NCBI GenBank assembly: GCA_002452265.1
Contig: DKEW01000015.1
Span: 354-64,353 of the forward strand
Length of the DNA: 64,000 nucleotides
Source of the DNA: Pelobacter sp. UBA6812
GTDB taxonomy: Bacteria > Desulfobacterota > Desulfuromonadia > Desulfuromonadales > Syntrophotaleaceae
Reading direction: 5' to 3'
Shown: positions 1 through 64,000 of the stretch, piece after piece
How positions within the stretch are numbered: the stretch's first letter is position 1
Layout of the letters: the number at the start of each line of letters is the position of its first letter
Position numbers and translations under genes: made by a program
Notes under the pieces: generated by a model
Seen by the model: the letters and a program-made list of their open reading frames with translations, nothing else
What the model was told of the DNA's origin: nothing
The model's database searches: none

Positions 1-983
1 GCATAAAACGCTTTAAATTCTTCACCAGTAAGAGCTTTTTTCAAACGCCCCGGAGTAAGTTCCCCGCAAAGAGGCAGCAAGTCCTTACCATGCACTGCAA
101 TACCCATGGCGCGAACCTGCTCCTCAATAAAGGGGTCAAGCTCTTCAATGACATACAACGTATCGTATCGATTTGCGAAATCGCGGATAAGCTGTTTAGG
201 CAGAGGATAGACCATCCCCAGTTTCAGTATGTCTGCGTCGGGCAAAATCTCTTTGGCATATAAATAGGAGACGCCGCTGGTTATAACACCAACCTTGCCC
301 TCCCCAACCTCAATCCTGTTGAACGGTTGCTGGCAGGCCCAGGATTCCATGCGTTGCAGACGATCCTCGACCAATACATGCCGTTTGCGAGCATTGCCTG
401 GCAACATAACGAATTTGGCAGGATTTTTTTCCGCTGACGGGGCTGGAAGATCCGTTACGGGTTCGCCCAGTTCCACAACTGACTTGGAGTGGGAGATGCG
501 CGTCGTGGTACGAAGGAAAACGGGTGTATCAAACTGCTCACTGGCAGCCAGCGCCAGCCGGGTAAAATCAAGCGCTTCCTGACTGTCTGCAGGTTCAAAC
601 ATAGGTATTTTGGCAAATTTGGCGTAATTGCGGTTGTCCTGCTCGTTCTGGGAAGAATGTAACTCGGGATCATCGGCGGTCACCAGAACCAAACCACCTT
701 TGACTCCTGTGTACGAAAGTGTGAACAGAGGGTCGGCAGCGACATTTACCCCAACATGCTTCATAGCCACAAGCGCTCGCCCGCCACCGAAAGATGCTCC
801 GATGCCCACTTCTAGAGCTACCTTTTCATTTGGAGCCCAGGAGGCATCGATGGTGGGATACTGGGTAATGTTTTCCAGGATTTCCGTGCTGGGCGTACCG
901 GGATAAGCAGAAGCCACCTTAACACCGGCCTCGAAAGCTCCGCGAGCAATGGCCTCGTTTCCAGATAACATGGTGCGTTTCAT
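1..983 (-). CDS. iorA: Indolepyruvate ferredoxin oxidoreductase alpha subunit (5' part; runs off the window start)
   Basis: Manual translation from ATG at 983: MKRTMLSGNEAIARGAFEAGVKVASAYPGTPSTEILEN..., later NEKVALE, MKHVGVNVAADP and DPELHSSQNEQD, all IorA signatures. Not in the ORF track because it is truncated. Confidence 0.92.
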   Translation of the reverse strand, partial: MKRTMLSGNEAIARGAFEAGVKVASAYPGTPSTEILENITQYPTIDASWAPNEKVALEVGIGASFGGGRALVAMKHVGVNVAADPLFTLSYTGVKGGLVLVTADDPELHSSQNEQDNRNYAKFAKIPMFEPADSQEALDFTRLALAASEQFDTPVFLRTTTRISHSKSVVELGEPVTDLPAPSAEKNPAKFVMLPGNARKRHVLVEDRLQRMESWACQQPFNRIEVGEGKVGVITSGVSYLYAKEILPDADILKLGMVYPLPKQLIRDFANRYDTLYVIEELDPFIEEQVRAMGIAVHGKDLLPLCGELTPGRLKKALTGEEFKAFY

Positions 984-1052
984 GGTGCGTCCTTTTCAGT
1001 CTGCTGTGTCATGGTATGTTTTCACAAATAGTGTTTGAAAATACTGAAATTG

Positions 1053-1081
1053 AATATAGTGAACCAGAGTTGGATTGTCAA
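1053..1081 (-). promoter_or_regulatory. sigma70-type promoter for iorA
   Basis: TTGACA-17 bp-TATATT on the - strand, 70 bp upstream of the iorA ATG. Confidence 0.75.
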
Positions 1082-1248
1082 TTATTCATGGCATCGATAG
1101 AGATTGAGAATTCATCGCGATGAAATTGGAAATCCAAGGAAAATTCTCGCCATCTGCATGCAATAGCGAGTCAATGGATTTAATTTTAGGAGATAACGGG
1201 TCGAATTTCACGTTTTCCTGCGGCCAGTAGCTTGCGTCAAACAGTCCC

Positions 1249-2175
1249 TCAGGATAGAGACTGTTTCCCGGCCATGGTCAAAAGCAACCCTTCCAGCAAA
1301 CCGAAATCGCTAACCTTCAGCAGATCTTTTTGAAAGTGTTCAAAAATACCAAGGACAATGCGAATACCTGGAAGAATCAGATCACCACGGCCTTTTTCAA
1401 GACCTGGCAACTGCTCGCGTTGGTTGTCGGATAAGGGATCAAGATGATGAAGCAGTAAATGAAGTTCTTCGGGCAAAAGGGTCATGTTGTTGATACGCAG
1501 TCCATCATAAACATCCATGCGCAGTTTTATAGCTGCGAGGGTGGTGACCGTTCCGGCAGTACCGACCAACACGGTAGATGGATCCAAGGCTTTATCGAAA
1601 CATGAGGATTGGGTTAAATCCTGTGAAACCCGATCAAGGATGGAAGCAATATGTTTTTGTTGGTTCACGGGATTGGAAAAATTCTCGCAGAGACCAACAA
1701 CGCCTAGCGGATAGCTTCTTTGAAACATGATCTGGCCGGCGGCATTTAAAACGAATTCGGTGCTACCTCCACCGATATCAAACATCAGGCAACTTTCAGG
1801 GCGGGGGTCGAGCGCAGCAAAGACTCCCTTACAACTCAGACAGGCCTCTACTTCGCCATCAATAATCTCTAGTTGCAATCCGGTATTTTCTTTAACCCTA
1901 CGAACAAAGTCAGGACCATTGGCAGCACGACGTAAAGCTTCTGTACCAACCACCCTTACCCGCTCAGCCCCGTAAGATTTTATGGCAACGGCGATTTCAA
2001 CCAAGGCAGCCAAGGTATTTTCCATGCTTTGACTTGCCAATCCAAGCTGGGGATCAAAACCGCCAGCAAGACGGGTGACATAACGATCATAGCGAGCAGG
2101 TATAATCGCGCCGTTGTGAACGTTACCAAGAAGCATCCGAACCGTATTGGAGCCAACATCTACCGCTGCAAGCAC
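1249..2175 (-). CDS. ppx: Ppx/GppA family exopolyphosphatase (short form)
   Basis: AAVDVGSNTVR, TEALRRAANG, DIGGGSTE, GTAGTVTT and SDFGLLEG motifs (ASKHA fold). Confidence 0.9.
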   Translation of the reverse strand: MLAAVDVGSNTVRMLLGNVHNGAIIPARYDRYVTRLAGGFDPQLGLASQSMENTLAALVEIAVAIKSYGAERVRVVGTEALRRAANGPDFVRRVKENTGLQLEIIDGEVEACLSCKGVFAALDPRPESCLMFDIGGGSTEFVLNAAGQIMFQRSYPLGVVGLCENFSNPVNQQKHIASILDRVSQDLTQSSCFDKALDPSTVLVGTAGTVTTLAAIKLRMDVYDGLRINNMTLLPEELHLLLHHLDPLSDNQREQLPGLEKGRGDLILPGIRIVLGIFEHFQKDLLKVSDFGLLEGLLLTMAGKQSLS

Positions 2176-3864
2176 TTACTTGTCACCTACAACAGCTTTA
2201 CTGACATTAAAAGCGTGACTGCCAATTTTTGAAAAACCATGTAGCATGTCAATAAAAATCAATCCTTGCTGCACCGAACATTCACCAGTATTCAACCTGG
2301 CGATATGATTGTTACGCAGAGTATCCTCCAGCTCATCGATGACATGAATCATATAGCTGGCTTTGGATTTGATTGTTGCATCACCCCGGTCGAGAGCATC
2401 GATAACAAAAGCCAGGAAGTCCCTGGTTTTGCCGGCCAGTTCTTCAACTTCCTGTGTAGCAACGTCCGATAAAGGTTGATTCAGGTCACGAAGTCGTCCG
2501 GTAAGTTTCCAAAGCCCCTCACAGTGATCCCCGACCCGCTCAAGATCATTAACCATATGCATCATGGAAGCGACATCACGTGACATATCCTGAGTGATGG
2601 ATTTTTGGGAAAGATTTACCAGGAAATCCGTAATCTCCTTTTGCAGTAAGTCAACAATTTCTTCTTTTTTATCCAAGGAGGCTAGTCGCTTTGAATTGCC
2701 GTCTCGAAAAAATCCTATAGTTTCATCAAGCATCTCACACGTAATATGCGCCATCCGACGGGTTTCCGAACGGGCTTGACCAATGGCAATCGGCGGGGTA
2801 TTAAGCACGCGGTTATCGATATATTTAAGGTGAAACTCCATCAGCGCATCTTTACCCGGTAAAATCAAACAAGCCAATTTAGCCAATAACCCGATAAGAG
2901 GCAGAAAGATAATCGTGTTGATAATGTTAAAAAATGTATGCGCATTTGCTATGTGCCATTTAATATTCGGCAGGTCTCCAATGGCAGCTCCAAATTGAGC
3001 AGATTCGGCAGCGGTATGAATGACAAAGTTTGGATCACCCGGGGTCCAGGCATCCACCAGATGTAAAAAAAGTGGAAAACACAAAATAATCAGCACGACC
3101 CCTATGAAATTAAACAATAGATGGGCCAATGCGGTACGTCGGGCCGCAAGATTAGTACCTATGGCTGCAAGGTTGGCAGTAACGGTGGTACCAATATTTT
3201 CACCAAGAATCAAGGCTACACTAACATCAAAACTCAAAAGACCACTCATCGCGAGAGACATGGTAAGGGCGATGGTGGCACTGCTGCTTTGAACCAGAAC
3301 CGTAAGCAACGCACCGGTTGCGATAGCCAGCAAATAATTGTCACCCACCACAAGGAAAAAATCACGAAAGGCATCACTCCCTTTAAGAGGTACAAAGGCA
3401 CCTTCCATAGTGGTTAAACCATAAAACAGAATACCGAAACCAAGTAAAATCTCACCGCTATACATCCACTTCTTACTACGAGAGAAAAGTTTCAGTCCGG
3501 TACCGATGCCGATGGCGGGTAAAGCAAATTGGCTGAGCTTAAGAGCCAGAAGCTGTGCTGTAACAGTGGTACCGATATTAGCGCCGAGAACGACACCAAT
3601 AGCCTGCATCAATGTCATTAATCCGGCATTTACAAAGCCGATCACCATCACAGTCGTTGCACTGGATGACTGAATAATAGCTGTAACGGCCAGACCTACG
3701 AAAGTTCCAATGAGACGATTATTCGTTAAAGCCGCAAGAATTTTGCGCATGCGGTCCCCGGCAACCTTTTGCAATCCTTCCGACATGATCTTCATGCCGA
3801 ACAGAAACAGGCCTAGTCCGCCGATCAGGCCAAAAATGGTAGCCTGGTTGAAAAAATTCAACAT
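2176..3864 (-). CDS. Na/Pi cotransporter with C-terminal PhoU-like domains
   Basis: Two QSSSAT / G(A/E)NIGTT repeats, many TM segments, DLERVGDH PhoU-like motif. Start moved to the ATG at 3864, which follows AAGGAGG. Confidence 0.92.
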   Translation of the reverse strand: MLNFFNQATIFGLIGGLGLFLFGMKIMSEGLQKVAGDRMRKILAALTNNRLIGTFVGLAVTAIIQSSSATTVMVIGFVNAGLMTLMQAIGVVLGANIGTTVTAQLLALKLSQFALPAIGIGTGLKLFSRSKKWMYSGEILLGFGILFYGLTTMEGAFVPLKGSDAFRDFFLVVGDNYLLAIATGALLTVLVQSSSATIALTMSLAMSGLLSFDVSVALILGENIGTTVTANLAAIGTNLAARRTALAHLLFNFIGVVLIILCFPLFLHLVDAWTPGDPNFVIHTAAESAQFGAAIGDLPNIKWHIANAHTFFNIINTIIFLPLIGLLAKLACLILPGKDALMEFHLKYIDNRVLNTPPIAIGQARSETRRMAHITCEMLDETIGFFRDGNSKRLASLDKKEEIVDLLQKEITDFLVNLSQKSITQDMSRDVASMMHMVNDLERVGDHCEGLWKLTGRLRDLNQPLSDVATQEVEELAGKTRDFLAFVIDALDRGDATIKSKASYMIHVIDELEDTLRNNHIARLNTGECSVQQGLIFIDMLHGFSKIGSHAFNVSKAVVGDK

Positions 3865-3927
3865 CGGAAATGATCCTCCTTTAGGAGCCGCAAACAACAC
3901 AAGATAAAACGCAGATAAACCGCCGGC

Positions 3928-3956
3928 ACTATATCCGATGCACAGCGGTTTTTCAA
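3928..3956 (-). promoter_or_regulatory. sigma70-type promoter for the Na/Pi cotransporter-ppx pair
   Basis: TTGAAA-17 bp-TATAGT. Confidence 0.6.
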
Positions 3957-4032
3957 GGTTGGGTAGCCAATATTAGCGAATGAATCAAATTTGAGCTGAG
4001 AAGCTCCTGAGAAGGGGATTTTTTTGTCAGGG

Positions 4033-4647
4033 TTACAGCTGATGGATCCAACTGGTATCTCCTGCACCCTGGCGCAGGACAATAATTTTGTCATCAATGA
4101 GGCTTATTACAGTAGACGCCTCCCCCTTAATAACGCCGCCATCAACGACCATATCGATCTGCCTGCCGAGCTGCTCATCGATAAGGGAAGGATCGTAACA
4201 AGGCTCTTCGCCGGAGATATTGGCACTGGTCGTAACGAGGGGGTGACCAAGTTCACGGACTATAGCTAACGCAATAGGGTTGGAAGGAATGCGGATACCA
4301 ACAGTTTTCTGTTTGGTTACGAGTAGATCGGGCACCACCCGAGTGGCTTCAAGAACGAAAGTATATGGACCGGGCAGATAGCGTTTCATGATCTTAAAAG
4401 CGAAGTTGCTTACCTGCGCATAATTGGAAACATCGGAAAGATCAGCACAAATAAAGGAAAAAGGCTTTCGTTCAGTTCGCTCCTTAAGCTGATAAATCCG
4501 CTTGATCCCCTTGCGGTTGAAAATATCGCAACCGAGTCCATAAATAGTGTCGGTGGGATAAGCAATGACACCACCCTGCTTAATACAATCGACAACTCGG
4601 GTTATCAGGCGTTTTTGAGGTGTTTCGGCATTAATGGTAAGCAACAT
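4033..4647 (-). CDS. Sua5/YciO/YrdC family protein
   Basis: YPTDTIYGLG, PGPYTF, GIRIP and TTSAN motifs. Confidence 0.9.
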   Translation of the reverse strand: MLLTINAETPQKRLITRVVDCIKQGGVIAYPTDTIYGLGCDIFNRKGIKRIYQLKERTERKPFSFICADLSDVSNYAQVSNFAFKIMKRYLPGPYTFVLEATRVVPDLLVTKQKTVGIRIPSNPIALAIVRELGHPLVTTSANISGEEPCYDPSLIDEQLGRQIDMVVDGGVIKGEASTVISLIDDKIIVLRQGAGDTSWIHQL

Positions 4648-4720
4648 GGTAAGTTTTCCTTTCCCCTTTTAACGGACCAAGGGCAATGGATCCCATCCGA
4701 AAAAAACGGATGACACCTAA

Positions 4721-5164
4721 CTAAAAACCAGTATGACCAAACCCGCCATCATTGCGATCCGTTTCATCAAGCTCATCAACCTGTTCAAGAGTAGCCATTT
4801 GAACAGGTGCAATAACCAACTGAGCGATACGATCGCCATCGCTGACAACAAATTCTTCCGTACCGTGGTTAATAAGAATAATACCAAGTTCTCCACGATA
4901 ATCAGCATCAATGGTACCGGGCGCGTTAACCAATGTAACACCACAATGCAGGGCAAGTCCTGAACGTGGCCTTACCTGCGCTTCAAATCCAACGGGTATA
5001 GCCAGGGCAATACCTGTAGGAATAACGGCTCGACAACCCGGCTTCACAACGATCACTTCTTCGGGACAGGCAAACACATCCATCCCGGCGGCATGACGAC
5101 TCATATATCTGGGCAATATGGCCTGTGAACGCAACTTTTTAATTTTAATTTTTAGAGAATTCAT
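4721..5164 (-). CDS. dut: dUTP diphosphatase
   Basis: [27 protein letters not shown] and GGFGHTG motifs. Confidence 0.97.
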
Positions 5165-5208
5165 AAGGATGCAAAAAGAACCAAAAAGTGTTAAAAACGG
5201 GTGTTGGT

Positions 5209-6468
5209 TTAGCCTAGCGTTAAGTCGACCAGAGGAAAGCCGCTCCCGGGAACTGGACCAATCAGTTGCAGGTTAAGATATTCATCGCGAAAGCATTCAC
5301 GCGTCAATCGCAAAATATCTTCACCCGTTACTTTCTGGACACGTTCAATAACTTCATGGGGAGACTGCACCCGCCCAAGATATATTTCATTTTTGGCAAG
5401 GCGTATCATTCTATTTTCGGTACTTTCAAGGGACAGCATGAATTGTCCTTTGATAAGCTCTTTGGTAGCCTGAAGTTCGTCAGGATCGGGCTCAAAATGT
5501 TGAAAACGCGACAACTCTTTAAGCACCAGATTAATAGCATGCTGAACTTCATCGGGGGAAGTACCGGCATATACAACCAGAGCACCTGTATCAGAATGAG
5601 AGCTCAAATAGCTGTAAACAGAATATGCCATGCCTCTCTCTTCACGCAATATCTGAAACAACCGAGAACTCATGCTACCACCTAGCATGGTATTAAGAAG
5701 ATTCCCGGCAAATCGATTTTGATGACTTTGATCGGGAGCCCTAGTCCCTAAACAAAAGTGGACCTGCTCAATATCTTTATAAGTAGTATTAATACAGGAG
5801 TGGCTAATTGGCGGTTCAGAAGCAGATGACTTAACACCGGCTTTATGATCACGGAACAACTGTTCAACCTGCGAAACAAGTTGCTCGTGATGCACATCCC
5901 CGGCTACACAGATAATCAGATTATTGCCACAGTAATTTTTATCGAAATACTGTACCAACTGTTGACGATCAAGGGATTGAACCGATTGAATGGAACCAAC
6001 GATGGGTTTACCCAGGGAGTGTCCACGCCAGTAAGAGCTCGTAAACTGTTCATGGATGCTTTCTTCAGGGGAGTCTTCAAGCATATGAATCTCCTGAAGA
6101 ATAACCCGACGCTCTTTTTCCAGTTCATCGAGGTCGATAACTGAATTCAAAAGAATGTCTGATAGCAGATCCACCGCCAGGGACAGATTATGTCCAGACA
6201 CCTTGGCGTAATAGCAGCTGAATTCTGAACTGGTAAAGGCATTAAGTGCCCCGCCCACCGAGTCAATTTCCTTGGCGATGGACGGGGCACTACGACGTAT
6301 CGTCCCTTTGAACAACATGTGCTCCAAAAAATGGGAAACACCACCTTGTTCTAGCGATTCATGGCGTGATCCGCATTCAACCCAAAAACCCACCGTAGCC
6401 GAGAAAGCACCGGGGATACGCTCGGAAAGAATGCGGATACCATTATCCAGGACAGACTTTTCTACCAT
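5209..6468 (-). CDS. M16 family zinc peptidase
   Basis: Inverted zinc motif [23 protein letters not shown]; usual position downstream of pnp. Confidence 0.93.
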
Positions 6469-6480
6469 GATAAGGAGGGA

Positions 6481-8580
6481 TTATTCTTCCTCAGGCAAGG
6501 TTTCACCCAAGGCTTCCTTACGCGACAATTTGATTTTGCCCTGACGATCTATATCGAGACACTTAACCAGAACCTTGTCCCCTTCGTGTAGAATGTCAGT
6601 AACGTTCTTGACCCGTTCTTTAGCCAACTCGGAAATATGCACCAGGCCCTCGGTACCTGGGAAAATTTCAACAAAAGCACCGAAATCCATGATTTTCTTA
6701 ACGGTGGCCATGTAGAGTCGACCTACCTCAGCATCTTGAGTAAGGTTCCGGATCATCTTGATAGCAGCTTTACAAGCTTCACCGTCGGAAGATGCGATGT
6801 TGATGCGACCATCATCCTCGATATCGATGGCACATCCGGTCGCCTCGATGATGCCACGAACATTTTTACCACCAGGTCCGATGACAGTGCGCACTTGATC
6901 CGGTTTGACATTAATGGTGGTAATACGCGGTGCATAAGGAGACAGGTCGCTGCGGGAAACAGAAATCGCCTCAGCCATTTTGCCAAGGATATGGATTCGC
7001 CCTTCGCGTGCCTGATCAAGAGCTTGCCCCATGATTTCCTTGCTGACACCGCTGATCTTGATATCCATCTGCAAGGCCGTAATGCCATCACGGGTACCCG
7101 TAACTTTAAAATCCATATCACCGAGATGATCTTCGTCACCTAGAATGTCGGAAAGCACGACAACATCATCGCCTTCCTTGATCAGGCCCATAGCGATGCC
7201 GGCAACGGCTTCTTTAATAGGTACGCCGGCATCCATCAGTGCCAGAGACGCGCCGCAGACACTCGCCATGGAGGAAGAACCGTTCGACTCAAGAATGTCG
7301 GATACAACACGCAAGGTATAAGGGAAATCATCGTGATTAGGCAGCACCTGCGCAATAGAACGTTCTGCAAGCATACCGTGACCGATCTCACGACGACCGG
7401 GGAAAAGTCGCATGCTGGTCTCACCTACGCAGAACGGAGGAAAGTTATAGTGAAGCATGAACTTTTTAAATTCCATGGACTGCACATTGTCCATGCGTTG
7501 CTCGTCTTTAGAAGTGCCAAGAGCAACAGCCACCAGAGCCTGAGTTTCACCGCGGGTAAATAATGCGCTGCCATGGGCTCTCGGAAGGACTCCGATTTCA
7601 CAGGTGATGGGACGGATAGTGTCCTTGTCACGTCCGTCGATTCGAACCTTATCCCGAGCAACCATCTGGCGAACCAGGCGCTTTTGAAGACTACCGAAGG
7701 CTTCACTGACATCATCGGCCTGTCCCTCAAATTCTTCAGCCAAAGAAGCCAGGGTATCGGTTTTGATTTCAGCTACTGCAGCATAACGTTCCTGTTTGGT
7801 GCGAATCTTTACGGCCTCAATCAAGCGCATTTCGGCCAATTCGGCAACCTTGCTAACAATTGCAGGATCGATGACTTTTACAGAAAATTCACGCTTTTCA
7901 AGTCCCGCGACCTTGACCAGCTCAAGCTGGATATCGAGTAACGGTTGAAGAGCTTCATGAGCAAAAAACAGAGCATCAAGCATCTCTTGCTCACTAATAA
8001 AATTTGCCTCTCCCTCAACCATGATAATAGCATCACGGGAACCTGCAACGATGATATCCATATCGCTACTGGAACGTTGTTCAAGGGTCGGGTTGGCGAT
8101 CAATACGCCCTCGACACGACCCACTCGAACTGCGGCGACAGGCCCATCAAAGGGGATATCGGAAACGGCCACAGCTGCTGAAGCACCAAGCATGGCCAAG
8201 GTGTCAGGATCGTTTTGCTCGTCTACCGAAATAACGGTGGGCATAATCTGAGTTTCAAACATGTACCCTTTGGGGAACAGAGGGCGCAGCGGCCGGTCGA
8301 TAAGACGGCAGACCAATGTTTCACGTTCGGTAGCACCGCGTTCACGACGGAAAAAGGACCCGGGGATTTTACCACCCGCGTAGAATTTTTCCTGATAATT
8401 GACTGTGAGAGGGAAAAACCCTTGCCCTTCACGCAATTGTTTGGCACTTACTGCGGTACACAGAACCTTGGTATCACCATAGGTAACCACTACTGCACCG
8501 TCAGCTTGACGCGCCATTTTGCCTGTTTCAAGGGTCAAGGTCTGCCCATTGAACTGACATTCAACTTTTTGATAAGCCAA
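6481..8580 (-). CDS. pnp: Polyribonucleotide nucleotidyltransferase
   Basis: [37 protein letters not shown] and S1 domains; TTG start after AAGGAG. Confidence 0.98.
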
Positions 8581-8655
8581 ATTATTCTCCTTTTTTGCGA
8601 GGCAAAATCCGAGTCACCGCATGCCCCACAGAATCTTTCTCTTAAAACGGCCAAA

Positions 8656-8720
8656 GGAGACTGACCTGAGACAACAGCCGCTCACCCTCGCGGACCGGCT
8701 GTTCTCTCCGGGCAACCTCC
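8656..8720 (-). promoter_or_regulatory. Long imperfect stem-loop in the pnp leader (candidate RNase III site)
   Basis: Nested complementarity GGAG...GAGA-G-AACAGCCG ... CGGCTGTT-G-TCTC...CTCC. Confidence 0.45.
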
Positions 8721-8730
8721 ATCAGCATAC

Positions 8731-8780
8731 AAAAAAACTCAGGCAGCAGGCCTCTCGACTCGGCGAGAAGCGTGCTGCCC
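8731..8780 (-). terminator. Intrinsic terminator after rpsO
   Basis: GGCAGCA...TTCTCG/CGAGAG...TGCTGCC hairpin followed, after a few nt, by T7. Confidence 0.6.
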
Positions 8781-8784
8781 TTTA

Positions 8785-9051
8785 CTACCTACGGATACCG
8801 AGGCTCTGTATAATTGTGCGATACCGTTCCACATCGTTGCGTTTGAGATAGTCCAGAAGACGTCTCCGCTGTCCGACAATTTTCAGCAAACCGCGACGGG
8901 AATGATGATCTTTTTTGTGGGTCCGAAAATGCTCGGTCAGATAGGTAATGCGTTCTGACAGCAGAGCAATCTGCACCTCAGGAGATCCTGTATCACCTTC
9001 ATGTCGTTTATACTGCTCGATGAGTTCCTGTTTTTTATCAGTGGCTAACAC
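8785..9051 (-). CDS. rpsO: 30S ribosomal protein S15
   Basis: [23 protein letters not shown]; GTG start at 9051 after AAGGAGGT. Confidence 0.98.
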
Positions 9052-9116
9052 CTTGCCACCTCCTTTCGTGTTTAAATGCAACCTAAATGGTTATTATAAC
9101 GATATAAAGCGTAATC

Positions 9117-9145
9117 TTATTACCATAGTTAGGAGTCAGTGTAAA
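9117..9145 (-). promoter_or_regulatory. sigma70-type promoter for rpsO
   Basis: TTTACA-17 bp-TAATAA with an extended -10 TG. Confidence 0.5.
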
Positions 9146-9148
9146 GCG

Positions 9149-10072
9149 CTATTCAAAGCCTCCACAATCATTAAAAACCTTCAAAAGTTCGAAATCACCA
9201 CGCGATTCATTGATACGCGAAGGTGCGAAACGGGTAATCGCCAAGGGACCGTTGAGGCTGACCAACAGAACAAGGGTTCCTTCGGAAATGTCTATATGCT
9301 CAGCTAGCATATCCGTTGTAGGAGGGATACCGTAACTCAGTCTCTTAACACCCTCGTCAGATACAACAAGAGAAGGGTATTCCCTGAGAGCCTCGCCAAT
9401 AGAGAGCAAAAAACGATGACGATCCTCAGGTGCAGACCGTTCGATTTCATCGAGAGTGACAGCATCGTCTTCAGTAAAAGGAGCGCTTTGCAAACGCCTC
9501 AACGAGGTCAGATGAGCACCACAACCTAGTTTGGCACCAATATCATGACAGAGTGTCCGAACATAGGTTCCCTTCGAACAGCACACATCAAATGATACAT
9601 GTGGCGACTGAACGGTCAACGACTGAAGACTGAAAATTGTTACCGTCCGCGCTGTCCTCACCACCTCGATTCCTTGCCGCGCAAGTTTATAAAGCGGCAC
9701 ACCATCCTTTTTCAAGGCAGAATACATAGGTGGCAATTGATCAATAGAACCCACCATCGACATACAAACATCCAGGATTTGCTCGGTGCCCAGATGCGAT
9801 GTTTCGTGAGTCTCTATAACCTGCCCCTCAGAATCTTGGGTATCGGTTGTCATGCCCAGCAGCAACGAGGCACGATAAGTTTTGTTCTCCTCCATAAGAT
9901 ACTGGAGAATCCGTGTTGCTTGACCTAGAGCCACAACCAATACGCCAGTGGCCAGCGGGTCCAGTGTACCTGCATGCCCAACCTTACGTAAACCGAAAAG
10001 ACGCCGTACGCGTCCAACAACCGCATGGGAGGTCATCCCCTGAGGTTTATCAACTATCAGGATACCGTTCAT
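9149..10072 (-). CDS. truB: tRNA pseudouridine(55) synthase
   Basis: DKPQGMTSH, KVGHAGTLDPLATG, SKGTYVRTL. Confidence 0.97.
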   Translation of the reverse strand: MNGILIVDKPQGMTSHAVVGRVRRLFGLRKVGHAGTLDPLATGVLVVALGQATRILQYLMEENKTYRASLLLGMTTDTQDSEGQVIETHETSHLGTEQILDVCMSMVGSIDQLPPMYSALKKDGVPLYKLARQGIEVVRTARTVTIFSLQSLTVQSPHVSFDVCCSKGTYVRTLCHDIGAKLGCGAHLTSLRRLQSAPFTEDDAVTLDEIERSAPEDRHRFLLSIGEALREYPSLVVSDEGVKRLSYGIPPTTDMLAEHIDISEGTLVLLVSLNGPLAITRFAPSRINESRGDFELLKVFNDCGGFE

Positions 10073-11031
10073 AAAGAAAGTGGGAGAAGTTCGTTCAGAC
10101 GATCGAAGACAATCTGGCGAACTTGTTCCATACTGCCTGAAACAGTCGCCCCTGCCGCATTATGATGACCACCGCCACCCAGCTCTCGTGCGAGGGAACC
10201 TACATCAACATGGCCCTTGGATCGAAAACTGACTTTAAACAGGTCATCTTCAACCTGTCTGAAGAATAACGCGACTTCAACTCCCCGAATAGAACGCGGA
10301 TAATTGATGAGCCCATCGGTATGTTCGGGACCAGCACCGGTAGCAAGAAACATTTCACTGGTAGCAGAAACAGCTCCAAAACGACCACAGGAAGAGACGG
10401 TAAGCGTGTCCAGAACGCGAGACAATAGCTTAACCCGCTCAACCGGGTGGCTTTCATATAGGTTACCAGCAACATACCAAGGAGATACACCAATCTCTAC
10501 CATAGCAGATGCAATAGCAAAGGCTTCCGGATTGGCATTGGAATAGCGGAAGGAACCAGTATCGGACAGGATGGCGGTATAAAGACAAACCGCAACATCT
10601 GAAGATACCGGGTGCCCTGCGGCCAGGATAACACGATGAATTAAAGCACCGGTAGCACAGGCTTCATCGTCAAGGTAATTAATGCTACCAAATAATTGAG
10701 AATGGGGATGATGATCAATATTGACGAGCTGCAAGCAGTACTCAGACAAAAAACTCCCAGCCCGATCCAATTGTCCGGAGTCAAGAACAAAACCAGCGTC
10801 ATAACGACCCAGTTTGCCGGGATCACTCACGACTTTATCGGCACCTGGTAAAAATCGGAGTTCCTCGGGGACACCATCGACATTGAATGCAACAGCTTGC
10901 TTTCCTAGTTCCTGCAGAAAATTAGCCATAGCCAGGGTCGAAGCGATGGCATCACCATCGGGGTGTGCATGGGAAGCTACCACGAAACAGGTGCCTTCCC
11001 GAATGACATTAAGGATCGCCTCAATCATCAC
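10069..11031 (-). CDS. nrnA: DHH family bifunctional oligoribonuclease/pAp phosphatase (NrnA-like)
   Basis: [27 protein letters not shown]. Confidence 0.9.
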
Positions 11032-11398
11032 TGGTCTGATCTTCGTTCCTGGTTTGTTCTTCGTTTATTTGGCGCAACAGGCTGTCGATACGATTTCCAT
11101 ATTCCAGTGCTTTATCAAACTCAAAAATAAGTTCAGGCACATAGCGCAAGCGCAACCGGCGTGAAAGTTCCCGCCGAATAAAAGGCACTGCACTCTTGAG
11201 GCCTTTCTGAGTATCTGCACGTTGTTTTTCATCTCCATAAACGGTGTAGTGAACGCGGGCCAGATGCATATCAGGAGTGACGCTAACACCCGTAATGGTA
11301 ACAAAACCTACTCGCGGATCCTTAAGGCCCTTGAGGAGCAGCGCCGAAATTTCTTTTTGCATTTGTTCGCCGACGCGATGGGGACGTGGATGATCCAA
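11021..11398 (-). CDS. rbfA: Ribosome-binding factor A
   Basis: [23 protein letters not shown]; located downstream of infB. Confidence 0.96.
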
Positions 11399-11407
11399 AT
11401 TATCTAC

Positions 11408-11698
11408 CTATCCGTAATGAATGAACTCTATGTCCTGACCGACGATCTCGGCCAGACCAATGCGCTCTACTTCTTCAATCAACTTCTGCAAAACCTGATG
11501 CGCAGAAGCTTCACTATTTTCAAGAATGGCGAATCCCAAAGCAGCACGTTGCCACAAGTCTTGATGGTCAATCTCTGCACAACTTACCGGAAAACGTACC
11601 CGACAACGGCCCAGAATACTTTTGACTACCGCGCGCTTTTGTTTAAGATTCTGACTCCCATGGACCAACAGATGGAGTCTCAAAACCCCGACGACCAT
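11408..11698 (-). CDS. DUF503 (YlxP) family protein
   Basis: LKQKRAVVKS, DHQDLWQRA; conserved position between infB and rbfA. Confidence 0.88.
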   Translation of the reverse strand: MVVGVLRLHLLVHGSQNLKQKRAVVKSILGRCRVRFPVSCAEIDHQDLWQRAALGFAILENSEASAHQVLQKLIEEVERIGLAEIVGQDIEFIHYG

Positions 11699-11716
11699 GG
11701 AAGTCTCCGATTGACA

Positions 11717-14563
11717 TTAAAGAGAGGTCTTCACCTCTTCCATCTCGAAAACCTCAATAATATCGCCAACTTTAATATCGTTGTAGTTTTCAAGACTCAA
11801 ACCGCATTCATAGCCGCTTTGAACTTCACGCGCATCATCTTTAAAGCGCTTGAGAGAGGCAAGCTTTCCTTCCCAGACAACTACATGATCGCGGATAAGG
11901 CGGACTTGAGCATTGCGCAACACCTTGCCTTCAGTGACATAGCAACCGGCAATCGTACCGACCTTGGATACACTGAAGGTTTCACGAATCTCCACCTTGC
12001 CGAGAGATTTTTCTCTCAAGGTCGGTGCGAGCAGACCTTCCATGGCATCTCGAATATCGTTTACTGCGTCGTAAATGATATTATAGAAACGGATATCCAC
12101 CCCTTCCACTTCAGACAAGGAAGCAGCCTTAGGCTCGGCGCGAACATTAAAACCGATAATAATAGCATCCGAAGCGGAAGCCAAAGACACATCACTTTCA
12201 ATGATACCACCTACCCCGGTATGAATTACCACGAGACGGCAGGCATCGGTAGAAAGCTTAACAAGAGACTCACGAACGGCTTCGACTGAACCCTGTACGT
12301 CACCCTTGATGATAACCTTGAGCTCCTGCACCTCACCTTGCTGGAGACGAGCATAGAGCTGTTCAAGAGAGATTTTACTCGTTGTTGCCAGTTCCTGTTC
12401 GCGTATTTTCCGCTGTCTATGAGACGCAATATCTTTGGCCGCTTTTTCTGTCTCTACAGCATGAAACGTATCCCCGGCAATCGGCGTACCAGAAAGGCCT
12501 GTGACCTCTACAGGACAAGATGGACCAGCCTCTTCAAGACGTTCCCCCCTGTCATTGCTCATCGTGCGAACTCTGCCGTAATGCAAGCCGGAAACAATGG
12601 GGTCTCCAATACGAAGCGTACCATCTTCAACCAACACAGTTGCGACAGGACCACGTCCGCGATCGAGGCGGGCCTCAACAATGGCGCCCTTCGCCCTTTT
12701 ATTGGGATTTGCCTTAAGATCGAGTACTTCAGCCTGAAGCAGGACCATTTCAAGAAGGCTATCCAGGTTGGTTCGGTTTTTGGCTGACACTTCAACAAAG
12801 ATGGTATCACCGCCCCACTCTTCAGGAACCATCTCAAATTCAGTCAATTCCTGTTTGACCCTGTCAGGGTTAGCATCCGGCTTATCCATCTTATTGATTG
12901 CTACAATCATTGGAACGCCAGCGGCCTTGGAGTGATTGATCGCCTCCTTGGTCTGAGGCATAACCCCATCATCAGCAGCAACTACCAATATAACTATATC
13001 AGTGACCTTGGCACCACGAGCACGCATGGAGGTAAAGGCTTCATGTCCGGGTGTATCAAGGAATGTAATTTTTTGACCGTCAACGGTGACGTCATAAGCC
13101 CCGATATGCTGCGTAATACCACCGGCTTCACCATCAGTAACATTGGTAGTCCGTATCGCATCGAGCAGACTCGTTTTGCCATGGTCAACATGACCCATGA
13201 TAGTAACGACCGGCGGCCGTGGCACAGCACCTTCATCACTACCACCCTCTTCAATGATACCGGCGGTATCAGCAAGAAGATTTTCTTCATCAAATGCGAC
13301 GTTTTCGACTTCGTAGTTAAACTCGGAGGCCAGCAGAGCAGCAGTTTCAAAATCCAGGGGATGGTTAATTGTAACCATTTGCCCCTGGCGCATCAATTCG
13401 GTGATCAGATCTTTACTCTTGACCCCCATACGCTTGGCCAACTCGCCAACAGTAATAACATCGCTGATACGAATGATACGCTTAATCGCCTTGGAGACTG
13501 TTACCTCGGTTTTCTTTTGAACCTTGGGACCCTTTTTACCGCGGCGCAAGCGACGTTCATCACGATCAGGTTCATACACTTCGCGGCGACCGCGACGCGC
13601 CTTACCACCATCTTGAACTTCTTTATCTTTATCGTGGAAGCCGCCTTTACCTTTTTTGGCCTTTTTACCGCCACGCACTTCTTTGTCGGCAGCGGGTCCG
13701 CCATCATGAGGAATAACAGGTTGAGGCGCAACTTCTTTGACCCGAGGTGCTGGCGCACCCGGCGCCGGCCTGGCCGTCTTGGGACGTTCGGGACGTTCGG
13801 GACGACCACGATCAGCCTTAGCGCGTTCAGGTCTTTCAGTACGTTCTTGACGTTTGGGGGGGGGAGCTAACGTCGACAGCTCAACACGCCCGAGAATCTT
13901 GGCACGATTGGCCGTAGCTTTTTCAACTTTAGGTTTATCCTTGGTCACCGAAATTTCAGCCGCTTCCGGCTGCCCTTCTATTTTATCGGCCGTTTTGGAT
14001 GCTTCGAGCGTACCATTCTGCGGCTCAACATCAGTCACGGCAGAAGGTTTTTGTTCAACTTGGGGCTTTTCTTCGGCGACCGGTGTGATTTCAGGTTGCG
14101 TTTCCGGCACGGTAGCTGCCGGCGCTTCAGGTATCGCTTCTTGTGCAGACGCGACAACATCTTCGGGCTCAACCACTGCGGTTGGCTCGACAGCAGCTTC
14201 CTGAACAAGAACATCAGGCTGCTGATCTTCACTGGGACTTACAGCTTGTTTTTCTTCTACAGAAGGCACTTCAACGGGGGCAGTCTCGTCAGCACCAACC
14301 TCTTCGGCTGCCGCGGGGGGGAGCGACTGCTCAACCGGAGGAACTTCCTTACGACGCCGCCGGATAACTCCGGCAGTTATGCGCTGTTCTTCGACACGTT
14401 CAACCTTGGAGGGTTCGCCTTCAAACTTCTCCAAATCTTCATCGCTCAGCACGCTCATATGACTTTTAACATCAATGCCGGCCTCGTGAAGTTTTTCCAA
14501 CAACACTTTATTATCTAGTTCCATTTGTTGCGCTAACTCATATACCCGTATTTTTTTACCCAT
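11717..14563 (-). CDS. infB: Translation initiation factor IF-2
   Basis: [28 protein letters not shown]. Confidence 0.99.
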
Positions 14564-15194
14564 TAAACTCCCCCGCGAATTTATTCAACCGTTCCAATTC
14601 ATTCTTAATCGCAACGGCTAGCGAACCATATTTCAACGCGACTACGCCGCGTTCAGACTTACCAAGCAAGCTACCGAGAAGCTCCTTGCTAAAAGCAGCA
14701 AAACAAGTTACATCACTGCGACAAGCAGCCCTATCAACCTTTTCGGCAATAGCAGGCGAAAGATCGGCGGCTCTTACCAGCAATCCAAATTCTTTTCCAG
14801 CCTGCAACTCACTTAACACTTGCCGCGTGCCGGAAACAACCTGACCGGCTTTGCGGGCCATGCCAATTAAATCCAATGCTTTGCATTGTACTTGCGCCTG
14901 CAGTACTTGCCACAGCTCATTTGCAGAAGGCCCATCGCCCCCTCGAAGAGAACGACATAATTGCCCACGTTTAACGGCTGTTTCAATACAGTCAAACTCA
15001 AAACAGGTATATACGCCGCGGCCGGGTAATTTCTTCCGATAATCAACGACAACTTCACCTTGCGGGCTCAGAACATACCGCACCAACTGGTCTTGGTCAA
15101 GGGACTTCCTACACCCGACACAGGTACGCTGAGGACCGTGTTTAACATCATCACCCTGATCAGATTGATGAATCTTCGACCGGGCCTTCTTCAT
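14556..15194 (-). CDS. YlxR (DUF448)-L7Ae fusion RNA-binding protein
   Basis: PQRTCVGCR...GRGVYTC zinc site plus GMARKAG and LGSLLGK L7Ae motifs. Start uncertain: ATG 15194 or GTG 15203, both inside the nusA 3' end. Confidence 0.85.
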
Positions 15195-16380
15195 TCGAAT
15201 CACATTCCTCCATCTGCTCCCCTTTCACATCCGACAAAGGCGGGGAAGCCACACCTGCCTCATCGGCGACACCGGCTTCGTCACTTGCATCACCCGCTGC
15301 CACGTCAGCGACCGAATCAGTCAAGCCCAATGCCTCTTTCGCGGCTTCCGCAGCGCGAGTCTCACTCTTTATATCAATATTCCAACCTGTCAACTTGGCA
15401 GCCAAACGGACATTTTGACCTTTCTTGCCTATTGCAAGAGAAAGTTGATCGTCGGGAACGATAACCTCAAGAGCCTGCTCATCGTTATCCATATAAATCT
15501 TGGTAACTTCTGCGGGAGCAAGAGAGGCACAGACAAACCGACCTACATCAGGCGACCAAGGAACGATGTCAATTTTTTCACCACGCAATTCGGAGACAAC
15601 GTTCTGTACGCGGGAACCACGCATACCTACACATGCGCCAACGGGATCGACATCGGGGTCATAAGATGCTACAGCGATCTTGGTCCGACTACCCGCTTCA
15701 CGTGCGACAGCCTTAATTTCCACAATACCCTCGGCGATCTCAGGAACTTCGAATTGGAAAAGCGAAGCAACCAGACCGGGGTGAGTTCTGGACAAAATAA
15801 TCTGAGGCCCCTTGGTGGAAATCTTGACTTCGGAAATAAGCACACGCGCACGATCACCCTGACGGTAGTTTTCTCGGGAAACCTGCTCACGATGAGGCAA
15901 CAGGCCCTCGGTCAAACCAAGATCGACAATCAGGTCACCTCGTTCATAGCGTCGCACAATGCCATTAACAAGTTCCCCGACACGACCTTTAAACTCGTTG
16001 TAAATCTTTTCGCGCTCAGCTTCACGAACCTTCTGGATAATAACCTGCTTAGCGGTTTGCGCTGCTATCCGGCTGAAATTACCACCTTCGATCTTCATGC
16101 CGAGCGAATCTCCGACCTCTACATCTTCATCGATTTCACGAGCCTCTTCGAGGTCGATTTCCTTATAGGAATCAACCACTTCATCGACAACGGTAACGAA
16201 CTCAAAAAGCTCGACTTCACCCAAATCGTCATTGAAGTGTGCTTCAAGGTCGCGGGTATTCCGGTATTTCTTATTGGCTGCAGAAAGCACGGCAGATTCA
16301 AGGGCTTCAACTAAAACACCCCGATCAATGCCCTTCTCCTTGACGACTTGTTCGATGATATGGTTAAGATTTACCAACAT
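15160..16380 (-). CDS. nusA: Transcription termination/antitermination factor NusA
   Basis: RIAAQTAKQVI, GACVGMRGSR, LAIGKKGQNVRLA. Confidence 0.98.
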   Translation of the reverse strand: MLVNLNHIIEQVVKEKGIDRGVLVEALESAVLSAANKKYRNTRDLEAHFNDDLGEVELFEFVTVVDEVVDSYKEIDLEEAREIDEDVEVGDSLGMKIEGGNFSRIAAQTAKQVIIQKVREAEREKIYNEFKGRVGELVNGIVRRYERGDLIVDLGLTEGLLPHREQVSRENYRQGDRARVLISEVKISTKGPQIILSRTHPGLVASLFQFEVPEIAEGIVEIKAVAREAGSRTKIAVASYDPDVDPVGACVGMRGSRVQNVVSELRGEKIDIVPWSPDVGRFVCASLAPAEVTKIYMDNDEQALEVIVPDDQLSLAIGKKGQNVRLAAKLTGWNIDIKSETRAAEAAKEALGLTDSVADVAAGDASDEAGVADEAGVASPPLSDVKGEQMEECDSNEEGPVEDSSI

Positions 16381-16463
16381 CTAAATCCCCCTCGATACTT
16401 TTTTATAATCCGCACCCTTAAATCAGGTAGCGGTGTATTTCGATAACGCTTATCAGCATTAAA

Positions 16464-16952
16464 TCAGAATTCAATTTCCAGATTGGCTTTTTCGATATCT
16501 TCGAGAGGCAGTTCAACCCGAAAACCATTTTTTTCCTTCAACTCAACAAGCACCTTACCGTCACAAAAGCCACAGAGCGTTCCGGTAAAGGTTTTTCGCC
16601 CTCGCCCCTTGCCATCGATATCAATAGAGACGCGCGTCTTTATCTTAACCAAACGTCCGGAAAAGCGCTCGTAATCACTAGCTTTGGTCAATGGTCGATC
16701 GAGACCGGGCGATGAAACTTCTAAATTATAGGCTGTTTCAATGAGGTCTTCAACCTCAAGGAGAACGCTAACTTCACGACTGACTTCAGCGCAGGTATCC
16801 AAGGTGATTCCACCAGGCTGATCAATAAAAAGTCGCAGGACCCAACCTTGTCCTTCTCTCTGGTATTCAAGGTCCACAAGCTCACAATCCTTTTCATCTA
16901 GGACAGGGAGAATCAGGGCTCGGACTTTCTCCAGAACAGTATTTTGCTTCAT
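16464..16952 (-). CDS. rimP: Ribosome maturation factor RimP
   Basis: LRLFID, LEVSSPGLDRPL. Confidence 0.96.
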   Translation of the reverse strand: MKQNTVLEKVRALILPVLDEKDCELVDLEYQREGQGWVLRLFIDQPGGITLDTCAEVSREVSVLLEVEDLIETAYNLEVSSPGLDRPLTKASDYERFSGRLVKIKTRVSIDIDGKGRGRKTFTGTLCGFCDGKVLVELKEKNGFRVELPLEDIEKANLEIEF

Positions 16953-16978
16953 ACAAAGAAACTTTCGCGGCTTGAAAT

Positions 16979-17005
16979 AAAAAAAGTGAGCTTAAAGCCC
17001 ACTTT
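16979..17005 (-). promoter_or_regulatory. rimP leader terminator-like hairpin
   Basis: AAAGTGGGC-TTTAA-GCTCACTTT running into a T7 tract, ~27 nt upstream of rimP; fits the widespread GGGC/GCCC rimP-nusA-infB leader. Confidence 0.75.
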
Positions 17006-17121
17006 ATCCGTAGTGAACGAACCTGACAGAAGATTGTTACCACGAAGTACCGAATAACGCAAGAAAAAAATAATTTTCAACCACTTGCGAGACATCCGGT
17101 TTATTGGTCTAATCGTTCAGA

Positions 17122-18417
17122 TTAACCTCTCTCGAGCAAGGATATACTTTCCGTGTGATGCGTCTGCGGAAAAAGATCAAATGGCCGCGACCAGGAAAGC
17201 TGGTATCCGCCGTTCAGCAACACCTGCAAATCTCGCACAAGAGTCGGAGGGTCACAGGAAACATAAATTATTTTGGCCGGTTGTACATCCACCAACTCTC
17301 GAACGACGTCGTAAGCACCGCTACGTGGCGGGTCGAGAATGACAAGGTCGAAGGGTAAGTCGCTACCATAGAGAGTCGCAGCTCCAAAAGCTTCCCTGGC
17401 ATAGAAGGCTGTATTACCTACCTCATTAAGGCGAGCATTAAGTCGCGCCATTTCAATACTCTGCGGGTAAGCTTCTACCCCGATCAATTCCTGCGCCAGG
17501 CGCGCAACAGGCAGGCTGAAGTTACCCATTCCACAAAAAAGATCCAACACCCTGCTTGGCGGGTTGGATATAAGAGCGCCTATCACTTCACGGACCATTG
17601 CACGATTCTGAGGCAAATTGATCTGAGCAAATCCGCCGGGACCATAACCAAGACGAAGAACAGGGATATCAACCTCGACAATTAACTCCAGAGGCCCGCA
17701 TACATGCACTGGATCAGCTTTGCGATCCGGTTGAACAAAAACGGCAATTCCTGAGCCCGCGGCACGTAATTTAAGGTGTTCGACAAAATCGCCAACATTC
17801 GAGACAAGGCTATGAATAACGGCGCGCACACGATCCTGATCATCAACCGCAAGATCGATTTGTGGCACCTGCTTTGACCATCGGGTATTTGAAATCCATG
17901 CTCGAAGCTGGTCTTTAGCCTCATTGAGTGCCGGGTGCATAATTGGACAGCTTGTAACCGGTATGACGTTATGACTACCGCGTTGATAAAAACCAACCTG
18001 AAGCCCTTTCGATGTATCGACACATTTAAATTGAGCCCGGCTTCGATAATTCCACTCCTGAGGAGAAGAAACAATTGGCAGCACTGTCTCAGGCTTTACA
18101 CCCAGTTTACGAACCAGAAAATCCTTAAAAATTTGTTCTTTCCAGACACACTGTTCCGAATAGGAAATAAGTTGCCACTGACAACCCCCGCACTTGCCGA
18201 AAATCGGACAAGCAGGTGCTATACGCTTAACCGAAGAGACGAGTAAATGTTCTACTTGTGCTTCGACAAAGCGTTTTTTTTGTCTGGAAACACGGCAACG
18301 CACGCGATCACCCGGCACGGTAAGGGGAACAAACACCACTTTTCCATGGTGATATCCGATGCCACTGCCACCGTACGCCAGAGATTCGATCAGCAGATCG
18401 TCTATATATTCAGCCAT
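17122..18417 (-). CDS. rlmD: 23S rRNA (uracil-5)-methyltransferase RlmD/RumA family
   Basis: TRAM domain, CPIFGKCGGC Fe-S motif, DLFCGMG, LDPPRSG, YVSCDP, FPQTHHTE. Confidence 0.92.
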   Translation of the reverse strand: MAEYIDDLLIESLAYGGSGIGYHHGKVVFVPLTVPGDRVRCRVSRQKKRFVEAQVEHLLVSSVKRIAPACPIFGKCGGCQWQLISYSEQCVWKEQIFKDFLVRKLGVKPETVLPIVSSPQEWNYRSRAQFKCVDTSKGLQVGFYQRGSHNVIPVTSCPIMHPALNEAKDQLRAWISNTRWSKQVPQIDLAVDDQDRVRAVIHSLVSNVGDFVEHLKLRAAGSGIAVFVQPDRKADPVHVCGPLELIVEVDIPVLRLGYGPGGFAQINLPQNRAMVREVIGALISNPPSRVLDLFCGMGNFSLPVARLAQELIGVEAYPQSIEMARLNARLNEVGNTAFYAREAFGAATLYGSDLPFDLVILDPPRSGAYDVVRELVDVQPAKIIYVSCDPPTLVRDLQVLLNGGYQLSWSRPFDLFPQTHHTESISLLERG

Positions 18418-18426
18418 TTTATACGG

Positions 18427-19161
18427 CTACCCTTCTTTATGCTGACTGTAAAGCCAATCCAGACGACTCCACAACCCTCTCAAGATACGCACCTCACGGT
18501 CATTAAGACCGGCCCGACCGAAAATCCGGCGAAAACTGCGCAAAATGTGATCCGGATTTTGAGGATCTAGATACCCGATATCCGTAAGAGTGGAGCGCAT
18601 ATGCTGATACATCCCTTCCAGTACATCGATGGAAGAGGTCTTTTTTCTTCCAGAGGTTTTACCGCTGGCTACAGCGCGTACCCGAGCGGTTTCGTACAGA
18701 CAAATGGAAACAGACTGCGCCAGATTCATCGATGGGCATGCATCATCGGTAGGAATGGTAACAAAACGTTGACAGAGATCAAGCTCAGCAGTCTCCAAGC
18801 CTTTGTCTTCCCTACCAAAAACCCATGCCACCCTTCCCTCTTCGGTAACAGGTCCGAATTCCCTCGCAGCATCATCGGGATGCAGAAAATCCTCACGGTA
18901 TTTTCCAAATCGGCGGGTTGTACCAAAGGCCAGCCTGCAATCGGCCAACGCCGACTGCAAATCAGGAAAAATGCGAGCATTTTCGAGAAGAGAAAACGCC
19001 TTAACTGCCATCCTGCGAGCATCCTCACTTAAATGGTCGGCGACCGGATTGACCAAACGCAAATCGGAGAATCCAAAATTCATCATGGCTCGACATACGG
19101 AACCTATATTCAGCGGTCCTTGAGGTTCAACCAGAACCACGCAGAGATTATCAGAGTTCAT
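18427..19161 (-). CDS. trmJ: TrmJ/LasT family SPOUT RNA methyltransferase
   Basis: NIGSVCRAMMNFG, VFGREDKGL, SMNLAQSV. Confidence 0.88.
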   Translation of the reverse strand: MNSDNLCVVLVEPQGPLNIGSVCRAMMNFGFSDLRLVNPVADHLSEDARRMAVKAFSLLENARIFPDLQSALADCRLAFGTTRRFGKYREDFLHPDDAAREFGPVTEEGRVAWVFGREDKGLETAELDLCQRFVTIPTDDACPSMNLAQSVSICLYETARVRAVASGKTSGRKKTSSIDVLEGMYQHMRSTLTDIGYLDPQNPDHILRSFRRIFGRAGLNDREVRILRGLWSRLDWLYSQHKEG

Positions 19162-19211
19162 AACCGGTCATTCCTTTATCCTTATGGGCTTGCAGGCCCG
19201 CCAATTTGCTA

Positions 19212-19967
19212 TCAGCCCAGAGCCCCCAAAGCGAATTGCAAGAGACTTACGCCAGCAATGGCAGCAGTTTCAGTACGCAGAATTCGATGGCCCAGAGTGA
19301 CAGGCTGCACCCCACAGGCAACAGCCTGTTGTGTTTCCGCAAGGGGAAATCCTCCTTCGGGACCAACAATGAGCGCAACGCTGGAAATATCCGGACGATG
19401 GAGAGCATCACGCAGTCGCAGGGTCGTTTGTCCCTCGTAAAACATGACATTCAGATCCCAGCAAGCAGTTTCTTCAAGAACCTCGTCGAAGGTCATGACG
19501 GGTCCCAATTCGGGGATATCACGTCTGCGGCACTGCTTAGCAGCTCGATTAACAATATCGGGCCAGCGGTGAGATTTGCGTTGCTTGGAGTCACGCGCTT
19601 CCTGAGTCGTAGAGCGTGACGACACAAAGGGAACGATGCGATCAACCCCTAATTCCACGCTTTTTTCCAACACCAACTCGAAACGTTCTTTCTCTGGCAA
19701 AGCTTGATAGAGCACCAGGGGGACCTCTGGTGCTCTGTTTGATGTAAGAATTTCAAACGGCAGAATCCGACCGGGCCCCACAAGACGTGCGCGAAAAGCA
19801 ATATCCAGTTGATCAACAACGGTCAAAATCGCCCCCGGTCGGTACCCCCAAAAGGACAAGGCCCTGACCGCATTGGGCGGCAGGGCCACTTCCCTTTCGA
19901 TAGCGGCTGCCTGATCAAGCCGCACGATACTCTGGTGGCCGCCTCCGTTAACGCATGGCAACCTCAA
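19212..19967 (-). CDS. rsmE: 16S rRNA m3U1498 methyltransferase
   Basis: KSVELGV, AAKQCRR, VGPEGGF, LGHRILRTETA. Confidence 0.9.
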   Translation of the reverse strand: MRLPCVNGGGHQSIVRLDQAAAIEREVALPPNAVRALSFWGYRPGAILTVVDQLDIAFRARLVGPGRILPFEILTSNRAPEVPLVLYQALPEKERFELVLEKSVELGVDRIVPFVSSRSTTQEARDSKQRKSHRWPDIVNRAAKQCRRRDIPELGPVMTFDEVLEETACWDLNVMFYEGQTTLRLRDALHRPDISSVALIVGPEGGFPLAETQQAVACGVQPVTLGHRILRTETAAIAGVSLLQFALGALG

Positions 19968-20364
19968 AACCTATCTCCCGAAAATGCGCAAAACGCTTGC
20001 GCGCTGCAACCAACAACTGAGGGTCATAAACTTCAACAAAATCGATAGCCAGATCAAACTGACGAATAAATTCGGCTGAACAGGGTTTACCCATAACCAG
20101 AACCTTTGCACCGTTCGGATTACGCTCTTCGGCCTCGATGATAACCGGTTCATCCAGACACTCAACGGCGCCATTATCGTAGACATGGGGAATGAAGGCA
20201 CCCTTCTTCCAGGTCCACATGAAGCGATCAAGTGTCACTCCCTGGTTGTCGTCGCATACCATGACAACCACCCGCTGACCTTGAATAAAAAAGTCCTCGG
20301 CAAAATCGCACAGATACTTGGCTTTTTCAGGACGCTTAATCTTGACGAATTCAACCCGCGTCAT
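19948..20364 (-). CDS. holC: DNA polymerase III chi subunit
   Basis: LDRFMWT...FIPH and C-terminal ARKRFAHFR..G pattern. Confidence 0.85.
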   Translation of the reverse strand: MTRVEFVKIKRPEKAKYLCDFAEDFFIQGQRVVVMVCDDNQGVTLDRFMWTWKKGAFIPHVYDNGAVECLDEPVIIEAEERNPNGAKVLVMGKPCSAEFIRQFDLAIDFVEVYDPQLLVAARKRFAHFREIGFEVAMR

Positions 20365-20398
20365 GATGCCGATGCCTTACATTTAATGAACAGTGTTT

Positions 20399-20956
20399 TC
20401 AACTTCTGCCTGCTGCCTTACGGGCATATTCAGCACCACAATCCAAGGCCAGGATATTCCCGGGAATGAATCGTTTATTACGTTCAGGAAGTATGCTATC
20501 GAGTCCGGACTTCAAACTATCCATGGAAACGACACCGGTCCGCGCAGCATAAGCTCCGAGAATGACCATATTTACCAAGCGTGCGTTACCGAGTTCAGCT
20601 GCCATCTCGTTAGCCGGAATAGCGAGTTTATGAATATCCGTTTGAAGCTTTGGCATCTCATCGACAAGGCAGGAGTTATATATGCAAAGACCGCCCGAAG
20701 CAATACGGTTAACATACTTATCCATGGCAAGTTGATTAAAAAGCAACATGGAATCGGGATGCCCCATAACCGGAGAGCCTATTTCTTCCCGAGAAACAAT
20801 AACTGTACAGGTTGCGGCCCCACCACGTTTTTCAGGGCCATAAGCAGGAAAATAGGTTGCATTTTTATTTTCAAGAATCGCAGCACACGCTAACAGGTTA
20901 CCAATGAGCAAAATACCCTGCCCACCATACCCGGCCATAAAAACGTTATCGCTCAT
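20399..20956 (-). CDS. 2-oxoacid:ferredoxin oxidoreductase gamma subunit
   Basis: AGYGGQG, YGPEKRGG, NMVILGA; start at the ATG at 20956. Confidence 0.92.
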   Translation of the reverse strand: MSDNVFMAGYGGQGILLIGNLLACAAILENKNATYFPAYGPEKRGGAATCTVIVSREEIGSPVMGHPDSMLLFNQLAMDKYVNRIASGGLCIYNSCLVDEMPKLQTDIHKLAIPANEMAAELGNARLVNMVILGAYAARTGVVSMDSLKSGLDSILPERNKRFIPGNILALDCGAEYARKAAGRS

Positions 20957-21009
20957 TCCGTCAAGTCCATTTCGCAAACAGTTTCAATTTTAAAGCCAGT
21001 AGCCGGATC

Positions 21010-21768
21010 TCACCCTGAAGCCGTGATGTCCTTATAAACGCCCAGCGGGAAGTAATCCATCATTTCCTTACCGACACGCTCATTGGCTTCGATCGCGGAC
21101 ATACCCCAGTTGGTCGGACACGCACCCAAAACCTCAACAAACGCAAACCCTTGTTTTTTGACCTGCATTTCAAATGCCTTAAGAATGGTACGACCAGCCT
21201 CCATAACCCGTTTAGGAGTATCTACGGCGACTCGCGCTGAGAAAGCCGTGCCACCGAGCATGGCAAGCAATTCTGCCACACGAATGGGATATCCCTCTTT
21301 CGTCACATCACGCCCATAAGGCGAAGTCGTGGTGACCTGTCCCGGCAAGGTCGTCGGCGCCATCTGTCCGCCCGTCATGCCGTAGGTCGTGTTGTTGAGA
21401 AAAATCACGGTAATCAACTCACCACGGTTAGCGGCATGAATGATTTCAGCGGTACCGATGGCTGCCAGGTCACCGTCACCCTGGTAAGTGAAAACCACAC
21501 TGTCCGGATGTACGCGTTTAACTCCTGTTCCAACAGCAGGAGCGCGACCATGGGGAGCTTCTACGACATCAATATCGAAGTAGTCATAGAGCAGAACGCT
21601 GCACCCGACTGACCCGATACCGATAGTCTGCTGTTGCACGTCAAGCAGATCGATAGCTTCGGCTACCAGACGATGCACGGTGCCATGGTGACATCCGGCA
21701 CAATAATGAGTGGGAACCTCTTTTAATGATGAGGGACGCTGAAAAACCGTCTGTTCGTTAGGAGCCAT
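21010..21768 (-). CDS. 2-oxoacid:ferredoxin oxidoreductase beta (TPP-binding) subunit
   Basis: YCAGCHHG, HGRAP, GDGD...NN TPP motif, YGMTGGQ. Confidence 0.94.
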   Translation of the reverse strand: MAPNEQTVFQRPSSLKEVPTHYCAGCHHGTVHRLVAEAIDLLDVQQQTIGIGSVGCSVLLYDYFDIDVVEAPHGRAPAVGTGVKRVHPDSVVFTYQGDGDLAAIGTAEIIHAANRGELITVIFLNNTTYGMTGGQMAPTTLPGQVTTTSPYGRDVTKEGYPIRVAELLAMLGGTAFSARVAVDTPKRVMEAGRTILKAFEMQVKKQGFAFVEVLGACPTNWGMSAIEANERVGKEMMDYFPLGVYKDITASG

Positions 21769-21770
21769 GA

Positions 21771-22838
21771 TCAGTCCTTATAATGCTTACAGATCTGTGC
21801 GAAAATTTCTTCGGGATCAGGCAAGGAACCGGTACCGCCGGGACGACCGTAAAACCTTACGTCCGCCATAGGATCCACGGAAAGACGAACATCCTCGACC
21901 ATTTGGCCGTTATTCAACTCAACACACAGTACCTTGGGTGTTTTGGCAGTTGCCGTGCGATAGATCTCGGCCGGAAAAGGGAAAACCGTAATGGGCCGGA
22001 TCAAACCAACTTTAAGTCCTTCCTTGCGCGCCATGGCAATCGCCGTCTTAACGATACGCGCCGCGCCGCCGAAAGCAGTCAGGATCAACTCAGCATCCTC
22101 GAGTCCAACGGCTTCAAAACGCGTCTCCTTCTCCTTAAGTTGCGCGTACTTGGCATGCAGATGCCAGTTATGCGCTTCCAATTCACCGTCGGCAAGGTAC
22201 AAAGATTTAACAGCGTTGCCTTTAGCGCGCCCGCCCTTGCCGGTTATGGCCCAATCTTTAGGGGGCAGATCCTCCGGCAACTGATGAGCATGAGGAACAA
22301 GAGCTTCTTTCATCTGCCCCAGCATGGCATCACCCAACACCATGGCGGGAATACGATAACGATCCGCAAGATCGAAGGCCAGCATGGTTAGATCGTATAG
22401 TTCCTGAACTGAATGAGGGGCCAGAACAATGAGGTGATACCCACCGTGTCCAGCTCCTTTTACCGCCTGAAAATAATCAGCCTGGGACACATCGATACCG
22501 CCAAGGCCTGGTCCGGGTCGCTGAATATTAACAATGACGGCAGGCACTTCAGAACCGGCCATAAAAGACATTCCCTCGGCTTTAAGAGAAATGCCCGGCC
22601 CGGATGAAGAGGTCATAACCCGTCCTCCGGCAGCTCCGGCCCCAAGAACCATATTAATGGCGGCCACTTCGCTCTCGGCCTGAACAAAGGTCCCCCCCAC
22701 TTTAGGCATTTCACGTGACATGAATTCAGGGATATCATTCTGGGGAGTTATGGGATAGCCAAAATAATAGCGGCACCCTGCTTCGAGGGCTCCCATGGCA
22801 ACAGCTTCGTTGCCCTTGACGAATAAACGTTTTTTCAA
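21771..22838 (-). CDS. 2-oxoacid:ferredoxin oxidoreductase alpha subunit (VorB/KorA-like)
   Basis: KGNEA, GYPITP, QAESE, TSSSGPG; TTG start after AGGAGG. Confidence 0.94.
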   Translation of the reverse strand: MKKRLFVKGNEAVAMGALEAGCRYYFGYPITPQNDIPEFMSREMPKVGGTFVQAESEVAAINMVLGAGAAGGRVMTSSSGPGISLKAEGMSFMAGSEVPAVIVNIQRPGPGLGGIDVSQADYFQAVKGAGHGGYHLIVLAPHSVQELYDLTMLAFDLADRYRIPAMVLGDAMLGQMKEALVPHAHQLPEDLPPKDWAITGKGGRAKGNAVKSLYLADGELEAHNWHLHAKYAQLKEKETRFEAVGLEDAELILTAFGGAARIVKTAIAMARKEGLKVGLIRPITVFPFPAEIYRTATAKTPKVLCVELNNGQMVEDVRLSVDPMADVRFYGRPGGTGSLPDPEEIFAQICKHYKD

Positions 22839-22919
22839 AACAACCTCCTGGCTGTGTTGAAACAGGTATAAGTGAAATCAGGATTCAGAATCGGAGTCTT
22901 CGGGCTCATCAAGACGTCA

Positions 22920-23147
22920 TCATTTCTCAGGCTTGGTAATCTTGAGGGCAACATCCGGACAGACCCGCGCGCACAAGGCACAGGAAACACATTTTTCCTG
23001 GTCGGACGATTCTATTTCGACCAGGGGATAGCCCTGTTTATTAAGCTTACTCCCGATCTTCAATAATTGCTTGGGACAGGCTTCTGCGCAAAGTCCACAC
23101 CCCTTGCAGAACTCTTCATCGATAATAATTTTTTTCACTGACAACAC
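22920..23147 (-). CDS. 2x[4Fe-4S] ferredoxin-like delta subunit
   Basis: CKGCGLCAEACP and CVSCALCARVCP; the real start may be the GTG at 23138. Confidence 0.93.
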   Translation of the reverse strand: MLSVKKIIIDEEFCKGCGLCAEACPKQLLKIGSKLNKQGYPLVEIESSDQEKCVSCALCARVCPDVALKITKPEK

Positions 23148-23202
23148 CTTCTTCTAAACGTCCGACAGTTCAATAATCGTCTATTTGCGTCGCGGTCGGC
23201 GA

Positions 23203-23231
23203 AACATACCAAATTGCTTGAATTTTGGCAA
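23203..23231 (-). promoter_or_regulatory. sigma70-type promoter of the oxidoreductase operon
   Basis: TTGCCA-17 bp-TATGTT with an extended -10 TG. Confidence 0.6.
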
Positions 23232-23407
23232 CACTGAATGAAAGTTCATGCTTTCTTAACAAATATGACACACAACCTACATGGACCTACTCAGGACGCG
23301 GATACGCTTAGTGCCGTCAAACGCCTCATAACAGAGAGGCTGCCCAGCCAGGAAAACATCAATTCCCTCTGAGCGCTTGGTTTATTTTTACAAAATATCG
23401 GAATCGA

Positions 23408-23433
23408 GTAAACCTTCATCAACAAAGTGCGTC
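23408..23433 (+). promoter_or_regulatory. Candidate ECF-sigma promoter
   Basis: GTAAAC-16 bp-CGTC, the AAC/CGT pattern typical of ECF sigma promoters, 30 bp upstream of ATG 23464. Confidence 0.55.
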
Positions 23434-23463
23434 TATAAAACCAAAACGAAAGGAGAAACAACC

Positions 23464-23931
23464 ATGAAAAAAAACAAGTTTGCTTTAGCTTTATCCGCCG
23501 CAACCATAGGTATCGCCTGTCTGGTTGCATCACCGGCCTGGTCTGCAGGCCAACATGACCAAACCCAAATCAAGCAGCAAAGAAGAATTGCTCAAGGTGT
23601 CAGGTCGGGCGAACTCACCCGCCACGAATTTGCGCGGTTACAAAATGAACAGCGCCAAATCAAACATTTTGCTTACCGCGCCAAGGCTGATGGTCATGTA
23701 AACAAGTGGGAGCGTCGTCAATTATCAAACATGAGAAAACAGGCCAACAAACATATTTACACGGCTAAACATAATCGCATGAACTCCTACTCTTGCCGCC
23801 CCGAATGGAGAGGTCACCACGATAGACATAACATCCCGCCACGCAGGGCTCCATCGATCAAAACCGGTTCCTTTAGCGGGGCAGTCGTACAACCGGGATT
23901 GTCCATAGCATGGAATGTCGGACTTCACTAA
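23464..23931 (+). CDS. Secreted, basic, helical hypothetical protein (RIxQGVRSGELT...KADG...ER type)
   Basis: AAGGAG SD, signal peptide MKKNKFALALSAATIGIACLVASPAWS, own terminator. Confidence 0.8.
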   Translation: MKKNKFALALSAATIGIACLVASPAWSAGQHDQTQIKQQRRIAQGVRSGELTRHEFARLQNEQRQIKHFAYRAKADGHVNKWERRQLSNMRKQANKHIYTAKHNRMNSYSCRPEWRGHHDRHNIPPRRAPSIKTGSFSGAVVQPGLSIAWNVGLH

Positions 23932-23947
23932 AAGTCTCACAGTATAG

Positions 23948-23983
23948 AAAAAATCCCGAAGTTAATAGCTTCGGGATTTTTTT
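23948..23983. terminator. Bidirectional intrinsic terminator
   Basis: AAAAAATCCCGAAG-TTAATAG-CTTCGGGATTTTTTT. Confidence 0.9.
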
Positions 23984-24009
23984 GCCTCCTGCCGTACTTC
24001 CGCTATAAT
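23982..24009 (+). promoter_or_regulatory. sigma70-type promoter for pfk
   Basis: TTGCCT-16 bp-TATAAT; the -35 overlaps the terminator T-run. Confidence 0.55.
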
Positions 24010-24066
24010 TCAGAAAATGAATGCCTTACTGACACTATTTGAGAAGTCTACAAAAAGGGGCAGATT

Positions 24067-25263
24067 ATGAGCTATCGTGGAACCATCGGCATCCTGACCG
24101 GGGGGGGAGATGTACCGGGATTGAATCCGGCTATCAGGGCTGTCACCTTCCGCGCCTTGCGTGAAGGCTACAGGGTCGTCGGCATTCGCCGGGGATGGGG
24201 CGGTCTGGTGGACTATGTAATCGATAGCCATGCGGATAACAGCGCCCATCTACAAATCCTCACCGAGGATATTGTCAATCGCGCAGGCCGCACGGGAGGT
24301 ACCTTTTTACACACCTCGCGTACCCTGCCTGCGCGCCTTCCGGGTACGGCCGTTCCGGAACATTTGAGATCCCAATACCATGATGACGTTAACGACGTCA
24401 CCCCTCATATATTACGCGCGATTGAAAAAATAGGTATTGATTATCTTATCCCTATCGGTGGGGATGACACCTTGAGTTATGCTGAACGACTCAGCCGTGA
24501 GGGAGTATCCGTCGTGGCCATACCAAAAACCATGGATAACGACGTTACCGGCACCGATTACTGTATCGGTTTCAGCACCTGCGTCACCCGCACCATCGAG
24601 TTGACCCATACTTTGCGCACGACCGCAGGTTCGCATGAACGTTTGCTTGTTATTGAGGTATTCGGACGATATGCAGGATTTACAGCCATGCTGCCAACCA
24701 TGGCCGGAGCGGCAGACCGGTGCGTTATTCCTGAACAGCCTTTCGATATGGAACATTTAACCAGACTGCTGGTTGAAGATCGCAATCGCCACCCCAGCGC
24801 CTATGCGGTTGTACTGGTGTCGGAAGGTGCGACCATGGTTGATGAGGAAAGCATGTCTTTTGAAAGTATGGAAAGCGACCAATACGGTCACCGTAAATTG
24901 GGCGGCATCGGCGATAAAGTCGCCGCAAGACTTAAGGAATTGTCACCAAAATTCAACAACGGCAAACGTATCAACATCGTTAATCAACGACTTGGATATC
25001 TCGTACGTTGCGGCAATCCTGATGCCATCGACTCCATCGTGCCTATGGCTTATGGCAATCTGGCTCTGGATCTTATCCTTGAAAAACGCACAGGGCAACT
25101 GGTTGCACTGCGTAACGGTTGTTATGCCAGCGTACCGATTGACATGGTAACCAGCCGCAAAAAGATAGTCTCCGTTGACAGGCATTACAACAAAGAGCGT
25201 CTTAGGCCCAAATACGAAACATTCAGGGATCAGCCCATGTTTATTATGACCAGCGAAGATTGA
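24067..25263 (+). CDS. pfk: 6-phosphofructokinase, probably pyrophosphate-dependent
   Basis: TGGGDVPGLN, GGDD (Asp rather than Gly), PKTMDND (Lys), EVFGR. Confidence 0.92.
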   Translation: MSYRGTIGILTGGGDVPGLNPAIRAVTFRALREGYRVVGIRRGWGGLVDYVIDSHADNSAHLQILTEDIVNRAGRTGGTFLHTSRTLPARLPGTAVPEHLRSQYHDDVNDVTPHILRAIEKIGIDYLIPIGGDDTLSYAERLSREGVSVVAIPKTMDNDVTGTDYCIGFSTCVTRTIELTHTLRTTAGSHERLLVIEVFGRYAGFTAMLPTMAGAADRCVIPEQPFDMEHLTRLLVEDRNRHPSAYAVVLVSEGATMVDEESMSFESMESDQYGHRKLGGIGDKVAARLKELSPKFNNGKRINIVNQRLGYLVRCGNPDAIDSIVPMAYGNLALDLILEKRTGQLVALRNGCYASVPIDMVTSRKKIVSVDRHYNKERLRPKYETFRDQPMFIMTSED

Positions 25264-25288
25264 CGGTGAATGCGTGTCTTGCCAAGCT

Positions 25289-25319
25289 AAAAAAGGCCCG
25301 GGGTTTGTATTCCCGGGCC
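25289..25319 (-). terminator. Intrinsic terminator at the end of the EPS locus
   Basis: GGCCCGGG-AATACAAAC-CCCGGGCC-TTTTTT on the - strand. Confidence 0.8.
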
Positions 25320-25368
25320 AGCAAGACTTATGGATTTGAAAGATGCTTGATAAATAGATGGACTATCT

Positions 25369-27627
25369 TCACAAACTTTCGAGCATGGATCGTACCTCGG
25401 AATTATTGGGATCCAGAAGTAAAGCCTTACGATACAATTCCTCGGCACGATATGTAATGCCCAGGCGCTGGTATAAGTTACCGGCAGTCAACAAAAGGGA
25501 AAGATCTTTGGGGCGAGCTTCCACACCAATACGAAAGACCTCAAGGGCCGCATCAAAATTTTCCTTGCTAACAAAATAGGCCGCAATCTGCTGGAATAGA
25601 TCCGAGGAAACCCATGGCTCGGAAACTGCCAGCTTTACCGAGTACATGTAAACAGTTTCAGCATCGCCATCCTTTGCCAGAGAAACAAGATAATCGCCAA
25701 ATTGACGATAAGCCTCTGCCCGTTGCGGCAAATATCTCAACCAACTATCGCTGGATATGTTCTGTTTTTGAAAATACCGTAACCAGAATCCGGTCTCCTC
25801 GGGTTCTAGTGACAGAAGCCTGGATAATGTCACCATTGCCTGCCGATCATCCCCCTTGGACAGAAGATAGAGAAGATGACTGCGCTGCAATGCGGAAGAA
25901 AGCGGCATATTTTTCAATCCTCCCTGCATCAGCTTCTGTCCAGCCTCGACATGACCACGCACCTCCAAAAGCGCGCCGATACGATATAGAGGCTTTCCGA
26001 CAAGAGGATTGAGCCGAAGGGCCCTTGAAAATAACGCCATCGCCCTTCCATCATCCTGTTGCGCTGCCCAATAATTTCCAGCCGCAAACCAATGGTCAGC
26101 TTCGAGAGGATCGAACAGCAATTGTTTTTCCAGTGTTTCCGGGGTATCTGACGACCCGTCCTGTGTTGACACAAAGGTCGCTACAAGTGGTTGTGACACC
26201 TTCAACCATGCTTTACCGCCAACATAAACGGTACCTGCCAGTCCCAACAAGCCGGCAAAAAAGATCATCCCCCACCGAACCTCCGGCGATAAATCGCCAA
26301 AGTCAGAATCTGGCTCTCCCGATGAACTGAAGCAGCCGATCGCTATAAAAAGTGCTGCAAGGAAATAACCTATCAACTTTGACCACGGAACGGATGCCTG
26401 AGACGCGGCGGAGCCTGATGCGAAACAAACGACCAATCCGGCAACTACGCCGGGTAAAAGGACCTGAGACATGCGGTTGCGCCTCCGGAACCATCCTGTA
26501 ACGCCAGTCAGAAGTAGGGAAAGCCAAAAACACAGAGTCAGGAAGATCCCGACAAGACCGCCTTCGGTGAGCACCGCAAGATCAAACCCGCCACTTTTTT
26601 TCTCTGCCGGAGAGGTCTTAAGCTTTGTGTAGCGCATTTCCAATCCCGCCAGGTTACCAGGCCCCGCACCGAGCAGAAAAAAATCTTTTACAAGAGACTG
26701 GCGATCAAGGGAGGTAAATGCTGGGATCGGAGAATTACTCGACTCACGATGTGTTGATTTTATGGTGCCAAGCCCAACCACAACAAAAACCAGCAGGGAT
26801 AGCACCACCGCAGTTATACAACCCGTGCGACTGCTGCGACGAAGCAGGAGCATGACTGTCATTATCAGAAGCCCGCAGGCCAGGGATACCTGGATTTGCA
26901 GAGGAGCAAATAGGGTCACGGCCACAATCATCAGTATCGCCGAGGCCAACAAATAGCCGTGAAGATGATTTGACGGATGACGGAATGCCTGCACCAGACG
27001 CTTGGTCCATGAACCATAATTTTGATGGGGCTTGGCATAAAGATGGCAAGCCAATACCAAGGGCACAAGAGCGGCCAATGATACCATCTCTCCCCTGAAC
27101 ACCGTGTGGAACAGATCGGCATTGAGACCTGCCGTAAGTTGAATAAAACCGAACCCGATTGTCGCAAAAGCGACCAATCCAACAGCTATCCCAAACCATT
27201 GTAAAAGTTTTCCCAGCTCGGCATGATAGGCACCGGTCTGGGCCGTCATAAAGAAAAGACCCGCCATGACCATAAACTGCAGTAGCCAGAGAAATGCCGG
27301 TTTCGCTGTCAAGGCGAGTGGCATCCATGTATCGGGGCGCAATGCCCAGACCGTTTCGCTGTACAATTGGTAGCCGCCAGGGGACAGAGATGACAAAATT
27401 GCAGGCGGAAGGGGAAGAAACTGAATCAACAGCAAAGCGAACCACCCGACGAGTGCTGGAAAACCAGGGGGGCGCCACAGACCTTCGCCGGCAAAATGCA
27501 GCATCCCCACCAGAGCGATCGAAACGGGTACGATCAGAACCGCGGCCCGCCAGGAGAAGGGTATAATCTCACCGAACAGGGTCAATAACCACACAGCAAC
27601 AAGTAGCCAACCCCATACTTTAGACAT
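25369..27627 (-). CDS. O-antigen ligase-like polytopic membrane protein with C-terminal TPR domain (catalytic motifs degenerate)
   Basis: Multiple TM helices, QFLPLP, GAGPG and EGGLVG Wzy_C-like motifs; TPRs (ALRLNP, ALLLDPNN). Start at ATG 27627 after GGGAGG. Confidence 0.75.
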   Translation of the reverse strand: MSKVWGWLLVAVWLLTLFGEIIPFSWRAAVLIVPVSIALVGMLHFAGEGLWRPPGFPALVGWFALLLIQFLPLPPAILSSLSPGGYQLYSETVWALRPDTWMPLALTAKPAFLWLLQFMVMAGLFFMTAQTGAYHAELGKLLQWFGIAVGLVAFATIGFGFIQLTAGLNADLFHTVFRGEMVSLAALVPLVLACHLYAKPHQNYGSWTKRLVQAFRHPSNHLHGYLLASAILMIVAVTLFAPLQIQVSLACGLLIMTVMLLLRRSSRTGCITAVVLSLLVFVVVGLGTIKSTHRESSNSPIPAFTSLDRQSLVKDFFLLGAGPGNLAGLEMRYTKLKTSPAEKKSGGFDLAVLTEGGLVGIFLTLCFWLSLLLTGVTGWFRRRNRMSQVLLPGVVAGLVVCFASGSAASQASVPWSKLIGYFLAALFIAIGCFSSSGEPDSDFGDLSPEVRWGMIFFAGLLGLAGTVYVGGKAWLKVSQPLVATFVSTQDGSSDTPETLEKQLLFDPLEADHWFAAGNYWAAQQDDGRAMALFSRALRLNPLVGKPLYRIGALLEVRGHVEAGQKLMQGGLKNMPLSSALQRSHLLYLLSKGDDRQAMVTLSRLLSLEPEETGFWLRYFQKQNISSDSWLRYLPQRAEAYRQFGDYLVSLAKDGDAETVYMYSVKLAVSEPWVSSDLFQQIAAYFVSKENFDAALEVFRIGVEARPKDLSLLLTAGNLYQRLGITYRAEELYRKALLLDPNNSEVRSMLESL

Positions 27628-28324
27628 CCAGCGACCTCCCTGAAATAACTGCAGCAGGATTATATTGCACAAGCTTAAGGGCCGCACTTTCTCCAATAAG
27701 CTGTGCTGCAACTCGCACACCTTCCGACAACTGCGGCAGCCGATGATGCGATGAGTGCCCATCGCTGGCGAGGATATGTACCCAGCCACTGGAAACCAAA
27801 TGACAGGCACAGGCCTGCACATCCACACCAAAAATGCCAGTAAGACTTCCTGCTGTAACCTGTACCAAAGCACCTGATTGCACAAGATGCTCAAGGGATT
27901 CAGGGTGTTTGAGAATACTTGGATTGCGCTCCGGATGGGTGATAATGGGACGCAAACCTGCTAACTGCCATTCAAAAAGCGTTTCCTCGGCATTGGCAGG
28001 CAAATGGCTATGGGGAAACTCAAGTAACACATAATTGGTTCGATTGACGGTATACAAAGACACTACCTCAATCGGCAATAAAGAGGAGACATCACCGCCC
28101 GGAAGTATATCGACAGATACGCCCATTTTTTGCAGATAGGCGGTAAGCATGCTGATCTTTTCTTCAATCAGCGCTGGTGTGGGAATTTCATTTTTGACAT
28201 GAGGCGTAGCGACAATGGTCCGGATTCCATCTGCTACAGCGATACGAGCCATGGCAAGCGACTCCTCCATGGATGATGAACCATCATCCATGGAGGGCAA
28301 TATATGGCAATGAATATCGATCAT
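27620..28324 (-). CDS. CpsB/CapC-type PHP tyrosine phosphatase
   Basis: IDIHCHILP..DDG, ATPH, THPERN, ASDGH. Confidence 0.93.
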   Translation of the reverse strand: MIDIHCHILPSMDDGSSSMEESLAMARIAVADGIRTIVATPHVKNEIPTPALIEEKISMLTAYLQKMGVSVDILPGGDVSSLLPIEVVSLYTVNRTNYVLLEFPHSHLPANAEETLFEWQLAGLRPIITHPERNPSILKHPESLEHLVQSGALVQVTAGSLTGIFGVDVQACACHLVSSGWVHILASDGHSSHHRLPQLSEGVRVAAQLIGESAALKLVQYNPAAVISGRSLDV

Positions 28325-28326
28325 AA

Positions 28327-30510
28327 TTATTTGCCTGATTCGGCAACAGGCCTCTTATTTTTATTATCTCCCTCGTAATGGTGGTAGTAACTATGATGAT
28401 AATAGGAGGATTTATCGATTTCCAAAGCATTAATAACCAAACCAAGTATGCGCGCTCCGGCATCCCGAAGTGTTCGAAGAGTCCGGTCCGCGATTTCGTA
28501 GGTCGTCTTGCCACCGGCCGCAACAAGAATCACCCCTTCGAACAACCGGCACAGAAGTCGCGTATCCGATACCGGCAACACCGGCGGGGAGTCACAGAGA
28601 ATAATGTCGAATTCATTACTCAATGAATCCAATAAACTTGGCAAACGGTTTGAGCTAAGCAATTCCGAAGGGTTGGGCGGAATCGGTCCGGCAGGTATGA
28701 CGTACAGATTATTTACGCTTGTTTTCTGCACGATGTGACCATCCACTGCACCGGCCAAATAGGTACTTAATCCCCGGCTGTTGGATAGCTTCAATATTTG
28801 ATGAATTCGCGGTTTTCGCAAATCACCATCCACCAGTAGCACTTTCTTGTCGGACTGAACAAGGGTCTGGGCCAGATTAATGATCGTGGTGGTCTTGCCC
28901 TCCCCCATCCCCGCGCTCGTCAGCAGAATGCGTCGAGGTGCCTGATCGGCAAAGGATAGGAAAACTGCAGTTCTCAGTCCGCGATAACTTTCAGCGAAGG
29001 CCGATTGCGGCTCACTCAGAACCGTCTCCTCAACGGGGTGTTTTAGATGTCGACGCATTGAGATCACCCCGAGAATCGGGATCCCGAGAATAGCTTCTGC
29101 TTCTTCGGGGTCTTTAACGGTGTTGTCAAGATAATTCATGAAAAACGCAAGAGCGATTCCACCCGCAAGACCGATGATCAATCCAAGCAGCAAATTGACT
29201 TTTTTCGAGGGGGTTGCTGGGAATTTGGGCAGCATCGCCTTTTCCACAATCCAGAGAACAACAGGGCTGGAATCTTCGGTAATACTCTGTTCTTTAAGTT
29301 TGAGCATCAAGGCATCGTAGAGTTCACGGTTTGTATCAACTATCCTTTTGAGGGCACCATACTGGATAAATTTTTCGTTCAGCCCCATTGCCTCGGATTT
29401 GGTTCCCGTGAGCTTGCTGCGCAAAGTGTTTTCATTAGATCGCGCGAGTTCGTAATCGGTTTGGATAGAGTCGATAATGCGATCGATTTCCTGGCGTCGT
29501 TTACGCTCGAGAACCTGCAGATCTCCTCTTGCCTTAACCATCAGCGGATGTTTGGATCCGAATTTGTTGGACAGTTCCATGATGCTTTTTTCAGTTTCAA
29601 CGATCTGGGACCGAATGGCCTGAAGAGCAAGGTCGGATGCAATCGCCGACATGGATTCAGCCTTCCGATAATCGCCTTTTGCCCGATTGATTTTGCTTAC
29701 CAGGATCTCCAGTTCCTTACGACGGGTTTCAGCGCGAAGCAACTGGATATTGATCTCGGACAGTTTTTCCGGAACAACTGTAATGCGATCTTCCAGCGTA
29801 ACGATATCGTTAGCTTTCATGTAATCTTGAAGAGCTTGCTCCGAAGCCTTGAGTTTCTGAGCTTCATCCTGAGCCTTGCGCCCCATCCACTCAAGGTTGG
29901 TACGCGTAGCATTCATTTTCATCTGAAGAGTTTCATCAATATAGGCTTTGGCGGTTGTATTGGCCACCATCGCCGCAAGTTCGGGATTTGGAGATAAATA
30001 GTTAATCGTTATCAGACGGGTCCCTGGAACGGGTTTAACGAACAGGGATTCGGAAATTTTATCGATAATTGCATCCTTTCGGCTCTGATCCTTCTGCGCC
30101 TTTCCAAATAGAATGCGCTTGGCATCAGCAACCGCTTCGCTCGCTAATTGCCAGGTGAATTGCAAGATGGTGCGTTTCTTGTTGGCCGCTTCCAAATACC
30201 TGTCGTAATTCTCCTCAAGGTTAAGAATTTCAACCACCTTCTCAACAACGGTACGACTGCGGATCAGCTGCAATTGGGTTTTATAAAACTCAGGGTCGTA
30301 GGAAGATCCCCGGACCCGCCCCGTCAGATCTCCGTTATCTACTTTTTCAATCAATACTTTGGCCACGCCTTCGTAAAGAGGGGTGGCTGCGTAGGTGAAT
30401 AAAACCACCAGCCCAAAAACAATCAGGAAAAAGGCCAAAACAATACGTCGGTATTTACGCACCGTTCCAATCATGTCCAATAGATGAAGATCGGTCTTTT
30501 TAAAGGGCAT
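28327..30510 (-). CDS. wzc: Polysaccharide co-polymerase/tyrosine autokinase (Wzc)
   Basis: Two TM segments, coiled-coil periplasmic region, Walker A GEGKTT, DGDLRKP, DSPP, C-terminal Tyr cluster YYHHSYYHHY. Confidence 0.93.
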   Translation of the reverse strand: MPFKKTDLHLLDMIGTVRKYRRIVLAFFLIVFGLVVLFTYAATPLYEGVAKVLIEKVDNGDLTGRVRGSSYDPEFYKTQLQLIRSRTVVEKVVEILNLEENYDRYLEAANKKRTILQFTWQLASEAVADAKRILFGKAQKDQSRKDAIIDKISESLFVKPVPGTRLITINYLSPNPELAAMVANTTAKAYIDETLQMKMNATRTNLEWMGRKAQDEAQKLKASEQALQDYMKANDIVTLEDRITVVPEKLSEINIQLLRAETRRKELEILVSKINRAKGDYRKAESMSAIASDLALQAIRSQIVETEKSIMELSNKFGSKHPLMVKARGDLQVLERKRRQEIDRIIDSIQTDYELARSNENTLRSKLTGTKSEAMGLNEKFIQYGALKRIVDTNRELYDALMLKLKEQSITEDSSPVVLWIVEKAMLPKFPATPSKKVNLLLGLIIGLAGGIALAFFMNYLDNTVKDPEEAEAILGIPILGVISMRRHLKHPVEETVLSEPQSAFAESYRGLRTAVFLSFADQAPRRILLTSAGMGEGKTTTIINLAQTLVQSDKKVLLVDGDLRKPRIHQILKLSNSRGLSTYLAGAVDGHIVQKTSVNNLYVIPAGPIPPNPSELLSSNRLPSLLDSLSNEFDIILCDSPPVLPVSDTRLLCRLFEGVILVAAGGKTTYEIADRTLRTLRDAGARILGLVINALEIDKSSYYHHSYYHHYEGDNKNKRPVAESGK

Positions 30511-30583
30511 ACAATGACTCTGCCTCCCCTATGAATTAAGAATAAATGACCTTTGAATAACCTATACAACCAAACGAACAAGA

Positions 30584-31390
30584 TCAGAAAAAACTTTCAG
30601 GCACCACGATGACATCTTCTGGCAAGACAACGGTATGCATCGGTACTTTTTCAATAACTTTTTCTTCACCATCAACATGCCGAATCAGACGAACCCGTTT
30701 CTGGGAGGCAAGCTCGGTAAATCCCCCTGCTATCGTAATCGCTTTGATTACCGAGGTACCCGCTTCAAGTTTATACATATCCGGTCTTTTAACCTGACCC
30801 GTCACATAAAATACACCTGCCCGCGGGACGAAGACACTGTCACCGTCCATGATGGAAACATTCGGGGAGGTTTCCTGTTTTTCCAAAAGGCTTTTCAGAT
30901 TGACGGTTATGATATTGTCCTGGCCGGGGTTGTCAGGATTTTTACGTTTGATAGTAATTTCACTGCCTGCATCAGGCGTCAAGCCACCGGCCTTGGAGAT
31001 GAGTTCCACCAGGTTGGTACTGCCGCTCAATTCATATAGGCCGGGCAGTTTCACTTCACCCATGATATTCGCTCTCTTACTGCGAAATTCCTCGACAAAA
31101 ACCGAAACCTGCGGATCCCGAATATAACCGGAGGCAAGTTTTTGGGCAATTTTGGAAGAAACTTGTGAAACGGATAATCCTTCGATTTGCAGCTCGCCGA
31201 TAAGGGGAAACAGAATGGTGCCGTTACCACTGACCCGTGTAGTGGTTTCCAAGTCAGGGTTATCGTAAACCATGACTTTGATGACATCCCCTTCCCCAAT
31301 CCGGTAATCCTGCTGTTCAAGACACAGAGATGTCCGACCGGTTGCAAAAAGCAGGATTAACAGAGCGCACGCAAAAGTAAAATTTTTCAT
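30584..31390 (-). CDS. Short periplasmic OPX/Wza-family export protein (PES + 2 SLBB, no C-terminal helix)
   Basis: YRIGEGD...G.ILFPLIG PES motif, two GEV/GQV..P..Y..AGG SLBB repeats, ends PESFF. Confidence 0.9.
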   Translation of the reverse strand: MKNFTFACALLILLFATGRTSLCLEQQDYRIGEGDVIKVMVYDNPDLETTTRVSGNGTILFPLIGELQIEGLSVSQVSSKIAQKLASGYIRDPQVSVFVEEFRSKRANIMGEVKLPGLYELSGSTNLVELISKAGGLTPDAGSEITIKRKNPDNPGQDNIITVNLKSLLEKQETSPNVSIMDGDSVFVPRAGVFYVTGQVKRPDMYKLEAGTSVIKAITIAGGFTELASQKRVRLIRHVDGEEKVIEKVPMHTVVLPEDVIVVPESFF

Positions 31391-31430
31391 GGTCGAATAC
31401 CTCCACTATAGTCATGCTTGTAACTGATCC

Positions 31431-32786
31431 TTAAAGTGCAAAGATCAGACTAAGGTAAACGTTATTGCGATCATAATCGAAATCGATAGAATTGGAATCC
31501 CGCTTGATAAAGGCGTATCCACCAGACAGAGACATCCAGTTGGTAAATGAATATTTCATATCTACCCCGGCACTGTAGTAATCATCCCGTCGATCACCGG
31601 AGGTCCCTTCCCCATGATAACTATTGCGTTTGTAAAAGACGTTGGCAGAGGCCAACAGTTTTGGCAAAATTCTCTGATAGTACCGTAATTGGACTTTCTG
31701 GGACAAAATATAGGAAGTCCCGGCAATATCCGTTTCGTTGGAATTGCGCGAAGCTCTCAACTCAGCATAAGATTTCGGAGTAAAACGGTGGCGAAGCTGA
31801 ATTTCCGCTATCAGGTTATCAACCTCCTGGCTTCCAGCCGCATCGAAATCCTTCAGTCCATAACCGACCTTGGCGAGCAGTCGGGACTTGATGGTTGCAA
31901 TCCACTCGACCCCGGCATATACCCGGTGTTCCTGACTGTCGGAAATGATGTCCTTGTCGTAATCGACATCAACGAAATCATATTCCAGCAGAGCCGAGGT
32001 CTTGGGCAAAAACCGGTAGAAGAACCGTCCGGCAAAACTATTATCCTCACGCTCGCGAAAAGCATTGCGTGATGCGTCATAACTCAGGGAATAAAACCCG
32101 TATTCTCCTTCGATGCGGGTTTTCGGAGTAAACTCGTAACTGACCGTTGAGCTGACAAGGTTGGACTTGAATTTATCCAGAGTCCGACTGGTTCCAGTGC
32201 CATATGCATCATGATCGAGTTCATAGATATCCAGAACATCTACAGACAGGCCACCGCGAAAGTTATATTGGAAAAATCCTTCAGCACGCTGATTGACCTG
32301 ATCTTCGGAATCAAATTTGTCATGCAACATTATATTAGCCTGATATTTTGCGTAACCTTGTATCCGAGTGGTGGCTTTTTCACGAAAACGGCTGAGCTCC
32401 AGACCTCCGGGCGCAGTATTCAAAGTATTCATGCTGATAAGAGGATATCTGCTTGCGGGCAGTACTGCCCAGATACCGGGGGTGATGAGCGTAATAAAAT
32501 CACCTTCACGATTGGATTCACGACTGAAGAGGTTATCCGTATAAAAACCGCTAACGGACAAAAATGGATGGATATAACCTGTCTTGCCGCCCAGGATATC
32601 TCCAAGACGCACGGCTGTTGAGGATTGTTCAAAGGGACTTTCGCTATATATTGTAGGGGGCAGAATGCCCGGTGCGGTGGGAACCTCCTCCGTATCCGTA
32701 GCCTTGTCGGCAGCAACTTCAACGCTCCAAGCCGGTTGTCCCAGCAGTAAAATCAAAAAAACCCCCCACAAAATTTTACCGAACAT
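31431..32786 (-). CDS. Outer-membrane beta-barrel protein (EPS export associated)
   Basis: Signal peptide, alternating amphipathic Tyr/Phe-rich strands, C-terminal beta-signal NVYLSLIFAL; adjacent to the OPX gene. Confidence 0.8.
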   Translation of the reverse strand: MFGKILWGVFLILLLGQPAWSVEVAADKATDTEEVPTAPGILPPTIYSESPFEQSSTAVRLGDILGGKTGYIHPFLSVSGFYTDNLFSRESNREGDFITLITPGIWAVLPASRYPLISMNTLNTAPGGLELSRFREKATTRIQGYAKYQANIMLHDKFDSEDQVNQRAEGFFQYNFRGGLSVDVLDIYELDHDAYGTGTSRTLDKFKSNLVSSTVSYEFTPKTRIEGEYGFYSLSYDASRNAFREREDNSFAGRFFYRFLPKTSALLEYDFVDVDYDKDIISDSQEHRVYAGVEWIATIKSRLLAKVGYGLKDFDAAGSQEVDNLIAEIQLRHRFTPKSYAELRASRNSNETDIAGTSYILSQKVQLRYYQRILPKLLASANVFYKRNSYHGEGTSGDRRDDYYSAGVDMKYSFTNWMSLSGGYAFIKRDSNSIDFDYDRNNVYLSLIFAL

Positions 32787-32920
32787 GACATCCCCCTTGT
32801 CTTAAGTACGTATCCAGAGTACCCGTCCACAGATGAAAGTAACCGACCTCAATGCGATATCCTTGATAAAAGGCTAACAAAAACTGTCAGAAAGTCTATT
32901 CCCGCACTCCTCCTCATCGG

Positions 32921-34870
32921 CTACCAATCCTGATCGGGATTTCTTTTCAAAACAAGGTTAATGCTATTAATGCCCTGGGAGGAATTTTCATCGACATGAA
33001 TACCTGTCATGCCACCATTGTGAAATTCAGGGACTAACTCCTTGAGAAGAGCAACGACCCGATCAACATCAGTTTGGCGTGTTGCTTGGAGCAACAGGTC
33101 TGTTTCATCTTTCAACCACTCGCTGGAGAAGTTAGCTGCCTCAAAAATCCGTATCTTTTCATGGCGCGTCGCCTTTACACCTTCTCCGGAAATCAGCAAT
33201 TCCTCGTACAGCTTCTCACCGGGCCTCAATCCCGTAAAAACGATCTCAATCTCCTCGTAAGGTTTTCGTCCGGATAAGCGAATCATTTCCTCTGCCAGAC
33301 ACACTATTTTTACGGGATCGCCCATATCCAAAAGAAAAATTTCACCGCCCTGCCCCATGGATCCAGCCTGCAAAACAAGTTGCACAGCTTCAGGAATCGT
33401 CATGAAAAAACGGGTAATTTCAGGATGGGTAACCGTCACCGGCCCCCCCTTGAGAATCTGCTGACGAAAAATCGGAATCACGCTGCCATGGCTGCCAAGC
33501 ACATTCCCAAACCGCACCGTGACGGCTTTGGTGCCACCGTTACGTGGTAGATTCTGAACATAGAGCTCAGCCACACGTTTCGTAGCCCCCATGATATTTG
33601 TCGGATTAACCGCTTTATCTGTTGAAATCTGCACAAAATGCTCAACCGAACATGCGAAACTGGCATCTACAATATTTTTGGTGCCAAACACATTATTTTT
33701 AACCACTTCGATGGGATTGACTTCCGACATGGGAACATGCTTGTAAGCCGCTGCGTGAAATACGACCTGTGGTTTATACTCGGAAAAAACCTGGGTGACC
33801 CGCGCAACATCCCGGATATCACTGAGACTGGGCGATATGGACAGGTGTGGAAACTTTTCTCGTAATTCATTTTCGATATGAAACAGAGGCGTCTCGGCGT
33901 GTTCAAACAACACGAGATGGGAAGGGTTGAATTTAGCAACCTGACGGCAGATTTCACTACCGATGCTGCCGGCAGCTCCGGTTATAAGGATGCGTTTGCC
34001 ATGCAGATAAGCACTGATTTCATGAACCTCAAGGCGTATCGGAGCACGACCGAGGAGATCCTCAATTTGGACTGAACGACATTGTTCCATGGAAACACGT
34101 CCATCGATAATGTCGCCGAGAGCCGGCAAAATTTTTGATGTGATGCCGTGCCGCTTACAAAAGGTTACGATATCGCGCAATTCCCGAGGCGTTACGGATG
34201 ATTGTGCAACAATGACCAGATCGATTCCATTGCGCGAACAAAGCTTTTCGAGATCATCATGCGTACCGATGACCGGCACCCCGTAAAATACTTTGCCCTG
34301 TCGTCGCAAATCGTTGTCAACATAGCCAAGCACGGCTTTGTCCAGTTTGGGATTTTCACGAATTTCCCGCACAATGGACTGGGCTACAACCCCGGAACCA
34401 ACAATTAAAACCGATTTGGGCTTGGAGTGGTAACCTTTGTGATTAAGCGCCAAATGTTCGCGAAGTATGCGGGTTACCACCCGCACACCGATCATGATGG
34501 AAAAACATAGAATAAAATCAAGAACAATAACGGAACGAGGCAGACCTTCAAAAGAATGGAAGAAGACCACGTACAAAACCACCGTTACTGATGCAAGAGC
34601 ATTGGCCTTGAAAATCTGCATCAGATCGGGAATGGAAACATAACGCCACCATCCTTCTGATAATCCCATTGCCCAGAAAACGGTAATTTTGAGAACGACG
34701 ACAGCCGGCAACAACTCAAAAATGGTGGGCCAGTAATTAGCTGGAATAGTAAGATCAAAACGCAGGGCAAAAGCATCAACCAGAGAAAAAATGATTGCTA
34801 CCAGATGGAAGAACAAAATGAGAACCTTACGTACCCTATTACCGCATAAAGATATAGGAAGGTTCAACAT
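32921..34870 (-). CDS. Membrane-bound UDP-GlcNAc 4,6-dehydratase (CapD/PglF/WbpM family)
   Basis: N-terminal TMs, GAAGSIG, HAAAYKHVP, STDKAV, MGATK, GLRPGEKLYEEL. Confidence 0.95.
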   Translation of the reverse strand: MLNLPISLCGNRVRKVLILFFHLVAIIFSLVDAFALRFDLTIPANYWPTIFELLPAVVVLKITVFWAMGLSEGWWRYVSIPDLMQIFKANALASVTVVLYVVFFHSFEGLPRSVIVLDFILCFSIMIGVRVVTRILREHLALNHKGYHSKPKSVLIVGSGVVAQSIVREIRENPKLDKAVLGYVDNDLRRQGKVFYGVPVIGTHDDLEKLCSRNGIDLVIVAQSSVTPRELRDIVTFCKRHGITSKILPALGDIIDGRVSMEQCRSVQIEDLLGRAPIRLEVHEISAYLHGKRILITGAAGSIGSEICRQVAKFNPSHLVLFEHAETPLFHIENELREKFPHLSISPSLSDIRDVARVTQVFSEYKPQVVFHAAAYKHVPMSEVNPIEVVKNNVFGTKNIVDASFACSVEHFVQISTDKAVNPTNIMGATKRVAELYVQNLPRNGGTKAVTVRFGNVLGSHGSVIPIFRQQILKGGPVTVTHPEITRFFMTIPEAVQLVLQAGSMGQGGEIFLLDMGDPVKIVCLAEEMIRLSGRKPYEEIEIVFTGLRPGEKLYEELLISGEGVKATRHEKIRIFEAANFSSEWLKDETDLLLQATRQTDVDRVVALLKELVPEFHNGGMTGIHVDENSSQGINSINLVLKRNPDQDW

Positions 34871-34996
34871 TACTTACCTCCTGGGATAAATGAACACCCC
34901 TCAAATTACGAGGCGATCCGGAAAACATCGTAAGCATTTAAAAATATGAAAGCTCCCAGCAAAACAACTTATATTTTAAATACTTATGTCTCTATA

Positions 34997-35024
34997 CAGA
35001 TATCACAGGGGAGTCTTTTGTCAA
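34997..35024 (-). promoter_or_regulatory. Candidate internal sigma70 promoter for the dehydratase-export module
   Basis: TTGACA-16 bp-TATCTG with a TG extension, in an AT-rich gap. Confidence 0.35.
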
Positions 35025-35117
35025 ATAAACCACACCATATTCAGAACCGGAAATCAGACTATTCAATCCCTTGGATGTAGAAAAATGATTCAAACTATCG
35101 GCAGGACCCAAAATGGA

Positions 35118-36323
35118 TTAACTGGACGCCCGATCAAAAACCTGCCTGATACGGGCTGCCATGATATGCATATCTTCAACTTTCAGGGTGGGATGCACGA
35201 GAAACATAATCCCCGTCTCATCGAGAAGCATAGCATTGGGCAACCGTTCCGGCGGACCTAATCCTGCATTCTTGAAAGCCTTTTCCAGATAGATTTCCCC
35301 GCAAGTTCCAGTCAGGCCAGGTATGCCTGAATCCTCAAGGGCTCGCAATATACGCGAACGGTTCCACCCCGGTAACAGATACTCATGCCGCAAAAACGCA
35401 TAGTACTTGTAATAAGCATGCTCCAAATAGGATGGAGGTTCGGTAATGCGCAGAGCAGGGATATCCCGCAAAGCCTCTGATAATATTCCGGCGTTGCGTT
35501 TTCGAACATGAAGCCAGCCATCCAATTTCTTCAAAGCCCTACAACCCAAGACTGCCTGCATCTCGGTCATGCGCCAATTGGTTCCGAAAGATTCATGCAA
35601 CCATTGAAAACCAGGACCTTTATCCCTGTGATAAACAACCTCATAACTCTTACCATGATCCTTGTACGCCCAGGAGGTTTCCCAAAGAGACTTATCGTTG
35701 GTGATGAGCATCCCACCCTCCCCTCCGGTCGTCATGATTTTATCCTGACAGAAGGAAAAGGCTCCCATATCGCCGATACACCCCACGGGTTGTCCCTTGT
35801 ATGTTGCCCCATGGGCCTGGGCGCAATCCTCAATTACTTTCAAACCGTTTTTCCGAGCCAGCGACATAATGGCGTCCATTTCGCAAGGCCACCCTGCCAG
35901 ATGGACTGCAATGATCGCACGCGTGCGCGGGGTAAGAACTTTTTCTATGGTAGCAGCGGTTATATTCTGACTGACAGGGTCTACATCAGCCAACACGGGG
36001 GTCGCACCTCGCATCACCACCGCGCTTGCCGAGGCAATAAATGTCCTGCAAGTCGTAATCACTTCATCACCCGGACCAATACCGAGTGCATACAGGGCAA
36101 GCTCAAGCGCTACCGTGCCATTGGCCAACGCAATGGCATAGCGCGTACCGAAACGCTGGGCGAATTCCTTTTCAAACTGCCGTGCAACATCCCCGGTCCA
36201 GTAATTAACTTTCCCGGATCGTAAAACCTCAGTGACCGCAGCGATATCAGCCTCGTCAAATACAGGCCATGGTGACAAAGACCAATGTTCTGGAGCAGGC
36301 CTTCGGGTATTCTGATCAATCAT
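35118..36323 (-). CDS. DegT/DnrJ/EryC1 sugar aminotransferase (PglE-like)
   Basis: NGTVAL, EDCAQAHG, SFCQDKIMTTGGEGG (PLP lysine), GTNWRMTE. Confidence 0.95.
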   Translation of the reverse strand: MIDQNTRRPAPEHWSLSPWPVFDEADIAAVTEVLRSGKVNYWTGDVARQFEKEFAQRFGTRYAIALANGTVALELALYALGIGPGDEVITTCRTFIASASAVVMRGATPVLADVDPVSQNITAATIEKVLTPRTRAIIAVHLAGWPCEMDAIMSLARKNGLKVIEDCAQAHGATYKGQPVGCIGDMGAFSFCQDKIMTTGGEGGMLITNDKSLWETSWAYKDHGKSYEVVYHRDKGPGFQWLHESFGTNWRMTEMQAVLGCRALKKLDGWLHVRKRNAGILSEALRDIPALRITEPPSYLEHAYYKYYAFLRHEYLLPGWNRSRILRALEDSGIPGLTGTCGEIYLEKAFKNAGLGPPERLPNAMLLDETGIMFLVHPTLKVEDMHIMAARIRQVFDRASS

Positions 36324-37092
36324 GCCCCCCCCTGCTTATATCAAACCCTGAACGTTCGCTTATGGTCATTTCTACGGCCACTTCGCCGCGACGTTCAAGG
36401 ATTCGGCAATTCCCCTCATTATTCGGATTGATTTCTCTTTTATAAGGCAAGTTGCCATCTGTATCTTCCGCATCACTACCTCTTTCAAGAGCCAGGTCGG
36501 TTTCTACTACATCCGTATCTGCCGCTACTCCCTTGCGTCTCAAGACGGTTATCACCGTCTTCAGGAGAATCTTCAGATCCAGAACCAAGGACCAGTTTTC
36601 AGCGTACCAGACATCCATGGCCAGTCTCTTGCTCCATGGCAGGTAGTTGCGTCCATGAATCTGGGCCCATCCGGTCAAGCCGGGTTTAACTGTATGCCGA
36701 AGTCGCTCATGCTGGCGATACCATGGCAAATAATGGGTTAAAAGGGGGCGGGGCCCAACCAGGCTTAAATCTCCCTTAAGCACGTTAATCAATTCGGGTA
36801 ACTCATCGAGGCTGGTATTGCGCAGCATCCGGCCCAGGGGTGTCAATCTCTGACGATCGGGCAACAATTTCCCATCAGCATCTCGTTCCTCAGTCATTGT
36901 GCGAAACTTGTAAAGCGTAATGGGTCTCTCATGTAATCCAGGGCGCACCTGCCGAAATAATACAGGGGACCCCAATCTCCAGCGCACCAGAACGCACAAA
37001 CCGAGCAGGACGGGCGACAACAAAATCAAAGCGGAAACGGTCAACAACAGATCCATTCCCCTTTTTAATAAATTGCTTTGTTTAAGCCCCAT
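36316..37092 (-). CDS. Priming phosphoglycosyl transferase (PglC-like) with C-terminal extension
   Basis: KRGMD, YKFRTM, SLDELPEL, LVGPRP, KPGLTGWAQ; start at ATG 37092 after GGGGGAG. Confidence 0.92.
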   Translation of the reverse strand: MGLKQSNLLKRGMDLLLTVSALILLSPVLLGLCVLVRWRLGSPVLFRQVRPGLHERPITLYKFRTMTEERDADGKLLPDRQRLTPLGRMLRNTSLDELPELINVLKGDLSLVGPRPLLTHYLPWYRQHERLRHTVKPGLTGWAQIHGRNYLPWSKRLAMDVWYAENWSLVLDLKILLKTVITVLRRKGVAADTDVVETDLALERGSDAEDTDGNLPYKREINPNNEGNCRILERRGEVAVEMTISERSGFDISRGGHD

Positions 37093-37106
37093 GCAGTCTC
37101 CCCCTT

Positions 37107-37973
37107 TTATTCGCATCCTGTCATACGATAATACTTGTGCGGCCATCTCATCTTGATAATTTTTTCGGCGCCCGGCATGAACCATACCCTGGAAGGAACC
37201 CGAAGGACTTTAAACCCCATCTGCTCCTTATAATGACAAAGCCCCAGATCTTCCCGTGCGTGCAAACCGTCAATGACTTCGGTAACAGGCCCTTTCCGGT
37301 CTCCCCAATATTTTAAAAAGGCGTATTTCAGTCCTGTACCGATGTGCAATGCAGACTCGGAATTTCCTACGACCAAAGCATCAAAATACGCTGTGTTTTT
37401 CACACAAGTACTGATCATGTAACCACCGAGCCTGCCTTCGACAAAAGCACCAAGTACAGAGACAAAACCGGCATCAAAATACTTCGCCATCTTATGCCGG
37501 TAGGTAGCGCGACTTATGCGCCGGCCATATCCGGGTTGGGCAAGGGAAGACAAGAACAGCGGATACCCTTGGTCCACCAGCAAATCAAAATTATCGACGG
37601 GATGAATATCAACATTTTCGTGGCAGGTCCGCAGTGTATTACGTTTGTTTTGAGACAAGCAGGAGGCATCGAACCCATCCAGTCGATTAAAATAATGCAC
37701 TGGCAAGGTAGCATTCGCAAAGAACGTAGCGGAATCATCGACAGTGGCCCGATATCCCCAGCATAAAAATGACGGTTTGATGATTTCATCAGCGTTTAAC
37801 CGCGCCATCCAGTGGACTGGCTGATAAAACCCCCCATGGCTCGACATCCAGTAGCGACCACGGCGATATACGACGGTAGTACCGTGTTTCATCAACCAAT
37901 CGGCCATTTCACTTTCGGTCGCCACCTCAAGGGCCATGCCGGATAAATCAAAAACCTGTTCCGAGACAATCAT
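37107..37973 (-). CDS. Hypothetical protein, probable GNAT/FemAB-like fold
   Basis: LSQNKRNTLR, GGYMI, IGTGLKY and GLCHYKEQMGF resemble the FemAB/Acetyltransf_6 pattern (R..LR ... L..FK...G); start at ATG 37973. Confidence 0.6.
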   Translation of the reverse strand: MIVSEQVFDLSGMALEVATESEMADWLMKHGTTVVYRRGRYWMSSHGGFYQPVHWMARLNADEIIKPSFLCWGYRATVDDSATFFANATLPVHYFNRLDGFDASCLSQNKRNTLRTCHENVDIHPVDNFDLLVDQGYPLFLSSLAQPGYGRRISRATYRHKMAKYFDAGFVSVLGAFVEGRLGGYMISTCVKNTAYFDALVVGNSESALHIGTGLKYAFLKYWGDRKGPVTEVIDGLHAREDLGLCHYKEQMGFKVLRVPSRVWFMPGAEKIIKMRWPHKYYRMTGCE

Positions 37974-38219
37974 ACATTCTCCCTTCAGGGAGATTATCCC
38001 TTGCCCATGACTGAAGAACCTGCCCGATTTTCCTACGGCTACCACTCAGCAACGAGCTCCGAAAAAAACCACAACAATATCGGCCGGCCATAATAGCCAT
38101 CAGGAAACGTTGTCCTATTACTATGCTTGATATCATTGCTACTAAAATTGTCAAACCGGGACAGGGCCCACTGAAGCTAAAATTACCGGGATAAAAACGT
38201 TGTGCAATACCTCACCTTA

Positions 38220-39302
38220 TTATGATATTTCACTGGTCGTCACACTGTTTTTCATAGCTAATCTATACAAAGGAAAAAAATCATTGGATATCACGGAATC
38301 ACCCATTTGCTTTTGCTTTGCGTTGCATAATGTATTGTAGACAGATGTATCCAGAACGACACGGTAGGTATAAAACGGTGTGAATCTTGACGAAAATCCG
38401 GCCTTGAAGTCGAAGAGGGAATCATGGCGGCTTCCCAGACCACCGCCAAGATGAAACAAATGAAGCCCTTGGTCATGTCCCCATCTCCGCATGAAATCGA
38501 ACATCAGCTTTGATGGAGCCAGTTTCAGGTACTTCTCATGACTACAACCAAGATGGTATTCCATGAACCCGCCTTCCACAGTAAAAAGCCCGGCCGAAGC
38601 CAGTTCACCTTTAGCAGAAAGCACGCTGCAAAGATGAAGATTTGACTTCAAAAAACACCGCAGATCGTCAAAATAAGTTCCCTCGAATTGATAGAAAGGA
38701 TCAGCCCCTATCCTTGTCATCGCTTCACGATAAAGACGGATAAATGTGGGGTAGTCATCCCAATCATCCAAGACGACGGAAAATCCGGCTTTCGCAAGTT
38801 TACGAAGACCTCTGCGATGATTGCTGCAGGTATCCCGAGTCATTTCTTCAAGGGAGCGGAGCAGATTAATGCTGACGGTCTGTCCATGCTGAACAAGATC
38901 CCCGTGATCTGGAAACGCCTGCAGCGGACAAGCAAGAAGTGGGTGTAAGCGTAAAAAGATTGTGACCAATCCCTGACTGCGGGCAACCTCAACCATCTTC
39001 ATCATGAGATTACGGCAGGCCTCGACCCTTTCGGGGTGGGAGAACAGAGGGGACGGAAACCCGTAAGGACTGGTTGCATCACGCATTTCCGTATTCGTTT
39101 TCAGAAAGTGGGGAATTTGGCGCAGCAACAGCGGCACCAACATGGCATCCTGTCCCTCGCGTACATAAAAGGCGCAAGGCTGCCCTCCTTCGAAACGGGA
39201 AGCAAGGGCAGCATACGCAGGTAAATGATACACATCATGGGGGACTTCTTTTAGAAAGTCAGTCCAGCGCCGGTCTGTTGGTTCAAGGAAAACCCCGCTC
39301 AT
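38220..39302 (-). CDS. FemAB/FemX-like GNAT (amino)acyltransferase
   Basis: DATSPYGF, FLRLHP, HRRGLRK, YHLG, LGGG and LFDFKAGF motifs; start at ATG 39302. Confidence 0.8.
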   Translation of the reverse strand: MSGVFLEPTDRRWTDFLKEVPHDVYHLPAYAALASRFEGGQPCAFYVREGQDAMLVPLLLRQIPHFLKTNTEMRDATSPYGFPSPLFSHPERVEACRNLMMKMVEVARSQGLVTIFLRLHPLLACPLQAFPDHGDLVQHGQTVSINLLRSLEEMTRDTCSNHRRGLRKLAKAGFSVVLDDWDDYPTFIRLYREAMTRIGADPFYQFEGTYFDDLRCFLKSNLHLCSVLSAKGELASAGLFTVEGGFMEYHLGCSHEKYLKLAPSKLMFDFMRRWGHDQGLHLFHLGGGLGSRHDSLFDFKAGFSSRFTPFYTYRVVLDTSVYNTLCNAKQKQMGDSVISNDFFPLYRLAMKNSVTTSEIS

Positions 39303-39685
39303 AAAACATCCCGTTGGTTGCAATTTTTATTCAAGATCAGAATCCTATCCCGAATTAAATCTTGAAGGTTCGAGGCGACAAGGGTGCAAAACACCAAGCA
39401 AGGCACATGGATTTGCCCCATAAACATATAAGCAACACGTCGGAACGTAAGCAAACTGCAACCACACCTTAAGATGCTAAGTCATTGACGGTCCCAGTAT
39501 AAATCTTCATGGATAAGTCCGATCAAAAGGCTTACGCCATAAGATAGAGCCCTGAGCCGGCAACAGAAACTTAGAAATGTTTCTTGTGTCCAGGTAAACT
39601 CTTAAAAACTCCAAAGGCCTGCAAACATGAACTCGATACGCAGGTTCTGCAGCATTGCGATTCGTTCCCTGACAGCCGAAGAGTC

Positions 39686-40522
39686 TCAGCGAATCCATGA
39701 CCTGTTTACACGGTTGAATACAGCTTTTCTGTATTTTTCAGGTATGAAAAACCTGGCAAATCGGAATACCTTCTTTTTGATCAGACAAACAACAGGCAAC
39801 AACCGATATAGACGATTCGGGGTCTGGCACTTACCGTCGGGGGAAAACCGCCAACTACCCGTACGGCACAGATAGCGCCTCTGTCTCATACCATGGGCAA
39901 TGATGGAAAGCTGCAAAGTGTCAGATTTTATATCCATGTCGATAAAAGCAATATTGGCTTTACCAAATCGGTCAACCTCATGAATATCAGCCGATACCAA
40001 ATAGGGACCTTTGCTGTTCATACCCTGCAACCAATGAAGAAACTGAAGATTAGGTGCGAACCCACAATCAAATTTAGTGTTCCATAATTCTATAAAGTCG
40101 AAGGGTTCAATTAATTTTTTATTCAACACTCCCTTTATGTTATTGGGATGATGCAATATGGCGAGGCCACCATGACGGTGAATGGCTTCGACCAAAGGAA
40201 GAAGGCCTTGCTCAATAATATTTCGATCCAGCAATAAGGATAGCCCAATGGCGCCAATGTGAATAATAGCTCCTTGATGGACAACCTCGTATTCAATGCC
40301 GGGTACCAGCAATACGTCGCCACTGTGTTTTGAGCATTGCCTGCAATAATCATCGAATTTTTCCTGATCAAAGCCAACGTCATGCTCAGTGAGTAAGACA
40401 AAGTCCAATCGGTTGTTCTTGGCCCACGTCGCAATTTCCGCCAGACAGTTTTTCCCGTCATAGGAAAAATCGGAGTGAATATGATAAATCCCAGTGATGT
40501 GCGACGCGCCTGGATACATCAT
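39686..40522 (-). CDS. PHP-domain metallo-phosphoesterase
   Basis: HIHSDFSYDG, TEHD, GIEY, HHP and SADIH PHP metal ligands. Confidence 0.8.
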   Translation of the reverse strand: MMYPGASHITGIYHIHSDFSYDGKNCLAEIATWAKNNRLDFVLLTEHDVGFDQEKFDDYCRQCSKHSGDVLLVPGIEYEVVHQGAIIHIGAIGLSLLLDRNIIEQGLLPLVEAIHRHGGLAILHHPNNIKGVLNKKLIEPFDFIELWNTKFDCGFAPNLQFLHWLQGMNSKGPYLVSADIHEVDRFGKANIAFIDMDIKSDTLQLSIIAHGMRQRRYLCRTGSWRFSPDGKCQTPNRLYRLLPVVCLIKKKVFRFARFFIPEKYRKAVFNRVNRSWIR

Positions 40523-40586
40523 CTGTCCTTACTCTGCTTCTGGCCTGAATGAAACCATGATTAGAGGTATCAAGGATAAGGAGGAG

Positions 40587-41639
40587 CTAAAAATTTCGAA
40601 CCAGTTTACCCGGGATTCCTGTAGAGATTCCGGTTTCCCTGGTTTTTTCTATAGAATCACCATCGACAAACACATCATCAAAAACCCGGAAAAAATATCC
40701 GCTTTTTACGACCGGTCGAGGGATATCCTCGTTAAAAATAAAATGCCGGATACACATTTCAGGCATATTGAAATTATAGTAGGCACGGGCCGATTCCGTA
40801 CTGGAAAACCTCGCATTGATTTCAAAAAGTACCGGTCCACGATTCGTCAGGCGCAACTGGAGATTCAACGGGCCTATATAGCCAAGCTTTTCGGCGATGC
40901 TTTCACAGTACTGGGTAATCCCCTCGTGAAAGATAACGCTGGCCTTGTTGGTCAGGCCGTGCCCCAGGGTCCGTTTCATGATGATTGACCCCACGGCTTT
41001 GGCCTGGCTGTTACAAAAACATCCGACCGTATACTCCTCATTGTCAGGCAGGAGATACTCCTGGATAATCGGATTTTTGACCTCGCCGACATATTGCTCC
41101 AGCTGCTCTCGATTATGCGCTACCCTCAACTCACGCGACCCCGCCCCAAAACGACCTTTCACGATAAAGGGGTAAGTCTTTTCCTGGAGGAACAGCTCCA
41201 GGGCAGTCCGATCGTCGGGCAGGCATGAGTGCGGATAGTTGAATCCATTCGACTTTAAAAACGAGACCAGCTTCCACTTATCCGCGGCCACTTTGAGAAT
41301 CTCAAAAGGAGGGGCTACCACATACGCGCCCGTTTCTTTCCGAATTTCCTGGGCGTGTTCGGCCAACAACATCATCTCTCCCCGTCCGCCGGTCATGACA
41401 ATATCGATTTTTTCAGCTAGCATGATTTCCTTGAGCCGCGGAAGATACGATTCCGAATCAACGGAAGGAATGACATAGCTGCTACTGGTACGATATAGCC
41501 CGACTGACAGGTAATTGCAGTCGCACGCCACGATATGGGTATCAAGATAGGATTGTTTAAGAGCTTTCCAGATAAAAATTGCCTGATCACCCCCTGCCCC
41601 GGTCAAAAGCACATTGGTTTTTCGTCTGACAATTGACAT
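40587..41639 (-). CDS. ATP-grasp ligase (carbamoyl-phosphate-synthase-like, EPS associated)
   Basis: LLTGAGG, DKW, KGRFGAGS, QEYL..EEYT, NLQ, FEINARFS; start at ATG 41639. Confidence 0.88.
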   Translation of the reverse strand: MSIVRRKTNVLLTGAGGDQAIFIWKALKQSYLDTHIVACDCNYLSVGLYRTSSSYVIPSVDSESYLPRLKEIMLAEKIDIVMTGGRGEMMLLAEHAQEIRKETGAYVVAPPFEILKVAADKWKLVSFLKSNGFNYPHSCLPDDRTALELFLQEKTYPFIVKGRFGAGSRELRVAHNREQLEQYVGEVKNPIIQEYLLPDNEEYTVGCFCNSQAKAVGSIIMKRTLGHGLTNKASVIFHEGITQYCESIAEKLGYIGPLNLQLRLTNRGPVLFEINARFSSTESARAYYNFNMPEMCIRHFIFNEDIPRPVVKSGYFFRVFDDVFVDGDSIEKTRETGISTGIPGKLVRNF

Positions 41640-41694
41640 GAGTCCGCGTCCTTTCTTAAAGAACCCCTTCGGGAAGGGAGAATAAGGTAAATGT

Positions 41695-42300
41695 CTACTC
41701 TCCACCGCCTTTTTGAGAACCTGAAAAATGCTCGGCAAGATTCCCTTCTTTAGTAGTTATACCTTCTCTCCTGATAACTTTGACCACGGTCATCCAGAGG
41801 ATTTTCAGATCCAGACCAAAAGAGCGATGATCAACATACCAGACGTCCAAGGAAAACCTTTCCTCCCAGGTAAGCGTATTCCGACCATTCACCTGAGCCC
41901 AACCCGTTATCCCCGGCCTCACCTCATGGCGTCGTTTCTGCTCTGCGGAATACAGGTCGAGATATTCCATCAGCAACGGTCGCGGACCGACAAGACTCAT
42001 ATCCCCTCGCAATACGTTGATCAGTTGCGGCAATTCGTCGAGACTCAGACTGCGCAAGAACCGTCCTAAGGGTGTCATTCGACTTCGCCCAGGCAATAGC
42101 TTCCCATGGTCGTCATAAGCGGTAAGCATGGTTCTGAATTTTAACAAAGAGAATGGGCGGCCACACAATCCAGGTCGAATATGCCGAAAAAAGACAGGCG
42201 ATCCCATGGTAACCCGGATAACAAGGGCAATAAGCCCAAGAAGGGGCAAAGTAAGGATGAATAGAACTAAAGAAAGCGTCAAATCCAGAAACCTTTTCAT
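41695..42300 (-). CDS. Priming phosphoglycosyl transferase (PglC-like)
   Basis: MKRFLD, KFRTM, SLDELPQL, LVGPRP, RPGITGWAQVNGRN. Confidence 0.95.
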   Translation of the reverse strand: MKRFLDLTLSLVLFILTLPLLGLIALVIRVTMGSPVFFRHIRPGLCGRPFSLLKFRTMLTAYDDHGKLLPGRSRMTPLGRFLRSLSLDELPQLINVLRGDMSLVGPRPLLMEYLDLYSAEQKRRHEVRPGITGWAQVNGRNTLTWEERFSLDVWYVDHRSFGLDLKILWMTVVKVIRREGITTKEGNLAEHFSGSQKGGGE

Positions 42301-42504
42301 ATCGTACCTATGGGTATCTGGTAATAAATTCTCCTATTTCTGCAAACGACTTGTGACTCTAAAGGCTATTTAAGTTTCAAGCGACACCCATAAAAGTGTG
42401 TCAAAAACCCTTATTGAAAAGTGAGGCCCTATCGTGCAGGCCAATCGTTAGAAATTTCTGTCTGAAAAGGCTGAGAATTCAATGGGACTTTGGTATGTTA
42501 CAGC

Positions 42505-43980
42505 CTAATCCATGGCCACGGGATCTTTCGAAGAAAAACGTTGAGTTAGAAACGACCATCCGAGAATTAAAAAAATTGACCACATTGCCGGCCTGATAAA
42601 ATTAAATATATCATTTCTGATCCATATTAAAAGAAAACACAATACGCACCCATTGATTGCAATCCATCGTCGATCGGACAAGCCGGATTCACATTTTTTC
42701 TGCCATTTAGTCAGGAAATATCCCATGGCAAGAAAACCCAGGAAGATTCCAACTACTCCAAATTGAACATAAAATTCAGCGATTTGAAGAAAAGCCAATC
42801 CTGAGCCAAAAGGGTTCATGTACGAGGTGATCCAGGCATTTAAACCAACTATTTCACCCGAAGGAGGCTTCCAGGATCCAAGGTTTGGAAAAATCTTCGT
42901 AAAGGCATGTAAATAAGTGGAACCATAACGATAATTTTCAATATCCGGGATAATTATCAATGTTCCAAGGAATGTTTGAAAACTGGACCCAGTTTCAACA
43001 AGCGCTCTGACGAATGGAGACTCTTCAAAATTAAATTCGATTCCATAGTTCACCATATCCGAGATTGGTTGATGCCGTAAGTCTCTGATAATGGGGATAA
43101 GAATCAACGCTAACATGGCTCCAATTAAAATCTTGGTATAGCTATATTTTTTACCAATAAGACTAAGAGTGAAAGCAAGTGCTATTAAAAAGGTAAAAGC
43201 ACCACCGCGGTCTCCAGCTAGGAAAAACGCCATCAGGGCAATAAGCGCACAAAAATATACAATTCTGATTTGCCTTTTATTTCTAGACCCTGCGGCCATT
43301 ATAATTATTGAAACTGGCAGTAATAGTGATAGTGCGGTTAAAAAGAATCGCACATCTGAATATTGCAAGGTCGTTGTAAGACCTTCATATCCAGATGTAA
43401 ACATACTTGAAAATCCTGATCCCATCATTGTACTTAAAGTTATTATTGCAACCGAAATTAAAAAACAAAAAATACCTAGTTTAAATAGAGGTTTAGCAAA
43501 TCTGTCAACAATGAAAGCCTCCTTTATAGTAGGTTCATTATATTTACGAAAAATAGCCAGACAAACACCGGCCTCCATTGATAAAACAGCCATTATAATC
43601 ATTTTAATTCCGAGCAATGTATAGAACTCGTCATACCATCTCAATGTCAAACTAAGATCCGACAAGCCAAATCCATGGAGAGTAAGTAAACCTGAGGTAT
43701 ATAAAAAGGTTACTAAAAGGAAAATTTGGGGTAAGGACAAAATATACAATCGTAGATAAACAAGATTAAATATATAACAAGATATAAATACAGCAAAGTT
43801 TATCAGGCAATATGTTTTAACTGAATATTCGAAGAAATTGGCACCATTTAGTATCGTCACAAGCAAACTTGTTGACAACAACAGAAAGACAAGAAACCAG
43901 AAAAACTCTATAGAGTTAAATTTGTTTTCATATAGATTTTTTATATTTGTAGTCTCTATGTCTATATTGTTCTGATTCAT
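42505..43980 (-). CDS. wzy: Wzy polysaccharide polymerase
   Basis: Very hydrophobic polytopic protein, GDRG, YRYGSTY and AEFYVQFG motifs, AT-rich; start at ATG 43980. Confidence 0.8.
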   Translation of the reverse strand: MNQNNIDIETTNIKNLYENKFNSIEFFWFLVFLLLSTSLLVTILNGANFFEYSVKTYCLINFAVFISCYIFNLVYLRLYILSLPQIFLLVTFLYTSGLLTLHGFGLSDLSLTLRWYDEFYTLLGIKMIIMAVLSMEAGVCLAIFRKYNEPTIKEAFIVDRFAKPLFKLGIFCFLISVAIITLSTMMGSGFSSMFTSGYEGLTTTLQYSDVRFFLTALSLLLPVSIIIMAAGSRNKRQIRIVYFCALIALMAFFLAGDRGGAFTFLIALAFTLSLIGKKYSYTKILIGAMLALILIPIIRDLRHQPISDMVNYGIEFNFEESPFVRALVETGSSFQTFLGTLIIIPDIENYRYGSTYLHAFTKIFPNLGSWKPPSGEIVGLNAWITSYMNPFGSGLAFLQIAEFYVQFGVVGIFLGFLAMGYFLTKWQKKCESGLSDRRWIAINGCVLCFLLIWIRNDIFNFIRPAMWSIFLILGWSFLTQRFSSKDPVAMD

Positions 43981-43981
43981 C

Positions 43982-45109
43982 TCAATTCCTTGCGAGTTCA
44001 TTTTCCCATAACCTTGAAAACTCCTGAATACACCTGTCGATACTGAACATACTATCATTAAATAGATTAGGTATATTTGATTTCAACTCTATAATTTTTT
44101 GATCTTCAATCATAGATTCTGCTCTAATTGCCCATTCAGAATCACTGGACTCAAGTGGTAAAAATTTTACAAAAGAAGGAAATTGGGCGGCAATTTCGCG
44201 AATACCTGGCAAATCACTACCCAAAACGGGAGTACCTACAGCGCAGGACTCGAGAACTGCTCCGGGCAACCCCTCCCAAAGTGAAGGGAAGATCATGACA
44301 TCCGACGCTTTAAGAAGTCTGGGGACATCCCTGCGCTCACCTGCAAACGCAACCTTTGCGGAGAGCTTCAAATTAGAAACGGTCTGTCGTAATCCCGGTT
44401 CCAGGTTAGCTTCCGCGCGCCCCACCAGCAGCAGAGCTACGTTCGGTCTTAGGTGTGCTATTTGGTTAAATATCGTGATTACCCTGTTATGGTTTTTTTG
44501 TGGAACCATCCGTCCGACATGAATAAATAATTTACAATCCTCAGGCAGATTGAATTCTTTTCGGACGTCATCTGAATCCGTGTAGGCATTAAAACCTGAA
44601 ACATCCAAACCGTTGTATATTACCCGACACCTCGGATCCTGTTTCCATAATTGCCCCCAGGCGAAGCTCATGGCACCCTCACAAACGGCCACAATGCCTG
44701 TGGCATATTTGTTAATCCAGCTTTTGAATATCCGATTTCTCATCAACCTTAAAAAGGTAGGCTTTTTCCCATCATCCGTGTTCCTGAAATGGGCTATTCT
44801 TCCGGAAACTCCCTCCTGTGCTGCCAATCGAAGAATATACCCGGAAAAAAAATGTACATGGGAATGCACCACCTGAAAATCTTTAAAACGCAAAAGCCGC
44901 CGGAAAGCCCTTGGAAAATTATACCCGAGTTTTATGTAATAAACCTCGCCACCGAGGCTTCTGACCTCGTCATCCAAGTCACCGGGCAATCCGGAAAGGA
45001 CGCAAAAGTGAAATTTATATTTGTTTTGATCCATATGACGCATGAGATCTAGCGTACGCATCTCAGCTCCGCCTCTAGTAAGGCGGCCAAAAATATGAAG
45101 AATATTCAT
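43982..45109 (-). CDS. GT4 glycosyltransferase (EpsF/CapH-like)
   Basis: RGGAE, HVGR..QKNH, FPSLWEGLP..VLE. Confidence 0.92.
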   Translation of the reverse strand: MNILHIFGRLTRGGAEMRTLDLMRHMDQNKYKFHFCVLSGLPGDLDDEVRSLGGEVYYIKLGYNFPRAFRRLLRFKDFQVVHSHVHFFSGYILRLAAQEGVSGRIAHFRNTDDGKKPTFLRLMRNRIFKSWINKYATGIVAVCEGAMSFAWGQLWKQDPRCRVIYNGLDVSGFNAYTDSDDVRKEFNLPEDCKLFIHVGRMVPQKNHNRVITIFNQIAHLRPNVALLLVGRAEANLEPGLRQTVSNLKLSAKVAFAGERRDVPRLLKASDVMIFPSLWEGLPGAVLESCAVGTPVLGSDLPGIREIAAQFPSFVKFLPLESSDSEWAIRAESMIEDQKIIELKSNIPNLFNDSMFSIDRCIQEFSRLWENELARN

Positions 45110-45194
45110 TGAAGGCGCATTTTCTGTAAGTCTGTTATTTTATACTTATTATGAACTAGAATTACATTCGCCAATTGCATTAATTATCAGCCTA

Positions 45195-46805
45195 TCACTT
45201 GAAAGTCATCTGTCTAGCTCGGGTTATTATGTTCTTTCTTTGTATCATTGAAAAACCGGCCCAAAATGAAATACAGAAAACAATCATGAAGCTTATGACC
45301 GCAAACAATATTAGTTCACGCCAGTTATCAACTTTTATAAACGGAGCCAAGTAATAGGTACTGCCATATAAGAAAACCATCACGCCGGACATCCTTAAAA
45401 AGTCCAAAACACTTTTTCGGGTCGGGTGAGTGCCTTTTTGTAAAGTCTTCCTGACTAATATCGGATACAGGACACTAAGTATCAACCTTCCACCGATCAG
45501 GCCGAGCAAAACCCCAGCAATGGGGGATTTCAAATAAAATCCAAGCCAAATAGCCAGAAGCAGCGAAACAAACGTAGACAAAGCCCCCCACAATACCTTG
45601 GCCCTGATCTCAAGAGTCACATCTACGATCGAAGCCTGGTAGCGAATAAAAATCAGTTGGGTCATCAGGAGTACAATAAGGAGATTTTCCCAGAAACCGA
45701 TGAACTGGTCAGCACCCACCCAAAGGGAGATAAATGGTCGGTTCCATAGAAGAATCATGGCCCCGATAATGACGGCAAGCAACCAGGAAGAAGCCATGAT
45801 TTCCGAATGAACCTCATCAGCCTTTTTATGATCGCCCCGTCCAACAATATCTCCGAGGCCTGGCATGCCCGCCGATACCAGAAGCGAAGAAAGTGCTATG
45901 GAAGACTGTGCGACATAAAAGGTCAAGGTGTAAGCAGCCACCAGGGAAGCGTTGGAAACAACCCCAAGAATAATGATGTCGCTGTACAGAAGAAGCCTTT
46001 GGATCAATGTCCAAGCCAACATCCAGACACTGAAAGTGAAGAATTTGCTAACCTCCCCTGGTTTGGGCCGACGAACGGTCAGCCATGGCAAAGATCTGCG
46101 CGCCATATAAAAAATGGCGCCCCCCTCCAGGACCGCACCCACCAGAAAAGCAACTGCCAGACCGAACAATCCCCAGCCGCTCCAGGCAGCACCGGCCAAC
46201 AATACCCCACTGAACAAAGCGCCGGCAGCGCTTATCCAGGTGATTTTGTATCGCAGGTTCATCCCGACCATCACAGACTCAGGGATAGATTTCAGTGGAA
46301 AAAGCAGAAGATTTACCACAAGGACGATACAGGTCAGGCGTGTGACGAAATAATATTCACGGGGCAAATCATTGATGAACGTCGGTGAAAACCAGGAGAG
46401 CAAACCTCCTACCAGCAACATCAGAGGTAGAAACCTCAACCAGACGACAACTGCACAGCCTATTTCTCGCCTTTTCTGCTCAACATCCGTAACCGATCGG
46501 CGATTGGCAATGGTCCATTTAAGTGCCTGATTGGCCTGCCCATCTGCGGCAGAGACGTAAGTCAGCAAGCGCAGGCAGATCTTCCAGGTTCCAAACAAAA
46601 CAGCTCCGAGCGAGGTCAGCAAGAGGGGATTCAACAACAGCCCAACCAAAATTGCAGCACCGTAGGACAGCAAGGACGATGCTGCGTTTAAAAAGGTCGT
46701 TTGGGTAAGATTCGGGGAAGAGATCAGGGCCCTGATCTTAAAGCTCTTTGATGCAGGCGACTGACACTTTGGGGGCACTCTGCAATTCTCCAGTATGACA
46801 AGCAT
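45195..46805 (-). CDS. wzx: Wzx flippase (MATE-like)
   Basis: Many TM segments, SDIIILG motif, EPS context; exact start uncertain. Confidence 0.82.
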   Translation of the reverse strand: MLVILENCRVPPKCQSPASKSFKIRALISSPNLTQTTFLNAASSLLSYGAAILVGLLLNPLLLTSLGAVLFGTWKICLRLLTYVSAADGQANQALKWTIANRRSVTDVEQKRREIGCAVVVWLRFLPLMLLVGGLLSWFSPTFINDLPREYYFVTRLTCIVLVVNLLLFPLKSIPESVMVGMNLRYKITWISAAGALFSGVLLAGAAWSGWGLFGLAVAFLVGAVLEGGAIFYMARRSLPWLTVRRPKPGEVSKFFTFSVWMLAWTLIQRLLLYSDIIILGVVSNASLVAAYTLTFYVAQSSIALSSLLVSAGMPGLGDIVGRGDHKKADEVHSEIMASSWLLAVIIGAMILLWNRPFISLWVGADQFIGFWENLLIVLLMTQLIFIRYQASIVDVTLEIRAKVLWGALSTFVSLLLAIWLGFYLKSPIAGVLLGLIGGRLILSVLYPILVRKTLQKGTHPTRKSVLDFLRMSGVMVFLYGSTYYLAPFIKVDNWRELILFAVISFMIVFCISFWAGFSMIQRKNIITRARQMTFK

Positions 46806-47032
46806 TATAGTAACTTAAGAAGGCACAACAAGGTAGATTGCCCAATTTTACTACTACTTAATAACAGGAAAGGGAGGGAACGCAAGGCAGCAACTTGGTT
46901 CGAATTCACAAAAAAATATCTACTTGGGATAGGACGTCGTTGTTGTAGAGAGTTTATCAGACAACCCGGATAAAAAAATGACCTACTGGTTTTCCACATG
47001 AAATCCATGGAGAGGTAACAGACTTTTTTCAT
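46805..47032 (-). other. 75-aa ORF overlapping both neighbours (possible small protein or GT remnant)
   Basis: ATGA overlap with the upstream GT stop; TAATG overlap with the wzx start. Confidence 0.35.
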
Positions 47033-48237
47033 ACGGTATTCGTTACCCTATCTGGCGCAAATTCATACAACAAAGAATGATACTCATCGTTCAATGCACT
47101 CCACATTCTTTCCTGCTTGAAAACATCCAGAACCCTTGCCCTCCCTGCCCTTCCGTGCATGGCACGCAAAGACGGATCAAGCAGATAATTTCTCACCGCA
47201 TTTTTAATGGCAATGGCGTCAAAAGGAGGTATCAAAACTCCTGTTTGACCGTCGACCACGGCGTCAACGACACCAGGAATATCAGTGGCAACCACAGGTA
47301 TACCCATTGCGGAGGCTTCAATGGCAACCACGCCGAAACCTTCACGGTAGGTTGGAAATACAAAAATATCTGTAACAGCATAAATCGGAGCTACGTCCGA
47401 AAGCCCTCCAGTCATGTGGATTCGGGAGTCACTTTTCAAACCATCCAGAAGCGAAACAGGTAAAGGGTCATTCGTCTCAACTGGACCTGCCAGCAACAAT
47501 TCAAGAGACGGGAATTCCTCTCTTAAAGATTTCCAGGCATCATACAACTCGGCTATACCCTTATCTTTTACGATCCTTCCGACAAAACCCAGAACTAAAC
47601 TGTTAGGGGCAATGCCATATTTTTTTCGGATTTTGTCCCTTTCATCCAATGGATACTTTTCCGGATTAAACTTATTCTGCGCGTCGATGCCGTTGATGGT
47701 TCCATTTAGTAATGTCTTGATTTTACCTGAAGGGCAGATTTTGGATTGAACAACAAGTTCCCTGATAGAATTGCTAACACACAGAACCCGGTTTGCCAGT
47801 TTGCAGGAAATTTTTTCAGTCAATATTAAAATCGGTCGTTGCAGACCTTCTGCGGTCAAATACCGCAATCCATGAATATGGTAGATTCTAATCGGAATCC
47901 TGGCCATCCAGGCCGCTATGATGCCCAGAAGACCGCCTTTCGGAGTGTGTGCATGAACAATGTCAGGATTGAGCCGGCGTAACAACCGCCATAGATTCCA
48001 CAGGGTGCGAAGATCCTTTAATGGCGTAATCTTTCTGCTAATTTCCAAGCCGACAACCTGAATATCTTCCCGTTCGGCAAAAGAGTCCAGATGAGCTCCA
48101 GGAGAAGAAATAGCGACAACATTAAACCCCTGTTTTTTCATAAACCCCATCTGCCCATGAAAAAAGCAATGAAGAGATTGAGGGACAGTCGTAATATGAA
48201 TCAATTTAATTGGTTTAAGGGATCGGGATTCTGACAT
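47029..48237 (-). CDS. GT4 glycosyltransferase (CapM-like)
   Basis: HAHTPKGGL, FVGRIVKDKG, FPTYREGFG..AIEA; start at ATG 48237. Confidence 0.93.
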   Translation of the reverse strand: MSESRSLKPIKLIHITTVPQSLHCFFHGQMGFMKKQGFNVVAISSPGAHLDSFAEREDIQVVGLEISRKITPLKDLRTLWNLWRLLRRLNPDIVHAHTPKGGLLGIIAAWMARIPIRIYHIHGLRYLTAEGLQRPILILTEKISCKLANRVLCVSNSIRELVVQSKICPSGKIKTLLNGTINGIDAQNKFNPEKYPLDERDKIRKKYGIAPNSLVLGFVGRIVKDKGIAELYDAWKSLREEFPSLELLLAGPVETNDPLPVSLLDGLKSDSRIHMTGGLSDVAPIYAVTDIFVFPTYREGFGVVAIEASAMGIPVVATDIPGVVDAVVDGQTGVLIPPFDAIAIKNAVRNYLLDPSLRAMHGRAGRARVLDVFKQERMWSALNDEYHSLLYEFAPDRVTNTV

Positions 48238-48426
48238 AATTTTATAATCTCCGTAATAAAAAACCCCTCTGGCAATTTTCAACCGACATGAACAAAATTA
48301 CTGGCATTGTCTGATGGATTTCTAAACCAAACCGATATCCCCTTATTCATCCAGAATAGTATTCAAGTCATATTTTACTATCCAATTACCCACATATTTA
48401 AATGTGAATTATCATAAGACCTGATT

Positions 48427-49641
48427 TCAAAACTTCCCTTTATTTTTATCCCAATAATCCTTGGTTTTCTTTTTAATCTCTTCATAAAAAGCATTTCTTC
48501 GTCTCTGAAGAATATCATTCCGATAATCTTTTGCTTTCTCCAGGTTTCGTTCAGACATACTCCGCAGCCGCTCAGGACTGGAGAGAACCTCTATGATTTT
48601 CTGAGCAAGGTGATGAATATCACCGGGCTGAACCAGATCTTCAGAAGAGAGAAGTTCCGGAATCCCGCTGGCAGAGGAGCCGATGCAGGGCAGTCCCCTT
48701 GCCATGGCTTCGATCATGGCACGCGGCAACCCCTCGCCTTTTGACGGAAGAACAAAAAGGTCTGCATTATCAAGTTGTTGTCGCACCGCATCACCGGACG
48801 GGAGTTGACCGGCAAAACGCACATACTCGCCCAACTCGAGAGAATCTACCAAATGTTCAAGATCCTTCCTGAATTTTCCGTCACCGACAAGAGTCAATCG
48901 TGCATCCAATCCTTCTTGAACACAAATAGCGAACGCTTTTAAAAGGACATCCTGGGCCTTATAAAGTTGAGCCATGGTCCCGACAGAGATAATTTCAAAG
49001 CCGCTCGTTCGAAATCGTTCCAAAGGTGGTGAAGCAACAAAATCAGAAGCATCCAGCTGAATACTGGAATAGTGGGTATTAAAAATCCCCTGGGCTGGAG
49101 GATAACGTCTTTGAAGGGAAAATTCCGTCACATAGGCCACCCCACTCGCCTTGAGACACTTAAGGCGAAGACCATTGGCAAACCAAATGCGAAAAATGGG
49201 CCGCAAGGGATGCTTGATGGCTCCGGGAGCAAAAACATCATAGGGGTCACCAACAACCTCCATGCCGAACGGATGACGCCTTTTGGTTAATACTTTAATC
49301 AAATTAGATGCAATATTTCCCGGGCTTCTTGTAATAAATGCAGAATGACCATGATTTTCTAAAAAAACTGAACGAATGGTTTTATTAATTTGAAATTTTT
49401 TGAATAGATATTGAGTAGGCCCTAGATAGTAAGGAATTGGTTTGAAAAAAACATTTGAACCGGTTACTTTAGCATTCCCGGTTGTTAAATACTCTTGCAG
49501 TCGACCAACAACTGTTACTGAATCAAAAACTTCCAAATATCTTTTAAAGAATGAATATCCGGATGCAAATTCGTTATCGGTATAGATAGTACCATCGCGG
49601 CCCTTTTGAAATCGTGTCTCAGTTGTTATTATAACATTCAT
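48427..49641 (-). CDS. GT4 glycosyltransferase
   Basis: YKAQD, LPSKGEGLPRAMIEAMARG. Confidence 0.92.
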   Translation of the reverse strand: MNVIITTETRFQKGRDGTIYTDNEFASGYSFFKRYLEVFDSVTVVGRLQEYLTTGNAKVTGSNVFFKPIPYYLGPTQYLFKKFQINKTIRSVFLENHGHSAFITRSPGNIASNLIKVLTKRRHPFGMEVVGDPYDVFAPGAIKHPLRPIFRIWFANGLRLKCLKASGVAYVTEFSLQRRYPPAQGIFNTHYSSIQLDASDFVASPPLERFRTSGFEIISVGTMAQLYKAQDVLLKAFAICVQEGLDARLTLVGDGKFRKDLEHLVDSLELGEYVRFAGQLPSGDAVRQQLDNADLFVLPSKGEGLPRAMIEAMARGLPCIGSSASGIPELLSSEDLVQPGDIHHLAQKIIEVLSSPERLRSMSERNLEKAKDYRNDILQRRRNAFYEEIKKKTKDYWDKNKGKF

Positions 49642-49795
49642 CTTTATGGCCTTAATTCTTACTTATGGAGAATCTCACCGAATTTTTAACACCACCACAA
49701 AACTATACCAACCACATTCCTTATAGAAAGCACCTTCAATTATAACCTTCTCTAATCTGTAATTTTCGTTAGTTTTTAGAAAGTATTTACTTAAC

Positions 49796-49823
49796 TGTAT
49801 ATCTCTAAAAGAATTAATGTCAA
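49796..49823 (-). promoter_or_regulatory. Candidate sigma70 promoter upstream of the first glycosyltransferase
   Basis: TTGACA-16 bp-TATACA in an AT-rich gap. Confidence 0.4.
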
Positions 49824-49891
49824 TTTTGAGGCGGAGTTACTAAAGTCGCATACCCCTTTCAGGGGTATAAAACTGTAAAGCTCCCTCTTTT

Positions 49892-51172
49892 TTAAAACAT
49901 GATGGCTGTAGGGAAAAAGAACCTGTGACCTAAGGACTGGTTGTTCATGTCGGCAAGGTCTACACTCTCAAAGTCGGAGGTGTGAACCGTGCCCCCGAAG
50001 CCTTGCCCTTTGCTTTCAACTACCGTGGTAGCTGGCCCGATCATATCTCCAGTCCCCCCAAATGAAATACAGTGAGTGACCTTGTGCGGGGCATTCGGCA
50101 ACTCCCAGTTCTGACCGGAAGCGTAGGCGATACAACCGGTCAGCACGCTGCCGTTGGTTGTGCCGTTCTCGGAGTAACCACGAAACCGATTCCCTAGAGC
50201 GATGCAACACACCAGGGTATGTTTGCCGCCACGCAGGCCTTGATAGGGCGCCGGGTCCGCCTTGCCAAGCTTGAAGCCGTTGCCGTCGCCGCCCTTTCCT
50301 TTACCGTTGTTCGCGGCGACGCAGTCCTCAAAATAATGACTGCTGGCCGCCCAGTTGTCGTATCCATCGTCAGAGTTGCCAATGGCGACACAACGGTAAA
50401 ACTCATTTTTTTTACCCGAGGTTATGCTGAACCCGTCGGCGCTGTCCCCTGCGGTTTGGGTGTCGACATTATTTTTCGCTGTACAGTTGTAAAATTTACA
50501 GCGATAGAGTTCCTTCGAGGAAAAACCGGCGCCGTTATTGTCGTGCATGTAAATGTTATGCCATTCGCAGTCTGTGACATTCTCGACATAAAAACCGTTA
50601 CTGACCCGGTTCTTGCCGCTGTTGCGAACTTCGAAGTTGCGGAAAATAACCCACGACGCATTGAAAATGCGGAACAGGTTGCCGCCGCTGGTGTTGGTAC
50701 CGTCGATGATCGCCCACTCACCGGGATAAGAACGGACTTCCAGTGGATAGAGCGCGGAGGCGGAAACGTTCCCGTTGATATCAATGATGGAATCATACAC
50801 CCCGCCACGCAGATAAATGGTATCCCCGGCATTGGCGTGGGTCATGGCGTATTGAATATGTTGCCAAGGGAAGAGGTAAGAACCTGTGCCGTGGTCCGAT
50901 CCTGAAGGGGACACATATCGGGAGACCCCTCCGTAAGGCGCAGCGTAGGGATCATCACCAGCTCCTATCGACTTATCATAGCCGTAAAAGATAGCCTTTT
51001 CCGGTGAAACCCGCTCTGAAGCGCACTGGCCGAAGGCTAAGTATGTTGTGGAGGTGACAACAAAAGTGTCCCCTCTGACAAATCTTTCTGCAAAGGGATT
51101 TAAACTCGGCAAAACGCACCCTAGCGCCAATGATAAGGAAATAACAAAGCCCTGTATCAGCATCCTGTTCAT
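49892..51172 (-). CDS. PL9-like right-handed beta-helix polysaccharide lyase, short form (possible lipoprotein)
   Basis: YVSPSGSD..PW..IQ, ADGF, NSDDGYD, GDGNGFKLG. Likely start ATG 51172 gives MNRMLIQGFVISLSLALG-C19. Confidence 0.8.
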   Translation of the reverse strand: MNRMLIQGFVISLSLALGCVLPSLNPFAERFVRGDTFVVTSTTYLAFGQCASERVSPEKAIFYGYDKSIGAGDDPYAAPYGGVSRYVSPSGSDHGTGSYLFPWQHIQYAMTHANAGDTIYLRGGVYDSIIDINGNVSASALYPLEVRSYPGEWAIIDGTNTSGGNLFRIFNASWVIFRNFEVRNSGKNRVSNGFYVENVTDCEWHNIYMHDNNGAGFSSKELYRCKFYNCTAKNNVDTQTAGDSADGFSITSGKKNEFYRCVAIGNSDDGYDNWAASSHYFEDCVAANNGKGKGGDGNGFKLGKADPAPYQGLRGGKHTLVCCIALGNRFRGYSENGTTNGSVLTGCIAYASGQNWELPNAPHKVTHCISFGGTGDMIGPATTVVESKGQGFGGTVHTSDFESVDLADMNNQSLGHRFFFPTAIMF

Positions 51173-51460
51173 AGCTTTTAATTTCCAAGTTGCATTCACT
51201 GCCTCGTCTAAGGCGAAATCAGCATCATGTCGGCGGTCTAATGCTTTCAGGAATCTATTTCTGCAGGCCAAGTCTCCAACATACCGTAAGAGCATGAACA
51301 TACATTACTTTTCTCACAGATCCGGCACAAAAAATCGGTAACTCCCAACGCAGAGATTCTCTTTCTTAATAACGCAATTCCTCGATTATTCAAGCTCTCT
51401 CTTGCAGTAATAAGTGAAACAGCAGGGGCTCATACAATGGCCACATGGCATACAACAAAC

Positions 51461-51501
51461 AAAAAAAGGTGAGGCTCCCGTTTACCATGGAAGCCTCACC
51501 T
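51461..51501 (-). terminator. Strong intrinsic terminator after the large lyase gene
   Basis: AGGTGAGGCTTCC-ATGGTAAAC-GGGAGCCTCACCT-TTTTTT. Confidence 0.9.
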
Positions 51502-51554
51502 GTATTGTTTCATGAATCCTAAGTTTGTGATTCCGATCCGCTCGGGAAAATCAC

Positions 51555-54143
51555 TTAGAACAGAGGAACTTTAGCATAGAAGAACCGGTGCCCTGCGGAC
51601 TGGTTGTTCATGTCGGCAAGATCGACACTCTCGAAGTCTGAGGTGTAAACCGTGCCCCCGAAGCCCTGCCCTTTGCTCGCAACCACGGTGGTGGAGGATC
51701 CGATCTTGTCCCCGTTACCGCCAAAGGAAATGCAATTGGTCACTTTGTACGGGGCGCTCGGCAGCTCCCAGTTTTGCCCGGAACTGTAAGCGATACAACC
51801 GGTCAGCACGCTTCCGTTGGTTGTGGCATTCTCGGAGTAACCGCGGAACCGATTGCCAAGAGCGATACAACGCACCAGGGTGTGATTGCCGCCACGCAGG
51901 CCCGCATAAGGTGCCGGATCCGGCTTGCCAAGCTTGAAGCCGTTGCCATCGCCACCTGCCCCGCTGCCACTGTTTGCGGCAATGCAGTCTTCGTAATAAT
52001 GTCCGCTGGCCGCCCAGTTGTCGTACGCGTCATCGGAGTTACCGATGGCAACGCAACGGTAGAACTCATTCTTTTCACCCGAGGTGACGCTGAACCCGTC
52101 GGCACTGTCTCCTGCTGACTGGATGTCGACATTGTTGCTGGCCGTGCAGTTGTAGAATTTGGAGCGATAGAGTTCCTCTGCAGAGAAACCGGCACCGTTA
52201 TTGTCGTGCATGTAGATGTTATGCCATTGGCAATCTGTAACGTTCTCGACATAAAAACCGTTGCTGAGCCTGGTTTTATCGCTGTTGCGAACTTCGAAGT
52301 TGCGGAAAATCACCCACGACTCATTGAAGAACCGGAACAGGTTGCCGCCGGTGGTATTGGTGCCATCGATAATTGCCCACTCGCCAGGATAGGAACGCAC
52401 TTCCAGAGGCTTCGTTGCGGTGGCGGAAACGTTTCCATTGATGGTAATAGGGGAATTATAAACCCCACCACGCAGATAAATCGTATCTCCGGCATTGGCG
52501 TGGGTCATGGCATACTGGATACTTTTCCAAGGAGAAGTAACAGAGCCGCTATTATTGTCCGATCCTGAGGGGGAGACATAACGAGATACCCCACCGTAAG
52601 GAGCGGCGTGAGGATCATCACCAGCCCCTGCCGTCTTATTGTACCCATAGAAGACCGTTGAGGTGCTACTGGAGGTTCCGGAAGTGTTTGAAGAGCTGGA
52701 GGAAGTATCATCATTTTTAATGGTAACAACAGTAGAGGTAATGGATCCAAGGGTCGCAACGGTGGGGCTGCCAAGATTCACAGTGAAAGTTTCATCAGGT
52801 TCCACGATCGAATCATTCACGATTGCAATGCTCTTGACTTTCTGGGTTTCTCCGTCCGCGAAGCTCATGGTAGTCCAGGAGAAGCTTCCGTAATCCGCAT
52901 CGTAGGTGGCCGTATTGCCATTGGTGCGAATCTGGACCGTAGCCGCCCCGGAAGAACCACCGACGCGCTTGACCACCACGTCGACTTTACCGCCAGCTTC
53001 GGATACCGAATAGCTGGAGGCGCCAAACTCGAAACTGCCGGGCTCAGTGGAGGCCACAGGAATCTTCACACTCAGACTTACAGGCGCGGACTGTGAGGTG
53101 TTGCCAGCGGCGTCATAAGCGACCGCGGTAATGGTGCAGGTGCCGTTGGCGCTACTGCTGATCGGCATACTGGCGGAGTAGGTATTGGTAGTGTCAGTGC
53201 CGATAAGCTTGCCATCGACATAAAACTCCACCTTGACGACGCCCACATTGTCGCTGGCACTGGCCACGATATTTACCGTTTGGTCGCTGGTCACCGTGGT
53301 GCCGCTTAACGGACTGGTAATCTTGGCAACAGGTGCCGTGGTATCCGTCACATCGTTATCGACAATAGTCACGGTCGATTCAGTAACCGTGCCCAAAGAA
53401 GTACCGCCAGTGGGGTTACCCAGATTAACAGTGAAGGTTTCCTTGTTTTCCGTCACATTGTCGTCGGTAATGCCAATGCTGATGACTTTTTGGGTCTGAC
53501 CGTCAGCAAAGTTCACCACAGTCCAGGAAAAGCTGTCGTAGTCCGTAGCATAATCGGCAGTGATGCCATTGGTGCGCACCTCGACAGTGGCAGCGCCAGC
53601 GGATCCACCGACCCGCTGAAGCACAACATCAACCTTGCCGGCACTTTCGTCCACGGAATACGTCGAAGCTGCGAACTGGAAGCTTCCTGGTTGTGAGTCA
53701 TTATCTACAATCGTCACTGCCGAAGTGGTCACACTGCCCAGCGTCGTGCCATCGGTCGGCTTGCGCAAAAGGACGTTAAATACTTCGCTGGATTCCTTGG
53801 CCGTGTCGTCGGTGATGCCGATACTCAGAACCTTCTGGGCCTGCCCGTCGGCAAAACTGACCGTGGTCCAGCTCATGCTGTTATAATCAGTCTTCCAATC
53901 GGCAGTATCGCCCAAGGTACGTACCTGAACTGTCGCTGCACCGGAAGTGGAACCAGTCCGTTTCAAAAGGACATCAACTTTACCGGCCCCTTCGTTGACG
54001 GAATAGTTAGCGGAACCAAGCTCAAAGCTGCCGGACGCTGCGGCAACGTTCCCCGGAAAAACCATTTGCATGGTAAGTAGCAACACACAAATCAGGCCCC
54101 CTATGGAATGTTTCAGATGCGTCATAATAAATGTTTGTCTCAT
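51555..54143 (-). CDS. Secreted multidomain protein: Calx-beta x2, Ig-like (Big), Calx-beta, Ser/Thr linker, PL9-like beta-helix lyase
   Basis: Signal peptide ending VAAA; three GSF.....YSV.E...DY......FADG...K......D...E..E.F.V.L repeats; DTTAP...SDNVGV..VEFYVDG...DAAGN Ig domain; ADGF/NSDD/GNGFKLG. Start at ATG 54143 after GAGGGAG. Confidence 0.88.
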   Translation of the reverse strand: MRQTFIMTHLKHSIGGLICVLLLTMQMVFPGNVAAASGSFELGSANYSVNEGAGKVDVLLKRTGSTSGAATVQVRTLGDTADWKTDYNSMSWTTVSFADGQAQKVLSIGITDDTAKESSEVFNVLLRKPTDGTTLGSVTTSAVTIVDNDSQPGSFQFAASTYSVDESAGKVDVVLQRVGGSAGAATVEVRTNGITADYATDYDSFSWTVVNFADGQTQKVISIGITDDNVTENKETFTVNLGNPTGGTSLGTVTESTVTIVDNDVTDTTAPVAKITSPLSGTTVTSDQTVNIVASASDNVGVVKVEFYVDGKLIGTDTTNTYSASMPISSSANGTCTITAVAYDAAGNTSQSAPVSLSVKIPVASTEPGSFEFGASSYSVSEAGGKVDVVVKRVGGSSGAATVQIRTNGNTATYDADYGSFSWTTMSFADGETQKVKSIAIVNDSIVEPDETFTVNLGSPTVATLGSITSTVVTIKNDDTSSSSSNTSGTSSSTSTVFYGYNKTAGAGDDPHAAPYGGVSRYVSPSGSDNNSGSVTSPWKSIQYAMTHANAGDTIYLRGGVYNSPITINGNVSATATKPLEVRSYPGEWAIIDGTNTTGGNLFRFFNESWVIFRNFEVRNSDKTRLSNGFYVENVTDCQWHNIYMHDNNGAGFSAEELYRSKFYNCTASNNVDIQSAGDSADGFSVTSGEKNEFYRCVAIGNSDDAYDNWAASGHYYEDCIAANSGSGAGGDGNGFKLGKPDPAPYAGLRGGNHTLVRCIALGNRFRGYSENATTNGSVLTGCIAYSSGQNWELPSAPYKVTNCISFGGNGDKIGSSTTVVASKGQGFGGTVYTSDFESVDLADMNNQSAGHRFFYAKVPLF

Positions 54144-54220
54144 AAACTCCCTCTTTGTTGGTGTAATCTGGCACCGGTCTATCCGGAGCCACCAAATCCT
54201 GTATGCGCAAATCAATGCGC

Positions 54221-54260
54221 AAAAAAAAGCGCTGCATTTGGAGATCCCAAAGCAAAGCGC
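54221..54260 (-). terminator. Intrinsic terminator forming the riboswitch expression platform
   Basis: GCGCT(TT)GCTTTGG-GATCT-CCAAA(T)GCAGCGC followed by T8, between the aptamer and the start codon. Confidence 0.8.
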
Positions 54261-54306
54261 CGCACATGTACCTACTGACCTCGAGGTTTTTCCAGGTTTT
54301 GAGGAA

Positions 54307-54398
54307 TTTCGGCAACCCGGCTATCCACCTTAATTTTTGACTTCAGTGGACCCGTAGCTTTGCGTGGCCAGATCTCTCTGACTTTGCCCTGAACGAAA
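54307..54398 (-). ncRNA. c-di-GMP-I (GEMM-I) riboswitch aptamer
   Basis: TTTCG...AGG-GCAAA-GTCAGA[GAGA]TCTGGC-CACGCAAAGCTACGGGTCC...GGATAGCCGGGTTGCCGAAA. P1, the GNRA loop, the GCAAA/ACGCAAAGC core and the GCCG 3' end all match. G at the Vc2 position-20 equivalent indicates c-di-GMP rather than cGAMP. Confidence 0.93.
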
Positions 54399-54528
54399 GT
54401 TTTACCCCTAGACCATGACCATCGGCATACCCTCCTACGCAGTAGTGGTTACATTACCCATAGTAACGATGCGTCATTTGCATCGGCTATCACAATGGGT
54501 GAGCCAGTCGTTCTGCGGAACTTGTAAG

Positions 54529-54545
54529 AGCAAGCCACATGCCAA
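54529..54545 (-). promoter_or_regulatory. sigma54 (-24/-12) promoter
   Basis: TTGGCATGTGGCTTGCT: GG-N10-GC matching TGGCAY-N5-TTGCW; IHF-like site AATCGGTCACTTA at 54559-54571; predicted +1 near 54518. Confidence 0.8.
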
Positions 54546-55237
54546 GTTTTCTGTTATAAATCGGTCACTTAAAAGAGCTTTAGATAGGCTATAAGATAAT
54601 GAGAAAACTGTCGTTAAGTTGGCAAAGTTTCACGAATAGATTTCAACGACACTGAATGAATGGATAAAAAACAACATTTAAAAAGTTATGTCATGCCGGC
54701 ATGTTACTAATTGTAACCACCCAGAAAGGAAACAAGGATCAACTTCAGGAAAAACAATTTGAAAGAAAAATATCGAGAAAAGACGGTTTTTAATTTCAGT
54801 AATCAGCTTGACAAACCATGAGTTTTTACCAACTCAATGAGAAAAATGGACTTACTCGTCAAACTCTCCTGATACCTGCCCTAAATTTCCCTGTCACTTT
54901 ATGGCGACAGCAGCAAAAACATACAATTCAGCATTCTTCCATCAATACATACGTGATTTCAATATGTTACATTGATTCTTGAAATTCCAAAAGTCATTAC
55001 GTTGACCAAAGCTTCCCTGATATAGCATTTGTCGTCAGAACGTGACGCACCTGCCATAGTCACCTGAATGGTTCGCTGTCATTCTTGGACCGGTATAAAA
55101 AATGTTACAAACGCATACGGGATTTCCGCTGACCCCGCGTGGATACAATGTAATTTCAGACAGTTGGATAGAAGTTACGGTAAAAGCGGGAAAAATTTAT
55201 ATGGTGCGGTTTATCCGCCCAGGCCAGAGATACCAAC

Positions 55238-55273
55238 AAAAAATGGCTGACCGGTTAAACCGGTCAGCCATTT
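55238..55273 (-). terminator. Intrinsic terminator downstream of the mutS...apgM run
   Basis: Perfect 16-bp inverted repeat AAATGGCTGACCGGTT/AACCGGTCAGCCATTT running into T6 on the - strand. Confidence 0.75.
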
Positions 55274-55409
55274 GGCGTCATATTCCTGCAATAAAAGACT
55301 GTTATGTCTTTATGAAGAGACGGTACTACTTGCGTGAGTCGTGTAAAAATTCAAGAAAATACCTTTCGCTACCCTGACATCGCCAGTTCTGAACTGGCAA
55401 AGCACTATG

Positions 55410-56621
55410 TCAAGTCAGGGCAACCAGCAACCTGTCCATCAGTTCATGGCCATGCGCAAGAAAAATACCGCTCGATGCTGCAGCCTCCTCATCGTAGCCG
55501 GGAGCGGGCTGTTCAGAATGAAATTCCCCCTGGGAGCCATACAGGATAAACGGAACCGGCTTGGAGGTATGCGTCATGAGCGTCACAGGAGTGGGATGAT
55601 CGGGAGCGACCAGCAACCGAAAATCTCCCATGGACTGCAATCCATTGAAAACCGTGCCCACCACCAGTTCGTCAAAGGCTTCGATGGCGCGGATTTTCTC
55701 ATGCAATAAACCCGCGTGCGAAGCCTCGTCGGGAGCTTCAACGTGGACATATACATAATCGCGGGTTTGCAAAGCCTCCAGAGCGTATTCCGCCTTGCCC
55801 CGATAATTGGTATCGATAAAACCGGTGGCACCAGGAACCTCAATAACATCAAGACCGGCATAAATTCCGATCCCCTTGATAAGATCAACGGCGGAAATAA
55901 CGGCGCCACTCAGGCCGAAACGCTCCTGCATGGTCGGCATGTGCGGCGCGCGGCCCTGCCCCCATAACCATGCGGCATTGGCGGGACGTTTGCCCTCAGC
56001 CTGCCGTTGCCGGTTGACGGGATGAGTCGCCAGAATCGTACGGGCGCGCTGCATGAGATCCAGCAAACAGTCAGCCCCTTCACCACGGGGCAGCTGCCCT
56101 TGGATAGGCTGGCCGGTAATATCGTGGGGTGGCGTAAATGTCATGGTGTCGACCCCGCCACGCCAGACCAACAGGTGCCGATAAGACACACCCGGATAAA
56201 ACTGAAACCGGTCCGTTCCAAGCTCCTCCTGCAAGGTCAAAACAATGGCACGCGCCTCCTCGGTCGAAATATGTCCGGCCGAAAAGTCTTCCATGATTTC
56301 CTGGCCATCTTTCTGCCCGAGGGTCACCAGGTTGAGTCGAAAGGAAACATCCTCTGAATCAAGGGAAACCCCCATACTGGCCGCCTCAAGGGGCGACCGC
56401 CCACTATAACAGCTGGCAGGGTCGTATCCGAACACGGAAAGATTGGCGACATCGCTGCCGGGAGGAAACCCCTCGGGGATAGTCTGGGCAAGACCGACCT
56501 GCCCTTCACGGGCGAGACGATCCATATAAGGGGTATGAGCACATTGCAGTGGGGTTTTCCCCCCCAATTCGGCCATAGGCTCATCGGCCATGCCGTCTCC
56601 TAATAAAACTACATACTTCAT
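55410..56621 (-). CDS. apgM: Cofactor-independent phosphoglycerate mutase (ApgM type)
   Basis: GDGMAD, PGSDVAN, HVEAPDEASH, PDHPTP; start at ATG 56621. Confidence 0.93.
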   Translation of the reverse strand: MKYVVLLGDGMADEPMAELGGKTPLQCAHTPYMDRLAREGQVGLAQTIPEGFPPGSDVANLSVFGYDPASCYSGRSPLEAASMGVSLDSEDVSFRLNLVTLGQKDGQEIMEDFSAGHISTEEARAIVLTLQEELGTDRFQFYPGVSYRHLLVWRGGVDTMTFTPPHDITGQPIQGQLPRGEGADCLLDLMQRARTILATHPVNRQRQAEGKRPANAAWLWGQGRAPHMPTMQERFGLSGAVISAVDLIKGIGIYAGLDVIEVPGATGFIDTNYRGKAEYALEALQTRDYVYVHVEAPDEASHAGLLHEKIRAIEAFDELVVGTVFNGLQSMGDFRLLVAPDHPTPVTLMTHTSKPVPFILYGSQGEFHSEQPAPGYDEEAAASSGIFLAHGHELMDRLLVALT

Positions 56622-56678
56622 CGTATCCTCTATATCGCTATCCGGCATTCGCCACCAAATTGGCGGCGGGCCTGCACA

Positions 56679-57566
56679 TCACCCTCGCGGGTGGTGCTGT
56701 TGATGAATATTTTTAAGCCGTTCCCTTGTGACATGAGTATAAATCTGAGTTGTGGAAATATCGGCATGGCCAAGCATCGCTTGCACTGCCCGGAGATCGG
56801 CTCCATTATCCAGCAAATGGGTTGCAAAAGAATGCCGCAAAGAATGAGGCGTAATGTTTTTTGTAATGCCGGCCTGCAACGCCCGACGCTTAATCATCTT
56901 CCAGAAACCCTGTCGTGTCAACCCGTTACCTGACCTGTTTAAAAACAGAAATGGCGAGCAAGCATCCCCTGCCAATTCCCCGCGCCCATAAGACAGATAG
57001 GCCAGCAGGGCATCACGGGCGGAATCACCTAATGGCACAATACGCTGCTTGCGGCGTTTACCAAATGCTGTGACATAACCAACATCCAGTTGCAGATCCT
57101 GCGGTGTTAAACCCACCAGCTCCGACACGCGAAGCCCCGTCGCGTAAAGCAGCTCAAGCATAGCCCTGTCACGCAGGTCATAGCAACTGCCGGATCGCGG
57201 CACACTGAGAAGGAGTTCGACTTCATCTGGAGATAAGGTATGCGGCAAAGCTGCAAGGCTTTTCGGAGCCGCCACCTGCGCAGCGGGATTATTCTCGGCC
57301 AGGCCTTCGGCAAGCAGAAAACGGTGAAACATCCGTATCGAGACAAGTTTGCGTGCGCGGCTGCGCGGCGACAGGCCGCGATTCTTAAGAACGGAAAGAA
57401 AAGCAACGACGACAGGGGGTGTAATCTGTGCCGGGGAGGCTATCCCCTGGTCGCCAAGAAACTCAAGATAATGGGCCAGATCGCGTCCATACGCATCCAG
57501 GGTGTTTTTTGACAACCCTTTTTCAACCACAAGATAATTAAGAAACAGATCGAGATATTGATCCAT
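56679..57566 (-). CDS. xerD: Site-specific tyrosine recombinase XerD
   Basis: RDRAMLELLYATGLRVSE, TRQGFWK, HSLRHSFATH, LGH..ISTTQIYT, HPR; start at ATG 57566. Confidence 0.95.
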   Translation of the reverse strand: MDQYLDLFLNYLVVEKGLSKNTLDAYGRDLAHYLEFLGDQGIASPAQITPPVVVAFLSVLKNRGLSPRSRARKLVSIRMFHRFLLAEGLAENNPAAQVAAPKSLAALPHTLSPDEVELLLSVPRSGSCYDLRDRAMLELLYATGLRVSELVGLTPQDLQLDVGYVTAFGKRRKQRIVPLGDSARDALLAYLSYGRGELAGDACSPFLFLNRSGNGLTRQGFWKMIKRRALQAGITKNITPHSLRHSFATHLLDNGADLRAVQAMLGHADISTTQIYTHVTRERLKNIHQQHHPRG

Positions 57567-57663
57567 AAGTACCTGCAATGTCGGCATATAATCCGATGTG
57601 CTTCCTACTTCAGAAAATCCAACGGTCATGTGAACCCTGGCGACAGCCTTGCCCTAAGCGGTC

Positions 57664-60384
57664 TCAGATTTTCTCTTCATCAAGACAAGACAACAACCTT
57701 GTCCGCAGCTCCTCAAGGCGCTCCGGATCCCGGATTTTCTGACTGAAGATATCCTTGACGTAAAAAGTGTCTGCCACCTGGTCAACCTTGGTCGATATCT
57801 TGGCTACACCCAGATAGAGACCAAGATCGCGCAACGTTTTACAGATGCGATACAACACGCCGACTTCGTCGTGGGTGTAGATGTCAAGTACGGTGTACTC
57901 CTGGGAGACTTCATTGTCGACATCCACCCGGCTGGGGACTTTGGGATGTCCCGGATCTCCCCAGGACACAGGCCGATGCCGCTTGCGTATCAATTCCTCT
58001 ACCTTGATGCGGCCTTCGATAACAGCCAACAGCGATTCTTCAACGGCATGCCACTTTTCACTGTCCGCATCGCTGAATCCGGAAGGCCCCTTGACCTGGA
58101 GCATATCAAAGGCTGTTCCATCACGCTGGGTAAAAATCTGCGCACCGAGAATGTTGATCCCGTAAGCTGCCATGACCCCGGTGATCATGGTGAACAATCC
58201 AGGCATATCGTGGGTAACGATGGTGAGCTGGGTATAGGAACCGTCCGGCCCGTTGGCCACGAAAAACCCGAGCCGTTTGTCGCGACTGCCCAGAATCAAT
58301 CGAATATGATCGGCAATGGCCTGACTGCGAAAAGACAGCAGGTAGCGGGTGCTGGCTTTGCGAAGCCGCTCCGCAACGACCTTGGAATCAAATTCATCCT
58401 CCAGCAAGGCCTGAACTTTGCGCCTGCGATTGCGCAGTTTCTCGGAGCGGGTGTCCAACAGGAAGTTGCCACGCTCAAGAACGCCGTGTGTCTTGTCAAA
58501 AAGTTCCTGCAGCAGAACCGACTTCCAGCCGGTCCAGACATCAGGTCCCACGGCACGCAGATCCGCAAAGGTGAGGAGATAAAGCATCTTGAGGTTTTCG
58601 CTCATCCCCATAGTGCGGGCAAAATCAACGATAAGGCGATCGTCATGCATATCGCGGCGTTGGGAAATATGCGCCATCAGCAAATGATTGCGCACCAGAA
58701 ATTCAAGTCGCCGACTATCTTCCTTGTTGAGGCCAAGGCGCCGGGCTACGGTAGGCATCATATCCGCTCCCTTGTTGCAATGATCGCGGCCCTCCCCCTT
58801 ACCCACATCATGTAGCAGCATGGCCAACAATAAAAGCTCTCGTTTTTCGATATCATTGGCAACACTGGTGAGGCGCGGCAACTCTTCCGCGTAGTCCCCC
58901 TGCCAAACCTTAAGCAGCTCACCGACGGCAAACAGTGAATGGGAATCGACGGTGAACACATGATATGCATCATGCTGGACCTTACAATAGATGCGGCCAA
59001 ACTCTGGGATGAAATGGTTGAGAAACCGCAAGTAATGCATATCCTGCAAAGCCTGCAGAACACCGCGGTGATAACGCAGGATCTCCATAAAGGTATCGAC
59101 CATGGCCTTCGAGCGCCGTACCGTATTGTTAATGCGATGCAGATTCTCGCGGATATGGTTTTTAACCTGCGGACTTAAAACCACTTCATGCAACTGCGCA
59201 AGCCGAAAGGCCAGCATCATGCGCTCGGGGTATTCTTCAAAAAGATCTCCCTGGACCATGCGCAACTCGCCATGAAGGGTATAGAACCCGTCGCCGACCG
59301 AACGCTTCAGAATCGTAGTGGCGCTGGGAGTGGGTGAGGACTGATCGTGCATACGCACTTTGTCGATCAAACGTGTGGAGATTTCTTCGACATGTACGGC
59401 ATGCGCATAATAATCCTGCATGAATTGTTCGACGGCCAACGCCCGCTTATCATCTTTGTACCCTAAAAACCGGGCAATTTTTTCCTGGTGATCAAATCGG
59501 ATCTGCTCATTTTTACCGGTGGAAAGAAAATGGAGTTCATTGCGAATCCGCCACAGATAATCAAACGCACGATAGAGTTCATCGTACTCCTTTTCCGTCA
59601 TGATCCCCTTAAGAACCAGTTCAGACATGGAGCGGGCCTTAAATTTTACCTGAGCCAACCACAGAGCGGTATGCAGGTCCCGAAGTCCACCTTCACCCTC
59701 CTTGATATTGGGTTCCAGCAAATATACAGATGAACCGTATTTACCGAGACGCCGGTTGCTCTCCTCAATTTTCTGGGTGATGTATCCCTTGCTGTTCCAG
59801 TTCAGCACTTTATCAAGGACGTTCCGCTCGTACTCGCCAAAACATTCACGATTGCCACACAGATATCGCGAATCGAGCAAGGCGGTTCTCGCCGTAATAT
59901 CCTTCTCCGCCATTTCCAGGCAATGCCGCGCCGTCCTTATGCTATAGCCGATATCAAGCCCCAGGTCCCACAGCAGGTAAAGCATGCGTTCGGAAACCTG
60001 TTCGGCAAATTTTTTACCTTTGCCATTGTGAAAAAACATGATGTCGATATCGGAACGGGGATTTTGCTGTCGCCGCCCGTAACCTCCCAGCGCCACCACG
60101 GCGCATCCGGCCTGACCCTTTTTAGGCAGATCGGATGAGGCCGCCTCATACAGAGCACCCATCAACGCATCCGCCGCCTCGGTAAGCAGTTCAACCACTT
60201 CGTGACCGCTTGCACCGCTACGATGATACGCCATGATGACATCCCGGCAGCGATTCGAGTAGTCGCAGGCCGCAGCCAGCAACTCCGGGCGCCGTTCGGC
60301 ATATGGCAGAGAGGTATCGCAACACAACTGTCGGAGCGTATCGGGAATAATGAGTTTTTCGGCGAGGTCGGATAAAGAATTCAT
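57664..60384 (-). CDS. glnD: [protein-PII] uridylyltransferase
   Basis: GGYGR...SDID, EPNIKEGEGGLRD, HD domain (LLHDVGKG), two ACT domains. Confidence 0.97.
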   Translation of the reverse strand: MNSLSDLAEKLIIPDTLRQLCCDTSLPYAERRPELLAAACDYSNRCRDVIMAYHRSGASGHEVVELLTEAADALMGALYEAASSDLPKKGQAGCAVVALGGYGRRQQNPRSDIDIMFFHNGKGKKFAEQVSERMLYLLWDLGLDIGYSIRTARHCLEMAEKDITARTALLDSRYLCGNRECFGEYERNVLDKVLNWNSKGYITQKIEESNRRLGKYGSSVYLLEPNIKEGEGGLRDLHTALWLAQVKFKARSMSELVLKGIMTEKEYDELYRAFDYLWRIRNELHFLSTGKNEQIRFDHQEKIARFLGYKDDKRALAVEQFMQDYYAHAVHVEEISTRLIDKVRMHDQSSPTPSATTILKRSVGDGFYTLHGELRMVQGDLFEEYPERMMLAFRLAQLHEVVLSPQVKNHIRENLHRINNTVRRSKAMVDTFMEILRYHRGVLQALQDMHYLRFLNHFIPEFGRIYCKVQHDAYHVFTVDSHSLFAVGELLKVWQGDYAEELPRLTSVANDIEKRELLLLAMLLHDVGKGEGRDHCNKGADMMPTVARRLGLNKEDSRRLEFLVRNHLLMAHISQRRDMHDDRLIVDFARTMGMSENLKMLYLLTFADLRAVGPDVWTGWKSVLLQELFDKTHGVLERGNFLLDTRSEKLRNRRRKVQALLEDEFDSKVVAERLRKASTRYLLSFRSQAIADHIRLILGSRDKRLGFFVANGPDGSYTQLTIVTHDMPGLFTMITGVMAAYGINILGAQIFTQRDGTAFDMLQVKGPSGFSDADSEKWHAVEESLLAVIEGRIKVEELIRKRHRPVSWGDPGHPKVPSRVDVDNEVSQEYTVLDIYTHDEVGVLYRICKTLRDLGLYLGVAKISTKVDQVADTFYVKDIFSQKIRDPERLEELRTRLLSCLDEEKI

Positions 60385-62108
60385 TTGTTGGCTATGGTTT
60401 TGGAATCCTGGCTAAAGGTATGTACGGCGCGGGCAATGGCCGTAGCGGCATGGTCCTGATATTTGGAACTGCCCAGTCGGCTTTCCTCGGTTTTATTACT
60501 GATAAATGCAGCCTCGACCAGCACCGAGGGCATATTGGCGCCCAATAAAACATAAAACGGTCCTTGACGTACCCCGTGATTTTTGACGTTGGAATAGTGT
60601 CGCCCGAGGTGATCTACCAGGGACTTTTGTATTTCAGCAGCTAGCCGGCTTGATTCATTAATTTTGGCATTGGCCATGAGATCAAATAAGATAAGTTCAA
60701 GATCACCTACTTGTTTGAGGGAAGTACCGTTTTCCCTGGCCGCAACAGCCGCAGCCTTGTCGTTTTTGGAAAAGTTGAGGTAATAGGTCTCTATGCCCTG
60801 TGCATCACGGTTATTGCTGGCATTGGCATGCACCGAAATAAACAGGTCGGCTCCTACCCGGTTGGCGATAGCGGTTCTTTCTTCCAGGGGCAGAAAAACA
60901 TCCTTGTCGCGGGTCAGCACCACCTGACAACCCAGTTCTTTTTCCAGGCGGAGCGCAAGTCGCTTGGCCATGGCAAGGGTGACATCCTTTTCCATGACGC
61001 CGCTGGGTCCAATAGCCCCGGGGTCTTTGCCACCATGTCCTGCATCGACGACGATGCGCCGCAAGTTCCCCGGTCTTGTGGCTGTCGGAAGAGTAACTTT
61101 CAAGGGTTTCTCTTCCGGAGTTTTTTCCAGCACTTTAGCGATGGCGTCTCCGGATCCAACAACCGGCGCATGCAATTCAGGTTCTGCAGCCTGCAAGGTA
61201 GTCCTTTGTTCCCCCGACACATCGATAACGATACGCTGTGGATTTTCCAGGGCAAAGACCTTGTAATCCTTAAAGGTTTCGAGATCAAGAACCACGCGCA
61301 CCAGATCCCGGTCCGGTTTTCCCACCCTGATGCTTTGCAGCAGACCGTCGGCAACTTTTGTGGATGCAGGAACCTGTTCTGCAATCGATCCAGCCTTAAT
61401 ATCGACGTAAAGCCGCGGCTGTTGTCCTTTTTCGGCGCCCAGCAGATGCACTGAATAACTGGCGGGATGAGATAACTCGACAACCACGCGTGTGTATCCC
61501 GGGCTTGACCAGGAGCGAACCTGGCTCACTTCGTCCGTCCCGGAAGACGTACTGGCAACGGACGCCGGCACCGGATGCGGTGCACCCACATCCTTGGGCG
61601 CATGAGCCCTTAAGCGCCTTTCGCCTTCACGGCACAGAGACGCCATATCGCCCTTTGGATAATTGTCGACAACCTTCTTGTAGCGCACATATGCACCGGA
61701 CCGGTCGTCAAGGCTCTGCTCAAATATCAGTCCGGCCAAATAGCCGGCATCATCCGCCAAATTACTTGCCGGATAACTGCTGGTCAAACGGTCATAAAAC
61801 TCCACAGCCTGCTTCGCATCATCCTTGCGTCTGGAAATAGCAAACAACCCTTCAGAGGCTTTACCGCCGAGGTACAGGGCATCGGCAGCTCGGTCATGCC
61901 TGGAATAATCACGGACGACCTCCTCGAATCCCTTGATGACCCTGTCCCAGTTTTCTCGATAAAGTTTGCTTTTGGAGGAATTCTGTAACTGCTGATACGC
62001 TGATTTGGCACGGGAAAAGGCTTGATCGCCAGCGTCTGCAACAGCGGATACCGGCAGGACATGCATCAGAACAAGGAAAAATCCAAATAAAAATCGCAAA
62101 GGTGTCAT
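60381..62108 (-). CDS. N-acetylmuramoyl-L-alanine amidase (TPR + AMIN + Amidase_3)
   Basis: Signal peptide, TPR-like N-terminus, RVVVEL/RIVID AMIN strands, DAGHGGKDPGA, SVHAN, LVE. Confidence 0.93.
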   Translation of the reverse strand: MTPLRFLFGFFLVLMHVLPVSAVADAGDQAFSRAKSAYQQLQNSSKSKLYRENWDRVIKGFEEVVRDYSRHDRAADALYLGGKASEGLFAISRRKDDAKQAVEFYDRLTSSYPASNLADDAGYLAGLIFEQSLDDRSGAYVRYKKVVDNYPKGDMASLCREGERRLRAHAPKDVGAPHPVPASVASTSSGTDEVSQVRSWSSPGYTRVVVELSHPASYSVHLLGAEKGQQPRLYVDIKAGSIAEQVPASTKVADGLLQSIRVGKPDRDLVRVVLDLETFKDYKVFALENPQRIVIDVSGEQRTTLQAAEPELHAPVVGSGDAIAKVLEKTPEEKPLKVTLPTATRPGNLRRIVVDAGHGGKDPGAIGPSGVMEKDVTLAMAKRLALRLEKELGCQVVLTRDKDVFLPLEERTAIANRVGADLFISVHANASNNRDAQGIETYYLNFSKNDKAAAVAARENGTSLKQVGDLELILFDLMANAKINESSRLAAEIQKSLVDHLGRHYSNVKNHGVRQGPFYVLLGANMPSVLVEAAFISNKTEESRLGSSKYQDHAATAIARAVHTFSQDSKTIANK

Positions 62109-62111
62109 TCG

Positions 62112-64000
62112 TCAGACCATTTTTTGAAGTTCATGGAGGAAATTAAGTCCCTCAAGGGGTGAAATAACCGAGATATCAAGATCGGCTAATCTTTGCCGAA
62201 TCGGATCGGGTGCTGTATCGAATAGCGACATCTGGGGATTAGGGCTAAGCTTGCCGCCGCCTGCGCGTTGTGCCAACCGCGGCTGTCCCTCCGCCATGAG
62301 TTCACCGGATTCGAGATTCGCCAGGATTTCCTTGGCCCGGTCAATCACGGCCACGGGTAAACCTGCCAGGCGAGCCACCTGGATACCGTATGAATGACTG
62401 GCTGGCCCTTTGACTATTTTTCGAAGAAAGATTATTTGCTCATTCCATTCCCGCACGGCAATGTTAAGGTTCTTCACCCGATTGCAGGTCAGAATCAAAT
62501 CGGTAAGCTCATGATAGTGGGTAGCAAAAAGGGTCTTGGCCGCCACATGTCCGTTATCATGCAGATACTCTGCCACCGCCCAGGCGATACTGATCCCGTC
62601 AAAAGTCGACGTGCCACGACCGATTTCATCGAGTACGATCAGGCTGCGAGCCGTGGCGTGATTGAGAATATGCGCCGCTTCGGTCATCTCGACCATAAAG
62701 GTCGATTGACCCTGTGCCAGGTTATCGCTGGCCCCGACACGGGTAAAGATCCGGTCGATCAGCCCGATATGCGCAGAGCGGGCCGGCACCAGGCTTCCCA
62801 TGTGAGCCATCAAGGTAATCAATGCCACCTGCCGCATAAAAGTCGATTTACCGGCCATGTTGGGACCGGTGATAACCATAATCTGATTTTCCGTGCAATC
62901 CATCTCCACATCGTTGGGGACGAAATGCTCGCCGAGATTCATGGCCTCGATAACCGGATGGCGCCCATCGCGGATTTCCAGACGGTCACTGTTATCCATG
63001 ACCGGACAGACGTAATCCCGGCTATGCGCCACATCCGCCAGGGATAAGATAACATCAAGCTCCGCCAGGGCGTCAGCCGTCTGCTGCACCCGCGCCCCTT
63101 GGCCGGCAACCTGTTCGCGGACCGACTGGAAAAGCTCGAATTCCAAATCGAACAAACGATCCTCGGCACCAAGCACCTTTTCTTCGTATTCCTTCAGTTG
63201 CGGAGTAAAAAACCGCTCAGCGTTGGCCAGGGTCTGTTTGCGCTGATAATCTTCAGGAACCCGTCCCAGATGGGAGCGCGTGACTTCAATATAATAGCCA
63301 AACACCTTGTTATATCGGACTTTAAGCGAGCCGATGCCGGTACGTTCGCGCTCATCGGCTTCGAGACGGGCAATATATGCCTTGCCATTACGTCGGATAT
63401 CCCTCAGCTCATCAAGCTCTGGATGATACCCGTCGCGCATAAGGCCGCCTTCGCGCAACACAAATGGCGGATCATCGACGACGGCAGCGGCAACCAGTTC
63501 GGCCACATCGATCAACGGATCGATACGGGCGACAAAATCAGCAATCAGCGGGGTGCTGAGTTCAGAAAGACGCTGCAGGATAAACGGCAGTTGCTCCAGG
63601 GATTTACGCAGCGCGACCAGATCCTTGGCATTGGCGTGCCCCATCACAATTTTGCTGTTCAAACGTTCCAGGTCATAAACGCCATCGAGATCACTGCGAA
63701 GATCAGCGCGCAACAGACTCTGTGTGACCAATTCCTGCACAGTAGCATGGCGGCGGCGTATCGCCTCCACCTCCACCAGCGGATGATGAATCCACTGACG
63801 TATCTTTCTTCCGCCCATGGCTGTCACGGTGCGATCAAGCACTCCCAGCAACGAACCGCGCCGTCCACCATCCTGCAAGGTCGCCGTCAACTCCAGATTG
63901 CGCCTCGTACTGTTATCCAGCACCATGTAATCCCGACTGTGATACGTCGCCAGGGGACGAATATGGCCAGCCACACCTTTCTGGGTCTGCTCCACGTAAT
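62112..64000 (-). CDS. mutS: DNA mismatch repair protein MutS (3' part; starts beyond the window end)
   Basis: [40 protein letters not shown]. Confidence 0.98.

Follow-up and report, generated by a model that had tools for sequence, protein, structure and literature searches.

The closest described case of riboswitch control over surface release is ZmpI of Clostridioides difficile, a secreted enzyme encoded behind a class-I OFF switch (Cdi-1-12), which strips adhesive material from the surface of its own cell, with release at low c-di-GMP (PMC6200980). The locus described here is predicted to follow the same logic, but ZmpI, a metalloprotease rather than a polysaccharide lyase, has protein adhesins as its targets, and zmpI comes without a paralog pair, a sigma54 promoter or an EPS locus. 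C. difficile also has counterpart ON switches on adhesin genes, for which our locus has no equivalent. A second class-I transcriptional OFF switch, Cd1 (flgB), with ligand-dependent termination, shares with the leader analysed here the aptamer class and the coupling to an intrinsic terminator, but it controls flagellar genes (PMC9262584).

On the enzyme side, the lyase RbmB, encoded beside EPS clusters in Vibrio cholerae, cuts EPS made by the cell itself and promotes the dispersal of biofilms (PMC11637428, PMC12993940), the role that we infer for the longer of the two enzymes below. RbmB resembles these enzymes in being a beta-helix lyase that uses a lysine as base and is assisted by Ca2+; it differs in belonging to another family, in occurring as a single copy and in having no Ig/Calx stalk, and neither paper reports a c-di-GMP riboswitch for it. 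Degrading enzymes specific for the locus product also lie inside biosynthetic loci, as with VexL (6FI2), AlgL and PslG, but these are single enzymes coexpressed with synthesis, whereas here there are two copies, one of them insulated and riboswitch-gated. All three are periplasmic. The nearest relatives by fold and family, Pel9A of Dickeya (1RU4) and BT4170 (5OLQ), have catalytic residues in common with our lyases at only about 22% identity; they serve nutrition or virulence by breaking down plant pectin or rhamnogalacturonan, whereas the subfamily studied here is found in EPS loci of anaerobic Desulfuromonadales, with one copy fused to Calx-beta and Big_7 domains. We found no description of such a riboswitch-gated twin-lyase arrangement in the literature.

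Two lyase paralogs at the head of a Wzx/Wzy locus

The window, a 64-kb stretch of DNA from an oil-field Desulfuromonadales bacterium, contains a Wzx/Wzy locus of ~29 kb (25369-54545) that is flanked on both sides by housekeeping genes and begins with two paralogous PL9 (Pel9A-like) lyases. Every element lies on the minus strand, and the co-oriented, lyase-headed locus proposed in an earlier sequence-only reading was found as described. Pfam and NCBIfam matches divide the remaining genes into three blocks. The variable biosynthetic block (42505..49641) holds GT4 genes at 48427-49641, 47029-48282 and 43982-45109, a Wzx-like flippase (45195-46805; a weak Polysacc_synt/MATE match, 30 bits) and a Wzy polymerase (42505-44058; O-ag_pol_Wzy, 77 bits). 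The sugar-precursor and priming block (32921..42300) begins with a Bac_transf gene (41695-42300) and continues with an ATP-grasp and then a PHP gene, a FemAB/GNAT-like gene (38220-39323) that is kept in six of six congeners, an ORF without assignment (37107-38045), a second Bac_transf gene and a DegT aminotransferase, and a PglF-like 4,6-dehydratase (32921-34870). The export and regulation block (25369..32786) encodes an EpsL-like outer membrane barrel, a Wza-like OPX protein (Poly_export and SLBB domains), a Wzc-like PCP/BY-kinase (Wzz, GNVR and P-loop kinase domains), a CpsB-type phosphatase and a TPR protein. Two Bac_transf genes, flippase, Wzy, PCP/BY-kinase and OPX exporter, the parts of a Wzx/Wzy locus, are all present together. 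Orthologs of the variable block are 32-68% identical in the congener G003, and the block is only partly conserved in G029, a genome of a different family, in which export-block orthologs are 36-58% identical.

The long lyase gene (51555..54143) encodes 862 amino acids, in agreement with the database gene call P0122, and comprises a Sec signal peptide, a stalk of three Calx-beta domains and a Big_7 domain, a Ser/Thr linker and a PL9 catalytic beta-helix (about 51558-52670). The short paralog (49892..51172; 426 amino acids from the ATG at 51172, within a called ORF that starts at 51301) consists of a lipobox-like LALGC signal, a disordered linker and the PL9 beta-helix. Neither lyase carries a recognisable secretion tag beyond the Sec or lipobox signals. 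The short copy may be cell-bound, as short PL9 copies carry lipobox-like signals, although PL1-type short copies of relatives (see below) have no clear lipobox; stiffening of the long copy by Ca2+ is likewise conceivable. An intrinsic terminator (GGTGAGGCTTCC...GGGAGCCTCACC followed by T7; 51461..51500), read by eye from the sequence and absent from the list of our consensus pattern scanner, closes the long-gene unit. The short gene had been read as abutting the biosynthetic genes; it does lie next to them, but a 250-bp gap intervenes, with a hairpin 3' of the short gene (49850-49868) and a sigma70-like promoter (49794-49823), each a consensus match only.

Sequence, fold and catalytic residues agree on the PL9-like identity of both proteins. 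The subfamily profile matches Pel9A (1RU4) at E 7e-31, over residues 18-396 of 400, and BT4170 (5OLQ) at 2e-25; PF22842 is precomputed on all listed matches, and NCBIfam PelN gives 1e-13 to 1e-14, below its equivalog cut-off. In an AlphaFold2 model of the short paralog, pLDDT exceeds 90 for most of residues 102-469, and the best Foldseek matches were 1RU4 (1e-13, TM 0.71) and 5OLR (5e-13), with the next family about seven orders of magnitude worse. The motifs ADGF, NSDDGFD and GNGFKLG align with the PL9 structures and are invariant in the subfamily. Furthermore, D289, D311, D312, D315 and K344 (numbering of the 469-aa ORF) align to D209, D233, D234, D237 and K273 of 1RU4, of which we take the four aspartates to form the Ca2+ site of Pel9A and the lysine to be catalytic; all five occur in both paralogs and do not vary among 14 subfamily members. 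Both copies are predicted to be Ca2+-dependent, beta-eliminating PL9 lyases. An RbmB-type VPS lyase was also considered and set aside, as there was no sequence match and the fold similarity was that of a generic beta-helix (rank 38, TM 0.22-0.26); RbmB is a functional analog only.

The leader of the long gene and the predicted direction of its switch

A sigma54-type -24/-12 element (TGGCAT-N5-TTGCT; TGGCATGTGGCTTGCT) lies upstream of the long gene at 54529..54544 on the minus strand. It is the single match to TGGCAYN5TTGCW in the window, where 0.32 matches are expected by chance. Since the chance of one such match in 64 kb is not small (~25%), the argument for a promoter is carried by conservation: the element is invariant or nearly so in the five leaders from the genus, and a similar element precedes the G029 gene. 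The genome encodes rpoN; we found no enhancer-binding protein gene near the locus and identified no upstream activating site. Between promoter and aptamer, the 5' leader (54399..54528) holds a conserved Shine-Dalgarno-like GGAGG and a short ATG-containing element; it can be aligned across the five genus leaders, with the block GGAGG(G)TATGCCGATGG largely conserved, but not with G029.

The aptamer (54308..54398) matches the c-di-GMP-I (GEMM-I) covariance model RF01051 with 60.2 bits (gathering threshold 35) over model positions 1-87, and the homologous aptamers score similarly (59.8 bits in G003 and about 60-67 bits in G004-G006). Positions G20, A47 and C92 have defined roles as ligand contacts in this class, and A20 is the mark of cGAMP-type aptamers (PMC6140456). 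Alignments show that the window aptamer retains the G directly 5' of GCAAA, the leading A in ACGCAAA and the first C in GCCGAA, and with A47 placed by the Rfam variant models and our own Vc2 numbering, this aptamer and all five homologs at the site are of the G20/A47/C92 type. Compensatory double changes are seen in four pairs within the genus, and the paired share of cells is 93%, compared to 28-47% in slid controls, although with only five closely related sequences the covariation statistics are weak. The loop of the first hairpin is GAGA, and GUAA in G006, a GNRA tetraloop in both. Natural variants in independent oil-field metagenomes leave the aptamer core and the terminator untouched, and a strain variant with a 13-nt deletion keeps the P2 fold. 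By score, key positions and covariation, the element is a canonical c-di-GMP-I aptamer.

An intrinsic terminator (54221..54261; hairpin 54229-54261 and U8 at 54221-54228) lies between this aptamer and the RBS and ATG at 54143. Four of the five leaders from the genus conserve its outer stem and U-run; in G003 the 3' arm is shorter. Constrained and truncated folding indicated that the 5' arm of the terminator can pair instead with the aptamer 5' core, forming an antiterminator. When the aptamer was enforced, terminator and U-run formed in all six leaders tested; before transcription of the terminator 3' arm, the competing fold was favored in the five genus leaders, by 13.5 kcal/mol in the window and by 13.8, 13.8, 6.2 and 3.1 kcal/mol in the others. 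The antiterminator in the window is a long-range helix that uses the aptamer 5' core, in contrast to the 3' strand used in Cd1 (PMC9262584), while in the proximal aptamer of G029 the 3' tail is predicted to serve as the antiterminator strand. In both the window and G029, by these different pairings, the terminator 5' arm is complementary to ligand-contacting segments of the aptamer. Thermodynamic folding thus predicts an OFF switch in the window and five related leaders, from which it follows that the long enzyme would be made when c-di-GMP falls, as the sequence-only reading had supposed.

We considered that the riboswitch might not be a c-di-GMP OFF switch in vivo, but an ON switch, an element acting mainly on translation or RNA stability, or a sensor of another cyclic dinucleotide such as cGAMP. 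Two other GEMM-I aptamers of the same genome do carry the cGAMP-type determinant A20, the distal aptamer of G029 has C at position 20, the direction is called from energy models only, and the advantage of the antiterminator is small in G006 (the smallest, at 3.1 kcal/mol) and in G003. Against these points stand the G20/A47/C92 set in the window and all five site homologs, the U-run terminator directly after the aptamer of every leader, the complementarity of its 5' arm to ligand-contacting segments, and the finding that, of the class-I switches tested in C. difficile, almost every one is an OFF switch (PMC6200980). We regard any of these departures from a c-di-GMP OFF switch as improbable.

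With its sigma54-type promoter, riboswitch, leader terminator and 3' terminator all located, the long lyase gene forms a separate unit. The sequence-only reading had gone further and placed EPS synthesis, too, under c-di-GMP. We found no PilZ, GGDEF/EAL or enhancer-binding protein and no second aptamer in the locus, nothing there that puts synthesis under c-di-GMP control, and this part of the proposal is therefore unsupported.

Conservation of the module and exchange of the catalytic domain

The order of leader, long copy and short copy heads the orthologous locus in the congeners G003, G005 and G006, and G029 has the same module, PL9-type, at the start of a syntenic locus. In G004, the leader precedes a long gene with an unassigned domain, but no short paralog comes after it. 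In every genome examined, the module lies at the locus head in the same orientation. None of ~160 loci with more distant PL9-like genes had a GEMM-I aptamer within 10 kb. In G003, G005 and G006 a PL1-type, VexL-like domain replaces PL9 in both copies. The short copy of G003 matches 9BUJ at 2.4e-30 and VexL (6FI2) at 3.4e-7, and that of G005 at 5.2e-29 and 5e-4; 9BUJ and VexL are both members of family PL1. The junction of the swap is the linker after the conserved stalk: the long-copy stalks of the window and of G005 share 72% identity, and in G005 the stalk carries a PL1-type catalytic domain. Preservation of this layout in congeners and in another family, with a change from PL9 to PL1-type in both copies, is what is new here. 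The comparison of these genomes shows a module of old and conserved design within this lineage of Desulfuromonadales, in which leader and stalk are kept and the catalytic domain is exchangeable, and in which both copies in one genome are always of the same lyase type.

Within the window, the short paralog is 82% identical to the catalytic domain of the long copy over 371 amino acids (dS about 1.0, dN 0.11, dN/dS about 0.11). These ratios place both copies under purifying selection, and a dS of about 1 means that the pair is old. Duplication of one lyase gene, as had been proposed, is too simple an account of it, since the paralogs also group by genome and PL1-type domains fill both slots in congeners.

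We tentatively suggest that the module may be a release cassette with a fixed chassis (the sigma54 and c-di-GMP-OFF leader, signal peptide and Calx-beta/Ig stalk) onto which unrelated lyase domains (PL9, PL1-type and the unassigned G004 domain) are exchanged at the Ser/Thr linker, with the second copy replaced or converted in concert; we hold this possible rather than probable. If correct, the domain swapping of phage depolymerases would have a counterpart here that is aimed at the cell itself, a dispersal enzyme and an envelope-proximal trimming enzyme would stay matched to the cell's own matrix chemistry, and an RNA would read c-di-GMP directly to time matrix release.

Substrate and role of the two enzymes

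Our preferred reading, which we consider probable though far from certain, is a Wzx/Wzy EPS locus headed by a two-enzyme release module, with a c-di-GMP-OFF long enzyme that cuts the cell's own matrix. With bound c-di-GMP, the intrinsic terminator would form before the long gene; at low c-di-GMP, its 5' arm would pair with the aptamer core and allow read-through. Production of the long enzyme would then need both a signal through an enhancer-binding protein and low c-di-GMP, and the enzyme, once exported, would disperse or remodel the matrix by cutting its polysaccharide. The short paralog, expressed separately, would act near the envelope in the manner of AlgL or VexL and trim or clear polymer as it is exported. 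The predicted OFF switch, the separate unit of the long lyase, the PL9 identity and the conserved link to the EPS locus, in G029 as in the congeners, argue for this release reading.

Alternatively, both enzymes might be accessories of EPS assembly like AlgL, VexL and PslG, serving trimming, clearing or chain length, with a riboswitch that merely tunes the amount and a long form attached to the surface by its Ig/Calx stalk. The constant place and orientation of the module, the direct match of the PL1-type relatives to the capsule depolymerase VexL, the lipobox-like signals of short PL9 copies and the purifying selection on both copies are all consistent with such a role. We nonetheless think it unlikely: a helper would be expected to be coexpressed with synthesis, yet a promoter of its own and two terminators set the long copy apart, and its predicted OFF state coincides with high c-di-GMP, which usually favors matrix production, and the long gene of G004 has no short paralog following it.

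Release of the cell's own matrix also presupposes that the locus product is the substrate. These lyases need uronic acid in their substrate. We found no NDP-sugar 6-dehydrogenase or other uronic-acid biosynthesis gene in the locus of the window or of G029; both genomes have their Ugd/TuaD-like and TviB-like genes elsewhere, on other contigs, and for these reasons the EPS is no more than a putative substrate. This gap fits a different possibility, that the lyases act on polymers made elsewhere (the matrix of competing cells, a different polysaccharide of the same cell, or pectin-like or uronic food from the environment) and that their position is historical. PL9 and PL1 are, moreover, classical families of pectate or rhamnogalacturonan lyases, and lyase type does not track the similarity of the biosynthetic genes (Wzy and GT): the window Wzy is closer to that of the PL1-type G003 (59%) than to that of the PL9-type G029 (no match at 1e-10). 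We judge a substrate from outside the locus to be quite unlikely, however, as a single lyase with no adjacent transporter or uronate catabolism makes a poor feeding system, c-di-GMP control is more in keeping with a lifestyle function than with nutrition, and in at least five genomes from two families the module remains linked to the locus although its catalytic domain has been exchanged.

The exopolysaccharide locus and its two lyases

Pfam and NCBIfam scans of the window recognised a complete Wzx/Wzy-type exopolysaccharide (EPS) locus, with all genes on the minus strand. The locus encodes three GT4 glycosyltransferases, a Wzx-like flippase and a Wzy polymerase, two small priming transferases (Bac_transf), the amino-sugar enzymes (a DegT aminotransferase and a PglF-like 4,6-dehydratase), further precursor proteins (an ATP-grasp enzyme, a PHP hydrolase and a FemAB/GNAT-like protein), the export components (an EpsL-like outer-membrane barrel, a Wza-like exporter and a Wzc-like co-polymerase/tyrosine kinase), a CpsB-type phosphatase and a TPR protein. 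The borders proposed in the sequence-only reading (25369-54545) hold, because housekeeping genes flank the locus on both sides (PFK and PFOR on one; apgM, XerD and GlnD on the other). The amino-sugar branch (32921-42300, minus strand) lacks a PglD-type acetyltransferase, in place of which stand the ATP-grasp, PHP hydrolase and FemAB/GNAT-like genes and an unassigned 312-aa ORF. The two priming transferases are separate genes in this stretch, compared to one only in G029 (a genome from another family of the same order), in which the ATP-grasp and PHP genes find no match. We also considered PEP-CTERM/exosortase membership and rejected it: all matches to XrtA-associated families were sub-threshold, and neither lyase has a PEP-CTERM tail.

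The long lyase gene (51555-54143, minus strand) has its true start at ATG 54143, in agreement with the database gene call, and encodes an 862-aa protein with, in order, a Sec signal, three Calx-beta stretches, a Big_7 domain, a Ser/Thr linker and a beta-helix. The product of the short gene (49892-51172, minus strand) is 82% identical to this beta-helix over 371 residues. The local Pfam scan of the lyases returned only the generic Beta_helix, and the PL9 assignment comes from a profile-versus-PDB search, in which the profile of a 14-member subfamily matched Pel9A (1RU4) over nearly its full length (E 7e-31) and the PL9 rhamnogalacturonan lyase BT4170 (E 2e-25). The motifs ADGF, NSDDGFD and GNGFKLG align to 1RU4 chain positions 184, 208/209/212 and 248, respectively, which in Pel9A are the Ca2+-site aspartates D209, D233, D234 and D237 and the catalytic lysine K273 (precursor numbering). 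The aligned residues are invariant across the 14-member subfamily and are found in both paralogs. An AlphaFold2 model of the short paralog (pLDDT >90 over most of the beta-helix) was closest in a fold search to 1RU4 and 5OLR, with the next family seven orders of magnitude weaker and RbmB giving a generic beta-helix match only. Thus, profile, motif residues and predicted fold bear out the proposal that two PL9-like lyases head the locus.

Control of the long lyase gene

The long gene is preceded by the single c-di-GMP-I aptamer in the window (54308-54398, minus strand; 60.2 bits, Rfam). Its ligand-reading positions G20, A47 and C92 are of the canonical c-di-GMP type, based on the known roles of these positions and of A20 as the cGAMP-type determinant (PMC6140456), and the aptamer has a typical RF01051 sequence. 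Upstream of the aptamer, TGGCATGTGGCTTGCT is the sole sigma54-type match in the window, and rpoN is present in the genome. A leader terminator (54221-54261, minus strand), consisting of a hairpin followed by U8, lies between the aptamer and the RBS, and a strong intrinsic terminator, read by eye (51461-51500, minus strand), follows the stop codon; a consensus terminator scanner missed both, which were found by eye and folding. With the sigma54-type element, the aptamer and the 3' terminator all located, the long lyase is indeed a separate unit, as had been suggested. The short gene begins ~290 nt downstream of this unit and, contrary to what had been claimed, does not strictly abut the biosynthetic genes; 250 nt containing a hairpin and a sigma70-like promoter separate it from the first glycosyltransferase. 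We found nothing in the locus that would place EPS synthesis itself under c-di-GMP, so the earlier idea of c-di-GMP-gated EPS building is unsupported. In a comparison with the G029 leader, no enhancer site was found upstream of the long gene, and the two promoter and leader regions were unalignable outside the core elements.

We used constrained folding to predict the direction of the switch. When the aptamer pairs were enforced in the window leader, the leader terminator formed. For a transcript ending before the terminator 3' arm, the best fold paired CGCUUUGCUUUGG, which is the partner of that arm, with the aptamer 5' core CAGGGCAAAG, and was 13.5 kcal/mol better than the aptamer fold. Because the aptamer fold permits the terminator and the competing fold uses its arm, binding of c-di-GMP should favour termination (OFF) in this model. 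The same folding test gave the same direction in the four congeners with a leader (G003 to G006; margins, in descending order, of 13.8, 13.8, 6.2 and 3.1 kcal/mol), as did folding of the gene-proximal aptamer of G029, where the antiterminator strand is the aptamer 3' tail and the pairing is different. Folding thus predicts c-di-GMP-dependent termination of the long-gene transcript in all six genomes, consistent with the earlier suggestion that the long lyase is made when c-di-GMP falls.

Several patterns provide evidence, at the level of sequence, that the leader RNA is under selection. In the five genus leaders (the window and the four congeners), 93% of structure cells were paired, compared to 28-47% with partners slid, and compensatory double changes occurred at four aptamer pairs. 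Identical leader pieces were present in contigs of independent samples, from runs of 2014 and 2021. In a strain ~1% diverged, a 13-nt deletion takes only the P2 apex and leaves a compact hairpin. An abundant relative has no changes in the aptamer core and one pair-preserving change in the terminator stem, but eleven changes in the 5'UTR past the U-tract.

We noted another element just upstream of the aptamer (54405-54440, minus strand; columns about 183-203 of the alignment of the five genus leaders, A4), composed of a Shine-Dalgarno-like GGAGG followed by ATGCCGATGG and previously called a "mini-ORF". Most of it is conserved across the five genus leaders (the first ATG is missing in G004) and has no alignable counterpart in G029; outside this element, the leader upstream of the aptamer is far less conserved. 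Contigs in two metagenome runs (X1 and X3) join 54398 directly to 54525-54528, skipping a leader segment of ~127 nt (54399-54528). These contigs, with flanks of only 23-25 nt, diverge from the window upstream of 54550 and may come from relatives; one such relative outnumbers the window organism ~60-fold in run X1.

The window genome (G000) has four other GEMM-I aptamers. Two of them, at C10:63850-63928 (minus strand; L002) and C10:99866-99941 (plus strand; L003), have the cGAMP-type determinant A20 and lie ahead of genes for a CheW-like protein and an MCP-like chemoreceptor. The other two (G20) precede PAS and PAS-GGDEF signalling genes; the domains at all four sites were read by eye from translations. 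Intrinsic terminators follow all four aptamers.

The leader and stalk are conserved while the lyase family is exchanged

Comparison across genomes yielded the main new result, namely that the leader and stalk are kept while the lyase family is exchanged. A search of six same-genus and ten other same-family genomes found no copy of the PL9 protein, and the PL9 long-plus-short tandem was found in one genome of another family, G029. There, a sigma54-type element and two consecutive GEMM-I aptamers precede the long copy, and the lyase pair is followed by a syntenic EPS locus (36-66% identity). The tandem aptamers of G029 lie at 17440-17519 and 17210-17287 (minus strand) of its region L010; the distal one has C, rather than G or A, at position 20, matches the Rfam model of the c-di-GMP-I-GGC variant, and is followed by a weak hairpin only. 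None of ~160 loci carrying more distant PL9-like genes had a GEMM-I aptamer within 10 kb, only three long PL9 forms were found among 5.8 billion proteins, and a scan of metagenome contigs for relatives yielded distant ones only (at most 37% identity).

The EPS backbone is present in all six congeners. In each of the four with good assemblies, the FemAB-like gene has a GEMM-I aptamer on its own strand, 11-18 kb upstream. The G003 to G006 regions share with the window the sigma54 element, leader, aptamer, terminator and RBS. The long proteins of G005 and G006 carry a signal peptide and a Calx-beta/Big_7 stalk orthologous to those of the window (65-72% amino acid identity), and the window and G005 share 80.7% nucleotide identity from the upstream region up to and including the first Calx-beta repeats. 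The homology ends in the Ser/Thr/Gly linker, and the catalytic domain is a different beta-helix, which matches the PL1-type pectate lyase 9BUJ (about 1e-29) and VexL. The next gene in G005 and G006 encodes a short paralog with the same PL1-type domain (96% and 94% identical, respectively), and G003 has the same layout, with a PL1-type pair of 665 aa (long) and 423 aa (short) at 47% identity. Sequence comparison thus demonstrates both conservation of the module and exchange of its catalytic domain.

In G004, the leader is followed by a gene for a long Big_7/fn3 protein, and no short copy is adjacent. Its riboswitch-controlled head gene (6163-7359, minus strand, of region L189) ends in a ~400-aa domain that finds no sequence match in Pfam or the PDB, for which a single-sequence AlphaFold2 model of low confidence (pLDDT 36) is mostly helical; this domain may represent a third type of catalytic domain carried by the chassis. 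In G003, a second, weak GEMM-I match (C19:16264-16353, plus strand; 38.5 bits) lies 5.5 kb upstream of the EPS-heading aptamer, and two genes missing from the window locus sit between the lyase pair and Wzx (region L185, plus strand): 3784-7953, encoding a 1389-aa secreted-repeat protein with a weak SdiA-regulated/beta-propeller-like match, and 8189-10321, encoding a 710-aa P-loop protein.

We also asked how the two copies are related. The window paralogs share 79% nucleotide identity (dN 0.11), and both are under purifying selection. A recent tandem duplication was rejected, based on a dS of about 1.0 and a longest identical tract of 31 nt, and no tract of recent gene conversion was found in this pair; conversion or re-duplication is likely in G005 and G006, given their nearly identical pairs. 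Trees group the paralogs by genome lineage rather than by long or short form, and branches are short for the long copies and long for the short copies. One ancestral duplication with later divergence, as in the earlier view that one lyase gene was duplicated, fits neither this clustering nor the matched PL1 pairs. Since paralogs group by genome and the PL1 pairs are matched, the sequences suggest that the two copies are kept alike by repeated re-duplication or conversion. One contig in run X1 joins the short (50975) to the long paralog (52747), skipping 1771 nt (the paralog offset is 1663 nt); it could be a hybrid or single-copy variant of a related strain, or an assembly chimera.

Substrate, proposed function and relation to known systems

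A few model pathogens are known to disperse their biofilms with matrix-degrading enzymes of their own and, to our knowledge, it is mostly unclear how low c-di-GMP leads to production of these enzymes. We propose that both lyases would cut the polymer made by this locus, that the long lyase would be released at low c-di-GMP, resulting in dispersal or remodelling, and that the short lyase would work near the envelope. That the substrate is the polymer made by the locus itself is best supported by the linkage between module and locus, which persists through a family-level swap of the catalytic domain. The main weakness of this own-polymer reading is a missing enzyme: lyase action needs a uronic acid, and no uronic-acid-making enzyme is present in the window locus, with Ugd-like and TviB-like dehydrogenases found elsewhere in both PL9-type genomes. 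Both lyase families, PL1 and PL9, attack alpha-1,4-linked bonds of the galacturonate type, and poly-GalNAcA is the substrate of VexL, which makes a GalNAcA- or GalA-like residue a reasonable guess. Similarity of Wzy or GT is no simple guide to lyase type, and the evidence on chemotype tracking is mixed; in the swap, one enzyme may have been replaced by a non-orthologous one that cuts the same bond, rather than lyase type tracking different chemotypes. Overall, the anatomy and the PL9- and PL1-type family assignments are firm from sequence, confirming what the sequence-only reading had observed, and its interpretation was borne out in part only, including the predicted OFF direction but neither gated building nor a single duplication.

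Two known systems resemble this one. ZmpI of C. difficile is a secreted enzyme under a class-I OFF switch that removes the cell's own adhesive material (PMC6200980), and RbmB of V. cholerae is an EPS-cluster-encoded beta-helix lyase for dispersal (PMC12993940). In the literature searched, we found no description of a riboswitch on a polysaccharide lyase, of a regulated-plus-unregulated lyase paralog pair, or of a concerted exchange of catalytic families. The interest lies in a modular design that is conserved and can be tested directly, not in a new type of part. If the proposal is true, c-di-GMP is read directly by RNA before a lyase gene and combined with sigma54 input, in an arrangement simple enough for in vitro testing, with the second paralog, which lacks riboswitch control, as a built-in comparison. 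The genus-wide swap in both copies on a fixed regulatory and stalk chassis is a natural experiment that can reveal specificity determinants of EPS lyases and how paired paralogs stay matched. The organisms inhabit oil and hydrocarbon systems, in which biofilms are relevant to souring and corrosion. One housekeeping protein assigns the source organism to the Desulfuromonadales, and the assembly is MAG-like (3.0 Mb, 90 contigs, 84% complete). No RNA run was listed among the public runs that carry the window DNA, which was found again in metagenomes of four studies, from oil, hydrocarbon and bioreactor samples.
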